From: Methylotenera sp.
Lineage (GTDB): Bacteria; Pseudomonadota; Gammaproteobacteria; Burkholderiales; Methylophilaceae
Reading direction: 5' to 3'
Length of the DNA stretch: 64,000 nt
NCBI GenBank assembly: GCA_021732365.1
Contig: JAKFVD010000017.1
Coordinates: 270,543 to 334,542 of the forward strand
Shown here: positions 1-64,000 of the stretch, one piece after another
Position numbering within the stretch: the stretch's first letter is position 1
How the letters are laid out: every line of letters starts with the position of its first letter
Position numbers and translations under genes: made by a program
Notes under the pieces: model-generated
Databases searched by the model: none
What the model was told of the DNA's origin: nothing
Seen by the model: the letters and a program-made list of their open reading frames with translations, nothing else

Positions 1-435
1 CATGATATTGGCAAAATTGGTATTCCTGACAGTATTTTGTTAAAAAAAGGCCCGCTTGACGAACAAGAATTAAAAACCATGCGCAGGCACCCGCTGATTG
101 GTTATGAAATATTAGAAAATAGCCCCTCAAAATATTTGCAAAAGGGTGGCGAAATTGCTTTAGCGCATCACGAACGTTTTGATGGCACTGGCTATCCGTA
201 TGCCCTTAAAGGTATTGATATTCCGCTTGCAGCCAGAATTGTCGCGATTGCAGATGTGTTTGACGCACTGACTAGCGTGCGTCCTTATAAAGAAGCGTGG
301 AGTGTGGATAAAGCATTTGAATATATTCAAAATGAAAGCGGCAAACACTTTGATCCTGAACTGGTTTCGGCCATGGTAGGCATTCGTAGCAGAGTGGAAA
401 AAATTCTAGCCGAAAACGCAACCGCGATTCATTAA
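1..435 (+). CDS. HD-GYP domain protein (cyclic-di-GMP phosphodiesterase type), C-terminal part; 5' end lies outside the window; RpfG-like
   Basis: The window opens in frame on HDIGKIGIP (HD motif). HHERFDGTGYP (GYP motif) follows, and the frame runs to TAA at 433-435. Confidence 0.85.
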   Translation, partial: HDIGKIGIPDSILLKKGPLDEQELKTMRRHPLIGYEILENSPSKYLQKGGEIALAHHERFDGTGYPYALKGIDIPLAARIVAIADVFDALTSVRPYKEAWSVDKAFEYIQNESGKHFDPELVSAMVGIRSRVEKILAENATAIH

Positions 436-456
436 TCACACGAATAATTATAGATT

Positions 457-897
457 ATGACTATTAGCAACATTAGAAGCGCGACCAATTTCAAGCAAAC
501 CGCTTTACTGATTGATGACCAGCCAACGGTGTTGGATATTCATGCGGCTATTTTGAAATCGCTCAAAATGAATTTAAAAATTGTCACCATGACAAACCCC
601 GTTGAAGCACTGGAATGGATGCAGAATAAACAGGTTGATTTGATTATTACCGATTTTCGTATGCATCAAATGGATGGCATGCAATTTGTGCAAGCGATTA
701 AAAATAGCAGCAATGTATTAACAAGATCGATTATTGTAGTGACGGTATTAAAAGAAATTAATATCCATCAAGAGCTGCTGGCTGCTGGCGCATCTGCCTG
801 CTTAACCAAGCCAGTACAAACGCAGGAGCTTGCCAAGATTGCAAAACAGTTACTAGAACAAAGTAAAGAATATTACAGCCAAGGCTTAATTGCCTAA
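457..897 (+). CDS. Stand-alone response-regulator receiver domain (CheY-like)
   Basis: 146-aa ORF starting 21 nt after the previous stop. Receiver pattern: LLIDDQ, DLIITDFRMHQMDG (phospho-acceptor Asp), LTKP (conserved Lys). Confidence 0.85.
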   Translation: MTISNIRSATNFKQTALLIDDQPTVLDIHAAILKSLKMNLKIVTMTNPVEALEWMQNKQVDLIITDFRMHQMDGMQFVQAIKNSSNVLTRSIIVVTVLKEINIHQELLAAGASACLTKPVQTQELAKIAKQLLEQSKEYYSQGLIA

Positions 898-906
898 TCA
901 TCGCTC

Positions 907-3126
907 ATGACACTGATTAACATCAAAAATTGGTATTCAAAGACCGTTAAAGGTGTGGATATGCTTGAGTTTGAGCAAGCAGCTTTAAGGCTTGTATTAA
1001 GCTTTGCTTTCGTTACTTATTATTCTGCCCATCTATTAAATGCACAAACAATTAACCCAGTAGAGTTACAAACTTTTTACTACGTCATTTGCTTTATCGT
1101 CATTGCTATTTCTATCATGGCATCTATTGTCATGCAGAAAAATAAGTCGGTTGCACGCCGATTATTAGGCACTTGGTTAGATATTGGCAGCACTACCTTA
1201 TGTATGTACCTTACCGCTGATATTAGCGTGGTGCTGATTGGTGTTTATCTTTGGGTCACTTTTGGTAACGGTTTTCGTTATGGCAATAAATATTTATACC
1301 ATACCCAAATATTAAGTTTGATTGGTTTTGCAATCGCCATGCAATATGGGCCTTACTGGAAAACCCATCTTACCGCTGGCTATGGCATGTTCATCATGCT
1401 GGTATTTTTGCCTTTATATGTAGCAAAATTGATTCATCGCTTGCATGAAGCCACACACAAAGCTGAAATTGCTCGCGAAAAAGCAGCCGAAGCAAGCTTA
1501 GCTAAAACGCAATTTGTTGCCAATATGAGCCACGAAATCCGCACTCCTCTAAATGGTATTATTGGCATTAGCACCTTATTTAAAACGACACCTTTAAATG
1601 CAGACCAGAAAGACTTGCTGAAAACTTTAGATAGCTCTTCTAAATTACTGCTCTCATTACTCAATAACGTATTAGATTTCACCAAGATTGAAGAACGTAA
1701 ATTTACCATTGAGCATATTGATTTTTCTGCCGAAGAAGCTGTGCGTGATACTTTAGAGATTTTCCGCTCACAATCTGTTGCCAAAGGCATTCAGGTTGGT
1801 GTCAGCATTTCTGATTCATTGCATGCCGTTAAGGGTGATGCCTTTGTGATTCGTCAAGTATTAGCAAACTTAATGGGTAATGCGGTTAAGTTTACCGAAA
1901 AAGGTAGCGTAACTATTTCTGCCATTAGTTTGCAAGAAGATGAGTATAAAGTCTTAGTGCGCTTTGAAGTGGCCGATACAGGGGTTGGTATTCCAACTAA
2001 TAAGCAAAGCAAAGTATTTGATAGCTTTACGCAAGCAGATTCGTCTACCACCAGAAAATTTGGCGGTAGTGGCTTAGGGCTTACTATTGCAAAACACATG
2101 GTAGAGGCCATGGGCGGGAGCTTACAATTTCAAAGTACTGAAAATGTTGGAAGCCGCTTTTGGTTTGATTTATCCCTTGAAAAAGCAGCTACAACCAATA
2201 GCAAGCTAGATGAACTTGCGGTTGTTGAAACTCAACAAGCCGCTATTAATCCACTAAAATTCAATAATGTTGCACCTTTAAATCCACTGAATATTTTAGT
2301 TTGCGAAGATGAAAGCACCAATCAAAAAATCATTACTCGTCTATTATCACTGCCAGGCCATCAAGTTGACATCGTTGAAAACAGTGATGAAATGCTAGAT
2401 GCTTTAGAAAATAAGCAGTTTGATTTAGTGATTACCGATTTAAATATGGCTGGTATGAATGGTGCTGATGCACTAAAACTATATCGATTCACAAACCCTA
2501 CCGATAAAAATACCCGCTTTATTTTATTTACCGCAGATGCGACTTCGACAGCAAGAGAAATAGCAGATGAAGCTGGTTTCGACGGATTTTTAACTAAGCC
2601 AATTGAAGCGGCGACTTTATTTAGCGCGATTGAGAGTATTTTAAAACTCCCTCCCAACACTGCTGATTTATGGTTGCATAATGCGCTGAATGAGCCCATC
2701 GAAGTAGAGTCTGATTTAGCAGAGGATAATATTGCTTTAGATCTGGATACGCTCAAAGAACTTGAAAAGATTGGTGCAGGTGACGATTTATTTATGCACC
2801 GCTTGCTTAGAAACTACTTAAGTGATTCAGTTAAACTTATTTATAAAATTGAATCAGCGGTAAAACAAAAACGTTATGGCGAACTGCATGATTTCTGCCA
2901 CGCATTAAAAGGCAACAGCTTGAGCGTTGGCGCTACAAAGTTGGCAGGAATAACCGAGCAAATCAGCCAGCTGACCCGTTCAGTTAACCCTGCAAAAACA
3001 TTAGAAATGCTGGAAATACTAAATACTGATTTCTCAAACTTAACGTTAGCGGTAGAAGACTACCTCAGGCGCCCAGCATCTAAAGCAATAGAATCAACTA
3101 CTAATAGCTTAAGTCGCTTAAATTAA
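907..3126 (+). CDS. Hybrid sensor histidine kinase (multi-TM sensor, HisKA, HATPase, receiver, HPt), RpfC-like domain order
   Basis: About 5 N-terminal hydrophobic helices. H-box SHEIRTPLNGIIG, N-box NLMGNAVKFT, G-boxes ADTGVGI and GGSGLGLTI. Receiver ILVCEDE...LVITDLNMAGMNG...LTKP. C-terminal HPt motif HALKGNSLSVGA. Confidence 0.9.
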   Translation: MTLINIKNWYSKTVKGVDMLEFEQAALRLVLSFAFVTYYSAHLLNAQTINPVELQTFYYVICFIVIAISIMASIVMQKNKSVARRLLGTWLDIGSTTLCMYLTADISVVLIGVYLWVTFGNGFRYGNKYLYHTQILSLIGFAIAMQYGPYWKTHLTAGYGMFIMLVFLPLYVAKLIHRLHEATHKAEIAREKAAEASLAKTQFVANMSHEIRTPLNGIIGISTLFKTTPLNADQKDLLKTLDSSSKLLLSLLNNVLDFTKIEERKFTIEHIDFSAEEAVRDTLEIFRSQSVAKGIQVGVSISDSLHAVKGDAFVIRQVLANLMGNAVKFTEKGSVTISAISLQEDEYKVLVRFEVADTGVGIPTNKQSKVFDSFTQADSSTTRKFGGSGLGLTIAKHMVEAMGGSLQFQSTENVGSRFWFDLSLEKAATTNSKLDELAVVETQQAAINPLKFNNVAPLNPLNILVCEDESTNQKIITRLLSLPGHQVDIVENSDEMLDALENKQFDLVITDLNMAGMNGADALKLYRFTNPTDKNTRFILFTADATSTAREIADEAGFDGFLTKPIEAATLFSAIESILKLPPNTADLWLHNALNEPIEVESDLAEDNIALDLDTLKELEKIGAGDDLFMHRLLRNYLSDSVKLIYKIESAVKQKRYGELHDFCHALKGNSLSVGATKLAGITEQISQLTRSVNPAKTLEMLEILNTDFSNLTLAVEDYLRRPASKAIESTTNSLSRLN

Positions 3127-3150
3127 ACCTATTAATTCAGGCGTACTGAG

Positions 3151-4050
3151 TCAGGCTGACTGCTTTTCTTTTAGCTGTAAAGGTTCTGCGCTTACTTTCG
3201 TATTTTGCGCGCGCACCAAACGTTCCATTATTTTTAAATTACGCTCATCCAAACGCAGCGCAGCATCGACCCAAATTTCAGTAATATCATATAGCTCAGC
3301 ATAAGTGAGTGGGTTAACGCGTTGTTTTGCGCGATTAATTGCTTGAAACGAATTTAACGAGCGGTGATTCTTTTTAATCCAGTTGTTTAATGCATACTCG
3401 CCTTGGCCATCCTCGGCCAACACATCTACAACGCCCATTTGATAAAGCTCTTCGCCTGTATATATTTTGCCAGAATGCACCATTTTTTCTGCAGTATGCA
3501 TGCCAACTTTGCGCGATAAGAAGCTTAAGGCGCCCATACCAGGGAACAAATTAAATAGCACTTCAGGCATGCCCATCATCGTACTTTTTTCAGCGATTAA
3601 TACATGCGCAGATAATGCAGACTCAAAACCACCACCCATTGCTTGGCCTTGGATTAGCGACACCGTTGTAACTGGCGCTTGCATGTTATAAAAAGTCCAT
3701 GCATTGTTGATGCATAATTTGGCGTAATTCAATAAATTAATACGGTCTTTGGTTCTAATTAACTCAGCAAATGCATTTAAATCGCCGCCTAAATTAAATA
3801 CACCAGGCACATCAGAGGCCAATACCAAATAATTAACATGCTGTAATTTGCCGTTTGCAACAATATCGCCGCCACTGTTTTCAACACTAGATTGAATTTG
3901 ATGTGTCTCAGTTAAACACTTTTTATTAAAGCAAGGGCGCGGGGTAGGATTCATATAACAAAACATCACGCCAAATTCATCATCAAAACTGGTTCTTACT
4001 TGCTCTAAAGTAGCATTATTAAACTGTTGAAAATCTACGACGGTATTCAT
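3151..4050 (-). CDS. rpfF: RpfF-family crotonase (DSF-type cis-2-unsaturated fatty-acid signal synthase)
   Basis: 299 aa. Blocks match my memory of Xanthomonas RpfF: VLASDVPGVFNLGGDL, GGGFESALSAH (first catalytic Glu), GMPEVLFNLFPGMGA (second catalytic Glu), ITEIWVDAAL, MERLVRAQ. It is convergent with the RpfC-like kinase gene. Confidence 0.8.
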   Translation of the reverse strand: MNTVVDFQQFNNATLEQVRTSFDDEFGVMFCYMNPTPRPCFNKKCLTETHQIQSSVENSGGDIVANGKLQHVNYLVLASDVPGVFNLGGDLNAFAELIRTKDRINLLNYAKLCINNAWTFYNMQAPVTTVSLIQGQAMGGGFESALSAHVLIAEKSTMMGMPEVLFNLFPGMGALSFLSRKVGMHTAEKMVHSGKIYTGEELYQMGVVDVLAEDGQGEYALNNWIKKNHRSLNSFQAINRAKQRVNPLTYAELYDITEIWVDAALRLDERNLKIMERLVRAQNTKVSAEPLQLKEKQSA

Positions 4051-4331
4051 ATATCCTCCTAAGTGAATTGGATAACGGCTAATTCTAAATAACCATTTAT
4101 GCGATTACAAAAAGTTTAAATAACTACTTGTAATATAAGCGTTTACGATTAAGACTATAAGCTTAATAATTTGCGCCCTCAAGAGAATGTTTTTTGAAAA
4201 ATAGTCAGCATTCAGGTAAATTGTTGGTTTATAACAACAAAGTCAGTTTTACCATTCAATAATTCACACGAATTTATGCCTGTAAGTTATTGATGTGATA
4301 TTCTTTTTAAGAATTTTAACAACCCAACACA

Positions 4332-5600
4332 GTGAAAGCTTTTTTCATGCAAAAACTATTTTTTTCTTTTGTTATTTTTACAACACCCATACTGTCACAA
4401 GCCGCTGGATTCGCGCTTTCAGAACAAAGTGGCAGTGGCCTAGGCAACGCTTTCGCTGGGGCTGCAGCTTCTGCAGAAGATGCCTCCACTATTTTTTTCA
4501 ACCCAGCAGGCATGTCCTACATTGAGGGTACACAAGTATCTGGTACTTTGCATTTAATTAAACCCAGTGCAGAGTTTAACAATCAAGGCTCTCAGCCAGG
4601 CGGCCCAACCATAGCGCCAAGACCATTAGGAAGCGAAAGTGATGATGCAGGTGATTTAGCCTTTGTGCCCAATTTCTACTTTATGACGCCATTAACCGAA
4701 ACGGTAAAATTTGGCGTGGGAGTTAACGCTCCATTCGGCTTAAAAACTGATTATGACAAAGATTGGATTGGACGTTTTCAAGGCATTAAGTCTGATTTAA
4801 AAACCATCAACATTAATCCTTCATTAAGTTTTAAAGTAAACGACCAATTATCACTAGGTTTCGGTTTGTCTGCGATGTGGATACAGGCGGAGTTAACTAG
4901 CGCCGTGAATCTAGGCGCTGCTGAAAGAACTTCTAGAGTTAAAGGTGATGATTGGGGCTTTGGCTATAACTTAGGCGCGATTTATCAGGCAACTAATGAC
5001 ACGCGATTTGGCGTAGCTTATCGCTCTAAAATAGATCAGCATTTAAAAGGAGATGTTAGATTTTCAATCTCAAATGGGCCAACACCTAATGGTGATGTAA
5101 CCGCAGATGTGACTTTGCCTGAAATGCTGTCTATCAGTAGCTTCAGTCAACTAAACGATAAATGGGATTTATTGAGTGATGTGACTTGGACACGCTGGAG
5201 TCGGTTTCAAGAATTGGCTGTTTTTCGCGATAACGGCGCGCCACTCTCTAGCACAGCCCAAAACTGGGAAAACACATTGCGTTACTCAATTAGCGTTAAT
5301 TATCACTATAACGATAAACTTAAATTACGTGCAGGCGTTGCCTATGATGAAACACCAACCAGCAATGAATTCCGCACGGTGCGCATTCCTGATAACGATA
5401 GAAAATGGTTAAGTTTTGGTGCGGCATGGCAAGCAACGCCTGCCTCAAAACTAGATATTGGCTATGCGCATTTATTTGTGAGCGACGTTAAAATTGATGA
5501 TAATCAGACAACAGCAGTGCCATTGGGCAGAGGTCGAGTAAGAGGTGATTATGATGCCAGCGTTGATATTTTGAGTGTGCAGTTAACCCATAATTTTTAG
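4332..5600 (+). CDS. fadL: FadL/OmpP1/TodX family outer-membrane channel for long-chain fatty acids or hydrophobic compounds
   Basis: Signal peptide ending ILSQA/AG. N-terminal family signature GFALSEQSGSGLGNAFAGAAAS...IFFNPAGM. Amphipathic beta-strand pattern and terminal LTHNF. The start may be the internal MQKLFF at 4347. Confidence 0.85.
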   Translation: MKAFFMQKLFFSFVIFTTPILSQAAGFALSEQSGSGLGNAFAGAAASAEDASTIFFNPAGMSYIEGTQVSGTLHLIKPSAEFNNQGSQPGGPTIAPRPLGSESDDAGDLAFVPNFYFMTPLTETVKFGVGVNAPFGLKTDYDKDWIGRFQGIKSDLKTININPSLSFKVNDQLSLGFGLSAMWIQAELTSAVNLGAAERTSRVKGDDWGFGYNLGAIYQATNDTRFGVAYRSKIDQHLKGDVRFSISNGPTPNGDVTADVTLPEMLSISSFSQLNDKWDLLSDVTWTRWSRFQELAVFRDNGAPLSSTAQNWENTLRYSISVNYHYNDKLKLRAGVAYDETPTSNEFRTVRIPDNDRKWLSFGAAWQATPASKLDIGYAHLFVSDVKIDDNQTTAVPLGRGRVRGDYDASVDILSVQLTHNF

Positions 5601-5650
5601 TTAATAAGCATTAAGTTAACGGTTAAAAGTTAACGATTATTTAGTAACAA

Positions 5651-5690
5651 AAAAGCTCGCCCTAAAAAAATATTAAGCGAGCTTTTTTAT
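5651..5690. terminator. Bidirectional rho-independent terminator between convergent fadL and the PEP-CTERM gene
   Basis: aaaagctcgc (5651-5660) pairs with gcgagctttt (5677-5686). It is A-rich on the left and followed by a T-run on the right. Confidence 0.7.
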
Positions 5691-5706
5691 TACGCTGAAG
5701 AGTAAA

Positions 5707-7239
5707 CTATTCTGCTTGTTTTCGGCGTTTAGCGCTAAAACCAACTAAGCCCAAACCTGCAATTAACAATGCATACGTTTCTGGCTCTGGTACTGGAGCT
5801 AAGTTATAAACTGTTGTAGTGTTAGAACCCTCATTAGCAATCGCTAAATAATACTCGCCATTTAATATAAAGCCCTCTAACCCCTCTGGCGCTGTATCGC
5901 CATTTGTTACAATAAAATCAATAAAGCTTGAATTAGCCGGGTCTGTAATATCAAAAATGCCAATAGCGGCTTGAGTGGTACGCTCTAAACCAATCAGCGC
6001 AAACGTTCTACCGCCCAACGTGATTAACTCAACACCTTCTGGCTCAACGCCTCTGTCTGTACTTCTAACATCGTTGTAGATGCCCAATTCGGCAGCTTTT
6101 GTATCTAAAATATCACCACTGGAATACACAAGATTGCCATCTGCATCACGAATCGTGAAGTCACGCGTACCTGCAGTAAACAACTGTCCTGGTGATGACT
6201 CTGTGTTTAATATACGTAAAGGCCCCAAATCACCCGTTGCGCCAACCGTACTAGCAGAAGAACGATCTCCATTATCTTCACGGAAATCACCTTCATTTGC
6301 CGTCACTAAATACGTGCTACCGCCAACATTGTAAGTAGCAATCGCATCAGGCTGGTACAACCCTTTTACGTTAGGCGATGTAAAACTAATGGTGCCATTA
6401 TTGTTGGTATCAAGCGTATTACCTGGCAGGCTAAAATCTTTTGCGCCCAAGCCGATAATTTTTTCAAACGAATTCGTGTTTAAATCTAAAACACCAATTG
6501 CATTGGCTTCTTGCAAAGTCACATAAGCTTTAGTACCAGCTGCATTTACCGCAATGTATTCTGGCTCAAAATCCATACCTGTATTAGTACGAATATTGCT
6601 GCCTGTTGTTGGCACACCAACTAAGCCTGCCGTTGCTGTTACCGTGCGAGTCGCAACATCAATAATGCTAACACTACCAACTGGGTCGTTCACTGCTGGG
6701 CCATATACTCTAGGAACAGTCTCACCAATTCTTGGGCCATACACATCTGGCGTACTTTCATTAGCAACCAATAATTTGCTACCATCTGGCGTAAAAGTCA
6801 CCATATCTGGTAAAGAACCCACTGTAATCGAGTTAACGCCAGCACTTAAACTTCTGGTTGCTGTATCGTAAAACTGCACAGTACCCGCATTGGTGCGTGT
6901 ACTTGATTCAATCGCAAAAGCAGCCAATCCATTATGAATGGCTACGCTGTTAATGTTACCAAAGGCGCTGGTATCAATATGTTGAATCAAACTACCGTTT
7001 GAAGCGTTTAAGACATCTACGCCTTTAACACCAGCTACCCATAATGAGTTGGTTGTACTGTCAAAGCTAACAATTTCAGACAAGAAGCCATTGACACCTG
7101 TGGCCGCATGGTTATATGTCCAAGCTCTTGATAAGCTCTCAAATGGGTTATCAGCAAGCGCCAAAATTGGGTTAAACAATGCTGCAGCAAGCACAGCAAT
7201 CACTTTTTTGTTCATTGAACTTTTGGTTGAAATTTTCAC
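5707..7239 (-). CDS. Secreted beta-propeller-like protein (choice-of-anchor-I-like) with C-terminal PEP-CTERM sorting signal
   Basis: C-terminus APVPEPETYALLIAGLGLVGFSAKRRKQAE (PEP motif, TM helix, basic tail). Internal blocks VGSLPDMVTFTPDGSKLLVANE, DFEPEYIAV, LQEANAIGVLDL, YQPDAIATY, LVTANEGD. The long form starts at GTG 7239; ATG at 7215 (MNKKVIAVLAAALF) gives a clean signal peptide. Confidence 0.85.
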   Translation of the reverse strand: MKISTKSSMNKKVIAVLAAALFNPILALADNPFESLSRAWTYNHAATGVNGFLSEIVSFDSTTNSLWVAGVKGVDVLNASNGSLIQHIDTSAFGNINSVAIHNGLAAFAIESSTRTNAGTVQFYDTATRSLSAGVNSITVGSLPDMVTFTPDGSKLLVANESTPDVYGPRIGETVPRVYGPAVNDPVGSVSIIDVATRTVTATAGLVGVPTTGSNIRTNTGMDFEPEYIAVNAAGTKAYVTLQEANAIGVLDLNTNSFEKIIGLGAKDFSLPGNTLDTNNNGTISFTSPNVKGLYQPDAIATYNVGGSTYLVTANEGDFREDNGDRSSASTVGATGDLGPLRILNTESSPGQLFTAGTRDFTIRDADGNLVYSSGDILDTKAAELGIYNDVRSTDRGVEPEGVELITLGGRTFALIGLERTTQAAIGIFDITDPANSSFIDFIVTNGDTAPEGLEGFILNGEYYLAIANEGSNTTTVYNLAPVPEPETYALLIAGLGLVGFSAKRRKQAE

Positions 7240-7262
7240 GGCTTAATCCATTAACTAAAAAT

Positions 7263-7282
7263 AAGTGAGCAAATCTCACTTT
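7263..7282 (-). terminator. Hairpin after the glycosyltransferase operon, in the leader of the PEP-CTERM gene
   Basis: aagtgag (7263-7269) pairs with ctcactt (7276-7282). On the minus strand it is followed by ATTTTTAG. Confidence 0.4.
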
Positions 7283-7369
7283 TATAGTGACAGATTAATG
7301 ACAATAGATTGCAATAGCGTGAATCGGTATAGTCCTAACAGGATATTTTTTGCATGTTGTTTATACAAG

Positions 7370-8476
7370 TTAACGGCTAAAAACCTGCAAAATTTGTTGT
7401 GATAAATCGGCCCAATTGTAGTGTGCCTCAACATGCGCGCGCGTATTTGTCGCTAATCTAGCGTGTGTGTGCATATCATTCAAAACCGCCACAATTTTTT
7501 GTGCCATTGCTGCATAGTCATTAGGCGCAATTAAGTAACCTGTTTTATCTGGCAAAACCAAACCACGGTAAAACAAAAAATCCCACGCAATCGTTGGCAA
7601 TCCCATGGCGGTGGCTTCTAAACAAGTGCCTGGCAAGCCTTCGTAATAAGAGGTTGATACGTATAATTTGCTGGCTTGATAATAGGCTTGCATATCAGAG
7701 AAATTGACTTTTCCTGTTAATTTAACCTGTTGGCTGTATGGCGCTAATTGCTCACTCACCCAAACATCATCATCGCCATAACCAACAATCACGATGCGAA
7801 TATTACTTTTTTGCTGTATCAAATTTTTGCAAACTTGCACCATTGCTCTACTGCCCTTGCGGTGTTCTATGCGTCCGCAAAATAGCACATCAACCGTTTT
7901 TTCAATATTTTGGCTAGGTTTAAAAGCCACCAAATCTGCGCCATTAGGAATAATCGCAATCGGCTTATTAATGGCATAGGTCAACAACTCCTGTTTACCT
8001 TGTTCAGTCAGCGCAATAATTTTTGCCGCTTGCTTAAAAATACGCTTTTCTATCCAGCGCTTAATCGCAATTTCCACATCATTCCACTGGCTTAAAAAAT
8101 AAGGCTTATCGTAAAACTTACCCGACATACCAATATAAGTGGTGTGTGCGGTTAATATTAAGGGAATCTGCTTTGGTAAAAACAAGCCAGGAATCAGCGG
8201 CGGAATATGCAAATTGACCGCCTTAATTTTTTGTTCTGCATACAGCTTCCTCACAATTCTACGTGCAGCCAATGTCCAAAAAAGTAAGTTAAAGCGGCTA
8301 GATGTAAATGGAATATGGATGATTTGCACACTGGCATAGTGCCGCTCTACTTGATGCTCATCCCCTGTGATGAGATAAATTGTAGGTGAATTGTTTGGCA
8401 AGTTAGATAAAAAAGAATCTAAATAACGGGCAATACCGCCTACGCCATAAAATTGCGGGTACACAATTGCAATCAT
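7370..8476 (-). CDS. Glycosyltransferase, GT4 (GT-B fold) family
   Basis: EX7E-type block YYEGLPGTCLEATAMGLPTIA. 4-nt overlap with the upstream GT gene. Confidence 0.8.
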   Translation of the reverse strand: MIAIVYPQFYGVGGIARYLDSFLSNLPNNSPTIYLITGDEHQVERHYASVQIIHIPFTSSRFNLLFWTLAARRIVRKLYAEQKIKAVNLHIPPLIPGLFLPKQIPLILTAHTTYIGMSGKFYDKPYFLSQWNDVEIAIKRWIEKRIFKQAAKIIALTEQGKQELLTYAINKPIAIIPNGADLVAFKPSQNIEKTVDVLFCGRIEHRKGSRAMVQVCKNLIQQKSNIRIVIVGYGDDDVWVSEQLAPYSQQVKLTGKVNFSDMQAYYQASKLYVSTSYYEGLPGTCLEATAMGLPTIAWDFLFYRGLVLPDKTGYLIAPNDYAAMAQKIVAVLNDMHTHARLATNTRAHVEAHYNWADLSQQILQVFSR

Positions 8477-9690
8477 TTCATTGCATCTTTCATGAAAAGA
8501 TTTGACTCAGTTTCTTGGGTTAACCTTTCCCAAGTATAGCCAGCCATTATCTGCTGACGCGCGGCGTGTTCCATTTGGGTTTTTAATAGTGAATTAGCTA
8601 AAATATCTACCGCTACTTTTGCGGTTTTTTCTGGGTCGTTTGCATTCACTAGCAGGCCGTTTACACCATTTTTTATAATCTCTGGCACACCTCCTACCGC
8701 AGTGCTGACCAAGCATGTGCCTGAAGCCATCGCTTCTAACACCACTAGCGGGCAAGGGTCTTGCCACACCGATGGCAATACAACAATATCTGCTGCTGAA
8801 TATACATATCGCAATTTGTCGTGCGGCATAAAGCCTGTAAAGATAATCGCTGTGCTCACTGGTTTTGCTAGCTCAACAAGTGATTGCTCATAATCTGTTT
8901 TGGTAGCACCGCCAAAAAATGAACTGCCCGCGATGATTAACCTTGTGTGCGGTAGTTGTGCGTGAATAGTAATAAAGGCTTTAATTAATACGTGCACGCC
9001 CTTAATTTCGGTTAATCGCCCAACGTAAAGCAAATAGGTTTTATCGGGCTGTATATCAATTAAGCCTCTCAACTGGCTAACGGCCTCATCACCATATGGC
9101 TTAAATATTTCAGGGTCAGTGGCGTTAAATACTACGGTGAATTTATCGGCATATTCTGGAAAATACTGCAGCGCATGGCGCCTAATATAATCGCTAACAC
9201 AAATAACTTTATCTACCTTTTTAAGTGCGCGGCGATAAAACGGCCTAAAAAGCGCAATACCTAAATGCGCATTGTGCATATGTAAAATAAGCGTTTGTTG
9301 CGGCATTTTTTTCATAAAAAATAAAAAATTAGGTTCGTTATGAATCACCACCATATCAAACTCGCGCACTAATTTAGCCATTCGCAGACCATAAGAAACC
9401 ACGTTTTGTATTTTGGCGATGTAGCGTAGCGGGTTACGCCATGTGACTTTTTCTTTTATTTTGTAAAAAAACTGCTCTGTTTTTGTCCAAGCGATTGTTA
9501 AATAGCGAACATTTTTAACACCAATTGCATCAGCTGGCCGCGATACTATCGTGATATCAAATTGCGCTTGGTCTAACCGTTGAGAAACCTCATGCACCCA
9601 ATGCTCAACCGCACCACCTTTAACAGGCGGTACTGGCAACATTTCTGGCACCACAATGGCTAGGCTTTTTTTAGGTATGTTTTGATTCAA
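8473..9690 (-). CDS. Glycosyltransferase, GT4 family
   Basis: GGAVEHWVHEVS near the N-terminus. C-terminal DPCPLVVLEAMASGTCLVSTAVGGVPEII. Confidence 0.8.
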   Translation of the reverse strand: MNQNIPKKSLAIVVPEMLPVPPVKGGAVEHWVHEVSQRLDQAQFDITIVSRPADAIGVKNVRYLTIAWTKTEQFFYKIKEKVTWRNPLRYIAKIQNVVSYGLRMAKLVREFDMVVIHNEPNFLFFMKKMPQQTLILHMHNAHLGIALFRPFYRRALKKVDKVICVSDYIRRHALQYFPEYADKFTVVFNATDPEIFKPYGDEAVSQLRGLIDIQPDKTYLLYVGRLTEIKGVHVLIKAFITIHAQLPHTRLIIAGSSFFGGATKTDYEQSLVELAKPVSTAIIFTGFMPHDKLRYVYSAADIVVLPSVWQDPCPLVVLEAMASGTCLVSTAVGGVPEIIKNGVNGLLVNANDPEKTAKVAVDILANSLLKTQMEHAARQQIMAGYTWERLTQETESNLFMKDAMK

Positions 9691-9705
9691 GATGGCGTTT
9701 TCTGG

Positions 9706-12090
9706 TTATTGCTGCTGGCTAATACTGCTAGTTGATACCACTTCAAAATACGTGGTTGCGCCATGGCTTAATTGGCTAATATCTAGCTCAAACTCAATAC
9801 CAGCATCGGTTGGTTTAACGGCAATCACATCTTGGCGCTGGCCGCGTAAATTGGTAGAAAACACCGTTAGCTGGCTTTTATAAGGTGTTTTAATGGCCAG
9901 CTTTACCTTTGCTGCTTTGATCACCACTGGCAGTTTGCCAATATCTTGCAAAATGCTTTCGCTGGCATCGCTAAAGCGCATATCGCTATTTCTGGCATCG
10001 GTAGCCAGCACAATTAGCATGCGTTTGCTGTTTGCCAACACTTGCCCATCCATCGCCGATACTGCAACCAAAGCTGCGCCGCTAGCCGACAAAACTGAAA
10101 GCTGGTTTAGCTGAATTATTGCTGGCTCGTCAAACACAACCGCCTCGGTTTTAGGAGTAATCACCATCATGCGTTTTTGCGGCGCATCCAACAAAATTTC
10201 ACCCGTATCACTTTGGTAAATACCTGCTTCAGGGTTGGTTAAGTTGCTAGCGTTAAGCAATTTAGCATCGCGTAAATTTTGCACGCGGGCCGCCCAGCGG
10301 TCATCGGCAAGCAGTTTTACCTTGCTCACTTTATAGGCCAAACCGCTGGCGTATTCTTTTAATAAGCCATCTAGTTTTAAGCCCAAATTAGTAGTGGGCT
10401 GCACCAGTTTGCCAAAACCCGCTTTATTTAATCGCAAACCTGGCTGATTAAAATCAATTTCTGCTGCTGCTTTTTGATTAATTGTTAGCTTAGGCTTGGG
10501 CTGCCAATCTAATCCAACCCCTGTCACTAAACTTAATTTAGAAACATCCGCAGGCGTATTGCCCAAATGCGCGCTGTTTTGAAATGCATCTTGTGGCGTG
10601 AGTTTTACGCTGATGGTATTGTGCGCAGGTGCTACATCGCCGCGCAAATAGAGTAATGTAGCTAGCGTTTCAGTGGCGCGCGATATGGGGTCTTGCCCCA
10701 CAGCAAAAGAATTAATCCTGTTTTTATTGGCATTCGTTTGCGTGCCAGCATAACTTAGCGCAACTGCGCCAGAATGCTGGCAAATTCCACCCCAGCTTTG
10801 CAGTGCTGCATAAGCAGGCAGGGCTAAACCCGATTCGCGCCTGTATTGATTCCAAAAAACTTGGCCATGCTCACTGACTGTGTATGCTTTGCCTAAATGT
10901 TTAGCCGCTGCCAGTTCTCTGATATAGGCGGCATGATTTTCTAGCATGCTGTCTTGGCGTACCTTTAGTTGCGTACCCACATAATCCGGGTGACCAAAAT
11001 AATTATGCATATCAACCCAGTTAAACTGGCCGCGCGTTGCTTGTGTGGCTGGCGCATGCCATAAATTGTAGCTACTCACTTGGCCTGTAAAACCAAGTTT
11101 GCGCACATATTGCGTCATCCAATCTGCGGTCTTTTTTTCGGTATCCACAAAAAATGCCTGCGTATCAGCCATGCGTAGCGATGTCCAAGCGTCTGGTGCA
11201 GGAAACTTAACCTGATTTTTATCCCAATTTTTATCTAAATTATTTTCTATATTTTCATCGGATTTGAGTTCACTGATACCTGTGGTTTTACTAGTCCAAG
11301 CGGATTTAAGTTTAGCGTTGCTAACGTATTTGGCCTTAAGCCATTTGGCAAAATAGGGATTAAATTCCGGCTTAACCCCGTTGCGATTCACAAAAGTTAA
11401 GTTGTTTTCATTCACCAAAATCATGCCTGCAAAAGCAGGGTCTTTTATGGTTGCTAGGCCTGTATAAGGGTTTACGCTACCATACATTTTGGCAACCAAT
11501 TGCCTCCAATGCGCTTGGCTCTCTGCATCAAAATAAACGCCTGTGTGCAAACCTTTTTTGCCTATCCAGCGCTCATTAACGTTGCCATAACCGCCGTTGT
11601 CATTGCTTAAGCCGTTGAGTATGTAATAAATACCATTGCGCTTTAATGCAGCCATCAAATAATAAAAACGGTCTAATTGCTCTGGATTGAAATCAAAATC
11701 TTGCTGGCGCGCTTCCATTAAGGTCGCCTCTACAAAATCCAGCCGCGCCATATTGTAGCCATGCAAACGAAATTGCTGCACATACAAATCGGTAACTGCA
11801 TGACTGGGAAAGCTGCCCGTTGCGACACCAAAACCTAATGAACCAATCAAAAAACGTTGTGGCTTATCAGGCTCATTTTCCAGTGCCCAATTGCCTTGAT
11901 TATTGATTACAAGCTTTGTTTTAATTGGCTTAGCAGGCGGCACTAAATTAGAAAAATCTAAAATACTGCCCTCTTCAACCATCAATGAAACATCTTTTAC
12001 GGGCACCCATGTGTCAGCAGCTAAACTTGTGGCGCTAAACAAAAAGCTAATTGCTACAGGCAATAAAAAAGCTACCACTGCCGCTTTCAT
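9706..12090 (-). CDS. Secreted putative glycoside hydrolase (clan GH-A-like TIM barrel) with a large C-terminal region; candidate EPS glycanase
   Basis: Signal peptide ending SATSLA/AD. Blocks HGYNMARLDF and GMILVNENN resemble GH5-like strand-4 Asn-Glu. It is embedded in the eps operon. The family assignment is weak. Confidence 0.45.
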   Translation of the reverse strand: MKAAVVAFLLPVAISFLFSATSLAADTWVPVKDVSLMVEEGSILDFSNLVPPAKPIKTKLVINNQGNWALENEPDKPQRFLIGSLGFGVATGSFPSHAVTDLYVQQFRLHGYNMARLDFVEATLMEARQQDFDFNPEQLDRFYYLMAALKRNGIYYILNGLSNDNGGYGNVNERWIGKKGLHTGVYFDAESQAHWRQLVAKMYGSVNPYTGLATIKDPAFAGMILVNENNLTFVNRNGVKPEFNPYFAKWLKAKYVSNAKLKSAWTSKTTGISELKSDENIENNLDKNWDKNQVKFPAPDAWTSLRMADTQAFFVDTEKKTADWMTQYVRKLGFTGQVSSYNLWHAPATQATRGQFNWVDMHNYFGHPDYVGTQLKVRQDSMLENHAAYIRELAAAKHLGKAYTVSEHGQVFWNQYRRESGLALPAYAALQSWGGICQHSGAVALSYAGTQTNANKNRINSFAVGQDPISRATETLATLLYLRGDVAPAHNTISVKLTPQDAFQNSAHLGNTPADVSKLSLVTGVGLDWQPKPKLTINQKAAAEIDFNQPGLRLNKAGFGKLVQPTTNLGLKLDGLLKEYASGLAYKVSKVKLLADDRWAARVQNLRDAKLLNASNLTNPEAGIYQSDTGEILLDAPQKRMMVITPKTEAVVFDEPAIIQLNQLSVLSASGAALVAVSAMDGQVLANSKRMLIVLATDARNSDMRFSDASESILQDIGKLPVVIKAAKVKLAIKTPYKSQLTVFSTNLRGQRQDVIAVKPTDAGIEFELDISQLSHGATTYFEVVSTSSISQQQ

Positions 12091-13043
12091 AAACGTATCA
12101 CTTGACGACAGTAATCAACGCAAAACACAGCAAAGCCGGGCAAAAGTGCGGCCAAACAGAGTGCATATGCGCCTACACTTGAAAACCTAGATACATTCAT
12201 AAAACGACCATCTGCCGCATGAAAGCTATAGCGCACGTAAAGCACTGCCCATTTAATAAACGTTTTGGGATCATTAAAAAAATAGCGTAAATCTCTATTT
12301 AGCATTTGCAGAAAATAATCCTTAACCAGCGCCTTTTTTTGTGGATTGGCTTTGGTGATTTGATTGCCAGAATCTTGATAAAAAATTCTTAATGGCTCAT
12401 TAATACAGCGAATCTTATATTTACTGGCAATGGCATCCCACACAATATTTTCTGGCACAAAACGCACTGATTTGTCTTCTGGAAAAGGATATTGTTTTAA
12501 CACTTCAGTACGATGAAAGCCCCAAGATTCACCACGTTTTTTGTGCTTATAGCGTAAATCTAAGGCGTTGGTATCTAACGGATGAATTGCAAACAGTTCA
12601 CCACAAATTTCACCATTCTCGTACTGGCATAAAGTGACAATACCTGTAAATTGATATTGCTTAGTTTGAGGAATCTGCTGCCACCAAAACCACATTTTTT
12701 CTAAAGCATCGGGCAAAAATGCATCATCTGAATCTATTGGTAAAAATAAATCGCCCTTGGCAAGATTAACCCCTTTGTTAAAGGCAATATGCTTACCAGA
12801 GTTGGGCTGTAACCGATAAATAATAGAAAAATCAGCCACTTTTTTCCACTGTTCAATCAGTTGCCTAGTGCCATCTGTTGAGCCATCATCTACAACAACC
12901 CACTCAAAATCGCGATAAGTTTGTGCGATTAAGCTATCGAAAACCCGATGTAGCGTATGTGCGCGATTATAGGTTGGGGTAAATACAGTGAAGTTAGGTG
13001 TAAAATCACGGCTATTTTTTGAAGATTTAGCCATTCTGAGCAA
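12087..13043 (-). CDS. Glycosyltransferase, GT2 family
   Basis: FTVFTPTYNRAHTL, VVVDDGSTDGT, PIDSDDAF (DXD). Confidence 0.85.
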   Translation of the reverse strand: MLRMAKSSKNSRDFTPNFTVFTPTYNRAHTLHRVFDSLIAQTYRDFEWVVVDDGSTDGTRQLIEQWKKVADFSIIYRLQPNSGKHIAFNKGVNLAKGDLFLPIDSDDAFLPDALEKMWFWWQQIPQTKQYQFTGIVTLCQYENGEICGELFAIHPLDTNALDLRYKHKKRGESWGFHRTEVLKQYPFPEDKSVRFVPENIVWDAIASKYKIRCINEPLRIFYQDSGNQITKANPQKKALVKDYFLQMLNRDLRYFFNDPKTFIKWAVLYVRYSFHAADGRFMNVSRFSSVGAYALCLAALLPGFAVFCVDYCRQVIRL

Positions 13044-13554
13044 CCTGTTTAATTATTTTAGGCTTATTTTTTGCAGGAACGCCCACTGCAGTATGATTAG
13101 ATGGCACATCTTTAATGACGACTGCATTAGCGCCAATATCAACGTCATTACCAATCGTCACTTTACCTAGTATTTTAGCGCCTGCACCTACGTTAACTCT
13201 AGAGCCTATTACAGGCGAATCTAACGGTGAGTTTTGATGGCGATTGCCTATGGTAACGCCTTGACGGATGATGCAATCATCTCCAATAACAGTCGATCCA
13301 TGAATAACTATTGCTCCAAAGTGCTCAATCACAAACCTTTGGCCTATCTCTGCTTTGGCACCAATAAAAACACCAAATAATATTTCAGAAAACTTTGACA
13401 AAATTACATGCACAAAAGCCCAAGGCCAGCGAATCAATTTGGATGTATATTTAAATCTAGCATGACCAAATCGATAAATTTGCAGCGCCCAAAAACCTTG
13501 AGCGAGCAAACCCTCGCGATATACTTTTAAATCATCAAAAAAGTTATTCATCAA
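13027..13554 (-). CDS. Hexapeptide-repeat O-acetyltransferase (serine acetyltransferase / WcaB-like)
   Basis: Left-handed beta-helix repeats: IHGSTVIGDDCIIRQGVTIGN, VIGSRVNVGAGAKILGKVTIGNDVDIGANAVV. Confidence 0.8.
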   Translation of the reverse strand: MMNNFFDDLKVYREGLLAQGFWALQIYRFGHARFKYTSKLIRWPWAFVHVILSKFSEILFGVFIGAKAEIGQRFVIEHFGAIVIHGSTVIGDDCIIRQGVTIGNRHQNSPLDSPVIGSRVNVGAGAKILGKVTIGNDVDIGANAVVIKDVPSNHTAVGVPAKNKPKIIKQVAQNG

Positions 13555-13559
13555 TTCTG

Positions 13560-14771
13560 TTATTCACTCTTGATTAATTGATGATATTTGCTTGAAAGCG
13601 TTTTAGAAAGTGTGTCATAGCCACGTATTCTCTTAATATAATTTTGTGCTCGCTGAGCAAATTCTTCTTTTTTCTTACCATCATTAACTAATGAGAAAAC
13701 AGCCTTTGCAAAAGCATCAGCATTTAATTCAACACAGGCCCCAGCACCACTTTCTGTTAATACTTGCATTTGGTCAGGGTTATTATTTGCAATAACAGGT
13801 AAGCCAAAAGCCATATATTCAACAGCCTTGGTAGGCGATGCCATATCGAGCAAATACCCACGCGGAAAAGGTGACAAACCGATTTCGGCTGCTTTTAAAT
13901 AACGCCATGCTTCTTGCATAGGTAGCCAGCCAGTCCACAAAATTTGCGGCATCACACCCAACCGTTGCGCTTCTTGCTTCAACCAATCTCGGTGTGCTTT
14001 ATCTTCTGTATCGCCTGCCAACACCAGCAAAATATCAGGTAATTGTTGCTTCAACATGACAAGCATTTCAAACAGAATATGAATCTGGCGCAATTTATCT
14101 AGTGTGCCCAAATAAACAATGACGCGCTTACCAGCCAGCCGCGCATCGTTACTGGCAGCAATTTTATCTGGTCGTGCACTTTCTAAGTCAACACCCATTG
14201 GCACAGGTGTCATTTTTTGCGGGCTAACGCCTTGCAGCGCTAACATTTCAAGCATATTTTGGCTTTGTACAAACACATGATTGGCATTTGGCAAAATGAT
14301 TTTATATAGTAAAAATTTGCCGATAGCGCCTTGCAATAGCGGAAACCAGTAGCGCATGCCAGCACTTGCCCCACGCGCTTTTGCACGCTCAATTTGGCCT
14401 TCTGATTGCGGGTAAGAAAGCCAATAGTAAAACGGGATTTTTTTTAATTTGCACATCACGATTGCAACAAGCGCAATCAATGTCATATCGCGCACTTGCA
14501 CGGCTTGATATTGCGCATAATTTGCAGTAGTTAACACTTTGCACTGATGCAAAAATTTGAAAATATATTGCCCTGCGCGGTTTTGTGGCACTTTGCACAA
14601 TAGTGCTTTGCCCGCTGGCCAATCTGCTGCCTTTTCTGTGCTTACATCTTGTTCAGTCACCAAATCGCAAGTAATGCCAAAGCGTGGTAAATATTTGCCA
14701 AATAAAGTGGTTAAGTCTGCCCTAAAAGTAGGCCATTGTTCTGCAGTTAAATAAAGGATGTGCATGCTCAA
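13560..14771 (-). CDS. Glycosyltransferase, GT4 family
   Basis: C-terminal block ASPTKAVEYMAFGLPVIANN and GT-B pattern. Confidence 0.75.
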   Translation of the reverse strand: MSMHILYLTAEQWPTFRADLTTLFGKYLPRFGITCDLVTEQDVSTEKAADWPAGKALLCKVPQNRAGQYIFKFLHQCKVLTTANYAQYQAVQVRDMTLIALVAIVMCKLKKIPFYYWLSYPQSEGQIERAKARGASAGMRYWFPLLQGAIGKFLLYKIILPNANHVFVQSQNMLEMLALQGVSPQKMTPVPMGVDLESARPDKIAASNDARLAGKRVIVYLGTLDKLRQIHILFEMLVMLKQQLPDILLVLAGDTEDKAHRDWLKQEAQRLGVMPQILWTGWLPMQEAWRYLKAAEIGLSPFPRGYLLDMASPTKAVEYMAFGLPVIANNNPDQMQVLTESGAGACVELNADAFAKAVFSLVNDGKKKEEFAQRAQNYIKRIRGYDTLSKTLSSKYHQLIKSE

Positions 14772-15943
14772 ATTACAGATTGCGGCGTGACGGTTGTTTT
14801 GATTGTGGCGGCCATAAACACCACAAATGCAGCAAATAACATGCTTAAGTTTCTAAGCTCACCTGTCGCGCAAAAAGCTAAAAATAAAGGAATATTAATT
14901 GCTGCGGCAATTGCCATATGCGTTTTCCATATTGGTGCAACGTGCTTGGCACCGCGCAACATAATTATAAAAATGATTGGTATGGTTGTTAAAAATAAAC
15001 CTTGTGGGCTAAACATGCCATGCGTCATATCTAACCTTAAATAAGTAGCTGGATTAAATAAGCTGATTAAATTAGCGAGCAATTGAAACTCTACAACCCC
15101 ACCGCCATTGGTTTGATACATTAGTTTTAAATACGTATTGACCAAACCAGCCACAAACATTGCTGCTGCAATCCCCAATATGGTTTGTTTTTGGGTAAAC
15201 GTTATGCGCAAAAATGGATATAACGCTGGCAGAAAAAATAAAAAACTTTCTTTATTTAAGGTGGCAATTGCAGCTAAAAAAATGAGCGCAAATATTCTGC
15301 CGCTAATTGTTAATAAAAGCGCACTGCTAAAAAATGCAAGCTCTAAGCTATCGTAAAAATAGCCGCCTATGGTTTGCAAATAGGGAAAAGCCATAATAAA
15401 AATAGACGGCGCGATGACTGACTCTAGCTGGCCATAGCCAAACTTGAGCAAAATTGACCTTAACAAAAAAAGTGAGGCTAATAATGCGAAAAAATTACTC
15501 AAATAAATGATGCGGTAAGTATATTCGTAGCCTTGTAAGTTGGCCGATTTTGATCGGGTGAATGCTTTTTGCGGATCAAATTTTTTAAGGAATGCAGTTT
15601 TAGCACTGCTAGGAATACTGGAGTCTGCAATAATTGGCTGTAATGTTTTAGCCACCATTGGTACCAGTTGTCTGTAAACAAATGGTCTATCTGCTGTGCC
15701 AGCAACCATGCTTTCAAAAGATGACCTTGCGCCACCATCATTAAGCCCCCATTTGGCAATAAAGCCAGAATGCGCTGCCGCAGCCACCATAAAAAATAAA
15801 CCGCATAACAACAACCAAGAGGCCGTTTTACTGTGCGCAAAAATTTGCATTTTGTTTAGTAATTCATTCATCACTTTATTCATATTGTGGGCTTTTGTGA
15901 TGAAGATTTTCGTGCTGTTGCTGCTGATACAAAAATGCGGCAT
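14768..15943 (-). CDS. Polytopic inner-membrane protein of unknown function in the eps operon
   Basis: At least 9 hydrophobic helices and no soluble domain. The long form overlaps the upstream gene by 68 nt, so the real start is probably MNKV (15883) or MQIF (15850). Confidence 0.55.
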   Translation of the reverse strand: MPHFCISSNSTKIFITKAHNMNKVMNELLNKMQIFAHSKTASWLLLCGLFFMVAAAAHSGFIAKWGLNDGGARSSFESMVAGTADRPFVYRQLVPMVAKTLQPIIADSSIPSSAKTAFLKKFDPQKAFTRSKSANLQGYEYTYRIIYLSNFFALLASLFLLRSILLKFGYGQLESVIAPSIFIMAFPYLQTIGGYFYDSLELAFFSSALLLTISGRIFALIFLAAIATLNKESFLFFLPALYPFLRITFTQKQTILGIAAAMFVAGLVNTYLKLMYQTNGGGVVEFQLLANLISLFNPATYLRLDMTHGMFSPQGLFLTTIPIIFIIMLRGAKHVAPIWKTHMAIAAAINIPLFLAFCATGELRNLSMLFAAFVVFMAATIKTTVTPQSVI

Positions 15944-17369
15944 ATCCCAACATCACCGCAATAATCAGCTCATGCACCAACAGATTCACTTGGCTATCGG
16001 AGTAAATTAAGAAGAATAAAGTTAAGGCAATGCCCGCTTGCAGCGCCATGCAATCTGCCTTTACCTGGGCGCTTGTTGTGTTGCGCCACACTTTGCTAAT
16101 TTGCACCCAAGCGGTTAAGAAAATGCTCACATACATGGTTAGCCCAACAACGCCTAAATCCCACAACAAAGTAGAAACAGTGGTTAAGTTAATGCCGTAA
16201 TTGGGGTATAAACGTGCAATATGCCCTGCATCGAAACCATTACCATAAGAGCTACCTAAGCCATGGCCGAATAAAAAGCTGATTGGGTCTTGCCAGCTGT
16301 GAAACTTAGCCCAAAAAGTCATCACGGTTGTACGGTTTAACAGTAGCTTTCCGTAGCCCAGTTTTTCTTCTACGTTGTAGGCAATAATGCCCATTAGGCC
16401 ATCCAGAATATTGCTGTCTTCTAAAAAGTGAAAATAGATAAATGCAAAAATAAAAGTTAATGCCATTAAACCCATAAATAATGGAATATATTTTGCTGGC
16501 TCTTGCATAATATCTTTGCGCAGCAGCACAAAACCCAACAATGGCAACATGACAATCACCACTTTTGTTTCACCCAAAGCAAGTGGCAACAATAAAATAC
16601 CAGCCAACAATGCAGCGCGCGATGTTTCAATTAAACCTACTTTCCAGCGCGAAAATACAAAGGCAGCTGCTATCAATATAAAAGTGACCATAATGGCGTT
16701 GGGGCTGCCACCCTCAATATTGGCACCCATTGTGCCGGCCACAACGTCAGTTGCCTCACCGCCTGCGGCCAAGCCGCCACGCAAAGGCACTAAGGCAAAG
16801 CGCTCAAAAAACGCAAAAGGCAATTGTAAAAGCGCAATAATCAGTAACAACTTAAGCCATAAATCAAAATCTTGTTTGGTATTCGCCAAAGTCACTAAGG
16901 CTAGTAATAAGCCAAAGGTTTGAAAGTAGCGTTTAAACCCTGTAAAGAGTTCGCCCAAACCATGTAATTGCGAAACGCTGACAATAAGTGCATACAGCAC
17001 AAAAATAAGGGCAAGCCAAATAAATAGCGGTATCGTTTTTTTGTGTTCTGGATTAAAACTAAATAAATTGAGCAAGCCTGGCACAAATAACAACAAAGCC
17101 ATCATAGAAACAGCCCACAGCACACGATGAAAGCCATGCCCCACCATATCCAGCAAAGCAGGCGTTGCAAGGCCAAGTGCGATGACCAATAAAATAGTTT
17201 TTTTAGGAATAGCCAGTAAAAAAGTACCGCCCACCAAACCAACGGCCAAGCCAATCAAAATGGGGTTTGCGGTAACCGAAATTAAGCCAAACAAAAAGGC
17301 AAGGCCACTGGCCACCATAAAGAAAGCCACTTTTACCCAAATGCCATGTCCATTTTTTAGTGTTTGCAT
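15876..17369 (-). CDS. O-antigen-ligase / Wzy-like polysaccharide polymerase candidate
   Basis: About 12 TM helices with a larger loop in the C-terminal half. Its context is with a Wzx-like flippase and GT genes. Confidence 0.5.
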   Translation of the reverse strand: MQTLKNGHGIWVKVAFFMVASGLAFLFGLISVTANPILIGLAVGLVGGTFLLAIPKKTILLVIALGLATPALLDMVGHGFHRVLWAVSMMALLLFVPGLLNLFSFNPEHKKTIPLFIWLALIFVLYALIVSVSQLHGLGELFTGFKRYFQTFGLLLALVTLANTKQDFDLWLKLLLIIALLQLPFAFFERFALVPLRGGLAAGGEATDVVAGTMGANIEGGSPNAIMVTFILIAAAFVFSRWKVGLIETSRAALLAGILLLPLALGETKVVIVMLPLLGFVLLRKDIMQEPAKYIPLFMGLMALTFIFAFIYFHFLEDSNILDGLMGIIAYNVEEKLGYGKLLLNRTTVMTFWAKFHSWQDPISFLFGHGLGSSYGNGFDAGHIARLYPNYGINLTTVSTLLWDLGVVGLTMYVSIFLTAWVQISKVWRNTTSAQVKADCMALQAGIALTLFFLIYSDSQVNLLVHELIIAVMLGYAAFLYQQQQHENLHHKSPQYE

Positions 17370-17410
17370 ATTGTTAACATCATTTTTTATTCAATTTTTT
17401 TAAATTAAAT

Positions 17411-18607
17411 TTATTGCTCAATTAAGCTGAAATTTTGTTGCTTAGCTGCACTTAACCTTTGTATTGCATCTAAAAATACAGGCTCTATTTTGCTCCAAAC
17501 ATGTTGCCTGCCAGACATGACAGCGTGATGTTTAAATTTAGGTAGCTCATGCTTGTTGGTGTGCAATTGAAATATGGCATGTGCTAGCGATTGCGCATCG
17601 TAATCAAATATCAGCCCATTTTGCCAATCGTTTATGTAGCGCGTATGGGTGCGAATATTGCTGGCCAACACGGGTATGCCTGCCACCAAATATTCAAATA
17701 ATTTGGTTGGTGGGTTAAATTCGTTCCATTGATTTTGCTCCCACAGGCAAATGCCCACATCTGCTTGCGCTAAATATGTGGGTATTTCATGCCCTGACAC
17801 ACGACCCACAAGGTGCACAAATTGCTCAATTTTTAATGCTTTAACACGCTGTTGGCAAAAAATTAATTCTGACTCTGTTGCGCCAACAATGGTTAATTTA
17901 ATGGCACCGTTTCGCTTTAACAGCAACGTATCTTTGGCTAAAATCGCCATGGCATCTAGCATCACATCGCGGCCACGCGCTTGGCTTACAGTGCCAATAT
18001 AAATCAACTGAATCGGCTTGTTCTGTGATGCGTCTGTTTGGGCATGCTGCATAAAGCTATCGGCCACGCCCATGTAAATCATTTTAATTTTTGCAGCTTT
18101 TACGCCATGCCGTATTAAATCTTCTTGATGATCTTCACCAATTGGCATAATTAAATCTGCACGTTTTGCACCGTAAAAAACCAACCAATGCGCCATTTTT
18201 GCCAAGGTATTACGCACGGGTGAAAACGTTTTTAGCACATGCATTAAATTAGTCGGGTGCTCATTCCAATATAAACAAGTTGGAATTTTTCCCACCATTA
18301 AACTAATGGGCGACGCGCTAGAATGCAATAGAACTGCCAAGCTTGGCTGCTGTTTGCGTATGGTGTTGGCACATTGCACCAAATAATATAGCCAGCCAAA
18401 TTTGCCACTTTTTCGCCCCAGCGCTACGTAATTTGCACTCTCAATCATCAATTCAGTTTGGCTAAGCGTATCTTGGCTCAAAATAGTCAATTGATAACGC
18501 TTAGCCAATGCATGCAGACGATAGGAAAAATCCAAATAACCAGGCTGCTTTTCTGAGAAGCAAGTGACGACGATGCAGGTTGATAGGAAGCTTTTCATCT
18601 CAATCAA
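17411..18607 (-). CDS. Glycosyltransferase, GT4 family
   Basis: NPPTKLFEYLVAGIPVLAS block. Confidence 0.75.
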   Translation of the reverse strand: MIEMKSFLSTCIVVTCFSEKQPGYLDFSYRLHALAKRYQLTILSQDTLSQTELMIESANYVALGRKSGKFGWLYYLVQCANTIRKQQPSLAVLLHSSASPISLMVGKIPTCLYWNEHPTNLMHVLKTFSPVRNTLAKMAHWLVFYGAKRADLIMPIGEDHQEDLIRHGVKAAKIKMIYMGVADSFMQHAQTDASQNKPIQLIYIGTVSQARGRDVMLDAMAILAKDTLLLKRNGAIKLTIVGATESELIFCQQRVKALKIEQFVHLVGRVSGHEIPTYLAQADVGICLWEQNQWNEFNPPTKLFEYLVAGIPVLASNIRTHTRYINDWQNGLIFDYDAQSLAHAIFQLHTNKHELPKFKHHAVMSGRQHVWSKIEPVFLDAIQRLSAAKQQNFSLIEQ

Positions 18608-18617
18608 GTTTTACGTT

Positions 18618-19706
18618 TTAAACTTCGCCCACCAAAAACTGCTTCACTTCTTCCGCCATCGGTTCAAAATGCAGGTCATTCCATCTTGGTGAAATATAAA
18701 TGGTTAATGCCTGCATTAAATGTAATGCTGCTAGTATTTCATCAGGCGAATTCACGCGCTTCACATAGTTAACACTCTCAAACCAATCAAATGCACTAAT
18801 TAATTTATGATTGTGTGTTTTCAACACTATGCAGGGCCTTTTTACTAATACCGAAAAAATCAAGCCGTGATAGCGGTCGGTAATCACCGCATCAAAATCA
18901 GCAATAAACTGCAGGTACTTAGCCAGTGTTTTAAATTTGTCCTGATCTGGAAATACATCATCGAAATTGGTATCCCACAATTGTGCGTCATACCCAGCAC
19001 CCAGTAATAATTGCTTAATGGCTTGTTTTATATTCTCGCCATAAACACTTTCTTTATCGTTACGCATCAACAGTAAAACTTTCTGCAATTTTTTTGGGCG
19101 CCTTGCAATGTGCTGGCCAAGCTGCTTTTCTACTGTTTCTTGTAACGATAAAGCCATGTCTGGCCTTACTAATACTTGTGTTTTACTAAAGAGTTTTTTA
19201 GCGATTTCTGCTGATTCATAATCGCGGCCAAATAATAGTAGCGCAGGATGTGCGTTAATTAATTGCTGGCTTACTTGACTGATTTGACGGCCAGTGTCTG
19301 TATTGCTGTAATAAATGGTTTGCGGTAATTGCACTATTTGATTGTTTGGTAAGGCCTTAATAATGGACTCTCTATCCAATTGTGTATTGTGCCAATCGTC
19401 CCCAAAATTGCCGCCACTATGTAAAAATACAATATCTTGCTTTTGAATCCGTTTTTTTAAATCGGGCAAGCAAGCTGCAATTTCAAAGTTTTTGAGTTCA
19501 ACTATTGGCAGCAAAAAATGTTTTTTTAACCAAATAGGAATCGCAGCAGCTTGAGCTTGATCACCCAGGTTAGGAAACCGATCGCCCAAGCCCATTAAGT
19601 AATAAAGCTTAGGTTGATTGCCGATAGCCGAAATACGATTACGAAACTTAATTCGCCATATTGCAGACTTAATTTTTGTTTTTATTTTATGCATCATATT
19701 ACCCAT
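18618..19706 (-). CDS. Polysaccharide pyruvyl transferase family protein
   Basis: N-terminal GLGDRFPNLGDQAQ and C-terminal ITDRYHGLIFSVL resemble the PS_pyruv_trans family pattern. Confidence 0.55.
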   Translation of the reverse strand: MGNMMHKIKTKIKSAIWRIKFRNRISAIGNQPKLYYLMGLGDRFPNLGDQAQAAAIPIWLKKHFLLPIVELKNFEIAACLPDLKKRIQKQDIVFLHSGGNFGDDWHNTQLDRESIIKALPNNQIVQLPQTIYYSNTDTGRQISQVSQQLINAHPALLLFGRDYESAEIAKKLFSKTQVLVRPDMALSLQETVEKQLGQHIARRPKKLQKVLLLMRNDKESVYGENIKQAIKQLLLGAGYDAQLWDTNFDDVFPDQDKFKTLAKYLQFIADFDAVITDRYHGLIFSVLVKRPCIVLKTHNHKLISAFDWFESVNYVKRVNSPDEILAALHLMQALTIYISPRWNDLHFEPMAEEVKQFLVGEV

Positions 19707-19709
19707 GTC

Positions 19710-21284
19710 TTATATTCCCTTTTTAGTGAGAATAGATTTAACTAAAAGCAGCTCATCTGCGCGAATTGCTTTAAAAAAGTATAGGCATGCAAAATAGATA
19801 AGGCCAATTAGTGCGCCGCTAATGATTGTTAGCAAATAAGTATTGGGGCTAGTTATAAACGACTGATGCATGGCTACATAGACTATGCAGCTTGCAATAA
19901 AACCCGATGCGGTTGTGCCTAAAAATAGTTGCCTTGAAAGCTGATACGGGTAGCCATCGCGATTAAGTGCATGAATAATATAAGCGTTGCACACCAGTGA
20001 AAACACCAGCGGTGCTACCACCAATAAATACACATGAATATTGAGTGCAACCACTAAAAATAAAGCCATGCCAATCAGCGCGTAAAAACCCGCTTTAACC
20101 AATAACTGACTAGCACCTACCGAATTTAAAATAAGCTGCAATAACACCACATGACTACCCACTGTGAGTTGCAACATCACCAATGCAAGTAGCCAACTGT
20201 ATTCATGATATTTTCCGCCTGTTAGGCTGGCAATAATAAAAGTGCCTGCGGCGAGTATCCAAGCCATGATGGGAATAAGCAAAATTAAATTAGATTTATA
20301 AAGTAGTTGGCAGCGCTGATTTAAGATTGAAAAGCTGCGGTTTTGTATGTAATTGCCAATCATCACTGGCTCAATCAAGCTATAGAGCAGATGCAGCGGA
20401 ATATATTGCCTGACGCGCTCTGCAATGCTGATGAAAAAGCCGTAAGCGGCGACCATTTGTGTGGGCAAAAAGATGGCGGCTAGCATTTTCATAAAGTAGC
20501 CTTGCGGCGGCGCGGCCAGCAAAGTAAAGCCGTAATTGTGGCTAGCCATACGGGCAATTGCATTCCAATCTGGCCAGTTTTTTGTGTTGGCTTGTTGTGC
20601 GTCAGTTACTTTTTCTAACGGATGTTCGGCCTGTTGCTCTGCATTTAATTGACCTAAATAATGTGTTAACACCAGCGCAAAAACTAATACCCCTAATATT
20701 TCTGGCAACGCCATAACCAATAAAGACTCTTCTAGACTAATAGCTTTATCGGCAAAATTTGCCCACATAATCATGATTAATCTGCCAAGCCACTGCACAG
20801 TTAAAATACGTGTGAGCGCCTTTTGTTTGAGTAGAGCCTGAAATACCGCTGAGAAATGTTGAAACAGCGTTTCTGCAATCACAAAGCAAGCTAAAGCGAG
20901 TGGAAAGTTAGTTAAATGTACATCTGAAAACAGCCGCAAAATTGGCTGCCAAAATAGATAAAAAACGCCGCATACTACCAAGGCAGCCACTAACTTAACG
21001 GCAGTAATACGCCAAATAAACTGGCCTAATTCTTTGGCACTGCGCTCTAATCTGGCTTCTGGCACATAGCGCGAAATGGCACGTTCTAGGCCTAAGCCCG
21101 CTAGAATGCCTGATAACGCTATCAAACCCGTCAGCGCAGTAAAGCCAGCATAACTTTGCACATCCATAAATCGCACTAGCAATATAACGGTGGCAAAGCC
21201 TGCAATACCCGCCAAACCGCGGCCTAATAAGTAGTGCAGTATGCCTTTGCGTACGTTTTCTTTGGAGTAAGGCGAGTTGGCCAT
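19710..21284 (-). CDS. Wzx-like oligosaccharide flippase (MOP superfamily polysaccharide biosynthesis protein)
   Basis: 524 aa, about 14 TM helices, at the position of epsJ after epsI. Confidence 0.65.
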   Translation of the reverse strand: MANSPYSKENVRKGILHYLLGRGLAGIAGFATVILLVRFMDVQSYAGFTALTGLIALSGILAGLGLERAISRYVPEARLERSAKELGQFIWRITAVKLVAALVVCGVFYLFWQPILRLFSDVHLTNFPLALACFVIAETLFQHFSAVFQALLKQKALTRILTVQWLGRLIMIMWANFADKAISLEESLLVMALPEILGVLVFALVLTHYLGQLNAEQQAEHPLEKVTDAQQANTKNWPDWNAIARMASHNYGFTLLAAPPQGYFMKMLAAIFLPTQMVAAYGFFISIAERVRQYIPLHLLYSLIEPVMIGNYIQNRSFSILNQRCQLLYKSNLILLIPIMAWILAAGTFIIASLTGGKYHEYSWLLALVMLQLTVGSHVVLLQLILNSVGASQLLVKAGFYALIGMALFLVVALNIHVYLLVVAPLVFSLVCNAYIIHALNRDGYPYQLSRQLFLGTTASGFIASCIVYVAMHQSFITSPNTYLLTIISGALIGLIYFACLYFFKAIRADELLLVKSILTKKGI

Positions 21285-21318
21285 GGCACGCTACTTAGGA
21301 TAATTGGCTTAGAATAGT

Positions 21319-22026
21319 CTAAATCTGACCTGTTAATCGCAGGCGCTGACTAGGTGAAACGCCAGTTAATAAATCGTTGGTAAAGCGTGTTTGTAAAGCA
21401 TAAGCTTGGTTGATATCGGTTTCTTCAATTGATGAAGTAATGCTGGATACGCGCATCAAGAGGCCATCTGGAATGCTGCCACTTAACGCATATTGCAGCT
21501 TAATTTTTTTGGTTTCCCAGCCTGGATAACCGACTTTTTTACCAGTGGTGAGCCAATAAGTAATGGGTTCTATGCGGTCTGATTTTCTGGCTAATAATCG
21601 CAATACAGGAATATCGCCAAAAGCGGTATTTAACTGGCCTTTAAGAATACTATTTACCGCAAAACCCTGGCCGCTGTAACAGCCCTCTGGCGCATGTGCG
21701 CCTACGCTATCGCTTTGATCGCGACCATAAGCGATAGACAACATAATGCGTTGGCCTTTGCCGTTTTCGTATACGCGCGATAAGGTTTGCGCATAAATTT
21801 TATCTAGCGCAGCGGCGGTTTCTGGGTTAACAATTTGCGATGACAAATTTAAAATACGCCAATCGTTAAATTGCTGCGGAATCAATTGTTCTAAATTTAC
21901 CTGCTCACCTTCATCAGCAATTTTGTGCGTGGGGCGTGCAGCATAAGCAAATACCGATGTACAAATCATGATGAGCATTAACAAATAGTGGCGTTTACTA
22001 TGGTAACTAATTGGCATGCTAGGCAA
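21319..22026 (-). CDS. epsI: EpsI-family exosortase-associated protein
   Basis: N-terminal membrane anchor then a periplasmic domain. The LIPQQFNDWRI block is present. It overlaps the exosortase gene by 8 nt. Confidence 0.7.
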   Translation of the reverse strand: MPSMPISYHSKRHYLLMLIMICTSVFAYAARPTHKIADEGEQVNLEQLIPQQFNDWRILNLSSQIVNPETAAALDKIYAQTLSRVYENGKGQRIMLSIAYGRDQSDSVGAHAPEGCYSGQGFAVNSILKGQLNTAFGDIPVLRLLARKSDRIEPITYWLTTGKKVGYPGWETKKIKLQYALSGSIPDGLLMRVSSITSSIEETDINQAYALQTRFTNDLLTGVSPSQRLRLTGQI

Positions 22027-22894
22027 TCTTTTGCTTAAATTTAACGAAATATTGCAGCATAGAATCCACTGTCATAATAAACATTAGCGCTACAAAAAAT
22101 AGCAAGAAACCAGCAAAGCCATGCACAAAACCTTGCCCAACTTCATCACCAAAATAATAGGTAATCAGCGTCAGTGTAATCACGCGAATAACGTTGGCAG
22201 TGAATGAAATAGGCACTATCAATAAAGTTAACGTGACATTGCGAATGAGCGAATCGTGCTTAACCAAGCTTAAATACAGCAAGCCCAAAGCCTCAAGTGA
22301 AATTAAAGTATGCATACCTGCGCAAGCATCGGCTACTAGCAATTGATATTGCCCAATTTGCAAAATAACGCCTTCACGTGCGATGGGGTAATCAAACCAA
22401 AATAAAATGGTTTCTGTCACATACGAAACGGCCATTTTCATGGGTAGGGTTAATGAATCCAACGGAAACGGAATCATAAAGATAATAAAAAATAGCGGAA
22501 ACCATAACGCTTTTAGGATAGGCAAGCCGCGCATTAACAGAAAAATACCAGATAAAACAAATATCTGTGAGGCTAAATCGAGAATAAAAATATCTTGCGA
22601 ACGACCTGCTATATAGCATAACAAGCCAAATACTAAGGTTAAACTGCCTAAAATTGGCGCTGGTTTATCTGTTACAGTAAAGCTAAAATGTTCACGTTTT
22701 TGCCAAAACAAAAACACAATCACCATCAACACTATTGGCCCGTGGCCTTGATCTTCAGTCACCCATAAGTTGTTGAAAACTTCATGATAAGTGGGAATAT
22801 ATAAAGCCAATAGACCAATGACAATTGGCACCCACATGAGATATGGGCTGCTTTTTAAACCATTAAAATTTTGCGCTATTGCTTGCATAGCCAA
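22019..22894 (-). CDS. epsH: Exosortase (EpsH; short XrtB-like form)
   Basis: 291 aa with about 8 TM helices. Catalytic-type motifs ADACAGM (Cys), ANVIRV (Arg), FVHGFAGF (His). Confidence 0.85.
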   Translation of the reverse strand: MAMQAIAQNFNGLKSSPYLMWVPIVIGLLALYIPTYHEVFNNLWVTEDQGHGPIVLMVIVFLFWQKREHFSFTVTDKPAPILGSLTLVFGLLCYIAGRSQDIFILDLASQIFVLSGIFLLMRGLPILKALWFPLFFIIFMIPFPLDSLTLPMKMAVSYVTETILFWFDYPIAREGVILQIGQYQLLVADACAGMHTLISLEALGLLYLSLVKHDSLIRNVTLTLLIVPISFTANVIRVITLTLITYYFGDEVGQGFVHGFAGFLLFFVALMFIMTVDSMLQYFVKFKQKIA

Positions 22895-22895
22895 C

Positions 22896-23816
22896 CTAAG
22901 CGTCTACAAACACACTACCTAAGACTGTTGCACCTGTCATCGACAATTGCTGGCTTAGTTGCTGCATATCTGGCACTTGAGTGGTGTCTTTTTTTGCCAC
23001 AATAATGGCTGCTTTGGCTTTTGATACCACGGTTAATACATCTAACCCCAAATGAATGGGCGATGTATCAATCAAAATTACATCGTAGATTTTTTCTAAA
23101 TCTGCCAGCAATGTCGCTAAATTGTTCTGACTTAATAGCTCTTGCGGATTAGGCACTTCTGTACCTGCCGTTAAAATCGTCAAATTAGGCAGCGACTCAT
23201 GCTTGCTTAAGGTGTATTGGCCTTGCCTGTTGGCAAGTATGTTCGCCAAGCCCAATTTAGTATCAATATGAAAAAAGCGATGTTGTTTGGCGTTGCGTAA
23301 ATTGGCGTCTATTAATAAGGTTTTTTTATTCAGCTGCGAAAAAACAATGGCTAAATTAGCCACTAATTGGCTTGCATCGTCATCGCTACTCACCGATGTT
23401 ACTGCTAAAGTTTTATTGTTTTGGTCAAACCAACGCATTGATAGTTGGCTTCTTAAGCTGCGCAATTGCTCAACTTCTAGCGCAAAAGGCTTGTGGGCGG
23501 CGATTAATAATGGGCTGATTTTATGGTTATCATCTTGCAAATAAGCGTAGTTAAATTGCTCAGATAACACTTTTTGCAAATCGTCTTCTGTAATTAAGCC
23601 TAATTTTTTTGCGGCCTCACCAAACAGCATATTTTTATCGCGTTGCAATTCTAATATGCGCGTAATATCTTGCTGCGTTAGTTTTGCATGCACCGCCAAA
23701 GCATCGCCCATGCGCTTGGCATCTGGCGAATCAGTCACGCTTGTAGCTGTTTGTCCTAGTTGATCGCTATTCAATTGAGGCGTCTCTTTACTGTAATCCA
23801 TAAGTTTTGTGACCAA
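22896..23816 (-). CDS. epsG: EpsG-like BY-kinase homologue with degenerate Walker A (probable pseudokinase)
   Basis: N-terminal GspE-N-like segment LTQQDITRILELQRDKNMLFGEAAKKLGLITEDDL. Walker A' LLIDANLR and Walker B ILIDTSP are present. The Walker A position reads VSSDDDAS instead of GxGKS/T, and there is no C-terminal Tyr cluster. Confidence 0.75.
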   Translation of the reverse strand: MVTKLMDYSKETPQLNSDQLGQTATSVTDSPDAKRMGDALAVHAKLTQQDITRILELQRDKNMLFGEAAKKLGLITEDDLQKVLSEQFNYAYLQDDNHKISPLLIAAHKPFALEVEQLRSLRSQLSMRWFDQNNKTLAVTSVSSDDDASQLVANLAIVFSQLNKKTLLIDANLRNAKQHRFFHIDTKLGLANILANRQGQYTLSKHESLPNLTILTAGTEVPNPQELLSQNNLATLLADLEKIYDVILIDTSPIHLGLDVLTVVSKAKAAIIVAKKDTTQVPDMQQLSQQLSMTGATVLGSVFVDA

Positions 23817-23824
23817 AAATGTGC

Positions 23825-25252
23825 TTAAAAGCTAATAACTGGTTTTTTAGTATTTTTTTGCTTAAAAAACTGGTTAACTTTATCTTTAAAAGTATGCGAT
23901 TTTTTAGCATGGCGACTTAACTCGCCCAGTACTGGCATATTGAGTAATTGCCTTAAATCTTCAGCAGAACGCACGCGCCTATCAAACATTTCTGCCACCA
24001 ACACAAATCCAATGCCCAACAAACCACCTAAAAATACAGAAAGCGCAATATTTAACATTATTTTCGGGCTTGAATGCTTAAGCGGCGCAATGGCTGGGTT
24101 TAAAACAGACACGTCAGTTTGGCCAGACTGGCTTTCTAAATTGGTTTGGCCAAAGCGCAGTAGCGCGTTGTCATACATGCGTTGTGCGCCTTCTACCTCA
24201 CGCTCTAACACTGCCATTTCATCGTGCTGGCTTTTTAGTTTTAATACGCGCTCTTTTTGTTGCGCAAGTGAGGCATTAATTTCAGCCTCTTTTTGTTGCG
24301 ACACGCGCGCAGTTTGACCAACGCTGCTGCTGGTTTTTGAGGTTTCCACCCGGATTAAATCACGCAGGCTCGTTACATCAGATTGCGCTGCCTGATATTG
24401 CGGATGGTTCACACCTAGGCGCTGCGACACTTCATTGAGGCGCGTTTCAGCTTGCACCAATTGCGATTTCAAACCTTGAATTAAGCCATTGGCTAAAATT
24501 TCTGGCGATTCTGAAGCTGAACCTCTTTTTAATTGGCTTTGACGCGATATGCTGTCGTAAGTTTGCGCTTGCGCCATCACTAATTGGCTAGAAAGCTCAC
24601 TCAAGCGCGCGGCTTCGGTATCCATACGCTCACCTGAAAACGCAATGCCATTTTCTTGTTGAAACGCAGAAAGCTTGGCTTGTGCTTGCTCTACATTTTG
24701 GCGCAAGCCTTTAATTTGCTGATCAAACCACACGGCGGCTTGCTTGGCTGGTTCCGTTTTCATCTGCAAGTTGGTATTAATGTACGCTTCAGCAAAGGCA
24801 TTGGCTAAATTGGCAGCAAATACGGGGTCTGCGCCCTCATAGCCAATTTCAATCACGTCACTAGTGCGCGATGGTTTAACTGATAAATTTTGCAAGAAGC
24901 GGTCGGCAAACCAATCATTAATATTACCTTCGCCATTGGTGGCTTTTTCAAAGGTGGCTTTTGCAGCATCGCTATTCGCAACGCCTAGCTTGGCAACCAC
25001 TTTTAATGCCACGTTATGGCTTTGAATAATATCCACCTGCGTTGCCATATAGCCTGGCATTAAAGTGGCTGGCAAAGTAAGCCCAGTAACGGGGTCTGCG
25101 CCTTTAGAATTAATCACCAATGATGCAGTGGCGGTGTAGCTTTTTGGTAACAAAAAACTCACTACAGTTGTCACCAACACCGTCACAAAAAACACCCAAA
25201 TAGCGATGATTTTGCGCGCCATTAAAATAGATAGTAATTGTGAAAAACTCAT
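23825..25252 (-). CDS. epsF: Chain-length determinant / polysaccharide co-polymerase (EpsF, Wzz-like)
   Basis: An N-terminal and a C-terminal TM helix flank a long coiled-coil periplasmic region. Confidence 0.8.
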   Translation of the reverse strand: MSFSQLLSILMARKIIAIWVFFVTVLVTTVVSFLLPKSYTATASLVINSKGADPVTGLTLPATLMPGYMATQVDIIQSHNVALKVVAKLGVANSDAAKATFEKATNGEGNINDWFADRFLQNLSVKPSRTSDVIEIGYEGADPVFAANLANAFAEAYINTNLQMKTEPAKQAAVWFDQQIKGLRQNVEQAQAKLSAFQQENGIAFSGERMDTEAARLSELSSQLVMAQAQTYDSISRQSQLKRGSASESPEILANGLIQGLKSQLVQAETRLNEVSQRLGVNHPQYQAAQSDVTSLRDLIRVETSKTSSSVGQTARVSQQKEAEINASLAQQKERVLKLKSQHDEMAVLEREVEGAQRMYDNALLRFGQTNLESQSGQTDVSVLNPAIAPLKHSSPKIMLNIALSVFLGGLLGIGFVLVAEMFDRRVRSAEDLRQLLNMPVLGELSRHAKKSHTFKDKVNQFFKQKNTKKPVISF

Positions 25253-25353
25253 GTGTAATCGCTTTTTTGTTTGATTGGTTGATATTGTTAACGGTTATTT
25301 TTAGTCAATATTTGAATGTTAATTGTGCTTAAGCAATGAATGATGAAGCTTAC

Positions 25354-26436
25354 TTAAAACCAGCTTTCTCTCACCATCACAATATCGTCAGGCTTTAATA
25401 AATCGCCAGAAGAAGCGTCTAGTATTTTAAGTTTTCCATCAACATTCCGTTTAATCTTAATGCCGCGCTCTGTGCCGCGTGGTGACAAACCGCCGCCTGT
25501 AGATAAGGCCTGTGCAATATTCATATTGCGCTCTAATCTAAAAGCACCCGGGCGTTGCACTTCGCCATAAATATAAAAAACTGAGGTTCTTGGCACATAA
25601 ATAGAATCGCCATCTGCTAGCTCAAAATTGGCTGATGTATCACCCTTGCGATAAAGCTGATCAATATCAATTTCACGTTTTTCGGTTTTTCCATCTCGCT
25701 TAGTAATCACAATAATGCTATCTGCCCCGCCTGCCGCAACGCCGCCTGCTTGTGATAAAAAGTCAATTACCGTGCGCACGCCGCTGGCTACCGAATATTT
25801 ACCAGGGCGGTTCACTTGCCCCAACACCGATACTTCACGCGCATTTACATATACAATATCGTCACCCAATAGTGGTGGATTGCTGGCTGGGTCTGCCTTA
25901 TTCACTAAGTCGCGTAAATCATAATTTTGTTTAGTGGTTTTACCATCGCTATTGCGAATTAAGGTAATCATATCTGAGCCATTTGGCGTTGTCCCGCCTG
26001 CCATCGCCAATACATCCGATAGCGTGCTGGGGCGATCTAATGAGTATTTACCTGGTTTATATACATCGCCAAGCACCGAAATAAACTGGCTTTGAAATTG
26101 TAAAACCACTAAATTCACTTGCGCCTTTTTAACAAAACCACCTTTTTCTAGCAAATCGGCAATTTGCTTCTCCGCTAATTGTGGGCTTAAACCACCCAAT
26201 ACCACTTCGCCGATTAGCGCAAAGTTAATACTACCTGCGGCAGAAAGACGTGCTTCTGTCAGTAAATCTGGGCTGCCATACACGCCAATACGCACCAAAT
26301 CACCCGCACCTAAAATATAGTCGCGCTTGGTTTCAGGGGCTGAATTTACGCTCTCTTCAGCCGTGGTAATCGCACTCACCAAAAGCATGATTGTCACAAT
26401 AATCCAACCAAAAATTTGTTTTTTCAACCTATTCAC
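25354..26436 (-). CDS. epsE: Outer-membrane polysaccharide export protein (EpsE, Wza-like)
   Basis: Signal peptide. Poly_export block YILGAGDLVRIGVYGSPDL. Repeated SLBB-like blocks VSVLGQVNRPGKY and FYIYGEVQRPGAF. Confidence 0.85.
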   Translation of the reverse strand: MNRLKKQIFGWIIVTIMLLVSAITTAEESVNSAPETKRDYILGAGDLVRIGVYGSPDLLTEARLSAAGSINFALIGEVVLGGLSPQLAEKQIADLLEKGGFVKKAQVNLVVLQFQSQFISVLGDVYKPGKYSLDRPSTLSDVLAMAGGTTPNGSDMITLIRNSDGKTTKQNYDLRDLVNKADPASNPPLLGDDIVYVNAREVSVLGQVNRPGKYSVASGVRTVIDFLSQAGGVAAGGADSIIVITKRDGKTEKREIDIDQLYRKGDTSANFELADGDSIYVPRTSVFYIYGEVQRPGAFRLERNMNIAQALSTGGGLSPRGTERGIKIKRNVDGKLKILDASSGDLLKPDDIVMVRESWF

Positions 26437-26488
26437 CTTTAACTTTTACGCTTACTTTTTTGTTTCTACAGCAGCTTAATGTAAGTAC

Positions 26489-27526
26489 TTACAAACCTGC
26501 CAAACCTTTATCCATGTTGCCTGCATCTTTAGCAGGCTTTTCAGCTGCTTGAGTTGGCTCTACTGGTTTAGCCATTTCTTGCGCAGCAACTGGTTGCGGT
26601 ACTTCAGGTATTTTGGTATCTGATTTTTTAATCGCGGTTGATGCTGGCTGCACGCCTTTTTTCATATCGGCAAATGCGCCAATAAATTCAATATTGGCTT
26701 TGTCGTTTAAAGCAGCCATTTCTTTTTTAGCTAAGGCAGCTTTGTTTTGATTTAAAAAGTATTGCTCAATCACAGGCGTGGCTTTTTCACGGGTAATCGG
26801 CATCGTTTGCGATGCGGCTAAATGTACGATGCTGACTGAAGCATTATTAGATACCGCAATTAAATCGCCATCTTGAAGCGGCTGTAACTTCTTTAAAAAA
26901 TCTAAGGGTAATTGTTCTGCGGCGCGCACATTGCTGTTGGCGCTAAATGGATAGTTTTTTTCTTTTAACCATGCTGCAACTTCATTAATGTTTTTAGTTG
27001 TGGCTACTTTTTCTGCAATTTCTGCATACTTGTCTTTATCCACATTAATCGCTAATTCTTGCAAGCGAAACACGCGACGGTTTTCAAATAATTCTGGCTT
27101 CTCTTTATAAAACGCATCAATCTGAGTCACACTTGGCTTAGCTGCTTTTGATAGCATTTGCTCTAAATAAGCCTGCGCTAAAATCTCACTTTTTGATGCT
27201 TCAATCGCTTGCAAAATTCTAGGGTCGCGGTCTAATTTTGTTTCAGTGGCTTGTTGTTTTAATAATTGCTGATCAACCAAACGCGCTAAAATTTGTTTGG
27301 CGGCTTCTTTGCTTTGCGCCTCTGTTAAGTTTTTGCCTTGCGCTAATCGGTTTAGTTGAAAGTTAATCTGATGAATCGAAATTTCATCGCCATTTACTTT
27401 AGCAACGACTTGAGTGCCGCCCTTGGCTTCAGTTTTATCTTTATCACCGCAAGCCGTTAAACTTAATACCACGCCAAGAATAGCTAATACTATATATTTA
27501 TTTTGATATTGATTTTGCACACGCAT
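26489..27526 (-). CDS. epsD: EpsD-family lipoprotein (SurA-like / peptidyl-prolyl isomerase-related)
   Basis: Lipobox LSLTAC/GD. SurA-N-like helical region. It sits immediately upstream of epsE. Confidence 0.6.
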   Translation of the reverse strand: MRVQNQYQNKYIVLAILGVVLSLTACGDKDKTEAKGGTQVVAKVNGDEISIHQINFQLNRLAQGKNLTEAQSKEAAKQILARLVDQQLLKQQATETKLDRDPRILQAIEASKSEILAQAYLEQMLSKAAKPSVTQIDAFYKEKPELFENRRVFRLQELAINVDKDKYAEIAEKVATTKNINEVAAWLKEKNYPFSANSNVRAAEQLPLDFLKKLQPLQDGDLIAVSNNASVSIVHLAASQTMPITREKATPVIEQYFLNQNKAALAKKEMAALNDKANIEFIGAFADMKKGVQPASTAIKKSDTKIPEVPQPVAAQEMAKPVEPTQAAEKPAKDAGNMDKGLAGL

Positions 27527-27749
27527 TTTATTATCTCGCTCAAATACTGATGTTTAAATTAACAACTAGTACTATAAGAAGAAAATATGACTTTAATGTG
27601 TCAAAAATAAGTAGAATTTATGATGAAACTTAAATTAGTTTCGAGAAAGGATTAACACAACATCATTTTGCGCGGTCATTGTGACAAAACGTGTTTAGAA
27701 CCTAATCTGTTTAGCCTATATCACGATACTTTAGTTAGCAATCACTCAA

Positions 27750-28970
27750 CTAAAAGTTATAGCGCGCCACCAAACTCACTGAATTAAAGCGAAAACTCTG
27801 ATTGGTTAAAGTAGATTCGCGATCTTCTGTTTGGTACTGCAACTGTAATACTGATTTTAAAGTAGGCGCATATATAAGCCCCAAGTTGGCGGTTTTTGAG
27901 CTATCCTTGCGGTCGTTGGCGATGGCAAAAAATCCGCTACTGCCTAAATAATCCACGTCTTGATAACCTACACCGCCGCGCAAAGCCACTTTGCTGGTGA
28001 CATTCCAAGTCGGGTTAAAGCTGGCACCTGTTGACTCAACAAAAGTCGATAAAATATCGTCAATCGGCGACACTTCTCTGTAAGCAGTTGCGTTTAATGT
28101 CACTTTGCTGGTGAGCGCATAGTTAACATCCCAGCGTTGGCTAAATCCACTAAATTCGCGCTGCGGTAAGTCAGCATAATCAATTGTCACTCTAGATAAT
28201 CGAGCGCTGATACGGGTTTTTGCGCTGGGCTGCCATGTGGCATCTAAAGCCAGTACGCCTTGTATACTTTCATCGCCAAAAAAAGCAGCTGCACCACCAG
28301 TTCGATTCGGATATTCAGAATCCACCTCACGATACGATAAGCCCAGCTGCGTGCCTAAAGGGCTACGATAGCGCACCCCTGCTTCAGTAACAATGTCATC
28401 CCTATCTAAGTTTTCAAACCCAATCAATTCGTTTTCTGTTTGAATCTCTTCGCGCGATGCATAAGCGGTCCAATCGGGGTGAAACCGCCAATTCACACTG
28501 GCAGATTGCCTATTGAGCAATCTGGTATTTCTAACGGGGTTTCTAATCTCGGTAAAACCCGCAATGGATTCGCTCTTACTCGTATTTAATGTGCCAAAAA
28601 AATCATTGCCAAGCTGCCAATCCCAAGCTAAACCATACGATTTGGCCACATTATTGAGCAAATCAAAACGATTATATTTGCTGTCAATGATGTTGGCTGT
28701 TAGTCGCACTAATTGTCGACTTAACCTGATATTGGCATCTAATCCTAAATCTAAGCTTTTAATAAAATCTGCTGTTTCAGAAGACCCAAATGCTTGTTGC
28801 GCTTGGGTGTCGGATGAAAACCGAAATACGTTATCGTCGTAAAGCAGATTCGCGCCAATGCTTGGCGTAATATCAATAATGCCCTCAGCATTGGCTAAGC
28901 AAGAGCAAAATAACAAGCAGGCAGCAGATATTTTTTTAAGGCGCGCGTTTTTAATTGGAATAGTTAACAT
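27750..28970 (-). CDS. epsL: Outer-membrane beta-barrel protein of the eps operon (EpsL-like)
   Basis: With the start at 28970 (MLTIPIKNARLKKISAACLLFCSCLANA/EG) there is a signal peptide. Amphipathic strands and terminal VARYNF. The longer ORF to 29069 overlaps the upstream gene. Confidence 0.65.
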   Translation of the reverse strand: MLTIPIKNARLKKISAACLLFCSCLANAEGIIDITPSIGANLLYDDNVFRFSSDTQAQQAFGSSETADFIKSLDLGLDANIRLSRQLVRLTANIIDSKYNRFDLLNNVAKSYGLAWDWQLGNDFFGTLNTSKSESIAGFTEIRNPVRNTRLLNRQSASVNWRFHPDWTAYASREEIQTENELIGFENLDRDDIVTEAGVRYRSPLGTQLGLSYREVDSEYPNRTGGAAAFFGDESIQGVLALDATWQPSAKTRISARLSRVTIDYADLPQREFSGFSQRWDVNYALTSKVTLNATAYREVSPIDDILSTFVESTGASFNPTWNVTSKVALRGGVGYQDVDYLGSSGFFAIANDRKDSSKTANLGLIYAPTLKSVLQLQYQTEDRESTLTNQSFRFNSVSLVARYNF

Positions 28971-28984
28971 AAACAATACTGCCG

Positions 28985-29656
28985 TTACCAATATTGCCAA
29001 TGGCCTGTAGTCACCACATATAAGCCCAAAAAGCCATTGGTCATCGCGTGTGCAAAAACTGGAATCCACAAATTTTTATAGGTTTTATACAACTCACCGT
29101 ACACTAACCCTGCAAATAATCCTGCTAGCCACAAGTGATGCTCTATTGCAAACAAACAAGCGCTGCCGACATAGGCATAAGCGGATATTTTTTCGGGTAG
29201 CACTTTTAGAAAATCGACTTTATCGAACCAGCGCATGATAAATGAGCGCCAAAACAACTCTTCCATCACTGGCACTAATAAAGCTGCGCCTGAAATTCGC
29301 ACCGACATCCAAAATAATGCGCTTAATTCTGTTTCGCCTGCTAATGGGTTAAAGCCTTGCGTATCACCACCGCCTAGCCAGCTTGGATAAGGAAATATCC
29401 AGATAATAAAAACCAACAGCCCAGCAATGCCTGCGTATAGAAAATCTCCAAGCACTGGCTTACGTTTAAGCTCTGAGTAATCGCGCCAGAAATACATTAA
29501 TACTGCCGCAACGGCCGCGATTCTAATCACGTAAAGCCATTTAACATCTATCATTAGCCACTCAAATAGCTGAGTTAACGGCTGATGAAAGGCTAAAAAT
29601 AGGATAAAAACAGCAAAGGGTAGTGCTCTCGCAAGCACTGCACGGTCAAATGTCAT
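28985..29656 (-). CDS. CPBP (CAAX-type) intramembrane glutamic protease family protein
   Basis: Motifs EELFWRSF (EExxxR), FAIEHH, HAMTNG. Polytopic. Confidence 0.8.
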   Translation of the reverse strand: MTFDRAVLARALPFAVFILFLAFHQPLTQLFEWLMIDVKWLYVIRIAAVAAVLMYFWRDYSELKRKPVLGDFLYAGIAGLLVFIIWIFPYPSWLGGGDTQGFNPLAGETELSALFWMSVRISGAALLVPVMEELFWRSFIMRWFDKVDFLKVLPEKISAYAYVGSACLFAIEHHLWLAGLFAGLVYGELYKTYKNLWIPVFAHAMTNGFLGLYVVTTGHWQYW

Positions 29657-29693
29657 GTTTGGCTCACAGTGAAAACAAACATGTTACGCATGG

Positions 29694-29723
29694 ATTATGA
29701 CGATTTTATTTCGCTGTCATAAT
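29694..29723. promoter_or_regulatory. 8-bp inverted repeat ATTATGAC-N14-GTCATAAT upstream of the CPBP/eps operon
   Basis: attatgac at 29694-29701 and gtcataat at 29716-29723, 38-67 nt upstream of the CPBP start. No T-run follows, so it looks more like an operator than a terminator. Confidence 0.3.
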
Positions 29724-29753
29724 TGAGCGAATACGTCATCATGCAAATTTGGG

Positions 29754-30449
29754 TTAGTTAACGGTTTTTTTAGATGAAAAACGCTCTTCATCTAATTTAT
29801 CTTTTTGATTTTGCAATATATTTTCTAGCTGAACCCGTTTTAACTGGAAAAACTGCTCTTTACGCATCACGGCTTCGTACTGACTAGGCGTGTCATAAAT
29901 ATGTATTAATTCGGTGCCAAATTGATGCAATTTGCCATTTTTAACCGAGCAGGTATTCAATTCTTTGGTGGTATCTGCTAGGTTTTTTGATATGGTTTTG
30001 CGCTGATTATCGTTAAATTTTAGGTCGGCTAATGCTTGTGCATGCACACCTTTTAAATCGGTCAGACTGTTTTGGGTAGTGTCTAGCTTCGCCTGCGTTT
30101 CAGTCAGTTTAGCTTCAACCACAGTTTTCTCATCCATGGTTTTAGTTAACTCAATACTTAAGTTTTTAGCTTTGCGCTGTGATGATGCCAATGCCTTATT
30201 GGTTTTTTCTAACTCAGTATCTTTAGCCAATAACTGCTCTTGCAAGGCCTTTTTTTCTGTATCAAATTGGGTTTGCATGGCCGCTTTTTCGGCTTCCATA
30301 TCTTGCTTCATTTTTTGCATCATCAATGCCTGACGCCTTGCAGCTTTGTCTTTTTTTTCTGCTGCAATAGCCGATTGCGGCAGAAGCATGCCTGCCAATA
30401 ATGCCAATATAAATAGCCCAACAATTTTTTGCGCGACATTTAGTTTCAT
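29754..30449 (-). CDS. Periplasmic coiled-coil protein of unknown function
   Basis: Signal peptide ending QSAIA/AE, then about 170 aa of K/E/Q/A-rich heptad-like sequence and a short C-terminal globular part. Confidence 0.6.
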   Translation of the reverse strand: MKLNVAQKIVGLFILALLAGMLLPQSAIAAEKKDKAARRQALMMQKMKQDMEAEKAAMQTQFDTEKKALQEQLLAKDTELEKTNKALASSQRKAKNLSIELTKTMDEKTVVEAKLTETQAKLDTTQNSLTDLKGVHAQALADLKFNDNQRKTISKNLADTTKELNTCSVKNGKLHQFGTELIHIYDTPSQYEAVMRKEQFFQLKRVQLENILQNQKDKLDEERFSSKKTVN

Positions 30450-30460
30450 GATGGCCTCAA

Positions 30461-32149
30461 TTAAAACTTGGTGTTCAAATCAAGCAATAGCACATCGATA
30501 CCTAAAGGATCTAAGCCCCCACGCGGCGAAATCTCATCGGCGCTAAACCAACGTGCTTGCAGCCATGTATTTTTACCGATGCCGTAACTGCCGCCCAAAA
30601 TCCAGCCTTTTACATTAGTACCACGTTGGTAAAAGTCAGAATCGGTAAACGTATCCACCACTGAATCGGCCTCTAGGTGCTTATAAGCGGCAAACACTTG
30701 CCAGTCATGCAGTTTTTCGGTGGTGGGCATACCAACATCTAGCCTTACTTGATAAGCGTTTACTTCTTCATCAGGCACTAAGCCAGGCACAATGCCTGTT
30801 CTTCTGATGATTTCGTTACGGTCAAAACCAATATTGCGCACGTAATCACCAGTTAAGCTAATGTGTACAGGATCAAAAGCAGCAATATCCACCTTGCCCG
30901 TCAGGTTAAGCTCTCTAAATTTAGAGGCGTAACCAAATAGTGGGTCGCTGCCGAACTGTCCCCCATTTATGTCAAATGTTGAGTTACCTTTAGTGCGTGC
31001 GTTGGCAGATGTTGAATTAAAGGGCGCATTGGGCCCAAATTGACCCGCAGGGTTGGCAATACCCTCAACATTATCAAACTCATATAATGCCAATCCCACT
31101 TTGACAGACGATTTATTGGCAGAAGTCCATTTAATGCCCGTTTGCGCACCATACAACCATTTATCTTTGGCTCTGTTAAATTCCGAGCTTTCGATTTCAT
31201 CTATCGGAAACACGCCAGCTGTTGCAAAGCCAGACCAACGATCATTAAATTTGGGCTTATAACTAGCTGCAACACCATCAAACGCCAAATCAGGATCCCA
31301 CACCAAATCGGTTGAGAACCATGGGTTTTCAAAGCGACCACCCACCAAACTTAATTCTGGTGTGATATTGGTTTTTAAGAAAACACGGTCTAGATTCAAC
31401 TCATACTTACCACTCACGCCTTGTAATGTTTCGTTAGCAGAAATAGGGTCATTTATACTACCAGTGGTCATTCTGATGCCACCGTTTAACCAATCGTTTA
31501 CTTTGATATTAAATCCGAATCTTGCACGCACCCGCGCACGATTTCGGTCTTCGGTCGTGTTGTTTAAAACCACATTGTTTGCCGCAATAAAGTCATTCAG
31601 ATTGGGATTACCATCTGGAAATTGCGTAGTTTGGTATCTCAATCTTAAATCGCCCTCCCACTGCAAACGGTCAATCCAATCGGGCAAGCCTAAACGCTCA
31701 CCCGCTTTGAAATTCAGTTTCGCCATCACTTCTTTTTTAATTTCTTCTTTCATTTCATTTTTAACAATTTGCGGTACATATTGCACACGCACTTTTTCAT
31801 CGACGATTTTGCCGACCATTTTTTCATCGGCTGATAAATCAGCTGCATTTTGATTCGCCAGTGCAGTAGCAGTGTCTAATTCTTTGGCTTTTTCGGCATC
31901 GGCTGCGGCTTGTTTTAATAAGGCCTCTGCTTTCTCTTTGCTCAATACGCCTTCTTGCACCAATAAATTCACCAAATTAACAGTGGTTGAGCGTAACTGC
32001 TCTAGCGATTCGCGCTCACCTGCAACGGCGGTATTGGCGCTCATACTTAACGCTAAAATGAGCATCAAAACAACTTTAATTGGGTTGTTTTCGTGGCTCA
32101 AAAAATGAGCAGGCGTGTGCAAGCTTAAGTTTTTTACAGTTAATTTCAT
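30461..32149 (-). CDS. Porin-like outer-membrane beta-barrel with N-terminal coiled-coil extension
   Basis: Signal peptide ending NTAVA/GE. About 100-aa helical region (LVQEGVLSKEKAEALLKQAAADAEKAKE). Long beta-strand-rich region ending LLDLNTKF. Confidence 0.6.
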   Translation of the reverse strand: MKLTVKNLSLHTPAHFLSHENNPIKVVLMLILALSMSANTAVAGERESLEQLRSTTVNLVNLLVQEGVLSKEKAEALLKQAAADAEKAKELDTATALANQNAADLSADEKMVGKIVDEKVRVQYVPQIVKNEMKEEIKKEVMAKLNFKAGERLGLPDWIDRLQWEGDLRLRYQTTQFPDGNPNLNDFIAANNVVLNNTTEDRNRARVRARFGFNIKVNDWLNGGIRMTTGSINDPISANETLQGVSGKYELNLDRVFLKTNITPELSLVGGRFENPWFSTDLVWDPDLAFDGVAASYKPKFNDRWSGFATAGVFPIDEIESSEFNRAKDKWLYGAQTGIKWTSANKSSVKVGLALYEFDNVEGIANPAGQFGPNAPFNSTSANARTKGNSTFDINGGQFGSDPLFGYASKFRELNLTGKVDIAAFDPVHISLTGDYVRNIGFDRNEIIRRTGIVPGLVPDEEVNAYQVRLDVGMPTTEKLHDWQVFAAYKHLEADSVVDTFTDSDFYQRGTNVKGWILGGSYGIGKNTWLQARWFSADEISPRGGLDPLGIDVLLLDLNTKF

Positions 32150-32191
32150 GGTCGTTCTCGATTTAATTTCAATAAATTGTTTAATGTCTAT

Positions 32192-32217
32192 AAGTCTGTC
32201 AAATAGAAGTCTGTCAA
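32192..32217. repeat. 11-bp direct repeat AAGTCTGTCAA x2 upstream of the porin-like gene
   Basis: Identical copies at 32192-32202 and 32207-32217 (15-bp period), in the 75-bp tonB-porin spacer. Confidence 0.6.
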
Positions 32218-32224
32218 TTGCATG

Positions 32225-32953
32225 CTAGCCCACAGATCGCGCAGTCACTCTTAATTTCACGGGTTGCGGCATATCGCCTGGCGGCTTTTCAGCCAGTTTT
32301 GGCATCGCATCCAGCTGTTTTTTAATCAGAGTATCAATATCTGGCTTGCCGCTTGAGCTAGCCAGCTCAAAGCGCTCAATCGCACCATTTGACGCCACCC
32401 ACACTTTCACCACCACTTTATAAGCGCCACTTGCCAGTGTTTTATCTTTGCTCATGGCGTCTTCAATTTGGTTTTTAAGCAAATCGGTATACCAGGCAAA
32501 TTGATACTTATTTGGCCCACCGCCGATTGTGCTGCCTGTTTTAATGTCGCCGCCTTTGTAGTCGTTGTTTACCTGGCCAGATGCAAAAGCACTAGGGCCA
32601 TCGCCTGCGGCACCTTCCATTTTTAACTGCTCGGCAGGTGGCGTTTCTACTGGTTTTGGCTGCTCTACTTTTATCTCTTTAGGCGCATCTGGCTTTGGTT
32701 GCTCTTTTGGCGGCTCTTTGGGCGGCGGCGGAGGTGGCGGCGGTGGCGTATCAGGAATCAACTTAATGGTTGTCACCTTTTTTTTCGCTGGCGCGCCGCC
32801 AGACATCAAACTACTGATGCCATAACCAATACCACCCAACACAATTAAACCAACCAAAATGATTACAATACGTTTAAGCCAAACGCCAGTCTTCGATTCT
32901 GGCTCTTCGTCATCCAGCATTGGGTCGTAGCTTGTATTCATGTTTTCTTGCAT
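32225..32953 (-). CDS. tonB: TonB-family energy transducer
   Basis: N-terminal TM anchor. Proline-rich rod PPPPPPPPPKEPPKEQPKPDAPKE. C-terminal TonB-C-like YKVVVKVWVASNGAIERFELASSSGKPDIDTLI. Confidence 0.8.
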   Translation of the reverse strand: MQENMNTSYDPMLDDEEPESKTGVWLKRIVIILVGLIVLGGIGYGISSLMSGGAPAKKKVTTIKLIPDTPPPPPPPPPKEPPKEQPKPDAPKEIKVEQPKPVETPPAEQLKMEGAAGDGPSAFASGQVNNDYKGGDIKTGSTIGGGPNKYQFAWYTDLLKNQIEDAMSKDKTLASGAYKVVVKVWVASNGAIERFELASSSGKPDIDTLIKKQLDAMPKLAEKPPGDMPQPVKLRVTARSVG

Positions 32954-32954
32954 A

Positions 32955-33110
32955 TTAAGTAAATGACGTCTTTAAAATTCAAGTTTTTAAGCTAGGCAAG
33001 GCGCAAGCAAAAAATTGCGACGCCGCATATACTTGATATGTAAGAAGCAATTTTTTGTTTGCAACGCCGCATAGCGACAAAAATTGAGTTTTTAAAGATG
33101 TCATTTAAGT
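32955..33110. repeat. Structured ~150-bp intergenic element bounded by imperfect inverted repeats, with internal nested repeats
   Basis: Left arm AAATGACGTCTTTAAAA (32961-32977) matches the reverse complement of the right arm at 33091-33107 at 16 of 17 positions. Inside, GCAAGCAAAAAATTGC and GCAATTTTTTGTTTGC are near-complementary, and (G/A)ACGCCGCATA occurs twice. Confidence 0.6.
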
Positions 33111-33509
33111 GCCAATGCGCCCTGTTACCAAACCCACGTTTTCAATTTCCAGCTTATTCACCAAATCAATCACGCCGACTACGCCTGCATAAGGTGCTTT
33201 AGCATCGCCGCGAATCATCACGTTAAATTTAGGGTCAGCTGCTTTTGCGGCATTTAATTGGCTTTCTAGCTCAGTCATACTGACGCCTGCGCCATTAATC
33301 GTCAGGCCGCCACCTTGCTGCACTTGCACGATTTTAATTTCATGCTTTTCAGTGCTTGGCTTGTTGGATGGTTTAGGCAAATTCATGGTTAAGCCCTGCA
33401 CACCTGCTGTGGTCATCAGGATAAAAATCACCAGCAACACATAGGCCAAATCCAGCATCGGCGTGATGTTGATGGTGTCGTATGGCTGTGCATCATTTTG
33501 TACTTGCAT
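33105..33509 (-). CDS. exbD: ExbD/TolR family protein
   Basis: INITPMLDLAYVLLVIFILM TM signature. About 134 aa. Confidence 0.85.
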   Translation of the reverse strand: MQVQNDAQPYDTINITPMLDLAYVLLVIFILMTTAGVQGLTMNLPKPSNKPSTEKHEIKIVQVQQGGGLTINGAGVSMTELESQLNAAKAADPKFNVMIRGDAKAPYAGVVGVIDLVNKLEIENVGLVTGRIGT

Positions 33510-33553
33510 TTAAAGTCCTTGTGTTGGTTAAGTTATTTAAAAAGTTAACCTAT

Positions 33554-33964
33554 TTAATTGCTTAACTTTTTAGTCACTAAACCCACTTCAGTAATATCCA
33601 ATTTTTTGCAAATCTCTAATACTTCCGATACTTTTTCATAATTAGCTGTTGCATCACCTTTTAACACCACAGGTAATGCAGGGTTACCACTTTTAAATTC
33701 ACTTAACCGCTGCTCTAAAGTAATCATATCCACAGGGTAAGCGTCTAAATACACGCTGCCATCGCTGGTAATGGTAATTGCGCGTGTTTGCGGTTTGGCT
33801 AAACTGCCAGAGTTAACCGTTTGTGGCATATCTACCTTTACGCCTTGCACCGATGCGGTGGTCATGATGATAAAAATCACCAGCAACACGTACGCCAAAT
33901 CCAACATCGGCGTGATGTTAATCTCGTCGTATAGCTGGTTCTCTTCTTTTATACCCTCTGACAT
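33554..33964 (-). CDS. exbD: ExbD/TolR family protein (second paralogue)
   Basis: INITPMLDLAYVLLVIFIIM TM signature. 136 aa. Confidence 0.85.
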   Translation of the reverse strand: MSEGIKEENQLYDEINITPMLDLAYVLLVIFIIMTTASVQGVKVDMPQTVNSGSLAKPQTRAITITSDGSVYLDAYPVDMITLEQRLSEFKSGNPALPVVLKGDATANYEKVSEVLEICKKLDITEVGLVTKKLSN

Positions 33965-33967
33965 TTC

Positions 33968-35674
33968 TTATTCTTTACCAAATAACTCGGCAGAACGTGT
34001 TACAAACTCATCCACAAAAATCTGCATGGCAATGGTGATATTTTTGATGCGGCTAGCTAAATAGTTGTAGCCAAATAGCGCTGGAATCGCCACCGCCAAA
34101 CCGGCAACCGTGGCCAGCAAAGCGGCCGCAATACCTGGCGCAATGGCGTTTACGTTCACATCACCCGCAGCGGCAATCGCGGCAAAGGTAATCATCACGC
34201 CCACCACCGTGCCTAATAATCCCAAGAAAGGGCCGCCAGAAATCGCAATGGTCAGTAACACCATGCCCGCATTTTGGCGTTGTGTTTCGCGTACTAAATC
34301 CGCATCAATCGCTGCTTTAATGGCATCCATCGATGCGCCACTGAGTGATAGTTTTTCACCCTCATGCTGGCGCTTTTTAATCTCACGCAAACCTGCTTGA
34401 TACAACTTAAATAGATTGGAATGCGGATATTTGCCGCCTTTATCTAGTTCTAATAAATCGCTTGCATTCGATTTTTGAAAGCGTGCCAAGAACTTTTTAT
34501 TATCTTTATCGGTGCGTGATACCAGCATGGCTTTACTCCACATTACCCACACACTAATCGCAAACATCACCGCTAAAATGGCAATTACAATTTTGGCGTC
34601 AATCGTTAAGCTGTTAATTAAAATGCCTAAGTAATTGGCTTCACCCTCTTCCTCTTCACCATCCTCACCGCCCTCACCTTCAGCGATTTTTAACAGTTGA
34701 CTATCAACACTTTCGCTACTGGCGATTAGTTTAATAAAATCGGCACTGCGTGCGATGTTGGCAATTTCCAACTCATCTACTTCGCCCGTAAAACCCTCAC
34801 CAATTTTAATATCGGTGGCTGTATCTACCGTTGGCACATCGCCTGTGGCTACTTCTACACCGTTTAAATACAGTACGGCTTTACCAGCATTTAAGGTAAA
34901 CGCAATATGCTGCCAAACAGCAGGTTTTAGCTCGCCGCCCGTTAATACAATTTCGCCTATTTTTAGCGTTAAGTTTTGGGCAGCAATGGCTAAATCCACG
35001 TTATTTTCTTGGCTATACAAGCTTGCTGTTTGTGGCAAGGCGCTTGGCTTAACCCATGCAGACCAAGTAAATCCTGCGCTTGCATTGGTAGCGGCATTGG
35101 CCGGAATCACTAATGCCTCGCCTGTTAACACTGCACTTTCGCCAATTAAGCCGGCTTTTTGAGCCGTGATTTTGCCACTGGCAAATAGGCCTGATGCTGA
35201 ACTATCTTGCAGTAAGGCTTTGTCTGAAAACTGGAATTTAGCCACTAAGTGTGAATCCAGCATGATTTTTGGGTTGGCGGTGCTGGTGGCGTTTTCGTTA
35301 CCGTAATACAACCAAAAATGGGCATCTTTATCTGCGCTGCTAATTTGCGGTATTTGCACCCAAATAATGGCTAGCTCGTTTACCGCATCAAATTTTTCTA
35401 CAAAATATTTCAGCTCGGTTTTGTCATCTTGCGCAATAAAACGGATATCAGAGCCATCAATATTCACAGACGTAAAATCAAAATTACCTGAATGCAAACG
35501 CACCACTACAGAGGGCTGAACGATAGCCTGTGTAATACCAACGGCATTAATGCTGATTTTTTTACGCTGTGTCCAATCGGCATTCCATTCGGCAAATGCG
35601 CTTAATGAAAAAATTCCCATCACCAAACCTAGTAACACTAACCATTTCTTCATGCTGCTTCCTTTTGTATTCAA
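33968..35674 (-). CDS. exbB: MotA/TolQ/ExbB proton-channel protein with a ~330-aa N-terminal periplasmic domain (DUF2341-like plus LamG/concanavalin-like)
   Basis: Signal peptide (probable start MKKWLVLLG at 35653). A periplasmic beta-rich region is followed by an acidic linker EGEGGEDGEEEEGE. The C-terminal 3-TM MotA/ExbB core has GPFLGLLGTVVGVM. Confidence 0.8.
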   Translation of the reverse strand: MNTKGSSMKKWLVLLGLVMGIFSLSAFAEWNADWTQRKKISINAVGITQAIVQPSVVVRLHSGNFDFTSVNIDGSDIRFIAQDDKTELKYFVEKFDAVNELAIIWVQIPQISSADKDAHFWLYYGNENATSTANPKIMLDSHLVAKFQFSDKALLQDSSASGLFASGKITAQKAGLIGESAVLTGEALVIPANAATNASAGFTWSAWVKPSALPQTASLYSQENNVDLAIAAQNLTLKIGEIVLTGGELKPAVWQHIAFTLNAGKAVLYLNGVEVATGDVPTVDTATDIKIGEGFTGEVDELEIANIARSADFIKLIASSESVDSQLLKIAEGEGGEDGEEEEGEANYLGILINSLTIDAKIVIAILAVMFAISVWVMWSKAMLVSRTDKDNKKFLARFQKSNASDLLELDKGGKYPHSNLFKLYQAGLREIKKRQHEGEKLSLSGASMDAIKAAIDADLVRETQRQNAGMVLLTIAISGGPFLGLLGTVVGVMITFAAIAAAGDVNVNAIAPGIAAALLATVAGLAVAIPALFGYNYLASRIKNITIAMQIFVDEFVTRSAELFGKE

Positions 35675-35698
35675 TTTGTTTGCTTCTATATTTGATGA

Positions 35699-37369
35699 TT
35701 AAAAATCGTACCAAAAGCGTATATGGCTTAAAAAATCGCCTTTTTCGGTTGCGGCGCTGTCTCTTAATGCCCACGCCAAGTCCAAATTTAAATTAAAGTT
35801 TGTCCAAGCTTTGGCGCGCAGGCCAATGCCGTAGCCAGCCAATACAGATTGTCTGTCTTGTCCAGGCAGTGGATCAATTGTTCTAATTTTGGCAATATCG
35901 TAAAACGCCGCTAATTTTGTGTTTTGCAGCCAGTTAACATTTTTAAATAGCACTGGTGAAGTTAATTCTAAAGTTGAATGAATACCTTGATCACCTGCTT
36001 CTTCCGACTCAAGATAACCTCTAACAGTATCTGCACCGCCCACCAAAAACTGCTCATTGGGAATCAATGGTGAGCCAGAATACTGGCCATCAATTTTTGC
36101 TAATAGTTGAAAGTCTTTAGGTAAGTTTTGTGTGCGTTGTAAATCGATTTTTGCTACAAAGAAATTAGAATTCGCACCAACTCTTCTGGCTTCAAATTCT
36201 GCTTCATCAGAAATAAAACCACGCAAACCTACGTTAACGCCTGTGTTTAGTTGCGTTCTGCCTGTGGCGCCTTGCCAAGTTCCGCTGTAAGAAGCTGATA
36301 ACGGCGCGTAAGTCACAGGCGTCTCAAAATCGGTGCCAAAGACAATGGTTTGGCCAAAGTCTTTGTAATCAATCCCTAAAGAAATCGAATGAAAGTAGTT
36401 ATCTAAATTAGGCAAAGGCTTGATTAAACGCGCGCCCAAAATAGTACCGTCGCCCAAAATATTGACACCGCCCACTGTGGCTACGTTACTTTTAGACCTA
36501 ACGCCGTATAAGGCCAATAAAATGTCACTAGTGTCAAAGCGCCATAAATAGTTGGCCGATAATACTTGTACTTCATCTGTATTTTCTGGCGAAACCAAGA
36601 AGTTAAGTGACAGGCTGTGCTCTCGCTGCCACAAGTTATCGTATTTAATCGTGCCGCCTAATCTTGGCTTAGTCGTATCGCGGCTATAACGATTATTGAG
36701 CTCTAAGTTTGCATGCAGCGGCAGCGTGTCTTCTACTTTTAAATCCACTTCTACCGTACCAAAGGTTTTACCCGCCCTTAAAACAGGCGTCACACGTTTA
36801 TCTGATGAGCGATTTAAGCGCGTAATGTCGGCTTGCAAGGTGGGGAAATGCGGCACTTGGCCCTCTTGAACAGATGGCGACAATGCTTTAATACGGCCCA
36901 ATGAAAAATATTTTGAGTCTTTGACTCTAAACTTAGCCACTTTGCCTTCGGTGACATTTAAGCGGACTACTTTTTTATCTACATCTTGTTCTGGAATATC
37001 CACCAAAACCGTTAAATAACCTGCTTGATGGTAAGTTTTTTCTAGTGCATCACGCGCTTTATTCACATCATCAATTGATTTTTTTTCACCCATGTGCGGG
37101 TAAACAGCTGTTTCAATTTGCACATTGGTGAGCTTGGTATTGCCGTCTACCTGAAACTCATAAATATCGAAATAATTGACTGCTGGCTCAGCCTGTGTGT
37201 TTACTTCTGCTTGTACGCCATCTTGAGCCGCTGCTGCGTCCTGCTTTTGTGTTGCAACTTCCGCCTCTGGCGCGATTGACTCTTCTGCCGCGCACAGCAC
37301 TTCTACATTCATCAGCAACAGAATGCTTAACACAACTGTGCTTATTGTTTGGTTATAGTGCTGACGCAT
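35699..37369 (-). CDS. TpsB (ShlB/FhaC/HecB family) two-partner-secretion outer-membrane transporter
   Basis: Signal peptide. POTRA-type block FDIYEFQVDGNTKL. Long beta-barrel ending RFWYDF. It lies directly downstream of the TpsA gene. Confidence 0.85.
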   Translation of the reverse strand: MRQHYNQTISTVVLSILLLMNVEVLCAAEESIAPEAEVATQKQDAAAAQDGVQAEVNTQAEPAVNYFDIYEFQVDGNTKLTNVQIETAVYPHMGEKKSIDDVNKARDALEKTYHQAGYLTVLVDIPEQDVDKKVVRLNVTEGKVAKFRVKDSKYFSLGRIKALSPSVQEGQVPHFPTLQADITRLNRSSDKRVTPVLRAGKTFGTVEVDLKVEDTLPLHANLELNNRYSRDTTKPRLGGTIKYDNLWQREHSLSLNFLVSPENTDEVQVLSANYLWRFDTSDILLALYGVRSKSNVATVGGVNILGDGTILGARLIKPLPNLDNYFHSISLGIDYKDFGQTIVFGTDFETPVTYAPLSASYSGTWQGATGRTQLNTGVNVGLRGFISDEAEFEARRVGANSNFFVAKIDLQRTQNLPKDFQLLAKIDGQYSGSPLIPNEQFLVGGADTVRGYLESEEAGDQGIHSTLELTSPVLFKNVNWLQNTKLAAFYDIAKIRTIDPLPGQDRQSVLAGYGIGLRAKAWTNFNLNLDLAWALRDSAATEKGDFLSHIRFWYDF

Positions 37370-37393
37370 GAAAAAGAAATCCCAAGACTATCA

Positions 37394-37419
37394 GTGCAGA
37401 AATACCGCATTTTCTGCAC
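37394..37419 (-). promoter_or_regulatory. 9-bp-stem hairpin in the tpsA-tpsB spacer, 25-50 nt upstream of the tpsB start
   Basis: gtgcagaaa (37394-37402) pairs with tttctgcac (37411-37419), with an 8-nt loop. No immediate U-run follows on the minus strand. Confidence 0.4.
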
Positions 37420-37461
37420 CCTAAAATTAAGGCTTGATAGTAATAGGACTATGTGACGATA

Positions 37462-37529
37462 AAATTACAAATAACTACGGCTGTTACAATTTTTGCCCAC
37501 TTGTTACAAATGACTTTAGTTTGTTACAA
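37462..37529. promoter_or_regulatory. Phased array of the palindromic motif TTGTTACAA with a 20-bp period
   Basis: TGTTACAA occurs at 37482-37489, 37502-37509 and 37522-37529, exactly 20 bp apart. A degenerate ATTACAA sits at 37464-37470. The array starts 14 nt after the tpsA stop. Confidence 0.5.
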
Positions 37530-37542
37530 GTAGGCAAAATTA

Positions 37543-40500
37543 TTAGGGCTGACAATCTTTTTTAAGTTTGTCGTCTGGTGCACAAGGCTTAAGCTTAGGA
37601 TTAGTCGGCGCTAATTCATCACCCAACGAAATCACTTCAACCGTAATTAACGACGGTAGCGCAGCAAGTTTGTTACCGTCTGTTTTGGTGGATTCTGCTA
37701 TCTCACTGCCCTGTTTGTTTTGCGCAGTCGGGTCGCTAGATGCAGGTGCAGTTAAGCCAGCCGCACCCGTACTCGCCACTGGTAAGCCAGTTGAAGTACC
37801 ACCCACCTTAATATTATCTGCACCAATAATGACACGTGCACCTAAATCAATATCGCCTGCCGAACGAATACCCGCTTCGCCTGCGTTAATTTCACCATAA
37901 GGCGCAAACAAACTGGCTCTGCCAGGCACGCCGCCTGTTGAGGTTAATGCTGCAATACCACTACCTGTTACCGCGCCAGAAAAGTCAAATGTCACTTGGC
38001 CATTTTGAATTGTAATTAAAGGTGGTGGTGTGCTAGATGATGTTTTTGCGCCGCGGCCCGCATCAATACTACCTAACGCAGAATACAAGAGCAAATCGCT
38101 ACCGCCCAATGTAAACACACGCGACTGATTCACTAAAAAGTCATCCCGCACGAAGCCCAGCAAATCGCCACCACGCAAGGTCACAATACCTAGTTCGCTA
38201 TCTGGTTTGGCAATATCGCTTGCCACTGCCAAGCCCGCATTTATCAATCCGCCTGGTACTAAAATTTCAATTGCACCGCCACTTTCACTTCTAATTTGAC
38301 TATAAAAAAGGCTTAAGTCACCAGGATTACTGACTTCTTCATTACCAATTCTCTCAAAACCGTTCATGATTGAGCCAGCGCTTGCCAACAGCGACTGCGT
38401 CGTTTCAGGTTGTGCAAAAGTTGGGAACATCGTCAAAATGGCGCGTTGTGAGCGTGAATAATCGCCAAATGAGCTATTGTTTACATCCAACGCATCGCGT
38501 CCACCCGCTCTTAATTCTGCAAAGTAAACACTATTAATAAAGCCAGTTTGCGATTCTTTATCTAATTGCCTAAATGCAGTTAATGCTTGAGTGCTATCAA
38601 TACTGCTATCGCCAGTTCGCGTGCGTATTAATTGCGTTAATTGCGGCAGATAAATACTAGAGTAAATAGATGATGGGTCAACGTAGGCATTTAAAACACC
38701 CTCAAAATCAGCAACTGCCGCTGCACCCGCTTGCACCAATAAATCAGCACCTTGCGTAGGCAAGAAAGGGTTATATAAATTGCCCAACGAACGAATACCA
38801 TCTGAAGTACCTAAATCAATATCTTTATTCGCAATTACATGCAAACGACCAGGACCAGTGACTTGAATACCACCATCTGAAATTTGCAGTGTGCCGCCAC
38901 TTTGGCCTGCGTCGTTGTAATAAATATTATTACCCGCTTCAATAACAGAAATATCGGTAGGGCGAATATTTTGCAAAACCACGTTAGCATCAACGACATC
39001 ATTGCCTGCACTAATAATAGCTGCCTTTGGAGTAATAAGCGGCGCTGCGATATTAAATGTGCTTACTCCGCCAGTAGTCACTTCGTTATTAAAAGCAATA
39101 TCGTTTAATGCGTAAATACGTACTGGCTCAGTATCATTGATATGCAGCAAACCTGCAGTATGTGCTGCACCACCTTGGAATGTACTAATTTGTGGTCGCG
39201 CAACACCTAAAAAGTTTGTTGTAATAAATGGTAAGGTGTTTGGATCTACTTCTGAAATTACCAAGCCATCAATATTAATATTATTACCTGCTAATAAAGT
39301 GGCATTGCCTGTTCTGGAAGGGAAAAGCGTGACTGATTCAATATTAATATTGCCATTTGGAGTTGCAGCAAATAAATTTGACGGATACGCCTCTGTATTA
39401 CCACGCACTTCGATATTACCAGCCAGCGAAACAGCATTCACTGCGGCATCTTCTGTATATGTGTAAAAATTTGCTAACCGTGTTCTGCTCTCAGACGAAG
39501 TAATTGTAGGGTTGGACGCACCAGTCACTGTAATATTTCCAGTTGCAACAAGTGAAGCTTGCCCGTCCATTAAGGCTAATGTGGCACTTAAATCACTGCC
39601 AGATTGCGCATTAATATCCCCTTTACCTGTGTAAAGCAGTACCTGTGAAACCGCGCCATTTGCTTGCAAGTTAACGTCGCCGCCGCCTAACTCTTCAAAA
39701 TTGGCTAAGTTAGGCGCTTCGTTTAATGGGCCACCTAGCCTACCATTATTAGCCGCAGCAATTTGTAAATTGCTGACTTGGCCAGCGGTCTGAATATTCA
39801 CATCGCCGCCACCAAGTGTCGCTAAGCCGTTAGTAAAACCAGCTGTCCTGTTAGCAGGAAGCCCAGTCGTAACAGTGTCATAACGATTCCACCATCTTGC
39901 CTGTGTATTTTGTGTCGTGCTATTTTGTGCAGTGTGAAAAACCCAATCCGTTACTGTCTGAGTTTGTGCCTCGCGCGCAGACCCCGCTAAATTACCCCCT
40001 AAGGCAATATTGATATCACCACCACCATCAGCATAAATTTCGCGATCTTGCGCAAATGAAAGACCTATAAAATCTACTGGGTTAGTAGTGTCTGGCAAAC
40101 CTGTGGTGTAAATCGCCGCGCCTGCACCATTCAAAGTGCCCAGATTAAGGTTATTACCCGCCGCTGCATGAATAAAACCCGTTCCAGTACGAACAAACTG
40201 ACCATCACGTACAGAAATGTTACCCGCTCCCGCTAAGGTTGTTTCAATATTAGCAGCTGTTCTATCTGCACCAGCAACTAAACGATAGCTCCAGCTACCA
40301 GTTCTTGGGGTGAGTATATTGCTAGTAACTGAAAACTGTTCGTAATCAATGTTACCGTTAATATTTAAATTGTTAGCTGCGCGTAAATTTAATATGCCGC
40401 CGCTGTTAACTAATAGGTTTGCAGCTGTAGTAGAGTTGCCCAATACCCAATTATTTTGAACAGTAAAGTTATTAGCAACCCCCACATTCAAGTCGCCTGT

Positions 40501-43500
40501 ACTAAAAATATCGACACTAGGCGCAATGATGGCGGCTAAGCCATCTCGAGTTGGGCTGAAGCTGGCAATAGTGGGTGCAATAGCCGCAGCAAAATTATTC
40601 GTATCGGTGCGAATGGTTGTCTGCTGAGCAGTGTTAATTGTAATGTTGGCTTGGTTACCAAAATCAGCATTCGTGTACTGTTTAACAGCTTCAATCAATA
40701 CGCGTCTAGCGCCTCTTACGGCGGCAGGGGCTTGATTATCAACATTTACACCGTTACCAGCACCTGCGCCTGTTCGGGCTGCTCTAAAAATCACATCGCC
40801 ATTTTCACCTCTAACTGCGCCTACTTGGTCACCAGATACATCGATTAATGCGCCTGATAAACCATTTGCATCGCTAGCAACCGTTCTTACAATACCTGTA
40901 TCAGACGAAATAATCACATCACCACCGTTACCTAAACTACCAGCTGTGCTGTTTGTATCTGCTAAACCTTTAGCAAGTAATTTTGCACCGCGATTAATGG
41001 TGACATTATCTTGAGCAAACAACTCAATATTGCCACCTTTATTGCCAGACGCATCAATCGTACCGTTAACCGTAATTGCGCCTTGGTCAACGTTCACTTT
41101 TACATTATTGGCGGTAATTTTATCGCTTGCGCCAATCGTAATATCGCCCTCACGCACACGGAATATTTGTTCTGCGGCAAAATTACCAAGCGCTGCAAGC
41201 ACCTGGCTAATATTGCTAATCGATTTTGCATCAACGCTGGCTATGGCTTTTTTACCAGACTCAACTGCTTTAATCGTACCTGCCAATCGCACATCGCCAT
41301 TAACCGCAGATGCGCTAAAGCGACCTGCATCGCCATTTCCTGCGGCTGATACATTCACCAACGCACCTGTTTGCACATCAATATCGCCATTGGCCGATTG
41401 CAAGGCAACACTGCCTGCTGGCAATGCAACTGTTTGGTCGTTAATGGTGAAAAGCGAGCCTGTTACATCAATACTAGCGCCATCTTCAAGGGTAACGTTA
41501 TCGGTGGCTGCTGCACCTGTTGCGCTAACAGTTACTTGACCGCCTTTTACAACAATCGCTGCTGCATGTCTGTCAGTTATATTAGATGCTTGCGTGGTAC
41601 CGCCAGCTAAAATAACTTTATCACCCGATAAAGTTAAACGAGTACCTTGTGATTGTGGATTGGCTAAATTGGTTGGCTGAGCGCCTACAGAACCTTGCAC
41701 TTTTAATGTACCCGCATTTAAATTACCTGCATTAATAGCGTAATCTGCGCGGCTTGCAGTAGTTAAGCGTGGTGCGCTTAAGGTTAAATTATTATCTGCC
41801 AATAATTGGTTTGGTGTGGCAGCTGCCGTTGGCCTTGCTGTGCTGCCTGCTGCAACGATTTCTCTGCTGGCGTTAATATCAATTTGGTCATAGCCAGCTA
41901 AGCGCACGGTGTTATTGCCAAGATTAACTGTTTCTGCCTGAATAACTAAATTACCAGTGCCTAGCGTCGGCACAGTACCATTACTTAACGCTGTTGCCGG
42001 GGCGAAAACTGCATTATTGTTATTGCCAATGGTTAAGTTTTGGGCAGTGATTGTGGCGGTTTGGCCATTATTCTGGTAACCCGCAAGCCCTGCACTTTGC
42101 AGCGTTAAATCAAAACCATTGTTACCAAATGTGGCACTGCCATAAACATCAATCGTCGATTGGCTATTTAAACTTAAGCTACCTGCTGTCGTAAATTCTG
42201 CTAATTGCTCATCTTGTAACCACAGGCCATCTGCAACAGATTCGCCATTTACTGGCGCACCTAAACTAATACGGCCAGATGAAAATGCAAGCGCAGCACC
42301 TTCGGCAAACTCAATATCACCTTGTAAGCTTGTATTTCTAGATCCATCTAACAATACAGAGCCGTCTGCTGTAACAGTCGCACCTGTATCAATCATTAAA
42401 TCACCTCTGTCTGCATTGACATTGGTGCGCGTTAACGTTGCTGCCGCGCCACCTGAAACACGCACTAAAGCGCCGTCACCATCTAATACACCTGCGCTAT
42501 TTGCTACGTTACCAATAGTGATATTTCTAGCCGCAGCACCAGTACCACGGCCAGTTAAAGTAGCACCGCTATCTAACCTAACTGTATCTGTGGCAGCTAA
42601 AATCACTTCTGGCCCAGTCACATTTGCGTTGCCATTTAAGCGTACTTCGCCTGATACCACATCAACGTTGCCTTGGCTGCGGGTGCCGCCTAGTAATAAA
42701 CTCGCAGCATTAAAATTGGCTAATGTTGTTTCATCAATCGCTAGGTAATTAATGCCATTTAAATCCACTTGGCCTGTTTGCTCTCCCGCGCCTACCACCA
42801 ATAAATTCGGCGCGGCAATATCGACTTCTGAGCCAGAGCCTCCTTGTTGAGTGATAGCGGTTAATGTGCCTCGCAATACCAAACTTTCAGTCGCGGCAAT
42901 GGATAAGCGGCCTGCATCAACTGTACGTTGCGCTTGTGTGTTACCGCTAAAAAAAGCGCTTGCAGTCGTTGTATTGTATTGTGCTAAGCGATAAGCATCG
43001 GCACCTGAACGCACCACAAAACCTGCTGTACGCGCTGTTTGTGTATAGCCGTTGCTGGTGTAAGCAGCTAGGTGACCAGAAACTAAAGTACTACCGTTTA
43101 CTAAGGTTGATGTTAAACCTGCGGTTCTATCTTGTGCGCCCGATACCGCTGAAACCAAGACGGCACCTGGCAATAATGCATAACGTGCTGGTAATAATGT
43201 GTAGTAACCTGCTGCAACGCCTGGCGCGCCAGAAATATACACCGCATCGCCCGCCTTAATGTTGCTGCCTTGCCAATATTGCGGATCAAAACTGGCAAAG
43301 GTTTGATTATTGTTGGGCAAAATCACCCAAGTGTTAGTGGCATTTTGCCCAAATGCCTGCTGATTGGCGTCGGCCGCTAATACATCGCTGCTGCCGCCCA
43401 AGCCAGGCACCCATTCGTAAGCAAATAAATCACCGCTACCACTAATGTCAATCACGCTATCTTCGTTTTGATTTACATTTGGCGCGTTAAGGCTTACTAC

Positions 43501-46500
43501 ACGCTCTGGTGCTGAATTTAAAACTAAATTTGCAGGGCCAAAATCATACAAATAATCTAAGCCATCTTGCTGCGTAAAACCAAACGGAATTAATGCATTT
43601 TGTGCCGAAACTGAGGTGACGCTGCCTGCATTTAGATTCAGTGTTTCACTGGCATTTAAAGCAATGGTGCCGAAAGGGGCTAACAATACGCCATTTTGGT
43701 TAATGGTTTCAGCATTAATATTTAACGTGCCGCCTGCAGATAACACTGCATCATAGCCACCTGTTGGGTTAATTTTGTTGATTGTCACCGTGCTACCGAT
43801 GCCACTTACAGTAATCGTGTAATCAGTCAGGGTAGTTGGATAAATTTGGCGCGCATTTAATTCAAGCGCACCTGTGGTTAGCAATGTGCCAGTAGGTGGT
43901 TGTCTAAATCCGCCAGCGGCTACATTTGGGTTACTAATACCCGTTAATCGAATATCACCTTGGCTATTAATAGCCGTGTTAGAAAAGCCTGATAAGGCAA
44001 ATGAACCTCTTAAATCAGCTAAATTCGCATTCACAGTAAATTGTGCGTTACCAGCCACTGGTGTCGTAGCAGTATATTCAGAGTTCGGTCTGATTGCTTG
44101 TGTTTCAAATTCATTTGCAAGTACAACATTTGGTGCTGTTAATGTGACCGATGAATCTGCCGTCGCTTCTATCACTCTGGCATTTAAACTAATACTGCGC
44201 GAAGTGGTTAAATTGACATCGCCAGTAAAACGTACACCGTATTCTGATTTTAATGCAACATCGCTAAAACCACCCTCAGTTATACGGTCAGCAGAAATTT
44301 TTGCAACGCCACTTGCGGCTGGTTGCACTGCATCACCCACATTTAAACTATCTGGCACAAATGTACCCGATTGCGCCACATCAATATACCAAAGTTGGTC
44401 TGGCGCATTACCTACATTAATATCTGATGGTAATGTTCCTGGGTAAGGGGACGTTATTAAACCCAGACTAGTAGTACCACCACGCGTTAAGCGCACATCT
44501 AAACCACCAGCTAAACCACCAGGTGATGATGCATTAAAAGTAGAGTCCAGCAATATGCCTTCACGCGCACTAACTGAAACTTCACCGCCATTACTGACAA
44601 TTCTGGTTGGCGTAATATTATTGGTATTACGAACATCTACTACAGCAGAAGTACCTGCTACATTAATTTCTGACCCAGTTTTTGCTACTACAAAGCCTTT
44701 GTTGGCTTCGATATTGACATGGCCACCATCATAAACAGTACCAATACGCTGATTCACATTGTTTGGCATCAACACAGTATGTCCGCTGGCATTTAACACC
44801 GAATTTTCGCCTAGCCAAATTGCTTGCGCGGCATTGTAACCATTATCATCGATTGCAGATGGTGATCCATTCATTACCAAAGAAATATCACCGCCCAAGG
44901 CTTGCAATGTGCCATCTACAACAATTTGATTATCCCATGCTGATAGTGAAATGCTTGGCACTACTGTGCCGCCAGTTACTGACTCTCTTGCGCCATTTGA
45001 ATCTACTTTAATATTAGCGTTGGCTTCAACAACAATACTGCCTCTGGACACACCACTAGCTAAAAATGGGTCTGACACTGTTGCCATTAATGCTGACTGC
45101 GTTGCTAAAGTTAATGTGGTTGAAGCGCGATTAAATGCGGGCAAAAGCGTTGGTGTGGCGAAATCATTGACGCGTGCGCCTGTTCTTTGTAACTGAAAAT
45201 TTCTATTTAACTGGTAATTTTTAGCGACAACACTGACATCGGTATTGCTTCGCACAATCACACCATCACGGCCTGTTAAATTAAAGCTGGCAAAACCGCT
45301 ATCCTGAAAAAATTCTGGTGTTGCTAAAAACTCACGTGCGTCGCCAAAACCACTATTGCCGATTGTAATAAAAGGCGCTGTAATAGATAAATCACCACCA
45401 GTACCCAGCGCAAAACCACGCAGTTCACCGTTAAGTTTTGGCGCAACATAAGTAAATGGGTTAAGCGCTGTGCCTTGATCTACTTGCGTAGCAATGCTAA
45501 TGCTACCTGCATTACCATTATCTAGTTCGGCTCTGTTACGCACATTATGCAAATAGCCACCACCAGAAACATCAACCAAACTACCCGTGCCCAACGTTAC
45601 TTCATCGGTAGAGCTAATACTGACACTGCCGCCATGCTCTTGAATGCGACCTGTTTGTAATACCCCATTGGTGTCATTAATCCAATTGCCAGAAACGTCT
45701 AACTTAACACCATTAGCAACGGTAATATTAGTATCGGCTGAGCCAACAACTCCCTCTATAAATTCGGTGGTTAATGCAATATCGCCGCTACGTGAAACGA
45801 TATTTTGATTCACTTGAATTTCACGCCCAGTGATTGCAATTTTTGCACCATTCACCAAGTTAACTGCACTATTCACTTGCACACTGCCACCAGTGGCAAT
45901 CGCAATATCTTCAAAACCACTGCGGCTTAACATGCCTGCATCAATTTCAACTGTATTAACACGGCTTGCTGGTAACGCAGAATCGGCAGCAAAGTCGCTA
46001 GATAACGCAACTGTGTTGCCAATATTAACGTTCTGCGCTGGCGTTAGTGTAGTTGGCAATATTAAGTTAATCGACAATTGCGCCATTATATTGTCGGCTT
46101 CACGTTGTCTTTCACCGTAAATTGCACCACCAGTTAACTGTCCATCTAATACAATTGTTGAAGCCTCAATCTGTAAAGCCACAGCTTGTGTTTGGCCTTC
46201 TTGTGCGTTTAGCACTCTGCCATTTATTAGTCTACTGCCTCTGCCTTCGGTGTAGCCTGCTTCTTGCAGTTCACGCACATTGCTTTCACCTAAAAAGTCC
46301 ACTATTAATGTATCGACAGGCGCATCACCTAATTTGTAGTTTAAGCCATCTGCTGCAACCACCCAGGTTTCTCGACTTATGCCCGTATTAAATCGTAATG
46401 AGCCGCCAGAAACATCCACTGTAGAACCCGTACGCTGAATAAAATCACCCTCAGATCGTAATATAACCGCGCCGCCATCGGCTAATTTTTCACCTATGGC

Positions 46501-48348
46501 ACGTGGTACTTGGCGCACAAATCCTGCTAAGTTAGCCACGCGAGGGTCTGGCGTATTGCGAATATCAAACATTACAAATTGCCGATTTAAAAATTCGTTT
46601 CGGTTGATCGGGTCATCGTTAAGATCGGTTTGCGTTAATAAAGCCTCTACAAAGTTACGGCCTAAATCCACCTCTACATTTTTTAAACCTGCTGCATCCA
46701 CCAATGTATCTTTACCCAAATAAAGTCGTGATTGGGTTTCTGGATTAGTGCTACCAATGCCTTGACCAAATAACTGCCCCGTTTGCGCTGTAATATTGAT
46801 AAAGCCGCCAGGCACGACGATTTTGGCGTTATCGTTAACAGTCACCTGTCTGCCAATTGCTTCTAGTACAGGTGGATTAAACACTTGGTCATCGGTAATG
46901 GTAGTACCTGTTACATTGACTGCTGATAACACTTTATTCAAATACGATTTATCGCCGCCTCTTGCTTCAGGCTCTCCGATTTGTGGTGATGAAAATAATT
47001 CATTCACCTTGTAAACAGCGGCTTTATCTTCAGCCAAGATAGTAGTCACACTATTTTCGCCAAAACTTAGTTGGCCGTTGCGGCTAGCCGTAATTAAGGT
47101 GTTAGGAATTGATTCATTGCCAACGGTTAATCGATTAGTAAATTGCGTGGCTATATTGTTTGCATCATAAACCAGCTCATCCGACTCTAAGGCTCTTGTA
47201 TCTCTTGCCAACAAACGTATTGAGCCTTTTTGGGTGGCTGATGAAGTCGCAGTAACACGTCCATTTTGATTCACCAAGTATGACGCCATAGTGACATTTC
47301 CGCGCTGGGCCAAAATACGGCCAGATGTGTCATTGGTTACTGTGCCAAATAGCTCTGTGGCTTGATCTTCAATCAATGGGTCAATTTCATCTGGTTTTAG
47401 TTGGTAAGAATCCACCTCTACCAATATGCCTGCTAAACCTTTAAGCGCTGAATCATCTGCATAATCAAATGTACCTGATGACACCTCATTCAGTTCTGGT
47501 GCGTAAGACAAATACACTTTTTCACCAGCCGCCAACGCCACTTGGCCTCCGTTAGTTTCAATACTGCCTTGGTTAATCACTTTTGGGGCAAATAATAAAA
47601 CTGAGCTACCTAAGGCTGCTTTAATTTGCGCATCTGGTTCTACTTGTACTAATACGGTTTGAAAGCCATTTGCATCACCGCCCCAGTTATAAGCGGCACG
47701 GTTAGTGCCTAAAAAAGCGGGTAATAAATGGCCTTGCTCACTTAAAAAATCGGTATCTTGCAATTCGAGTGCAGATGCCACCAAACCATTCACATTCACG
47801 CGTGCGCCGTTGGCAAACAAAATACCATTTTGGTTAATCAAATAAACGCTACCGTTTGGTGAGTTTAGTGCACCCTGAATAATACTTTTAGGGCCATTAA
47901 TACGGACCAAAGTAGCCGAACCCGCGCCACCTAAATGATTAAAGTTAACGGTGGCAGCAGAGCCAATATTAAAATTGGTACCCTGCAAAATACCTTTTTG
48001 AGTGATTTGATTAATATTTAATTGTTGCGCACTTATAGCTGCAGGCAGCAGTGCGCCTGCACCCGCCACGCCACCATTATCGCCTCTAAAAGTTCCACTG
48101 GTGATAGTTAAGCCAGTTGGCAAAGTGTTTGGTAGTACTGGGTCTGCAAATGAAACCTTAACCGACCCTACTAAGCTAATACCCAGTATTAAAATAGTTA
48201 AGCTGATTTTTTTAGATTGTTTAAGCGCTTTTTTAAATGCTTTTCCAGCGCCATTTTTGCCAGATTGATGCCCATGAACATGCTCACCTACCGCCATCCA
48301 AATACCGCGAGATGTGTTGTAAACAAGACGATAAATTCCAATATTCAT
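37543..48348 (-). CDS. Giant TpsA exoprotein (filamentous-haemagglutinin family adhesin, 3601 aa)
   Basis: ESPR-like extended signal peptide MNIGIYRLVYNTSRGIWMAVGE. TPS domain with SPNGSVYLINQNGILFANGARVNV. Thousands of residues of G/N/T/A/V-rich beta-helix repeats. No VENN motif was seen. Confidence 0.9.
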   Translation of the reverse strand: MNIGIYRLVYNTSRGIWMAVGEHVHGHQSGKNGAGKAFKKALKQSKKISLTILILGISLVGSVKVSFADPVLPNTLPTGLTITSGTFRGDNGGVAGAGALLPAAISAQQLNINQITQKGILQGTNFNIGSAATVNFNHLGGAGSATLVRINGPKSIIQGALNSPNGSVYLINQNGILFANGARVNVNGLVASALELQDTDFLSEQGHLLPAFLGTNRAAYNWGGDANGFQTVLVQVEPDAQIKAALGSSVLLFAPKVINQGSIETNGGQVALAAGEKVYLSYAPELNEVSSGTFDYADDSALKGLAGILVEVDSYQLKPDEIDPLIEDQATELFGTVTNDTSGRILAQRGNVTMASYLVNQNGRVTATSSATQKGSIRLLARDTRALESDELVYDANNIATQFTNRLTVGNESIPNTLITASRNGQLSFGENSVTTILAEDKAAVYKVNELFSSPQIGEPEARGGDKSYLNKVLSAVNVTGTTITDDQVFNPPVLEAIGRQVTVNDNAKIVVPGGFINITAQTGQLFGQGIGSTNPETQSRLYLGKDTLVDAAGLKNVEVDLGRNFVEALLTQTDLNDDPINRNEFLNRQFVMFDIRNTPDPRVANLAGFVRQVPRAIGEKLADGGAVILRSEGDFIQRTGSTVDVSGGSLRFNTGISRETWVVAADGLNYKLGDAPVDTLIVDFLGESNVRELQEAGYTEGRGSRLINGRVLNAQEGQTQAVALQIEASTIVLDGQLTGGAIYGERQREADNIMAQLSINLILPTTLTPAQNVNIGNTVALSSDFAADSALPASRVNTVEIDAGMLSRSGFEDIAIATGGSVQVNSAVNLVNGAKIAITGREIQVNQNIVSRSGDIALTTEFIEGVVGSADTNITVANGVKLDVSGNWINDTNGVLQTGRIQEHGGSVSISSTDEVTLGTGSLVDVSGGGYLHNVRNRAELDNGNAGSISIATQVDQGTALNPFTYVAPKLNGELRGFALGTGGDLSITAPFITIGNSGFGDAREFLATPEFFQDSGFASFNLTGRDGVIVRSNTDVSVVAKNYQLNRNFQLQRTGARVNDFATPTLLPAFNRASTTLTLATQSALMATVSDPFLASGVSRGSIVVEANANIKVDSNGARESVTGGTVVPSISLSAWDNQIVVDGTLQALGGDISLVMNGSPSAIDDNGYNAAQAIWLGENSVLNASGHTVLMPNNVNQRIGTVYDGGHVNIEANKGFVVAKTGSEINVAGTSAVVDVRNTNNITPTRIVSNGGEVSVSAREGILLDSTFNASSPGGLAGGLDVRLTRGGTTSLGLITSPYPGTLPSDINVGNAPDQLWYIDVAQSGTFVPDSLNVGDAVQPAASGVAKISADRITEGGFSDVALKSEYGVRFTGDVNLTTSRSISLNARVIEATADSSVTLTAPNVVLANEFETQAIRPNSEYTATTPVAGNAQFTVNANLADLRGSFALSGFSNTAINSQGDIRLTGISNPNVAAGGFRQPPTGTLLTTGALELNARQIYPTTLTDYTITVSGIGSTVTINKINPTGGYDAVLSAGGTLNINAETINQNGVLLAPFGTIALNASETLNLNAGSVTSVSAQNALIPFGFTQQDGLDYLYDFGPANLVLNSAPERVVSLNAPNVNQNEDSVIDISGSGDLFAYEWVPGLGGSSDVLAADANQQAFGQNATNTWVILPNNNQTFASFDPQYWQGSNIKAGDAVYISGAPGVAAGYYTLLPARYALLPGAVLVSAVSGAQDRTAGLTSTLVNGSTLVSGHLAAYTSNGYTQTARTAGFVVRSGADAYRLAQYNTTTASAFFSGNTQAQRTVDAGRLSIAATESLVLRGTLTAITQQGGSGSEVDIAAPNLLVVGAGEQTGQVDLNGINYLAIDETTLANFNAASLLLGGTRSQGNVDVVSGEVRLNGNANVTGPEVILAATDTVRLDSGATLTGRGTGAAARNITIGNVANSAGVLDGDGALVRVSGGAAATLTRTNVNADRGDLMIDTGATVTADGSVLLDGSRNTSLQGDIEFAEGAALAFSSGRISLGAPVNGESVADGLWLQDEQLAEFTTAGSLSLNSQSTIDVYGSATFGNNGFDLTLQSAGLAGYQNNGQTATITAQNLTIGNNNNAVFAPATALSNGTVPTLGTGNLVIQAETVNLGNNTVRLAGYDQIDINASREIVAAGSTARPTAAATPNQLLADNNLTLSAPRLTTASRADYAINAGNLNAGTLKVQGSVGAQPTNLANPQSQGTRLTLSGDKVILAGGTTQASNITDRHAAAIVVKGGQVTVSATGAAATDNVTLEDGASIDVTGSLFTINDQTVALPAGSVALQSANGDIDVQTGALVNVSAAGNGDAGRFSASAVNGDVRLAGTIKAVESGKKAIASVDAKSISNISQVLAALGNFAAEQIFRVREGDITIGASDKITANNVKVNVDQGAITVNGTIDASGNKGGNIELFAQDNVTINRGAKLLAKGLADTNSTAGSLGNGGDVIISSDTGIVRTVASDANGLSGALIDVSGDQVGAVRGENGDVIFRAARTGAGAGNGVNVDNQAPAAVRGARRVLIEAVKQYTNADFGNQANITINTAQQTTIRTDTNNFAAAIAPTIASFSPTRDGLAAIIAPSVDIFSTGDLNVGVANNFTVQNNWVLGNSTTAANLLVNSGGILNLRAANNLNINGNIDYEQFSVTSNILTPRTGSWSYRLVAGADRTAANIETTLAGAGNISVRDGQFVRTGTGFIHAAAGNNLNLGTLNGAGAAIYTTGLPDTTNPVDFIGLSFAQDREIYADGGGDINIALGGNLAGSAREAQTQTVTDWVFHTAQNSTTQNTQARWWNRYDTVTTGLPANRTAGFTNGLATLGGGDVNIQTAGQVSNLQIAAANNGRLGGPLNEAPNLANFEELGGGDVNLQANGAVSQVLLYTGKGDINAQSGSDLSATLALMDGQASLVATGNITVTGASNPTITSSESRTRLANFYTYTEDAAVNAVSLAGNIEVRGNTEAYPSNLFAATPNGNINIESVTLFPSRTGNATLLAGNNINIDGLVISEVDPNTLPFITTNFLGVARPQISTFQGGAAHTAGLLHINDTEPVRIYALNDIAFNNEVTTGGVSTFNIAAPLITPKAAIISAGNDVVDANVVLQNIRPTDISVIEAGNNIYYNDAGQSGGTLQISDGGIQVTGPGRLHVIANKDIDLGTSDGIRSLGNLYNPFLPTQGADLLVQAGAAAVADFEGVLNAYVDPSSIYSSIYLPQLTQLIRTRTGDSSIDSTQALTAFRQLDKESQTGFINSVYFAELRAGGRDALDVNNSSFGDYSRSQRAILTMFPTFAQPETTQSLLASAGSIMNGFERIGNEEVSNPGDLSLFYSQIRSESGGAIEILVPGGLINAGLAVASDIAKPDSELGIVTLRGGDLLGFVRDDFLVNQSRVFTLGGSDLLLYSALGSIDAGRGAKTSSSTPPPLITIQNGQVTFDFSGAVTGSGIAALTSTGGVPGRASLFAPYGEINAGEAGIRSAGDIDLGARVIIGADNIKVGGTSTGLPVASTGAAGLTAPASSDPTAQNKQGSEIAESTKTDGNKLAALPSLITVEVISLGDELAPTNPKLKPCAPDDKLKKDCQP

Positions 48349-48493
48349 AGCATTAATCCTTTTAAAACATTCAAATCAAACAACTCAAATATCCAATTTA
48401 AAACAAATTACTTAACAACCATTTTCTGTGCATTTTTTGCCAAAAAATAATGGTTAACTAACTTTAATTTTGCAGCCTATTCAGTAGCACAAA

Positions 48494-48521
48494 AGCCCTT
48501 CCCTAGTTTCAGGGAAGGGCT
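48494..48521 (-). terminator. Rho-independent terminator downstream of the 524-aa secreted-protein gene, insulating the tpsA promoter region
   Basis: agcccttccct (48494-48504) pairs with agggaagggct (48511-48521). On the minus strand it is followed by TTTGTGCT. Confidence 0.65.
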
Positions 48522-48579
48522 GCCGTTTTATCTATTCGTTACAGATATAAAAACATTCTGTTTTGAATAAACCACTCAA

Positions 48580-50154
48580 CTAGATTGAATCGAAAGCTTG
48601 CAATGGTGCGCAAGTATTACCATTACGTGAGAATCTTGATACAAAGTTTCTGTATGGATTGCCAGTAGCTGGGTTGTTGCCAACATATGGCGTAAATTGT
48701 GGTAATGATGCAAACGCATTTGGTACTGATACGAATTGACCACCATCATTGCCTGTGTAACGTGTAGAACCAGCACGTCTTACAAACTCGTTATAGAAGC
48801 TTTGTTTAATTGGAGTAGCTGATAAAGCAGGCACTACATCACCATTTACGTTAGTGACTGTTGTGTTGCGTGATTGGATTGATAACTCCACCACAAAGTC
48901 ATAAGAACCATTTAACAAGTTTGCTTTTGATGGCGCAATACCTGTGGCACCAGCTGAAGAAGCTTGTGTACCTGAACCATTAGCAGGGCCTGAGTAAGTG
49001 TAAGTACCTGCACCATCCAAATGACGGAATGTGTAACCTGCACCGCCAGTACCAGCGGTTACATAGCTGTCTAAGGACAATACGCCGATTGCTTTACCTG
49101 CTGATGGCAGCCTGTTGAACAATACGCTGTAAAACACACCACTTGCACCTTGCACATTAAACACTGTGCGGTTGTTAGCGGCTGTTAAGCATGAACGCAA
49201 ATTACCTGATGATGAGTTTTCTACTACCGTGTAACCTAAACTTGGATCAAGAACAAACGGATCTGCTGAAGTACCTGAGCCACCAATTAGAGTCGGGCTT
49301 TGCTCAGCTGATATTGGTGCATTTCCCGCAAAACCGCCTGATGCCCCATTACACGGAAAACCTGAGAAAAAGAAATTGTATGAAGATTGTGTGCCAGAAC
49401 CATTTGGACGACGACATACGATTACTGGGTTGGTTGCTGCTGGCGAATTATCAATGCTTGACCAATCGGTAATTCTACCTGCCAACATTGCACCGTATTG
49501 TGCGCGGCTGATAGAAGTATTCGCATTAACTGCGTTAGTTGCCACAATACCCATCATAATTTGGTTAACTGGTAGGTTGGTTAGACGAGCTAACTCAGCC
49601 GCGCTTAATGCTGGTTGACCATTTTCTGTGTTATATGGCTCAGCAAACAAAGCTGGTTCTACGTCAGAAATACCAAAATCTGGCACTAAACCTGTGTTAG
49701 ATGATGTTGCATGACCAGCAACACCTGGGTCAATACCTGTTGTAGTACATGAAAAAGAATATGGGCTTGCTGCTGTTGGTGTTGTTGCAGTACAGCTGTT
49801 AAAATCAATAGTTTGAATACGTGCTGCACGGGCCACTGGGTCTACACCAAATACTGAACCACCTTGTGAGCGTTTGATAAATAAAATAGGAGTACCTACT
49901 GCAACACCTGGGATACCAGCGGCTGCTTGGCCCAAGAATGCGCGATGCAAAGGCGCTGTTGCTGAGTCACTAGTACGAATGCCAGTAACGCCTGTTAACA
50001 TACTAGAAGCAAGATCAGCTAAAAAGTTATCTGGTGCTGAAGCGCCAGATAAAAAGATTACGCGTGTACCTGCTGGAATAGTGACTGATGCTGCTTGTGC
50101 TGACAAAGCAGCTAAAGCTAAACCGCATGCTACTGCAATTTTTGTAAATTTCAT
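48580..50154 (-). CDS. Secreted protein of unknown function (weak periplasmic-binding-protein / PstS-like resemblance)
   Basis: Signal peptide ending LSAQA/AS. Blocks FLSGASAPDNF and CRRPNGSGTQSSYNFF are reminiscent of the PBP-like fold. Several Cys residues. No PEP-CTERM signal. Confidence 0.4.
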   Translation of the reverse strand: MKFTKIAVACGLALAALSAQAASVTIPAGTRVIFLSGASAPDNFLADLASSMLTGVTGIRTSDSATAPLHRAFLGQAAAGIPGVAVGTPILFIKRSQGGSVFGVDPVARAARIQTIDFNSCTATTPTAASPYSFSCTTTGIDPGVAGHATSSNTGLVPDFGISDVEPALFAEPYNTENGQPALSAAELARLTNLPVNQIMMGIVATNAVNANTSISRAQYGAMLAGRITDWSSIDNSPAATNPVIVCRRPNGSGTQSSYNFFFSGFPCNGASGGFAGNAPISAEQSPTLIGGSGTSADPFVLDPSLGYTVVENSSSGNLRSCLTAANNRTVFNVQGASGVFYSVLFNRLPSAGKAIGVLSLDSYVTAGTGGAGYTFRHLDGAGTYTYSGPANGSGTQASSAGATGIAPSKANLLNGSYDFVVELSIQSRNTTVTNVNGDVVPALSATPIKQSFYNEFVRRAGSTRYTGNDGGQFVSVPNAFASLPQFTPYVGNNPATGNPYRNFVSRFSRNGNTCAPLQAFDSI

Positions 50155-50251
50155 GATGTTTCCTCTGAATTAAAGTTTTAGTTTTTAAACAGGCTGCTTA
50201 GTACAAGACAGCCTATTTATAATTAAATAAGATTATCTAAATAAGATTTTC

Positions 50252-51109
50252 TTAAGCAGCTTTGTTACGACGACGTGCAATACCAGCCACCAAACCTAAA
50301 CCAGCTAACAACATGGCATATGTTTCTGGTTCTGGCACTGGCGCTACTGCAATGCGCAAACGCCATTCGTCATTTTGTAAATAAGTGCTTACAACAACTG
50401 GTGCATTGTCAAATGAAAGCAATTGTTGAACTAACGCAGGTGTATTTTGTGAACCAACTGTAGTTGTTTGCGCCAATAAAAATATACCTGTTGATGCACC
50501 TAAAACATTGGTTGTATCGGTAATATTGTTATTGTATGTACTACCATAAATACCTGCGTAAGCAGGACCGTTTGTTGAAGCTGTTACGGCAAATGTATCT
50601 TCTGCAGGCTCAATAATGAAGCCGTTTGAATTCAGTGCATAAGTTTGCCAAAGCGTGGCTGCTTGAGTCAAACGTTGGTTAGTTGATGTTAACGGGCCTG
50701 AATCACCTTCTGTAAACAATACACGTCTACGTCCACCTACATCAACTGCACCCAGATTCCACTGTACTTGAGAAAAGTCAGCAAAATTAGCTGTGCTAAA
50801 ACCAGTTAATGCTTGGTCAAAAATAACGCCATCAGCACCAATTAATGAAGAAGCCACTCTAGCATTTGTTAAAACATCCACATTACCTGCTGCTGTTGCT
50901 GGTGAATCTAAACCTGCTAAATCGTGAAAAACTCTATCCCAGTTTAAATCGTATGTATAACCGATACCTGCATTAACATCCCATGCACTGAACACAAACT
51001 CTGAGCTACCTGTCGTTGTTCCTGGTGCAATTGAAATAATAGCGTTTGCTGACATTGAAGATGCAGCTAAAACTACTGCCGCAACTAATGTGTTTAATTT
51101 AATTTTCAT
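50252..51109 (-). CDS. PEP-CTERM sorting-signal protein of unknown function
   Basis: C-terminus APVPEPETYAMLLAGLGLVAGIARRRNKAA. The start at 51109 (MKIKLNTLVAAVVLAASSMSANA) gives a signal peptide. The track ORF extends to 51163. Confidence 0.85.
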   Translation of the reverse strand: MKIKLNTLVAAVVLAASSMSANAIISIAPGTTTGSSEFVFSAWDVNAGIGYTYDLNWDRVFHDLAGLDSPATAAGNVDVLTNARVASSLIGADGVIFDQALTGFSTANFADFSQVQWNLGAVDVGGRRRVLFTEGDSGPLTSTNQRLTQAATLWQTYALNSNGFIIEPAEDTFAVTASTNGPAYAGIYGSTYNNNITDTTNVLGASTGIFLLAQTTTVGSQNTPALVQQLLSFDNAPVVVSTYLQNDEWRLRIAVAPVPEPETYAMLLAGLGLVAGIARRRNKAA

Positions 51110-51473
51110 GCCGTTTACTCCTAAAAATAAAAAAATGTAAAACTGAACTTCTAAACCACTCAAAAAAATACTTCAAAAATCTGTCGCTTAATATCTGCGT
51201 CGTTTAAAGCCATTTAACAAAATCACTCGCAACATCTTTATGTTTAAGATGCATAGCCCACTTATGTAATATGTAATAAGCAATCGCTATTGCTTTACGA
51301 CCGTTACCATATTAATTAGGCAATATGAAACCAACATGTTCAAACATAGTCTGTTCGGCTTACATACTTTTTTTATTAAAGCTTTTTAGAAATGCGTTGC
51401 TTTATTTTATAAAAACGCTTTTATTGATTGTGTGGATAATGCCGCTTAAATGTGACAAGCATTAAAAAATGGC

Positions 51474-51491
51474 ATAGTCCTATCGGACTAT
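51474..51491. promoter_or_regulatory. Perfect 7-4-7 palindrome ATAGTCC-TATC-GGACTAT in the large spacer between the PEP-CTERM gene and dsbC
   Basis: Read directly from the sequence. Related copies: ATAGTCCTA at 7329-7337, TAGGACTAT at 37444-37452, CATAGTCTGTTCGG at 51345-51358, and AAGACTAT at 4151-4158 and 37384-37391. Confidence 0.45.
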
Positions 51492-51651
51492 AAAAAAATA
51501 GGCTTTACTGCCTGTAAAGGCCGCTGCTAAAGGCTTAGGCGCTGTAGTTACGGCGCGTCATCATTACGTCATTTTTCATTCTTATGATGTGATTATTCAT
51601 TATTGTGATGTTTATTTTTTTCTCATTTTTATCGTTTTTAAAAGGTTAACC

Positions 51652-52401
51652 ATGTCTTATTTCAATCGCACATTTATTAATCAAACCTTAACCATGTGCT
51701 TAATTTCTGCTGGTTTATACACCGTGTCATTGCCTGTTTTGGCGGATGAAGCCAGTGATATTGCGGCTATTAAATCTAATTTAGAAGCCAGAAAACCACC
51801 GTTGCTGGCAAAAAGCATTCAAGCATCACCTATTGCAGGCTTGTATGAAGTGTTTGCCAATGGCAATATTCTGTATGTTAATAAAAATGTGTCGCACGTG
51901 ATTGTTGGCGGCGCTTTGTTAGATGGCGCAACCAAGCAAAACTTAACGGCGGAAAGATTAAAAGTTTTGACCACCATTAAATTTGACAGCCTGCCACTTA
52001 AAAACGCCATTGAAATTAAAAAAGGCACTGGCGCGTATAAATTTGCCGTGTTTTCTGACCCTGATTGCCCATTTTGCAAAACATTAGAGCAAGGTTTAGA
52101 TAAGCTGGATTTAACCGATTACACAGCTTATGTGTTTTTATTCCCGTTAAAAGAACTGCACCCTGATGCAGTGGCAAAAGCAGAATCAATTTGGTGTGCG
52201 AAAGATAAAAAAGAGGCATGGACTAACTTAATGGTGAAAGGCGATGAGCCAGCAAAAGCAACTTGCGCCAACCCGATTGCAGAAAATGAAAAACTGGCTA
52301 ATCAATTAGGTGTGGCGGGCACCCCGACTATTTATTTACAAGATGGCCAACAAACACAATCGCCACAAGAGTTGGTTAAGGCGATTAAAAAAGAGATTTA
52401 A
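51652..52401 (+). CDS. dsbC: DsbC/DsbG-family periplasmic thiol:disulfide isomerase
   Basis: Signal peptide from MSYFNRTF (AGG-type RBS upstream). Thioredoxin-fold active site DPDCPFCK. GTPTIY cis-Pro loop region. Confidence 0.85.
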   Translation: MSYFNRTFINQTLTMCLISAGLYTVSLPVLADEASDIAAIKSNLEARKPPLLAKSIQASPIAGLYEVFANGNILYVNKNVSHVIVGGALLDGATKQNLTAERLKVLTTIKFDSLPLKNAIEIKKGTGAYKFAVFSDPDCPFCKTLEQGLDKLDLTDYTAYVFLFPLKELHPDAVAKAESIWCAKDKKEAWTNLMVKGDEPAKATCANPIAENEKLANQLGVAGTPTIYLQDGQQTQSPQELVKAIKKEI

Positions 52402-52425
52402 AAGAATCATTGATTTGGTAAAAAA

Positions 52426-52456
52426 ATAAAAGCGATTAAGTTCGCTTTTATTTTGC
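52426..52456. terminator. Bidirectional rho-independent terminator between convergent dsbC and epsA
   Basis: ataaaagcga (52426-52435) pairs with tcgcttttat (52442-52451). An A-run lies upstream and a T-run downstream. Confidence 0.7.
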
Positions 52457-52518
52457 CTAAGTTTTAAATGCTCATTGATTTTTTACAGTGAGATTAAACT
52501 GATACTTTACTCAATAGC

Positions 52519-53373
52519 TTAGTTATTTCTAACCTTAACCAAACCCAATTTAGCGGCCTTAACCGCAGCCTGTCCGCGATTTTGTACATCTAATTTGCGC
52601 AAAATATTTTGCACATGATTTTTAACGGTAAGCGGGCTAATATCTAAAATAGTCGAAATTTCCCAGTTAGTTTTGCCCATGTGCACCCACTGCAAAATCT
52701 CTGATTCTCGCCCTGTGATTTTTTTTGCGGATTTGCTCACTTGTACCACGCTGCTGCGATTGCTGGTTACACGAATGAGCGCGCAGTGCAGGTGCGGCAT
52801 AATTAGTTCTAATACTCTGGAATGGTTGTTACTGATTTTTTTGGATAAACGCCCAAACACCACAAATGTGGATATTCTGGTGTGATTATCGCCAAAGCCA
52901 TGCGCCAAGAAATCGCCCATTTCAGAGGCTTTTAAGCTAGCTTGTGGTAAGTTAATCACCGAATATTGGTTAAATTCGTTTGCCTGCATTTGATTGGTGG
53001 CTAAAACAGGTTGCGCGGTTTTTTTCCAGGCATGCAGCGCTTGGCTGACCAAACCCACTTCACGCTCTATCGCTTCATTAAAACGTGTTTCATCAAAATA
53101 ACGCGAGCTGGTGAAATATTCAAAATCATAATCTTCAGTTTCGTTAGATTTAATGCCAAAAATCATCACTTCGTGTGCAAGCAAATATTGAAAGCCTGCC
53201 TGCAGCCAGTTAAATAAATGCGTGCGTTGCGATAAGCGCAGCGACTCTTCAATGACTTCCATAAAAACAACACGCTGCTCGTCATCTAAGCAAGCTTCGG
53301 CTTTTACGGGTTCATCGAGATTAAAATTTGAGCTAATAATCATGCATTTTTGTTTGTTTGTGCACAAACACAT
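52519..53373 (-). CDS. epsA: LuxR-family transcriptional regulator (EpsA-type, exosortase/EPS-locus associated)
   Basis: C-terminal HTH: GRESEILQWVHMGKTNWEISTILDISPLTVKNHVQNILRKLDVQNRGQAAVKA. The N-terminal ~200-aa domain is not a receiver and not an obvious autoinducer-binding domain. Confidence 0.8.
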   Translation of the reverse strand: MCLCTNKQKCMIISSNFNLDEPVKAEACLDDEQRVVFMEVIEESLRLSQRTHLFNWLQAGFQYLLAHEVMIFGIKSNETEDYDFEYFTSSRYFDETRFNEAIEREVGLVSQALHAWKKTAQPVLATNQMQANEFNQYSVINLPQASLKASEMGDFLAHGFGDNHTRISTFVVFGRLSKKISNNHSRVLELIMPHLHCALIRVTSNRSSVVQVSKSAKKITGRESEILQWVHMGKTNWEISTILDISPLTVKNHVQNILRKLDVQNRGQAAVKAAKLGLVKVRNN

Positions 53374-53512
53374 TTTATAAGTTGGAAGCAGTTTGGCCTT
53401 GTTTAGTGACAGCGTGATTAAGGTTAGATGGCAGTTTTTTTACAGTTTTGTAACAAAAGCCTAGTCATGTGCATCACTAAAAACTGTCATATTGATAGTG
53501 AATAATAGGCAG

Positions 53513-54127
53513 ATGAAAAAAATTAACCTATTCAATTTAAGTATTTTGATGTGTATTAACAGTGCCTTAGCCAATGCCGATGTGCTGATTGACCTTGAAC
53601 AAACAGACGAAATTAGCATTATGAATACGCAATTGGATCATCGATTTACGCTAAAAATCGCTGAGCCTGCAGAAACTGAATCGGTTGAATTGGCGCAATT
53701 AACTAGTCCTGCACACTCTGATTCTGCTCACGCCATTAAACACTTGCCATACCATGAAGAAGTTTTAGCGGCAGCCGACTTGACTGCACTAGAACCTGCA
53801 CTGATTCATGCGGTGATTACAGTGGAATCGAAACATAACGCGCTGGCAAAATCGCACAAGGGCGCTTATGGTTTAATGCAGCTAATGCCAGCGACTGCCA
53901 AGCGTTTTCATGTAAAAGATAAGCGCAATGCTGGGCAAAATATTTTGGCTGGTGCCCAATATTTGCGCGAATTACTCACGTTATTTAAGGGTGATTTAAA
54001 GTTAACGTTGGCGGCGTATAACGCAGGGCCGGGTGCGGTGCAAAAATATCGCAACCGTATTCCGCCGTATCGCGAAACCATGCGCTATGTGCCAAAAGTG
54101 CTTAAATATTATCGGCAATATTCTTGA
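53513..54127 (+). CDS. Soluble lytic transglycosylase (SLT domain) protein
   Basis: Signal peptide MKKINLFNLSILMCINSALA. SLT motifs VESKHNALAKS (catalytic Glu), AYGLMQLMPATA, AAYNAGPGAV. The track ORF starts at TTG 53492. Confidence 0.85.
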   Translation: MKKINLFNLSILMCINSALANADVLIDLEQTDEISIMNTQLDHRFTLKIAEPAETESVELAQLTSPAHSDSAHAIKHLPYHEEVLAAADLTALEPALIHAVITVESKHNALAKSHKGAYGLMQLMPATAKRFHVKDKRNAGQNILAGAQYLRELLTLFKGDLKLTLAAYNAGPGAVQKYRNRIPPYRETMRYVPKVLKYYRQYS

Positions 54128-54175
54128 AAACTTTATAACAAATGTAGTTTAAGCAAAAAACCACTCGCTTTCGTC

Positions 54176-54195
54176 ATACCAGCGGAGGCTGGTAT
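54176..54195. repeat. REP-like hairpin (TTCGTCAT-ACCAGC-GGAG-GCTGGT-ATCC type)
   Basis: ataccagc (54176-54183) pairs with gctggtat (54188-54195). The flanking tttcgtcat is shared with the second copy. Confidence 0.6.
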
Positions 54196-54330
54196 CCAGG
54201 CAAGCGACAGGTTAATTAATCTGTCAGTAGTAGTAAATTTATAATTTTATTTTTACAGACATCACTTTGAATTAACATTTTGAGCATGAGTGAATTCAAC
54301 AAATGTAGCTCAATATCCACCTTGACTGGC

Positions 54331-54348
54331 TTCCCGCCTACGCGGGAA
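54331..54348. repeat. REP-like hairpin, inverted orientation (GGCTTCCCGC-CTAC-GCGGGAATGACGAAA)
   Basis: ttcccgc (54331-54337) pairs with gcgggaa (54342-54348). The reverse complement reads TTTCGTCATTCCCGCGTAGGCGGGAAGCC, related to the first copy. Each copy is preceded by AACAAATGTAG (54139 and 54298). Confidence 0.6.
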
Positions 54349-54422
54349 TGACGAAATTGTTGGCTTTTAAGCTCATGGTTGTTTTGTTCAAATGGATCAA
54401 TTAATTTTTAATCAAAAAACTG

Positions 54423-55076
54423 TTAAGTAGCGGGTTCGGTAAGAAAATTTGCAACTGGTGGAATAACAGGCTCTGCAATAGGCTCTACAACAGGGCCACT
54501 TTCAGGAATAGCAGCAGGCACGCTAACAAGCGGAGCAACGACTGAACTACCAGGTGTGTAAACAAAGCGCCATTTTTCATAGCTTTCTGCTTCATCAAAA
54601 GCTTCAAACTCTGGCGGTAAACCCGCTTTTTTGATGGGTTTTAATTTAGAGCTGCTGTAAACGCCTGTAATTTGGCCTTGTTGCAAGACCAATTTCCATT
54701 CTTTGTTACGCGCAATTGGGTCTGTATACAGCTGGCGAATATGGCGCTTAACAACTGGAAAGCGTGTATCTAATATTAAATCTTGCAGATTTTGCGGAAA
54801 TTGTTTGGTGTTACTGGGGCTGTTTTCGTAATAGCTGCCAATCGCATTACGATAGGCTTGGCCAATAAATAACAGCTCTTTTTCGCGTTCGCGTTGCGAA
54901 TCTTGGTGCCATACAATGCCCACTCCTGCCATGCCAATACCAGCAATGGCAATCACCGCCAGCAAACCCATGTAAGTAAAACCTGTTTGTTGAAATGTTT
55001 TATTTCTACCATTGGGCATAAGGTGTACCGTCTTTAGCATTGCCTGGCGCGCCGCTATGAATATCGTAAATTTCAC
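54423..55076 (-). CDS. Minor pseudopilin-like protein lacking the conserved Glu5
   Basis: Prepilin-type N-terminus QQTG/FTYMGLLAVIAIAGIGMAGV, with Gly at +5 instead of Glu. Likely start at M20 (55019) or M13 (55040). It is the last gene of the pseudopilin trio. Confidence 0.6.
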   Translation of the reverse strand: MKFTIFIAARQAMLKTVHLMPNGRNKTFQQTGFTYMGLLAVIAIAGIGMAGVGIVWHQDSQREREKELLFIGQAYRNAIGSYYENSPSNTKQFPQNLQDLILDTRFPVVKRHIRQLYTDPIARNKEWKLVLQQGQITGVYSSSKLKPIKKAGLPPEFEAFDEAESYEKWRFVYTPGSSVVAPLVSVPAAIPESGPVVEPIAEPVIPPVANFLTEPAT

Positions 55077-55425
55077 CCTCTAATGGCGGCTCTGGTGGCG
55101 TGAGTAACCACGTTTCGCCACTTTCAGTAATGGGGTCTATTGGTAATTTTCGGATATATTTTTTTTCTACCAAGTCATCCAGCGTTGCTGGGTAGCGGTC
55201 ATTATCTGCATAATATTTATCAATACCCTCGCGCAGCGTATTTAAGTCATGCTGCAGTGCCGCCTCTTTTGCGCGATCGACACTGTTAAAATATCTAGGC
55301 GCAGCCAGCGTTAATAGCAAAGCCAGAATCGCCAAAACGACCAGCATTTCTACCAAAGTAAAACCCGACTTAACGCTAAAATTCACGTTAAAACTGAGTC
55401 TTTTTATTGTAGTTTTATTTACCAT
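55006..55425 (-). CDS. GspG-like pseudopilin paralogue
   Basis: KSG/FTLVEMLVVLAILALL cleavage/methylation motif. GspG-like body PRYFNSVDRAKEAALQHDLNTLREGIDKYY...RKLPIDPIT. Confidence 0.75.
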   Translation of the reverse strand: MVNKTTIKRLSFNVNFSVKSGFTLVEMLVVLAILALLLTLAAPRYFNSVDRAKEAALQHDLNTLREGIDKYYADNDRYPATLDDLVEKKYIRKLPIDPITESGETWLLTPPEPPLEGEIYDIHSGAPGNAKDGTPYAQW

Positions 55426-55904
55426 TTTGAATAAGGCACGCCATTAATACCTAATTGCTGGCTTTGCGAATACACATCAAATACATCATCGCCCGCAACG
55501 GGATCGGCCGCTTCACTGGCATAACTGCGCAAGCCCCAATTATTGGGCAAATCGTCACTTTCTGCGTTTGTGACAGGCGTCATTGGATCTAGCGGAATGC
55601 GGCGTAAAAACTTGAGTTTATTTTTATTGGCATCTTTTTCATTCACCACGCCACTCACCAAAATTTCTAAATTGGGTGGATAACCCGTGTCTTCAATACT
55701 TTTTTTAATACGGCCATCATCTGCGGCTTTTTTATAGGCATCTATCGCCTCACGAATTTGGCGCAAATTGGCACGCAGTTCGTTTTCTTTACTGCGCTGC
55801 ACAGTCATTTTTAGCATAGGCATCGCCACGCTTGCCAACACTGCCACAATGGTTACGGTGACAATTAATTCAATTAAGGTAAATCCTTTTAAACGCGGCT
55901 TCAT
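55419..55904 (-). CDS. GspG-like pseudopilin paralogue
   Basis: LKG/FTLIELIVTVTIVAVLA motif. RSKENELRANLRQIREAIDAYKKA...LRRIPLDPMT. Confidence 0.75.
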   Translation of the reverse strand: MKPRLKGFTLIELIVTVTIVAVLASVAMPMLKMTVQRSKENELRANLRQIREAIDAYKKAADDGRIKKSIEDTGYPPNLEILVSGVVNEKDANKNKLKFLRRIPLDPMTPVTNAESDDLPNNWGLRSYASEAADPVAGDDVFDVYSQSQQLGINGVPYSKW

Positions 55905-55915
55905 GCTGTCAATTT

Positions 55916-57988
55916 TTAAGGCGTAACAGGTGGTGCCACTAAGTCAATCGTTTCATTGGGCGATGGATTCGGCTGCAGCGGCGTTACACTGCCGCCAAAA
56001 ACAGGGTTAGGGTTATCGTCAATCGTATTAGGTATTGGCTCTACTGCTGCTGGGTTTTGAGTTGATACTGGTTCTGCCGATTGTGGCGTAGCTTGCTCAG
56101 GAATCGCAACAGCAGGCTCTTGCGGCGCAATTTCTTGATTATCGTTTAGCTGTAATTGACGCAAACGTACTTGCTCGCGCAGCTTTTCTTGTTGCGACTG
56201 TGGGCCGCCCGTTACTGGCACAGTAATTTGCGGTTTATCGCTAATTAAGCTTTCTGTGCCCGACCAGTATTCAGTAATTTCTGCCTGCGGACGATTGATA
56301 TTGCTAATAATTCTTGGTGTAATCGCCAGCACAATTTCGGTTTTAGTTTTACGGTCTTCTTGGTTGGCAAATAAGCGTCCAATTAGAGGCAAATCACCAA
56401 AGCCTGGCAATTTGGTTGCATTTTTACGTTCGTCATCTGAAATAAGACCCGCCAAAATTTGGGTCTCGCCGTTTTTTAATCGCAATACTGTATTTGCGTT
56501 GCGCGTACCAATGGTGAATACATTGGCCCCATTTTGGGTAATGGTTCTTTCGCCTAATGAGCTTACTTCTAAGCCAACTTTAATATTCACAAAGTTATCC
56601 AGTGTTATGCGCGGCTCTACATCTAGCTTTAAGCCCACATCTATATATTGTACATTTTCTGAAATACCCACGTTGGCAGTAGAAGTCGTGGTAATAATCG
56701 GCACTTTATCGCCAACTAAAATCTTGGCTTTTTCGTTATTCTTAACCCGTATTCTGGGGTTGGATAACAAATTGATGTCACCTGATGTTTTTCTAAAATT
56801 AAGAGCAGGGTTAGGTCTCACGCCAATATTGCCAGAAGTGACTTCTCTTAAAGATTCCAGCGTTAAGGCATCGGGCGTGACAACTGCCAGCTGATTGGGA
56901 AACACAATCCCCAACTCTTGCAGGCGGCTACGGGTAATTTCTAACACTTCAATTTCCAGCATCACTTCTGGATCTTCTAAATCGTTGGCGGCGATTAACT
57001 TTTCAGCAATATGAATCACCTCTGGCGTGTCGCGCATCACCAGCATATTTAAGCGGTCATCCACAAAAATATCTTTGGTTTTAAGCATGGTTTTAAGTAA
57101 AAGTGCCACTTGCTTAGCGCTGGTATTGGTAAAGAAAAAACTGCGAATCACTAAATCTTTATAATCTTTAAATTTTTGCGGTGTGCTGGGGAATACTAAT
57201 GCCGTATTTTCCGATAAGGCTTTTTTCTGCAAACCATTGCTAGAAAGCACCAAATCAATCGCCTCATCGATTCTGGCCTTTTTAATAAAAATAGTCGCTT
57301 TGGTGTCGGGCTTAATGTCTTTATCTAAAATAAAGTTAATGCCCGTGGCGCGCGATAACGCCTCAAAAACCACTTTAATATTGGCATCTCGTAGCTCTAA
57401 AGTCACGGGTTTATCAAACGGTGGCTTTAAAACAGGCGGCGTGATTTTCACAGAATTAAGCTGCTGGTCAATCTGGTTTTGCAGCGCAACCGCTTTGGCT
57501 TGTTGTGGATCTTGTATCAGCACTTCGCGCAGCACTTCTTTTGCTGGCTCTGGCTGATTATTGTTGGCAAGCGTAGTTGCTTGCTCTATTTTTGACTCTT
57601 GTGCTTTTTTTTGCTCAATTAATATTTTGCCTTTTGCAGCCACAGGGTCATCTGGTAAAAAGCTTAAAATACGGTCATAAAAACCAGCTGCTTCTTGATA
57701 TTGGCCTTTTGCAGCGGCTTGTTCGGCTTGGGTTGATAATTGTGTTACCGCGAGTTCTTTAGTCACCAATAAATCTTTGCGGGCGACTGTAGCTTCTGGT
57801 TTTGCATCGGCGCGTTGCTGTACAACGGCCACTTTAGCTTCTGGCGTATCCCCTTTGATGGCAGATTTTTCCCATGGCGCAAATGCGCAGCTGCTTAATT
57901 GTGTTGTAATCAACAACACACAAAGGCTTTTAATGGCGCTTATTTTGCGTTTTTTTGGCGCATTAAAAAAAAGTTGATTGATTGTCAT
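55916..57988 (-). CDS. gspD: Secretin (GspD/PilQ family) with lipobox, TPR-like N-terminal segment and Pro/Gln-rich C-terminal tail
   Basis: Lipobox QLSSC/AF. TPR-like AAKGQYQEAAGFYDRILSFLPDDP. Secretin-N block LELRDANIKVVFEALSRATGINFILD. Secretin core LLSNPRIRVKNNEKAKILVGDKVPI...GFGDLPLIGRLF. About 110-aa low-complexity tail. Confidence 0.85.
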   Translation of the reverse strand: MTINQLFFNAPKKRKISAIKSLCVLLITTQLSSCAFAPWEKSAIKGDTPEAKVAVVQQRADAKPEATVARKDLLVTKELAVTQLSTQAEQAAAKGQYQEAAGFYDRILSFLPDDPVAAKGKILIEQKKAQESKIEQATTLANNNQPEPAKEVLREVLIQDPQQAKAVALQNQIDQQLNSVKITPPVLKPPFDKPVTLELRDANIKVVFEALSRATGINFILDKDIKPDTKATIFIKKARIDEAIDLVLSSNGLQKKALSENTALVFPSTPQKFKDYKDLVIRSFFFTNTSAKQVALLLKTMLKTKDIFVDDRLNMLVMRDTPEVIHIAEKLIAANDLEDPEVMLEIEVLEITRSRLQELGIVFPNQLAVVTPDALTLESLREVTSGNIGVRPNPALNFRKTSGDINLLSNPRIRVKNNEKAKILVGDKVPIITTTSTANVGISENVQYIDVGLKLDVEPRITLDNFVNIKVGLEVSSLGERTITQNGANVFTIGTRNANTVLRLKNGETQILAGLISDDERKNATKLPGFGDLPLIGRLFANQEDRKTKTEIVLAITPRIISNINRPQAEITEYWSGTESLISDKPQITVPVTGGPQSQQEKLREQVRLRQLQLNDNQEIAPQEPAVAIPEQATPQSAEPVSTQNPAAVEPIPNTIDDNPNPVFGGSVTPLQPNPSPNETIDLVAPPVTP

Positions 57989-58001
57989 GCTTAACTTTCC
58001 T

Positions 58002-58631
58002 CTACAAATTCAGTTCTTCTGTTACTGGCACTATTGGCGCAGATAATTCTGTTGATTTGGTTGATTTCGCTAATACTTGTGGCAAGTTAAGCGGCAAATA
58101 GGTCAGCTTTAGCATGCTTTCTTCTTCGCTATCTAGCCGCCATTGCGCATCAATTTTTTGTCCTTTAATTGCGGTAAATAACTTACCGCCACGCATTAAA
58201 AATACCTGAGTACCTTTGGGCGAATCTTCTAATTTACCCATATAGGTAAACGGTGCTGGCGGCGCCACAGGTGGCGGCGGTGGCGGCTCTTTAACTTTAA
58301 CAACCTTGGGCACCACCACCCAAGAATGCACTTTAAATACATTATCTACTTTGTGCGTTAGTGGCATGCGTTGTAGTTTTTTCCAAGGAATCAAGCCATC
58401 TGAACCCGTTTGTGCATCACTTAAAATAGCTGCTTTTTTAGTGATATTTTGAGTGTTAAGTCTTGCTGGGCTCACCTGTGTTAATCTTTTTGGCTCTGCT
58501 AACTCAACCAAATCAGCATCCTCAGCATCGTCTTTCAGCATCACCCACACTGCTAAAACCAGCGCAATCATCAACATCACGCCTAAGCGTTTACTATCGG
58601 TTTTATTCTTGGCTGGTCCTATTATTGCCAT
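58002..58631 (-). CDS. PilP/GspC-like inner-membrane-anchored secretin-coupling protein
   Basis: N-terminal TM helix. Proline linker EPPPPPPVAPPAP. C-terminal beta-domain FTYMGKLEDSPKGTQVFLMRGGKLFTAIKGQKIDAQWRLDSEEESMLKLTY, resembling the PilP/GspC HR domain. Confidence 0.5.
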   Translation of the reverse strand: MAIIGPAKNKTDSKRLGVMLMIALVLAVWVMLKDDAEDADLVELAEPKRLTQVSPARLNTQNITKKAAILSDAQTGSDGLIPWKKLQRMPLTHKVDNVFKVHSWVVVPKVVKVKEPPPPPPVAPPAPFTYMGKLEDSPKGTQVFLMRGGKLFTAIKGQKIDAQWRLDSEEESMLKLTYLPLNLPQVLAKSTKSTELSAPIVPVTEELNL

Positions 58632-59263
58632 GCGTCACCGCCTGATTGATTGCTTGAATCGCCTTTTAGCATCAGCACGAATATCAACTGTGCTTCAACC
58701 AATGGGCTTTGCGCATTTTCGCGCTTTAATTGCATGTCGCTTAGTGCCAGAGCAGGTAATTGATGCAACACTTGCGCAATAAATTGACGAATCTGCGTGT
58801 ATTGCCCAGTCACTGGCAATACAATCTCGTAGCGCGCTAATGCGCCTTGTGAGGTTTGTAATTGCTTAATCTGCGTCAGTTTATAATCGCCACGATTCAG
58901 AATTAGGCGCTCTTTTAAGGCAATTTTATTGATTAAGCCCAACCAATTAGGCAAGCTTTCAGCCACTGGAAACTGTGCATAAAAGCGCTGAATCTCTTCT
59001 GCTGATGTTTGCTTTGGCGCAGCAGATTTTTGTAGTTGAGCTGTTGTCTGCCCTTGATTCGTTTGCACTTGTTTGGCTTCTATTTCAGCTTGCAAGTTTG
59101 CAGTTTCGGCATCTGCAATTTTTTGTTTTAGCGGCAGTATATTTAAGCCGTAAAATAAGCAGCAGCCTAGCGTAATAGCTAAGCCAAGTAAGCCAAAAAA
59201 TCTAATTTTTTTGATTACTTGGCTTAGCCACCAACTCACATAAGGCAAATTGAATGGCTGCAT
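58622..59263 (-). CDS. PilO/GspM-like bitopic assembly protein
   Basis: Single TM helix (FFGLLGLAITLGCCLFYGL) then coiled coil. ATG at 59263 overlaps the upstream stop (TAATG). Confidence 0.5.
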   Translation of the reverse strand: MQPFNLPYVSWWLSQVIKKIRFFGLLGLAITLGCCLFYGLNILPLKQKIADAETANLQAEIEAKQVQTNQGQTTAQLQKSAAPKQTSAEEIQRFYAQFPVAESLPNWLGLINKIALKERLILNRGDYKLTQIKQLQTSQGALARYEIVLPVTGQYTQIRQFIAQVLHQLPALALSDMQLKRENAQSPLVEAQLIFVLMLKGDSSNQSGGDAWQ

Positions 59264-59814
59264 TATGGTGCAACTTTCCATTTGGCTAGTACGCTAAAAC
59301 TGACTGGTTTTGAAATATCCGTTTCTTCTACTTGATGTTTTTGCAAATACACTTCATGCAATAATGCTTGCGCTTCTAATTGTTCAATATAGCGCAGAGT
59401 TATTGGCAAATTTTTCGCTTCGCCTTTAAGCAAAATCTGTTGCTTTTTAATATTCGGCTCTATGCTTAATAAGGCAATATCGGGCATGTCTGCTTGCTCA
59501 ATCGCCTGCATTAGTGCATTCCACGGCGTAGTAAGTGTGTTAACAATCAGTCCAATTTGCTTCGTTTCGCTAGGCGAAATACTGGCTGGCACACTAGTCA
59601 CTGGCGCTGCTTCAGCAAGTGCTGTTTCGGGTTGCGCTTGGCGTTTTATATCAGACAATAAAGCAGCATATCGCGCTTGCAGCGTTTGTTCAGATTGCCA
59701 AACGAATGTAGCCAGCAACAAGCTGCCAACTAATATGCACAAACCTAGCAAGCTAAAATTAAGAAAGCCGTGGCGTGGCTGGTGCGTTAATTCTAAATCG
59801 ATTAACTGGTTCAT
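59263..59814 (-). CDS. PilN-like (GspL C-terminal-like) bitopic assembly protein
   Basis: Short cytoplasmic N-terminus, TM helix (FSLLGLCILVGSLLLATFVW), periplasmic alpha/beta region. ATGA overlap with the upstream gene. Confidence 0.5.
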   Translation of the reverse strand: MNQLIDLELTHQPRHGFLNFSLLGLCILVGSLLLATFVWQSEQTLQARYAALLSDIKRQAQPETALAEAAPVTSVPASISPSETKQIGLIVNTLTTPWNALMQAIEQADMPDIALLSIEPNIKKQQILLKGEAKNLPITLRYIEQLEAQALLHEVYLQKHQVEETDISKPVSFSVLAKWKVAP

Positions 59815-60728
59815 AAAACCGCTTCCAGCAAGGCGAAATGCGCATCACTTATCTCACTTGTTGGGCGATTACTTAACCCATTTTTTAGGCCAATTTTTTC
59901 AACACTAAGGCCTTGCATGGGTTTAAGCGCCGTATTATTGTGCGCGGGTGCATAAACCAATACCCTATTTTCGGCATGCTCATTTAAAACCGCTTCACGC
60001 TGAATAGCCTGTTGCAAATCAAGCTGCCAATCATCCTGACAAGTAACCGTACGCAATTGTTGGCATGCGCCATTTTGTAATTGAATCAGTAGTAATTTGG
60101 TGTTTTCCAGCAGCGCCAAATAGCCATTTTTTTGTGCGATTTGTGACATTAAGCCATTAAATGCCGTCATTAAATAAGGTTGAACGCTGTGTAGATTGAG
60201 CTGGTGTTTAGCCATTAATTGGCTTAAAGCCTCAATCAATTGATTATCTGTTGCTACTGCAAGCGTGCTTTGATGTGGCGCACTATCGTGACATTTAATG
60301 TGCCAGCCATCTGCCGCAGCGCCATATATTTCGCGGTAAGCCGCTTGTACATAAGCCGTTTTTTCTGCAAAATTCATGGCAATTTGTTGCACTGGCAGTA
60401 TTAAATAGCGCACAAAATCGCTGCTTAACACAACCGTAACCAACGTATTTTTAGCTGGCTTTAATTGACTTAAACTGTCATCTAATTGATTCACAATCGA
60501 TTGCCAATTTGCGCTATTTTTTGCTTGATTGTTGCTAACGTATTGTTGTTTGATTAGCTGTTTTTTAAAGCCAGAAGATTGTTGCACAATCGCAATCCCC
60601 TCTGCACTCAGCGCAAGATGTAAGCGTGCACCTGTAAAGTGGCTGAATAAACTAGGCAACAAACGTGACACGATTAATCTCTTGTAAAGTGGTGATGCCG
60701 TTGCCAACCGCTGCAATCGCAGATTCAC
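59811..60728 (-). CDS. PilM-like / GspL cytoplasmic-domain-like protein (no TM helix)
   Basis: About 290-aa soluble protein placed between gspE and the PilN-like gene. The track ORF overlaps the gspE 3' end by 77 nt. The true start is probably a GTG/TTG near 60660-60672. Confidence 0.45.
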   Translation of the reverse strand: MNLRLQRLATASPLYKRLIVSRLLPSLFSHFTGARLHLALSAEGIAIVQQSSGFKKQLIKQQYVSNNQAKNSANWQSIVNQLDDSLSQLKPAKNTLVTVVLSSDFVRYLILPVQQIAMNFAEKTAYVQAAYREIYGAAADGWHIKCHDSAPHQSTLAVATDNQLIEALSQLMAKHQLNLHSVQPYLMTAFNGLMSQIAQKNGYLALLENTKLLLIQLQNGACQQLRTVTCQDDWQLDLQQAIQREAVLNEHAENRVLVYAPAHNNTALKPMQGLSVEKIGLKNGLSNRPTSEISDAHFALLEAVL

Positions 60729-62346
60729 GAATCGTAGTCATGCCACTGCGTTTTGCAGCTTCTTTTAGCTTGCGAATCGGCTCGCGCGCCACAATCATTT
60801 CGCGCAGTTCATCGTTTAAAATCAACAATTCTGCCACCGCTTTGCGGCCTTTATAGCCTGTGCCACGGCAGTGTCCGCAACCTTTAGCAAACTTAAACTG
60901 CATGCCTGCCGCCATGCTGGGCGTAATGCCAGATTCCTCTAGCAATTGCGCGTCTGGCTGATAATCTTCTGCACAATGTGGACAAATGCCACGAATCAAG
61001 CGCTGGGCGATAATGCCGTTCATGGCGGATACAAAGTTATACGGGTCTACACCCATGTGCATAAAGCGTCCAATTACATCCAGCACATTGTTGGCATGCA
61101 CGGTTGTGAATACCAAATGGCCAGTTAACGCAGCCTGCACAGCAATTTGTGCGGTTTCTGCATCGCGGATTTCACCCACCATGATTTTGTCTGGGTCGTG
61201 ACGCAAAATAGAGCGCAAACCACGCGCAAAAGTTAAGCCTTTTTTCTCGTTAACTGGAATTTGCAACACACCTGGTAACTGATATTCCACTGGGTCTTCA
61301 ATGGTAATGATTTTGTCGTGACCAGTATTGACTTCAGAAATTGCTGCATAAAGCGAAGTGGTTTTTCCGCTACCTGTTGGGCCTGTTACCAGCACCATGC
61401 CGTACGGTTCGCTGGCTAATTTACGAAATTGGCTGATTATTTTGGTGTCAAAACCTAGCGCTTGCAGGCTTAAACCTTGCGCTTCTTCTGATAAAGCTTT
61501 GCGGTCTAACACGCGCAAAACCGCATCTTCGCCGAAAACGCTGGGCATAATCGATACGCGAAAATCCACTTCGCGGCCTTGAACGGTGACTTTAAAACGG
61601 CCGTCTTGTGGAATACGCCGCTCTGAAATATCCAGTTGCGCCATTACTTTAACCCGCGAAATCGCTTGGTCGGCATTATCAGTGCCTTGCACGCCTCCAA
61701 TATTCGCCATCACGCCATCGATGCGATATTTAACCGCCAACCCTGTGTTGGAACATTCCAGATGAATGTCACTTGCGCCTACTTTAAGCGCGTCATACAA
61801 GGTGGAGTTAATCAGTTTAATAATCGGATTTGTATCGGCATTAATCGACTTTAAGGATAAATTGGCAACGGCTTCGTCGGCATCGGCGCTTTTATCATTT
61901 CCGCCATCATGCAAACCATCCATGGCGCGCATGGTTTCTTCGTGCTTAGCTAAAAATGCCGCAATATCACTGCGATGCGCCAAGCACCAAGTGCAAGCTT
62001 GCTTAACCGCTTCTTGCGCCCATTCTTGTAAGCTTTCATTAAAAGGGTCGGCAAATACTAAAGTTAAAACTTTGCTGTTTTCAGCATCTGCATAAAAAGC
62101 CAAACACTCTTTTTGTTGCGCAGTCGCAAATGTAATCACATCAAATGCTGCCGTCATAGCATGCAACTCTTTCATGCTAATGGCGCTGTAATGCAAGGTG
62201 GCACTTAAGCGTTGTAAAAACGGCTCTTGCGCTTCGCCTGTTAATTCTTCTAACACCTCAATAGTGCGGCGTTGTTGCAATTGCGCTTGCAATTTGGCTT
62301 GTTTAATTTGGCTTGCGCTTAAAGTTAACACTTGCGGCATATTCAT
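60652..62346 (-). CDS. gspE: GspE/PilB-family secretion ATPase
   Basis: Walker A GPTGSGKTT. Asp and His boxes. Tetracysteine CPHC...CGHC. N-terminal GspE-N domain. Start overlaps the gspF stop (TAATG). Confidence 0.9.
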   Translation of the reverse strand: MNMPQVLTLSASQIKQAKLQAQLQQRRTIEVLEELTGEAQEPFLQRLSATLHYSAISMKELHAMTAAFDVITFATAQQKECLAFYADAENSKVLTLVFADPFNESLQEWAQEAVKQACTWCLAHRSDIAAFLAKHEETMRAMDGLHDGGNDKSADADEAVANLSLKSINADTNPIIKLINSTLYDALKVGASDIHLECSNTGLAVKYRIDGVMANIGGVQGTDNADQAISRVKVMAQLDISERRIPQDGRFKVTVQGREVDFRVSIMPSVFGEDAVLRVLDRKALSEEAQGLSLQALGFDTKIISQFRKLASEPYGMVLVTGPTGSGKTTSLYAAISEVNTGHDKIITIEDPVEYQLPGVLQIPVNEKKGLTFARGLRSILRHDPDKIMVGEIRDAETAQIAVQAALTGHLVFTTVHANNVLDVIGRFMHMGVDPYNFVSAMNGIIAQRLIRGICPHCAEDYQPDAQLLEESGITPSMAAGMQFKFAKGCGHCRGTGYKGRKAVAELLILNDELREMIVAREPIRKLKEAAKRSGMTTIRESAIAAVGNGITTLQEINRVTFVA

Positions 62347-63527
62347 TATTGCACGCTCCCTGCCAGCTCAAATATCGGCATATATAACAGCAATACCACC
62401 ACGCCAATCACCAAGCCGATAAACAACATCAAAAGCGGCTCAAATAATTTGGTAAACCATTCTATCCAGCGTGACAATTCTTCATCGTAAAAGGCAGCAA
62501 CCCGTTCCATCATGTCGCCGATTTTTCCGCCACGCTCACCCACACGCAACATTCGCAGGGCGACTGGCGTTGTTAAGCCTGCCTGTTCCATGGCGGCTGA
62601 AACAGGTTGCCCCTGCTGAATCGCTAGCGTAGCGCTTTGCATATTGGCTTTTAAAGACACATCTAAAAGGCCAGCCACTGAACCCAAAGCCGACACAATC
62701 GGCGTGCCACCTTTTAACAACATGCCCAGCGTGCGATAAAAGCGTGCTAATTGAAAAATGCGTAAACGCTCGCCAATTGCAGGGATGCGCCAGAATTGTT
62801 GCATCAGCCACTTTCTAACACTGGCTTGACTTAACGCATAAATAATGGCAAAAATTATTGCGCCTAATGCCACCAAAAAAGTGTTTCCGTACTGCTCTAA
62901 AAATACGCCCCATTGCAATAATAATTTCGATAGAAAAGGTAAATTGCTGCCAGTATCTTCATAAATCTGGCTAAATTTTGGCACCACAAAACCCATTAAA
63001 AAGAAAATAACTAAGCCACCTACGCTAATCAATAAAACAGGGTAAATTGAGGCGCTGATTATTTTCTTTTTAACCAAGCCAATCTGCTGTTCGTAACTCA
63101 CATAACGGCCAAGCGATTCAGCCAAATCGCCTGTTTTTTCGCTAGCACGCACAGTGGCAACGTAGAGCACTGGGAATAGTGTGGGTTGCTGTTCTAGCGC
63201 ATTAGAAAAAGTCTGGCCTTGATACAGCGCTTGCAATAAAGCATCCAAAGCAGTTTTAACATGGCTGCGCGATTCTTTTTCTGCCAGCGTTTCAATCGAT
63301 TCCACCAAATTTAAGCCTGCATCTAGCAAAGCTAATAGCTCTTGGCTAAATAAAGCCAAAGGGAATTTTTTGCCCGTTTGCGATTTTAATTGCAGCGTTT
63401 TTGTATTGACTGCAATTGGCGTATAGCCTTTGGCGCGCACTTGCGATTTTGCGTCTTCTGCATGCTGGGCAATAATGTTGAGCAATGTCATTTCTTTGCC
63501 ACGTATTGCTTTTACTTGATATTCCAT
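62346..63527 (-). CDS. gspF: GspF/PilC-family inner-membrane platform protein
   Basis: 393 aa with duplicated GspF domain and three TM helices. Confidence 0.9.
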   Translation of the reverse strand: MEYQVKAIRGKEMTLLNIIAQHAEDAKSQVRAKGYTPIAVNTKTLQLKSQTGKKFPLALFSQELLALLDAGLNLVESIETLAEKESRSHVKTALDALLQALYQGQTFSNALEQQPTLFPVLYVATVRASEKTGDLAESLGRYVSYEQQIGLVKKKIISASIYPVLLISVGGLVIFFLMGFVVPKFSQIYEDTGSNLPFLSKLLLQWGVFLEQYGNTFLVALGAIIFAIIYALSQASVRKWLMQQFWRIPAIGERLRIFQLARFYRTLGMLLKGGTPIVSALGSVAGLLDVSLKANMQSATLAIQQGQPVSAAMEQAGLTTPVALRMLRVGERGGKIGDMMERVAAFYDEELSRWIEWFTKLFEPLLMLFIGLVIGVVVLLLYMPIFELAGSVQ

Positions 63528-63562
63528 TTAGTTAATCATCCATTGGCATTTTTATGGATAAA

Positions 63563-64000
63563 TTACCAACTCAGCACATCTTGCGCATCTGAAGTGCCGC
63601 CTAATTGACCATCTTTACCCAGCGTAGATAAATCATAATCACCATGCTCGCCTGGCGATTTGTATAGATAGGGCTTGCCCCAAGGGTCGTCTGGAACACT
63701 TTTCTTTAGGTAAGGCCCAGCCCATTTAGGCACATTGCCAGGATTTTTATTCAGCGCGATTAAACCTTGTTCAGTCGTTGGATACTGACCAACGTCAATA
63801 CGATATTGATCTAAACCCAAACCTAAAGCCTCAATTTGCGCGCTGGCAGTTTTAGTCTCTGATTTACCAATTTGACTAAACAGCTTAGGCGCAGCAATAC
63901 TGGCCAGCAGGCCAATAATCACAATAACCACTAGCAACTCAAGCAGTGTAAATCCTTGATTTTTAATATGAATATATCTATGTTGAATCGGTTTTGACAT
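63563..64000 (-). CDS. gspG: Major pseudopilin GspG
   Basis: NQG/FTLLELLVVIVIIGLLA. Canonical GspG body: QIEALGLGLDQYRIDVGQYPTTEQGL, DPWGKPYLYKSPGEHGDYDLSTLGKDGQLGG. The ATG is at the last three bases of the window. Confidence 0.9.
   Translation of the reverse strand: MSKPIQHRYIHIKNQGFTLLELLVVIVIIGLLASIAAPKLFSQIGKSETKTASAQIEALGLGLDQYRIDVGQYPTTEQGLIALNKNPGNVPKWAGPYLKKSVPDDPWGKPYLYKSPGEHGDYDLSTLGKDGQLGGTSDAQDVLSW

What the first reader, a model, noticed from the sequence alone, without database searches (positions are those of the whole stretch)
29754..48348. Two-partner secretion pair co-oriented and contiguous with a Ton-like energiser, a porin-like OMP and a coiled-coil protein, with no TonB-dependent receptor
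On the minus strand the gene order is tpsA (3601 aa), tpsB, an ExbB with a ~330-aa periplasmic DUF2341/LamG-like domain, ExbD, ExbD, TonB, a porin-like barrel with a coiled-coil N-terminus, and a secreted coiled-coil protein. The tpsB stop and the exbB start are only 24-45 nt apart and I see no terminator between them. The next terminator-like signals lie beyond the block. Type Vb secretion is normally considered independent of inner-membrane energy. Ton systems normally partner with plug-containing TonB-dependent transporters, and none is present here. A proton-motive-force transducer wired to a giant adhesin and its transporter, or to the porin-like barrel, would be an undescribed functional coupling. 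Possible roles are adhesin release, retraction, maturation or surface anchoring. The whole block also sits inside the eps/PEP-CTERM region.
Basis: partly seen in the sequence, partly recalled or inferred. Interest (0 to 1): 0.7.

Follow-up and report, generated by a model that had tools for sequence, protein, structure and literature searches.

The report
Giant adhesin locked to Ton-like motor
A giant secreted fibre protein and its outer-membrane exporter sit in one gene block with a dedicated proton-driven Tol/Ton-like motor, a stalked porin-like protein and a periplasmic coiled-coil protein; the same block recurs across several bacterial phyla and is the uncharacterised pdtA-pdtB-exbB2-exbD2-tonB4-PA0696-PA0697 locus of Pseudomonas aeruginosa, so the linkage is real and already recorded, but its mechanism is unknown.

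Summary
On the minus strand of a Methylotenera window lie, in order, tpsA (3601 aa), tpsB, a DUF2341-LamG-ExbB/TolQ fusion, two exbD genes, a TonB/TolA-like gene, a Porin_5 barrel with a helical stalk, and a signal-peptide coiled-coil protein. No TonB-dependent receptor is present.

The linkage is not chance. In 80 genomes anchored on the ExbB fusion, 67 of 69 informative loci carry TpsA or TpsB. Porin_5 was found in 59 of 60, TonB in 58 of 60 and ExbD in 60 of 60. In the reverse scan, anchored on the conserved TpsA C-terminus, 35 of 41 loci have the ExbB fusion.

Pseudomonas members match PA0690-PA0701 gene for gene. There, pdtB, exbB2D2, tonB4 and PA0696-PA0701 are reported as one transcription unit, and the Ton part is called "still uncharacterized". 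So the gene association is known; the function is not.

New anatomy found here: a near-universal strand-like motif at the end of TpsA's C-terminal tail; Porin_5 modelled as a plug-less porin-type barrel, nearest to the stalked attachment porin OmpM1; and a motor at least as Tol-like as Ton-like.

My best reading is one trans-envelope apparatus that uses proton-motive force on the fibre. It is a new member of a known but unexplained kind.

The parts
37543..48348 (-). tpsA: 3601-aa TPS exoprotein, probably a long beta-helical fibre
   Evidence: ORF. ESPR and DUF3739. TIGR01901 TPS domain, 43 bits against a cut-off of 29.1. N-terminus homologous to the solved TPS domains of EtpA, HxuA and HMW1.
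47764..47979 (-). TPS (NPNG-type) secretion domain of TpsA, aa 124-195
37546..38331 (-). Conserved C-terminal region of TpsA, aa ~3340-3601, including DUF3739 (aa 3416-3524). It is the best-conserved part of all TpsAs in these clusters.
   Evidence: phmmer domain hits, alignment A2, coordinates.
37615..37650 (-). Terminal strand-like motif LITVEVISLGDE (aa 3567-3578). A low-complexity linker precedes it. A tail follows that holds the only two cysteines of the protein (C3589, C3599). It is a candidate docking strand (inference).
   Evidence: The motif was seen, by regex or by eye, in nearly all of 121 TpsA C-termini. Cysteine positions.
37370..37542 (-). tpsA-tpsB intergenic region: TTGTAACA three times at exact 20-nt spacing, a fourth degenerate copy, then a 9-bp hairpin. 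Possibly an internal promoter, operator or attenuator.
   Evidence: By analogy, P. aeruginosa has a separate promoter between pdtA and pdtB.
35699..37369 (-). tpsB: Omp85-family TPS transporter
   Evidence: ShlB, POTRA_2 and Omp85. There is no conserved motif N-terminal to POTRA1.
33968..35653 (-). exbB/tolQ-like proton-channel subunit. It has a cleavable-looking signal peptide and a ~310-aa periplasmic DUF2341 + LamG domain.
   Evidence: Pfam. Below the equivalog cut-offs for both TolQ and ExbB, with TolQ the better match. PDB best hits are TolQ at 6e-18 and ExbB at 1e-13. Start codon.
33554..33964 (-). exbD/tolR-like subunit 1, with the transmembrane Asp present
33105..33509 (-). exbD/tolR-like subunit 2. 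The second copy is present in 18 of 60 related loci.
32954..33104 (.). 145-nt palindromic insertion between exbD2 and tonB. It is strain-specific and a possible attenuator.
32225..32953 (-). TonB/TolA-like arm: transmembrane helix without His, poly-proline spacer, alpha-beta-beta-alpha-beta C-terminal domain
   Evidence: TonB_2, 36 bits. AlphaFold2 C-terminal domain at pLDDT 82-90. Foldseek top hits are TolA domain III, HasB, TonB and FusB C-terminal domains.
30461..32149 (-). Porin_5 outer-membrane protein: N-terminal helical stalk (aa ~44-150), then a porin-type barrel of about 16 strands with no plug
   Evidence: Pfam E=8e-162. AlphaFold2 model, pLDDT 65.7 overall, with the barrel mostly 70-94. 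Foldseek hits: OmpM1, MOMP, PorB, OprB, DcaP, OmpF/C. Conserved stalk motifs.
29754..30449 (-). CC231: signal-peptide coiled-coil protein with a conserved ~65-aa C-terminal domain. It is the PA0697 counterpart.
   Evidence: No Pfam, NCBIfam or PDB relative. It lies next to Porin_5 in 95 of 111 loci by HMM.
48494..48521 (.). Strong bidirectional terminator hairpin that closes the upstream unit, just before tpsA

Best explanation
The block is the Methylotenera member of a widely conserved envelope module. Its parts are: a giant TPS fibre (TpsA with a DUF3739 C-terminus) and its TpsB; a dedicated proton-driven 5:2-type motor (DUF2341-LamG-ExbB/TolQ plus one or two ExbD/TolR); a TonB/TolA-like arm; a stalked porin-like outer-membrane protein (Porin_5); and a periplasmic coiled-coil protein. 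The Pseudomonas aeruginosa member is pdtA-(phdA)-pdtB-exbB2-exbD2-tonB4-PA0696-PA0697.

I think these proteins work as one trans-envelope apparatus. TpsB exports the fibre. The motor sits in the inner membrane with five LamG-type domains in the periplasm. Its TolA/TonB-like C-terminal domain captures a short strand by beta-augmentation, as TonB does with TonB boxes and TolA does with the TolB N-terminus. The captured strand would be either the conserved 'VRVxYVP' segment in the stalk of Porin_5 or the conserved C-terminal tail motif of TpsA (LITVEVISLGDE). Proton-motive force would then be used to hold, tension, release or finish export of the surface fibre.

Shown: gene content, domain folds, conservation of the linkage, and co-transcription in Pseudomonas (from the literature). 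Inferred: every physical contact, the periplasmic location of the TpsA tail, and the direction of the work done.
For: Linkage:
- Of 69 genome loci with at least 2.5 kb upstream of the ExbB fusion, 67 carry TpsA or TpsB. ExbD was in 60 of 60, TonB in 58 of 60 and Porin_5 in 59 of 60.
- CC231 lies next to Porin_5 in 95 of 111 loci.
- In the reverse scan from the TpsA C-terminus, 35 of 41 loci have the ExbB fusion and 36 of 41 have Porin_5.
- Gene order varies (tpsA-tpsB-motor, tpsB-tpsA-motor, tpsB-motor-porin-CC-tpsA), yet linkage and strand are kept. This argues for selection rather than history.
- The taxonomic span runs from Methylophilaceae to Pseudomonas, Sphingomonadales, Verrucomicrobiota, Desulfobacterota and Nitrospirae.

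Pseudomonas equivalence:
- Pseudomonas loci L071 and L073 have identical domain architectures, plus Phd/DUF772, YbjN, a PpiC isomerase and a LysR regulator in the order published for PA0690-PA0701.
- One promoter is reported to transcribe phdA, pdtB, exbB2D2, tonB4 and PA0696-PA0701.

Structure:
- The TonB-like C-terminal domain is modelled at pLDDT 82-90 and matches TolAIII and TonB C-terminal domains, including entries solved with bound partner peptides.
- Porin_5 is modelled as a plug-less porin-type barrel with a helical N-terminal stalk. Its best match is the stalked attachment porin OmpM1.
- The TpsA tail motif, tethered by a low-complexity linker, is near-universal.
- No TonB-dependent receptor family recurs in these neighbourhoods.
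Against: - No experiment or complex prediction links any two of these proteins.
- TPS secretion has been reconstituted without external energy (review PMC5422565), so a motor is not needed for export as such.
- PA0695 (tonB4) and PA0696 transposon mutants showed no change in VreI-induced zebrafish lethality. This says nothing about PdtA secretion.
- The TonB-like transmembrane helix lacks the His of the SHLS motif.
- The Porin_5 stalk is modelled with low confidence.
- About 10% of DUF3739 TpsA genes have no motor within 10 kb, and two motor loci show no TPS gene.
- The genome sample is the 80 relatives closest to the window's ExbB, not the whole DUF2341-ExbB family.
Confidence: 0.6

Rival explanations
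1. Energised uptake system with Hxu-like logic. The fibre is an extracellular capture or scaffold device. The real client of the motor is Porin_5, acting as a non-canonical TonB-dependent import channel for a polymer or nutrient such as phosphate-containing polymers, nucleic acid or polysaccharide. The periplasmic LamG domains of ExbB would receive the cargo.
For: - A precedent exists for TPS working with Ton: HxuA/HxuB with the TonB-dependent receptor HxuC (PMC5422565).
- The Pseudomonas cluster belongs to the PhoB/sigma-VreI phosphate-starvation regulon, next to an alkaline phosphatase and its secretion system.
- Methylophilus loci insert a secreted nuclease (LTD + Exo_endo_phos + RTX) and a 5'-nucleotidase-RTX between tpsA and exbB.
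- The Porin_5 barrel also resembles the substrate-specific porins OprB and OprO.
- Porin_5 directly follows tonB in most loci.
- LamG folds often bind carbohydrates (established knowledge).
Against: - Porin_5 has no plug domain and no N-terminal TonB box in the usual position. An open porin-type barrel needs no energy for small solutes.
- The model does not explain the invariant C-terminal tail of a 3000-4000 aa fibre, or why fibre and motor are co-inherited across phyla.
- In the window, the neighbours are exopolysaccharide genes, not phosphate genes.
Confidence: 0.2
2. Envelope tether or Tol-Pal-like stabiliser. The TolQRA-like motor, the stalked porin and the coiled-coil protein hold the outer membrane to the cell body where a very large fibre and exopolysaccharide are exported. 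There is no direct action on TpsA.
For: - The ExbB and ExbD parts match TolQ and TolR better than ExbB and ExbD.
- The arm's C-terminal domain is closest to TolA domain III.
- The best structural match of Porin_5 is OmpM1, an outer-membrane attachment porin with a coiled-coil stalk.
- Polysaccharide export genes (Wza-like, Wzz-like, XrtB/Eps) recur downstream in several lineages.
Against: - No TolB, Pal or peptidoglycan-binding domain was found in the module.
- A generic stabiliser should not track one TpsA subfamily (the DUF3739 type) so tightly, or in both directions.
- The conserved TpsA tail motif is left without a role.
Confidence: 0.12
3. Co-regulated neighbours only. The Ton-like genes serve a receptor encoded elsewhere, and they travel with the TPS genes merely as part of a mobile or co-regulated cassette.
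For: - TonB systems often serve many unlinked receptors (established knowledge).
- Some TpsA genes of this type lack a nearby motor, and two motor loci lack a TPS gene.
- The PA0695 mutant was as virulent as wild type.
Against: - The linkage survives across phyla, across three gene orders and under different regulons.
- The ExbB fusion, Porin_5 and CC231 are specific to this context in both scans.
- No TonB-dependent receptor family recurs nearby.
Confidence: 0.08

Closest known systems
Pseudomonas aeruginosa PAO1 locus PA0690-PA0699: pdtA, phdA, pdtB, exbB2, exbD2, tonB4, PA0696, PA0697, PA0698, PA0699 (sigma-VreI/PhoB regulon)
   Same: Same components in the same order and on the same strand: TpsA, TpsB, ExbB, ExbD, TonB, putative porin, signal-peptide helical protein. 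Fluorescens-group Pseudomonas loci reproduce the published gene list. They carry the same Pfam architectures as the window: DUF3739; ShlB/POTRA_2; DUF2341 + LamG + MotA_ExbB; ExbD; TonB_2; Porin_5. The Ton part is unexplained there too.
   Different: The window has two exbD genes. It has no phd/DUF772 gene between tpsA and tpsB. It has no YbjN or LysR gene, and no VreAIR (PUMA3) or Pho context. Instead it lies inside an XrtB/PEP-CTERM exopolysaccharide locus. I did not compare PAO1 sequences directly. The equivalence rests on other Pseudomonas genomes plus the published gene table.
HxuA/HxuB/HxuC of Haemophilus influenzae (TPS plus a TonB-dependent receptor)
   Same: A TPS exoprotein that functions together with a TonB-energised outer-membrane step, encoded in one operon (PMC5422565).
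   Different: Hxu has a canonical plug-containing TonB-dependent receptor and uses the housekeeping TonB. Here there is no such receptor. The module has its own ExbB/ExbD/TonB set, a plug-less porin-like barrel and a fibre three to four times larger.
Tol-Pal system (TolQ-TolR-TolA-TolB-Pal-CpoB)
   Same: The motor subunits score best against TolQ and TolR. The arm has a proline-rich or extended spacer and a TolAIII-like C-terminal domain. A periplasmic coiled-coil protein accompanies it, as CpoB does (CpoB comparison from my own knowledge).
   Different: No TolB or Pal is present. ExbB carries a large DUF2341-LamG periplasmic domain. All scores fall below the TolQ, TolR and ExbB equivalog cut-offs. 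The module is linked to a TPS pair.
Myxococcus Agl-Glt gliding machinery (TolQR-like motor, TonB-like GltG/GltJ, outer-membrane barrels, surface adhesin CglB); comparison from my own knowledge
   Same: A Tol/Exb-type motor with TonB-like arms that transmits force through the periplasm to outer-membrane barrels carrying an adhesin. No nutrient receptor is involved. The only tool trace is a weak GltJ hit on the proline-rich region.
   Different: Apart from the motor family, there is no homology between components. No motility genes are present. Here the adhesin is a TPS fibre.
FhaB/FhaC and CdiA/CdiB (TPS proteins whose C-terminal part is held in the periplasm); from my own knowledge
   Same: A giant beta-helical TpsA with a functionally special C-terminal region. 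This gives a precedent for a periplasmic C-terminus that controls release or delivery.
   Different: Their C-termini are not DUF3739 and lack the terminal motif. No dedicated motor is linked to them. Periplasmic retention is untested for this family.
Stalked porins OmpM1 (Veillonella parvula) and DcaP (Acinetobacter baumannii)
   Same: Best and good Foldseek matches respectively (E=4e-16 and 1.6e-09) to the Porin_5 model. Both combine a porin-type barrel with an N-terminal coiled-coil extension into the periplasm (their stalks are from my own knowledge).
   Different: Sequence identity is 13-16%. Porin_5 has no SLH domain. The stalk is modelled at low confidence. Trimer formation is untested.

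Membership tests
Two-partner secretion (type Vb) | TpsA with an N-terminal TPS domain (NPNG-type) behind a Sec signal | tested here: met
   TIGR01901 at 43 bits against a cut-off of 29.1. ESPR signal. phmmer hits to the solved TPS domains of EtpA (9e-15), HxuA and HMW1.
Two-partner secretion (type Vb) | TpsB of the Omp85 family with POTRA domains and a ShlB-type barrel | tested here: met
   ShlB at 81 bits, POTRA_2 at 63 bits and Omp85 at 38 bits, all above their cut-offs.
Two-partner secretion (type Vb) | Secretion independent of inner-membrane energy | not testable with these tools
   This is the point in question. Only genetics and biochemistry can answer it. The review states that no energy source is known.
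Ton system (ExbB-ExbD-TonB plus a TonB-dependent transporter) | MotA/TolQ/ExbB-family channel and ExbD/TolR with a transmembrane Asp | tested here: met
   MotA_ExbB at 98 bits. ExbD at 98 and 87 bits. Asp present in 'TPMLDLAYVLL'. The ExbB equivalog score is 76 against a cut-off of 206, so the protein is not an orthologue of ExbB proper.
Ton system (ExbB-ExbD-TonB plus a TonB-dependent transporter) | TonB: N-terminal transmembrane anchor, proline-rich spacer, alpha/beta C-terminal domain | tested here: met
   TonB_2 at 36 bits against a cut-off of 22. AlphaFold2 model: transmembrane helix 21-50, disordered poly-proline region, C-terminal domain alpha-beta-beta-alpha-beta at pLDDT 82-90. Foldseek hits to TolAIII, HasB, TonB and FusB C-terminal domains, best E=1.4e-3.
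Ton system (ExbB-ExbD-TonB plus a TonB-dependent transporter) | SHLS-type His in the TonB/TolA transmembrane helix | tested here: not met
   There is no His in the transmembrane segment of the window protein or in the family consensus. W25 and R28 are invariant instead.
Ton system (ExbB-ExbD-TonB plus a TonB-dependent transporter) | Plug-containing 22-strand transporter with an N-terminal TonB box as client | tested here: not met
   None in the block, none among the window ORFs scanned, and no recurrent family of that kind in 80 + 80 related loci. One isolated candidate in L017 lies behind an opposite-strand gene. A distal client elsewhere in the genome cannot be excluded.
Tol-Pal system | TolQ, TolR and TolA orthologues | tested here: inconclusive
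   TolQ and TolR are the best NCBIfam and PDB matches but fall below the equivalog cut-offs (135 against 221; 83 against 127). The C-terminal domain is closest to TolAIII.
Tol-Pal system | TolB and Pal encoded with the motor | tested here: not met
   There is no TolB beta-propeller or OmpA-like lipoprotein in the block or among recurrent neighbours.
pdtA-pdtB-exbB2-exbD2-tonB4-PA0696-PA0697 type cluster (Pseudomonas) | Same seven protein families, co-oriented and contiguous | tested here: met
   The window matches Pseudomonas loci L071 and L073 domain for domain. Those loci match the published PA0690-PA0701 gene table, including Phd/transposase-like, YbjN, PpiC and LysR.
pdtA-pdtB-exbB2-exbD2-tonB4-PA0696-PA0697 type cluster (Pseudomonas) | Direct sequence orthology to the PAO1 proteins | not tested
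   No PAO1 sequence was available in the collections I could still search. The equivalence goes through other Pseudomonas genomes.
pdtA-pdtB-exbB2-exbD2-tonB4-PA0696-PA0697 type cluster (Pseudomonas) | Control by phosphate starvation (PhoB) and the PUMA3 sigma factor | tested here: not met
   There is no VreAIR-like gene near the block. The neighbours are EpsA and the XrtB eps genes. Pho boxes were not searched. ECF sigma, FecR and STN-TonB_2 genes do accompany the module in other lineages.
General trimeric porins / stalked porins (OmpM1, DcaP type) | Porin-type barrel of about 16 strands without a plug, with a periplasmic coiled-coil N-terminus | tested here: inconclusive
   The AlphaFold2 model shows about 16 long strands with barrel pLDDT mostly 70-94. 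The stalk is below 50. Foldseek to OmpM1 gives E=4e-16 with TM-score 0.72-0.74 normalised to the target. The oligomeric state is untested.

The most novel reading that the evidence does not exclude
The conserved module is a proton-motive-force-energised branch of type V secretion, or equivalently a fibre-handling machine. A dedicated Tol/Ton-like motor grips the conserved C-terminal tail of a TPS fibre, directly or through the stalked Porin_5 and the coiled-coil protein. It then uses inner-membrane energy to complete export, anchor, tension, retract or release a micrometre-scale adhesin. That would overturn the view that type Vb systems work without envelope energy. It would also give TonB/TolA-type arms a client that is neither a plug-containing receptor nor TolB-Pal.
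Probability: 0.35. Interest if true: 0.85.

Novelty: new member of a known kind. Interest (0 to 1): 0.58.

Why it matters
Type V secretion is described as needing no envelope energy, and TonB/TolA-type motors as serving plug-containing receptors or Tol-Pal. This block belongs to a module that pairs the two across several phyla. The ExbB fusion alone has hundreds of 50%-identity clusters. The module includes a phosphate-starvation virulence locus of P. aeruginosa whose Ton part has been left "uncharacterized" since 2009.

The comparative data make the question directly testable in a genetically tractable organism. They define a seven-protein core, two candidate docking strands, a stalked plug-less barrel in place of a receptor, and a motor that is a third lineage beside Ton and Tol.

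If the motor acts on the fibre, this is a new use of proton-motive force at the cell surface. It would bear on biofilm matrix mechanics in methylotrophs and on virulence in Pseudomonas. If it does not, the module still identifies an unstudied energised outer-membrane protein family (Porin_5).

Tried and rejected
I fused the TonB C-terminal domain to the TpsA tail by a linker, with TonB homologues as the alignment. No docking evidence could be obtained.
2. Literature searches for DUF2341, Porin_5/PF16930, DUF3739/PF12545, and 'two-partner secretion' with ExbB and TonB found no mechanistic work. One 2025 paper lists DUF2341 as an unexplained appendage of ExbB-like proteins. A Burkholderia colicin-M paper that matched all the terms was irrelevant. 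The Sphingobium 'tonB4' is unrelated in name only.
3. I looked for a hidden TonB-dependent receptor. Clustering all neighbours gave no recurrent long barrel family. The long recurrent ORFs turned out to be TPR proteins, a TPR-glycosyltransferase, nucleases and Wzz-like proteins.
4. Sequence searches of Porin_5, CC231 and the TonB-like protein against solved structures gave nothing useful.
5. I tested a cysteine co-occurrence idea. TpsA tails with a Cys pair occur only where CC231 keeps its conserved Cys (21 of 21; 0 of 12 where it is lost). But 34 loci have the CC231 Cys without tail cysteines, and the Cys-less group is essentially one clade. I treat this as a weak lead only.
6. My first greedy gene caller produced antisense artefacts in high-GC loci. 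The statistics therefore rest on stop-to-stop ORFs scored with phmmer and HMMs.
7. The idea that tpsB is missing in 'tpsA-exbB' loci was rejected. The metagenome loci show tpsB upstream of tpsA.
Full report
**What is in the window.**
- TpsA (48348..37543, 3601 aa) has an extended signal peptide, a TPS domain (TIGR01901, 43 bits against a cut-off of 29.1) and a C-terminal DUF3739. Its N-terminus is homologous to the solved TPS domains of EtpA, HxuA and HMW1.
- TpsB (37369..35699) has ShlB and POTRA_2.
- The next gene encodes DUF2341 + Laminin_G_3 + MotA_ExbB. Database homologues are 560-561 aa and a Shine-Dalgarno sequence precedes the ATG at 35653. The gap to the tpsB stop is therefore 45 nt, with no terminator.
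- Two ExbD genes follow, then a TonB_2 protein, a Porin_5 protein (E=8e-162) and a 231-aa signal-peptide coiled-coil protein with no family match.

Homologue names identify the organism as Methylotenera. The block lies between EpsA on one side and the pepcterm CAAX protease, EpsL, EpsD, EpsE, EpsF, EpsG, exosortase XrtB and EpsI on the other. No TonB-dependent receptor was found in the block or among the other window ORFs I scanned.

**Operon signals.** A 12-bp-stem terminator (48494..48521) closes the upstream gene just before tpsA. Terminator-like hits inside the block are weak, intragenic and at chance level: 27 found against 22.6 expected.

- The 173-nt tpsA-tpsB gap carries TTGTAACA three times at exact 20-nt spacing, a degenerate fourth copy, and a 9-bp hairpin.
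- The exbD2-tonB gap is a 145-nt palindrome (fold -43.5 kcal/mol, z=-5.4). It is absent at the same junction in a 98%-identical relative and in M. versatilis, so it is a recent insertion.

**Is the linkage more than chance?** I collected diverse full-length relatives of the ExbB fusion. There are 514 clusters at 50% identity with E<=1e-30. I aligned 48 of them and scanned one genome per species. The 80 best loci span:
- Betaproteobacteria (Methylophilaceae, Gallionellaceae, Rhodocyclaceae, Burkholderiales, Nitrosomonadaceae);
- Gammaproteobacteria (Pseudomonas, Methylococcales, Luteibacter and others);
- Alphaproteobacteria (Sphingomonadales, Bradyrhizobium, Methylocella, Rhizomicrobium);
- Verrucomicrobiota, Desulfobacterota and Nitrospirae.

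I scored six-frame ORFs with the window proteins.

| Condition on the locus | Component | Present |
|---|---|---|
| at least 2.5 kb upstream of ExbB | TpsA or TpsB | 67 of 69 |
| at least 6 kb downstream of ExbB | ExbD | 60 of 60 |
| at least 6 kb downstream of ExbB | two ExbD | 18 of 60 |
| at least 6 kb downstream of ExbB | TonB | 58 of 60 |
| at least 6 kb downstream of ExbB | Porin_5 | 59 of 60 |

An HMM finds the coiled-coil protein next to Porin_5 in 95 of 111 loci.

For the reverse test I aligned the conserved TpsA C-terminus and scanned metagenomes. Of 41 loci with at least 6 kb downstream of TpsA, 35 have the ExbB fusion and 36 have Porin_5.

Gene order differs between lineages: tpsA-tpsB-motor as here, tpsB-tpsA-motor, and tpsB-motor-porin-CC-tpsA. 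Linkage and strand are kept in all three. M. versatilis 301 has tpsA directly before exbB. The metagenome loci show that tpsB then lies upstream of tpsA.

**It is already on record in Pseudomonas.** The P. aeruginosa literature lists PA0690 pdtA, PA0691 phdA, PA0692 pdtB, PA0693 exbB2, PA0694 exbD2, PA0695 tonB4, PA0696 'putative outer membrane porin', PA0697 (signal peptide, helical), PA0698 YbjN-family, PA0699 PpiC isomerase and PA0701 LysR. All are induced by sigma-VreI and phosphate starvation. [quoted passage not shown]
- Llamas et al. [quoted passage not shown] They also found PA0695 and PA0696 mutants unchanged in a zebrafish assay (PMC2729926).
- Quesada et al. 2016 state that PpdtA transcribes only pdtA. 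PphdA transcribes phdA, pdtB, exbB2D2, tonB4 and PA0696-PA0701 (PMC4971064).
- My Pseudomonas loci L071 and L073 reproduce this list gene for gene, including the Phd/DUF772 gene, YbjN, PpiC and LysR. They carry the same Pfam architectures as the window.
- The 2017 TPS review lists PdtA but does not mention the Ton genes. It restates that no energy source powers type V secretion (PMC5422565).

**Anatomy that bears on mechanism.**
1. The motor is a lineage of its own.
   - The membrane part of the ExbB fusion matches TolQ better than ExbB: NCBIfam 135 against 76 bits, and PDB 6e-18 against 1e-13. The ExbDs match TolR better than ExbD. All scores are below the equivalog cut-offs.
   - The N-terminus looks like a cleavable signal peptide. 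If so, five DUF2341-LamG domains per pentamer would sit in the periplasm (inference).
2. The arm has a transmembrane helix without the SHLS histidine and a poly-proline spacer. Its C-terminal domain is modelled at pLDDT 82-90. The best structural matches are TolA domain III, HasB, TonB and FusB C-terminal domains. Those domains bind partners by adding a strand to their sheet (established knowledge).
3. Porin_5 is modelled (pLDDT 65.7 overall, barrel mostly 70-94) as a plug-less barrel of about 16 strands behind a helical N-terminal stalk.
   - The best matches are the stalked attachment porin OmpM1 (E=4e-16), then MOMP, PorB, OprB, DcaP and OmpF/C.
   - The stalk carries two conserved segments: a tip helix (L..LR.TT..LI..LV..GVL) and a strand-like VRVxYVPxxVKxxIR.
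4. The last ~240 residues are the best-conserved part of every TpsA in these clusters.
   - After beta-helix-like repeats comes a low-complexity linker, then a short motif: hydrophobic-L-T/S-V-E/D-V-L/I-G-F/L-G-D/E. Here it is LITVEVISLGDE, aa 3567-3578.
   - The motif is often the very end of the protein. In other cases a CxnC tail follows it, and in Burkholderiales an Arg/Lys run precedes it.
   - In the window, the tail holds the only two cysteines of 3601 residues.
5. TpsB shows no conserved motif ahead of POTRA1.
6. Recurrent accessories:
   - a PpiC-type isomerase after the coiled-coil gene (here the EpsD isomerase lies three genes downstream);
   - an 820-860 aa TPR protein;
   - ECF sigma / FecR / STN-TonB_2 (PUMA3-like) sets;
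   - polysaccharide export genes;
   - in Methylophilus, a secreted nuclease and a 5'-nucleotidase inserted between tpsA and exbB.
   No TonB-dependent receptor family recurs.

**Most likely mechanism.** The seven proteins cover every layer of the envelope and are co-inherited in both directions. I therefore read them as one apparatus: a TPS fibre whose handling at the surface is coupled to a dedicated proton-driven motor.

The arm most plausibly captures a strand. The candidates are the Porin_5 stalk segment, since Porin_5 directly follows tonB in most loci, and the TpsA terminal motif, which would be periplasmic if this family behaves like FhaB or CdiA (own knowledge).

The work done could be anchoring, tensioning, retraction, release or completion of export. 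I put about 0.6 on a real functional coupling in one apparatus, and much less on any one contact.

The main rival is an Hxu-like uptake logic with Porin_5 as the energised channel. The phosphate-starvation regulon in Pseudomonas and the nuclease and nucleotidase genes in Methylophilus favour it. Its weak points are the absence of a plug and the unexplained fibre tail. A Tol-Pal/OmpM-like tether and mere co-regulation are less likely.

**Limits.**
- No interaction was tested.
- The Porin_5 stalk is low-confidence.
- PAO1 sequences were not compared directly.
- The genome sample is the 80 relatives closest to the window's ExbB.
- About a tenth of DUF3739 TpsA genes have no motor within 10 kb. 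Two motor loci show no TPS gene.

**Verdict.** The claim that the pairing is undescribed is wrong at the level of gene association and right at the level of mechanism. The block is a new member, in an exopolysaccharide context and with a duplicated ExbD, of a known but functionally unexplained cluster type.

Noticed in passing
window 32954-33104: A 145-nt imperfect palindrome sits between exbD2 and tonB (arms 32960-32988/33079-33107 and 33003-33018/33047-33062). Its RNA fold is -43.5 kcal/mol, z=-5.4. It is unique in the window. It is absent at the same junction in a 98%-identical relative (L084) and in M. versatilis (L002). It looks like a recent MITE/REP-like insertion inside the operon and may attenuate tonB-porin-CC231 expression.
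   Followed up: partly
window 37460-37542 (tpsA-tpsB gap) and 53448-53455: TTGTAACA occurs three times at exactly 20-nt spacing, with a fourth degenerate copy, followed by a 9-bp hairpin just before tpsB. Another copy lies in the epsA upstream region. The array could be a regulator-binding site or internal promoter. This parallels the separate promoter between pdtA and pdtB in P. aeruginosa. It is conserved only in the 98% relative and not in L085.
   Followed up: partly
L005 2982-9233, L006 2987-9240, L162 12166-18419: In Methylophilus-type loci, two secreted phosphate-scavenging enzymes sit between tpsA and exbB: LTD + Exo_endo_phos + RTX nuclease, and 5'-nucleotidase + RTX. This echoes the phosphate-starvation regulon of the Pseudomonas homologue.
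   Followed up: partly
L092 16653-19124, L097 16104-18671; same position in L100, L111, L118, L119, L158: A large periplasmic-type TPR protein (~800-860 aa) directly follows the coiled-coil gene in one group of loci. It may be an additional module component.
   Followed up: partly
L035 1110-1655, L049 1290-2261, L052 4528-5304: ECF sigma factor, FecR-type anti-sigma and an STN + TonB_2 'VreA-like' protein lie upstream of the module in several Alpha- and other proteobacteria. PUMA3-type control is therefore not confined to Pseudomonas.
   Followed up: partly
TpsA tails and CC231 C-terminal domains across L002-L161: TpsA tails with a Cys pair occur only in loci whose coiled-coil protein keeps its conserved single Cys (21 of 21; 0 of 12 where it is lost). 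The Burkholderiales group with an 'RRRRR-LLLEFLGFG' tail has a distinct Cys-less CC231 variant. This may reflect co-evolution or a disulfide link, but phylogeny confounds it.
   Followed up: partly
window 48580-50154: The gene just upstream of the tpsA terminator encodes a 524-aa signal-peptide protein. Its only match is a weak PstS-type phosphate-binding domain (PBP_like_2, E=5e-6), with no NCBIfam family. A weak relative follows a TpsA gene in L144.
   Followed up: no
window 55419-63527: A type II secretion / type IV pilus-like gene set lies upstream of the eps region on the same strand. It comprises a pseudopilin, a 690-aa secretin, a T2SSE ATPase and a T2SSF platform protein.
   Followed up: no
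window 9706-12090 and 15876-17369: Two large ORFs inside the eps cluster (794 aa and 497 aa) have no Pfam or NCBIfam match at the thresholds used.
   Followed up: no
L017 16400-18697: This is the only TonB-dependent-receptor-like ORF I saw near any module (765 aa, judged by eye from its sequence). It lies about 1 kb downstream, behind an opposite-strand regulator gene. It does not recur in other loci.
   Followed up: no
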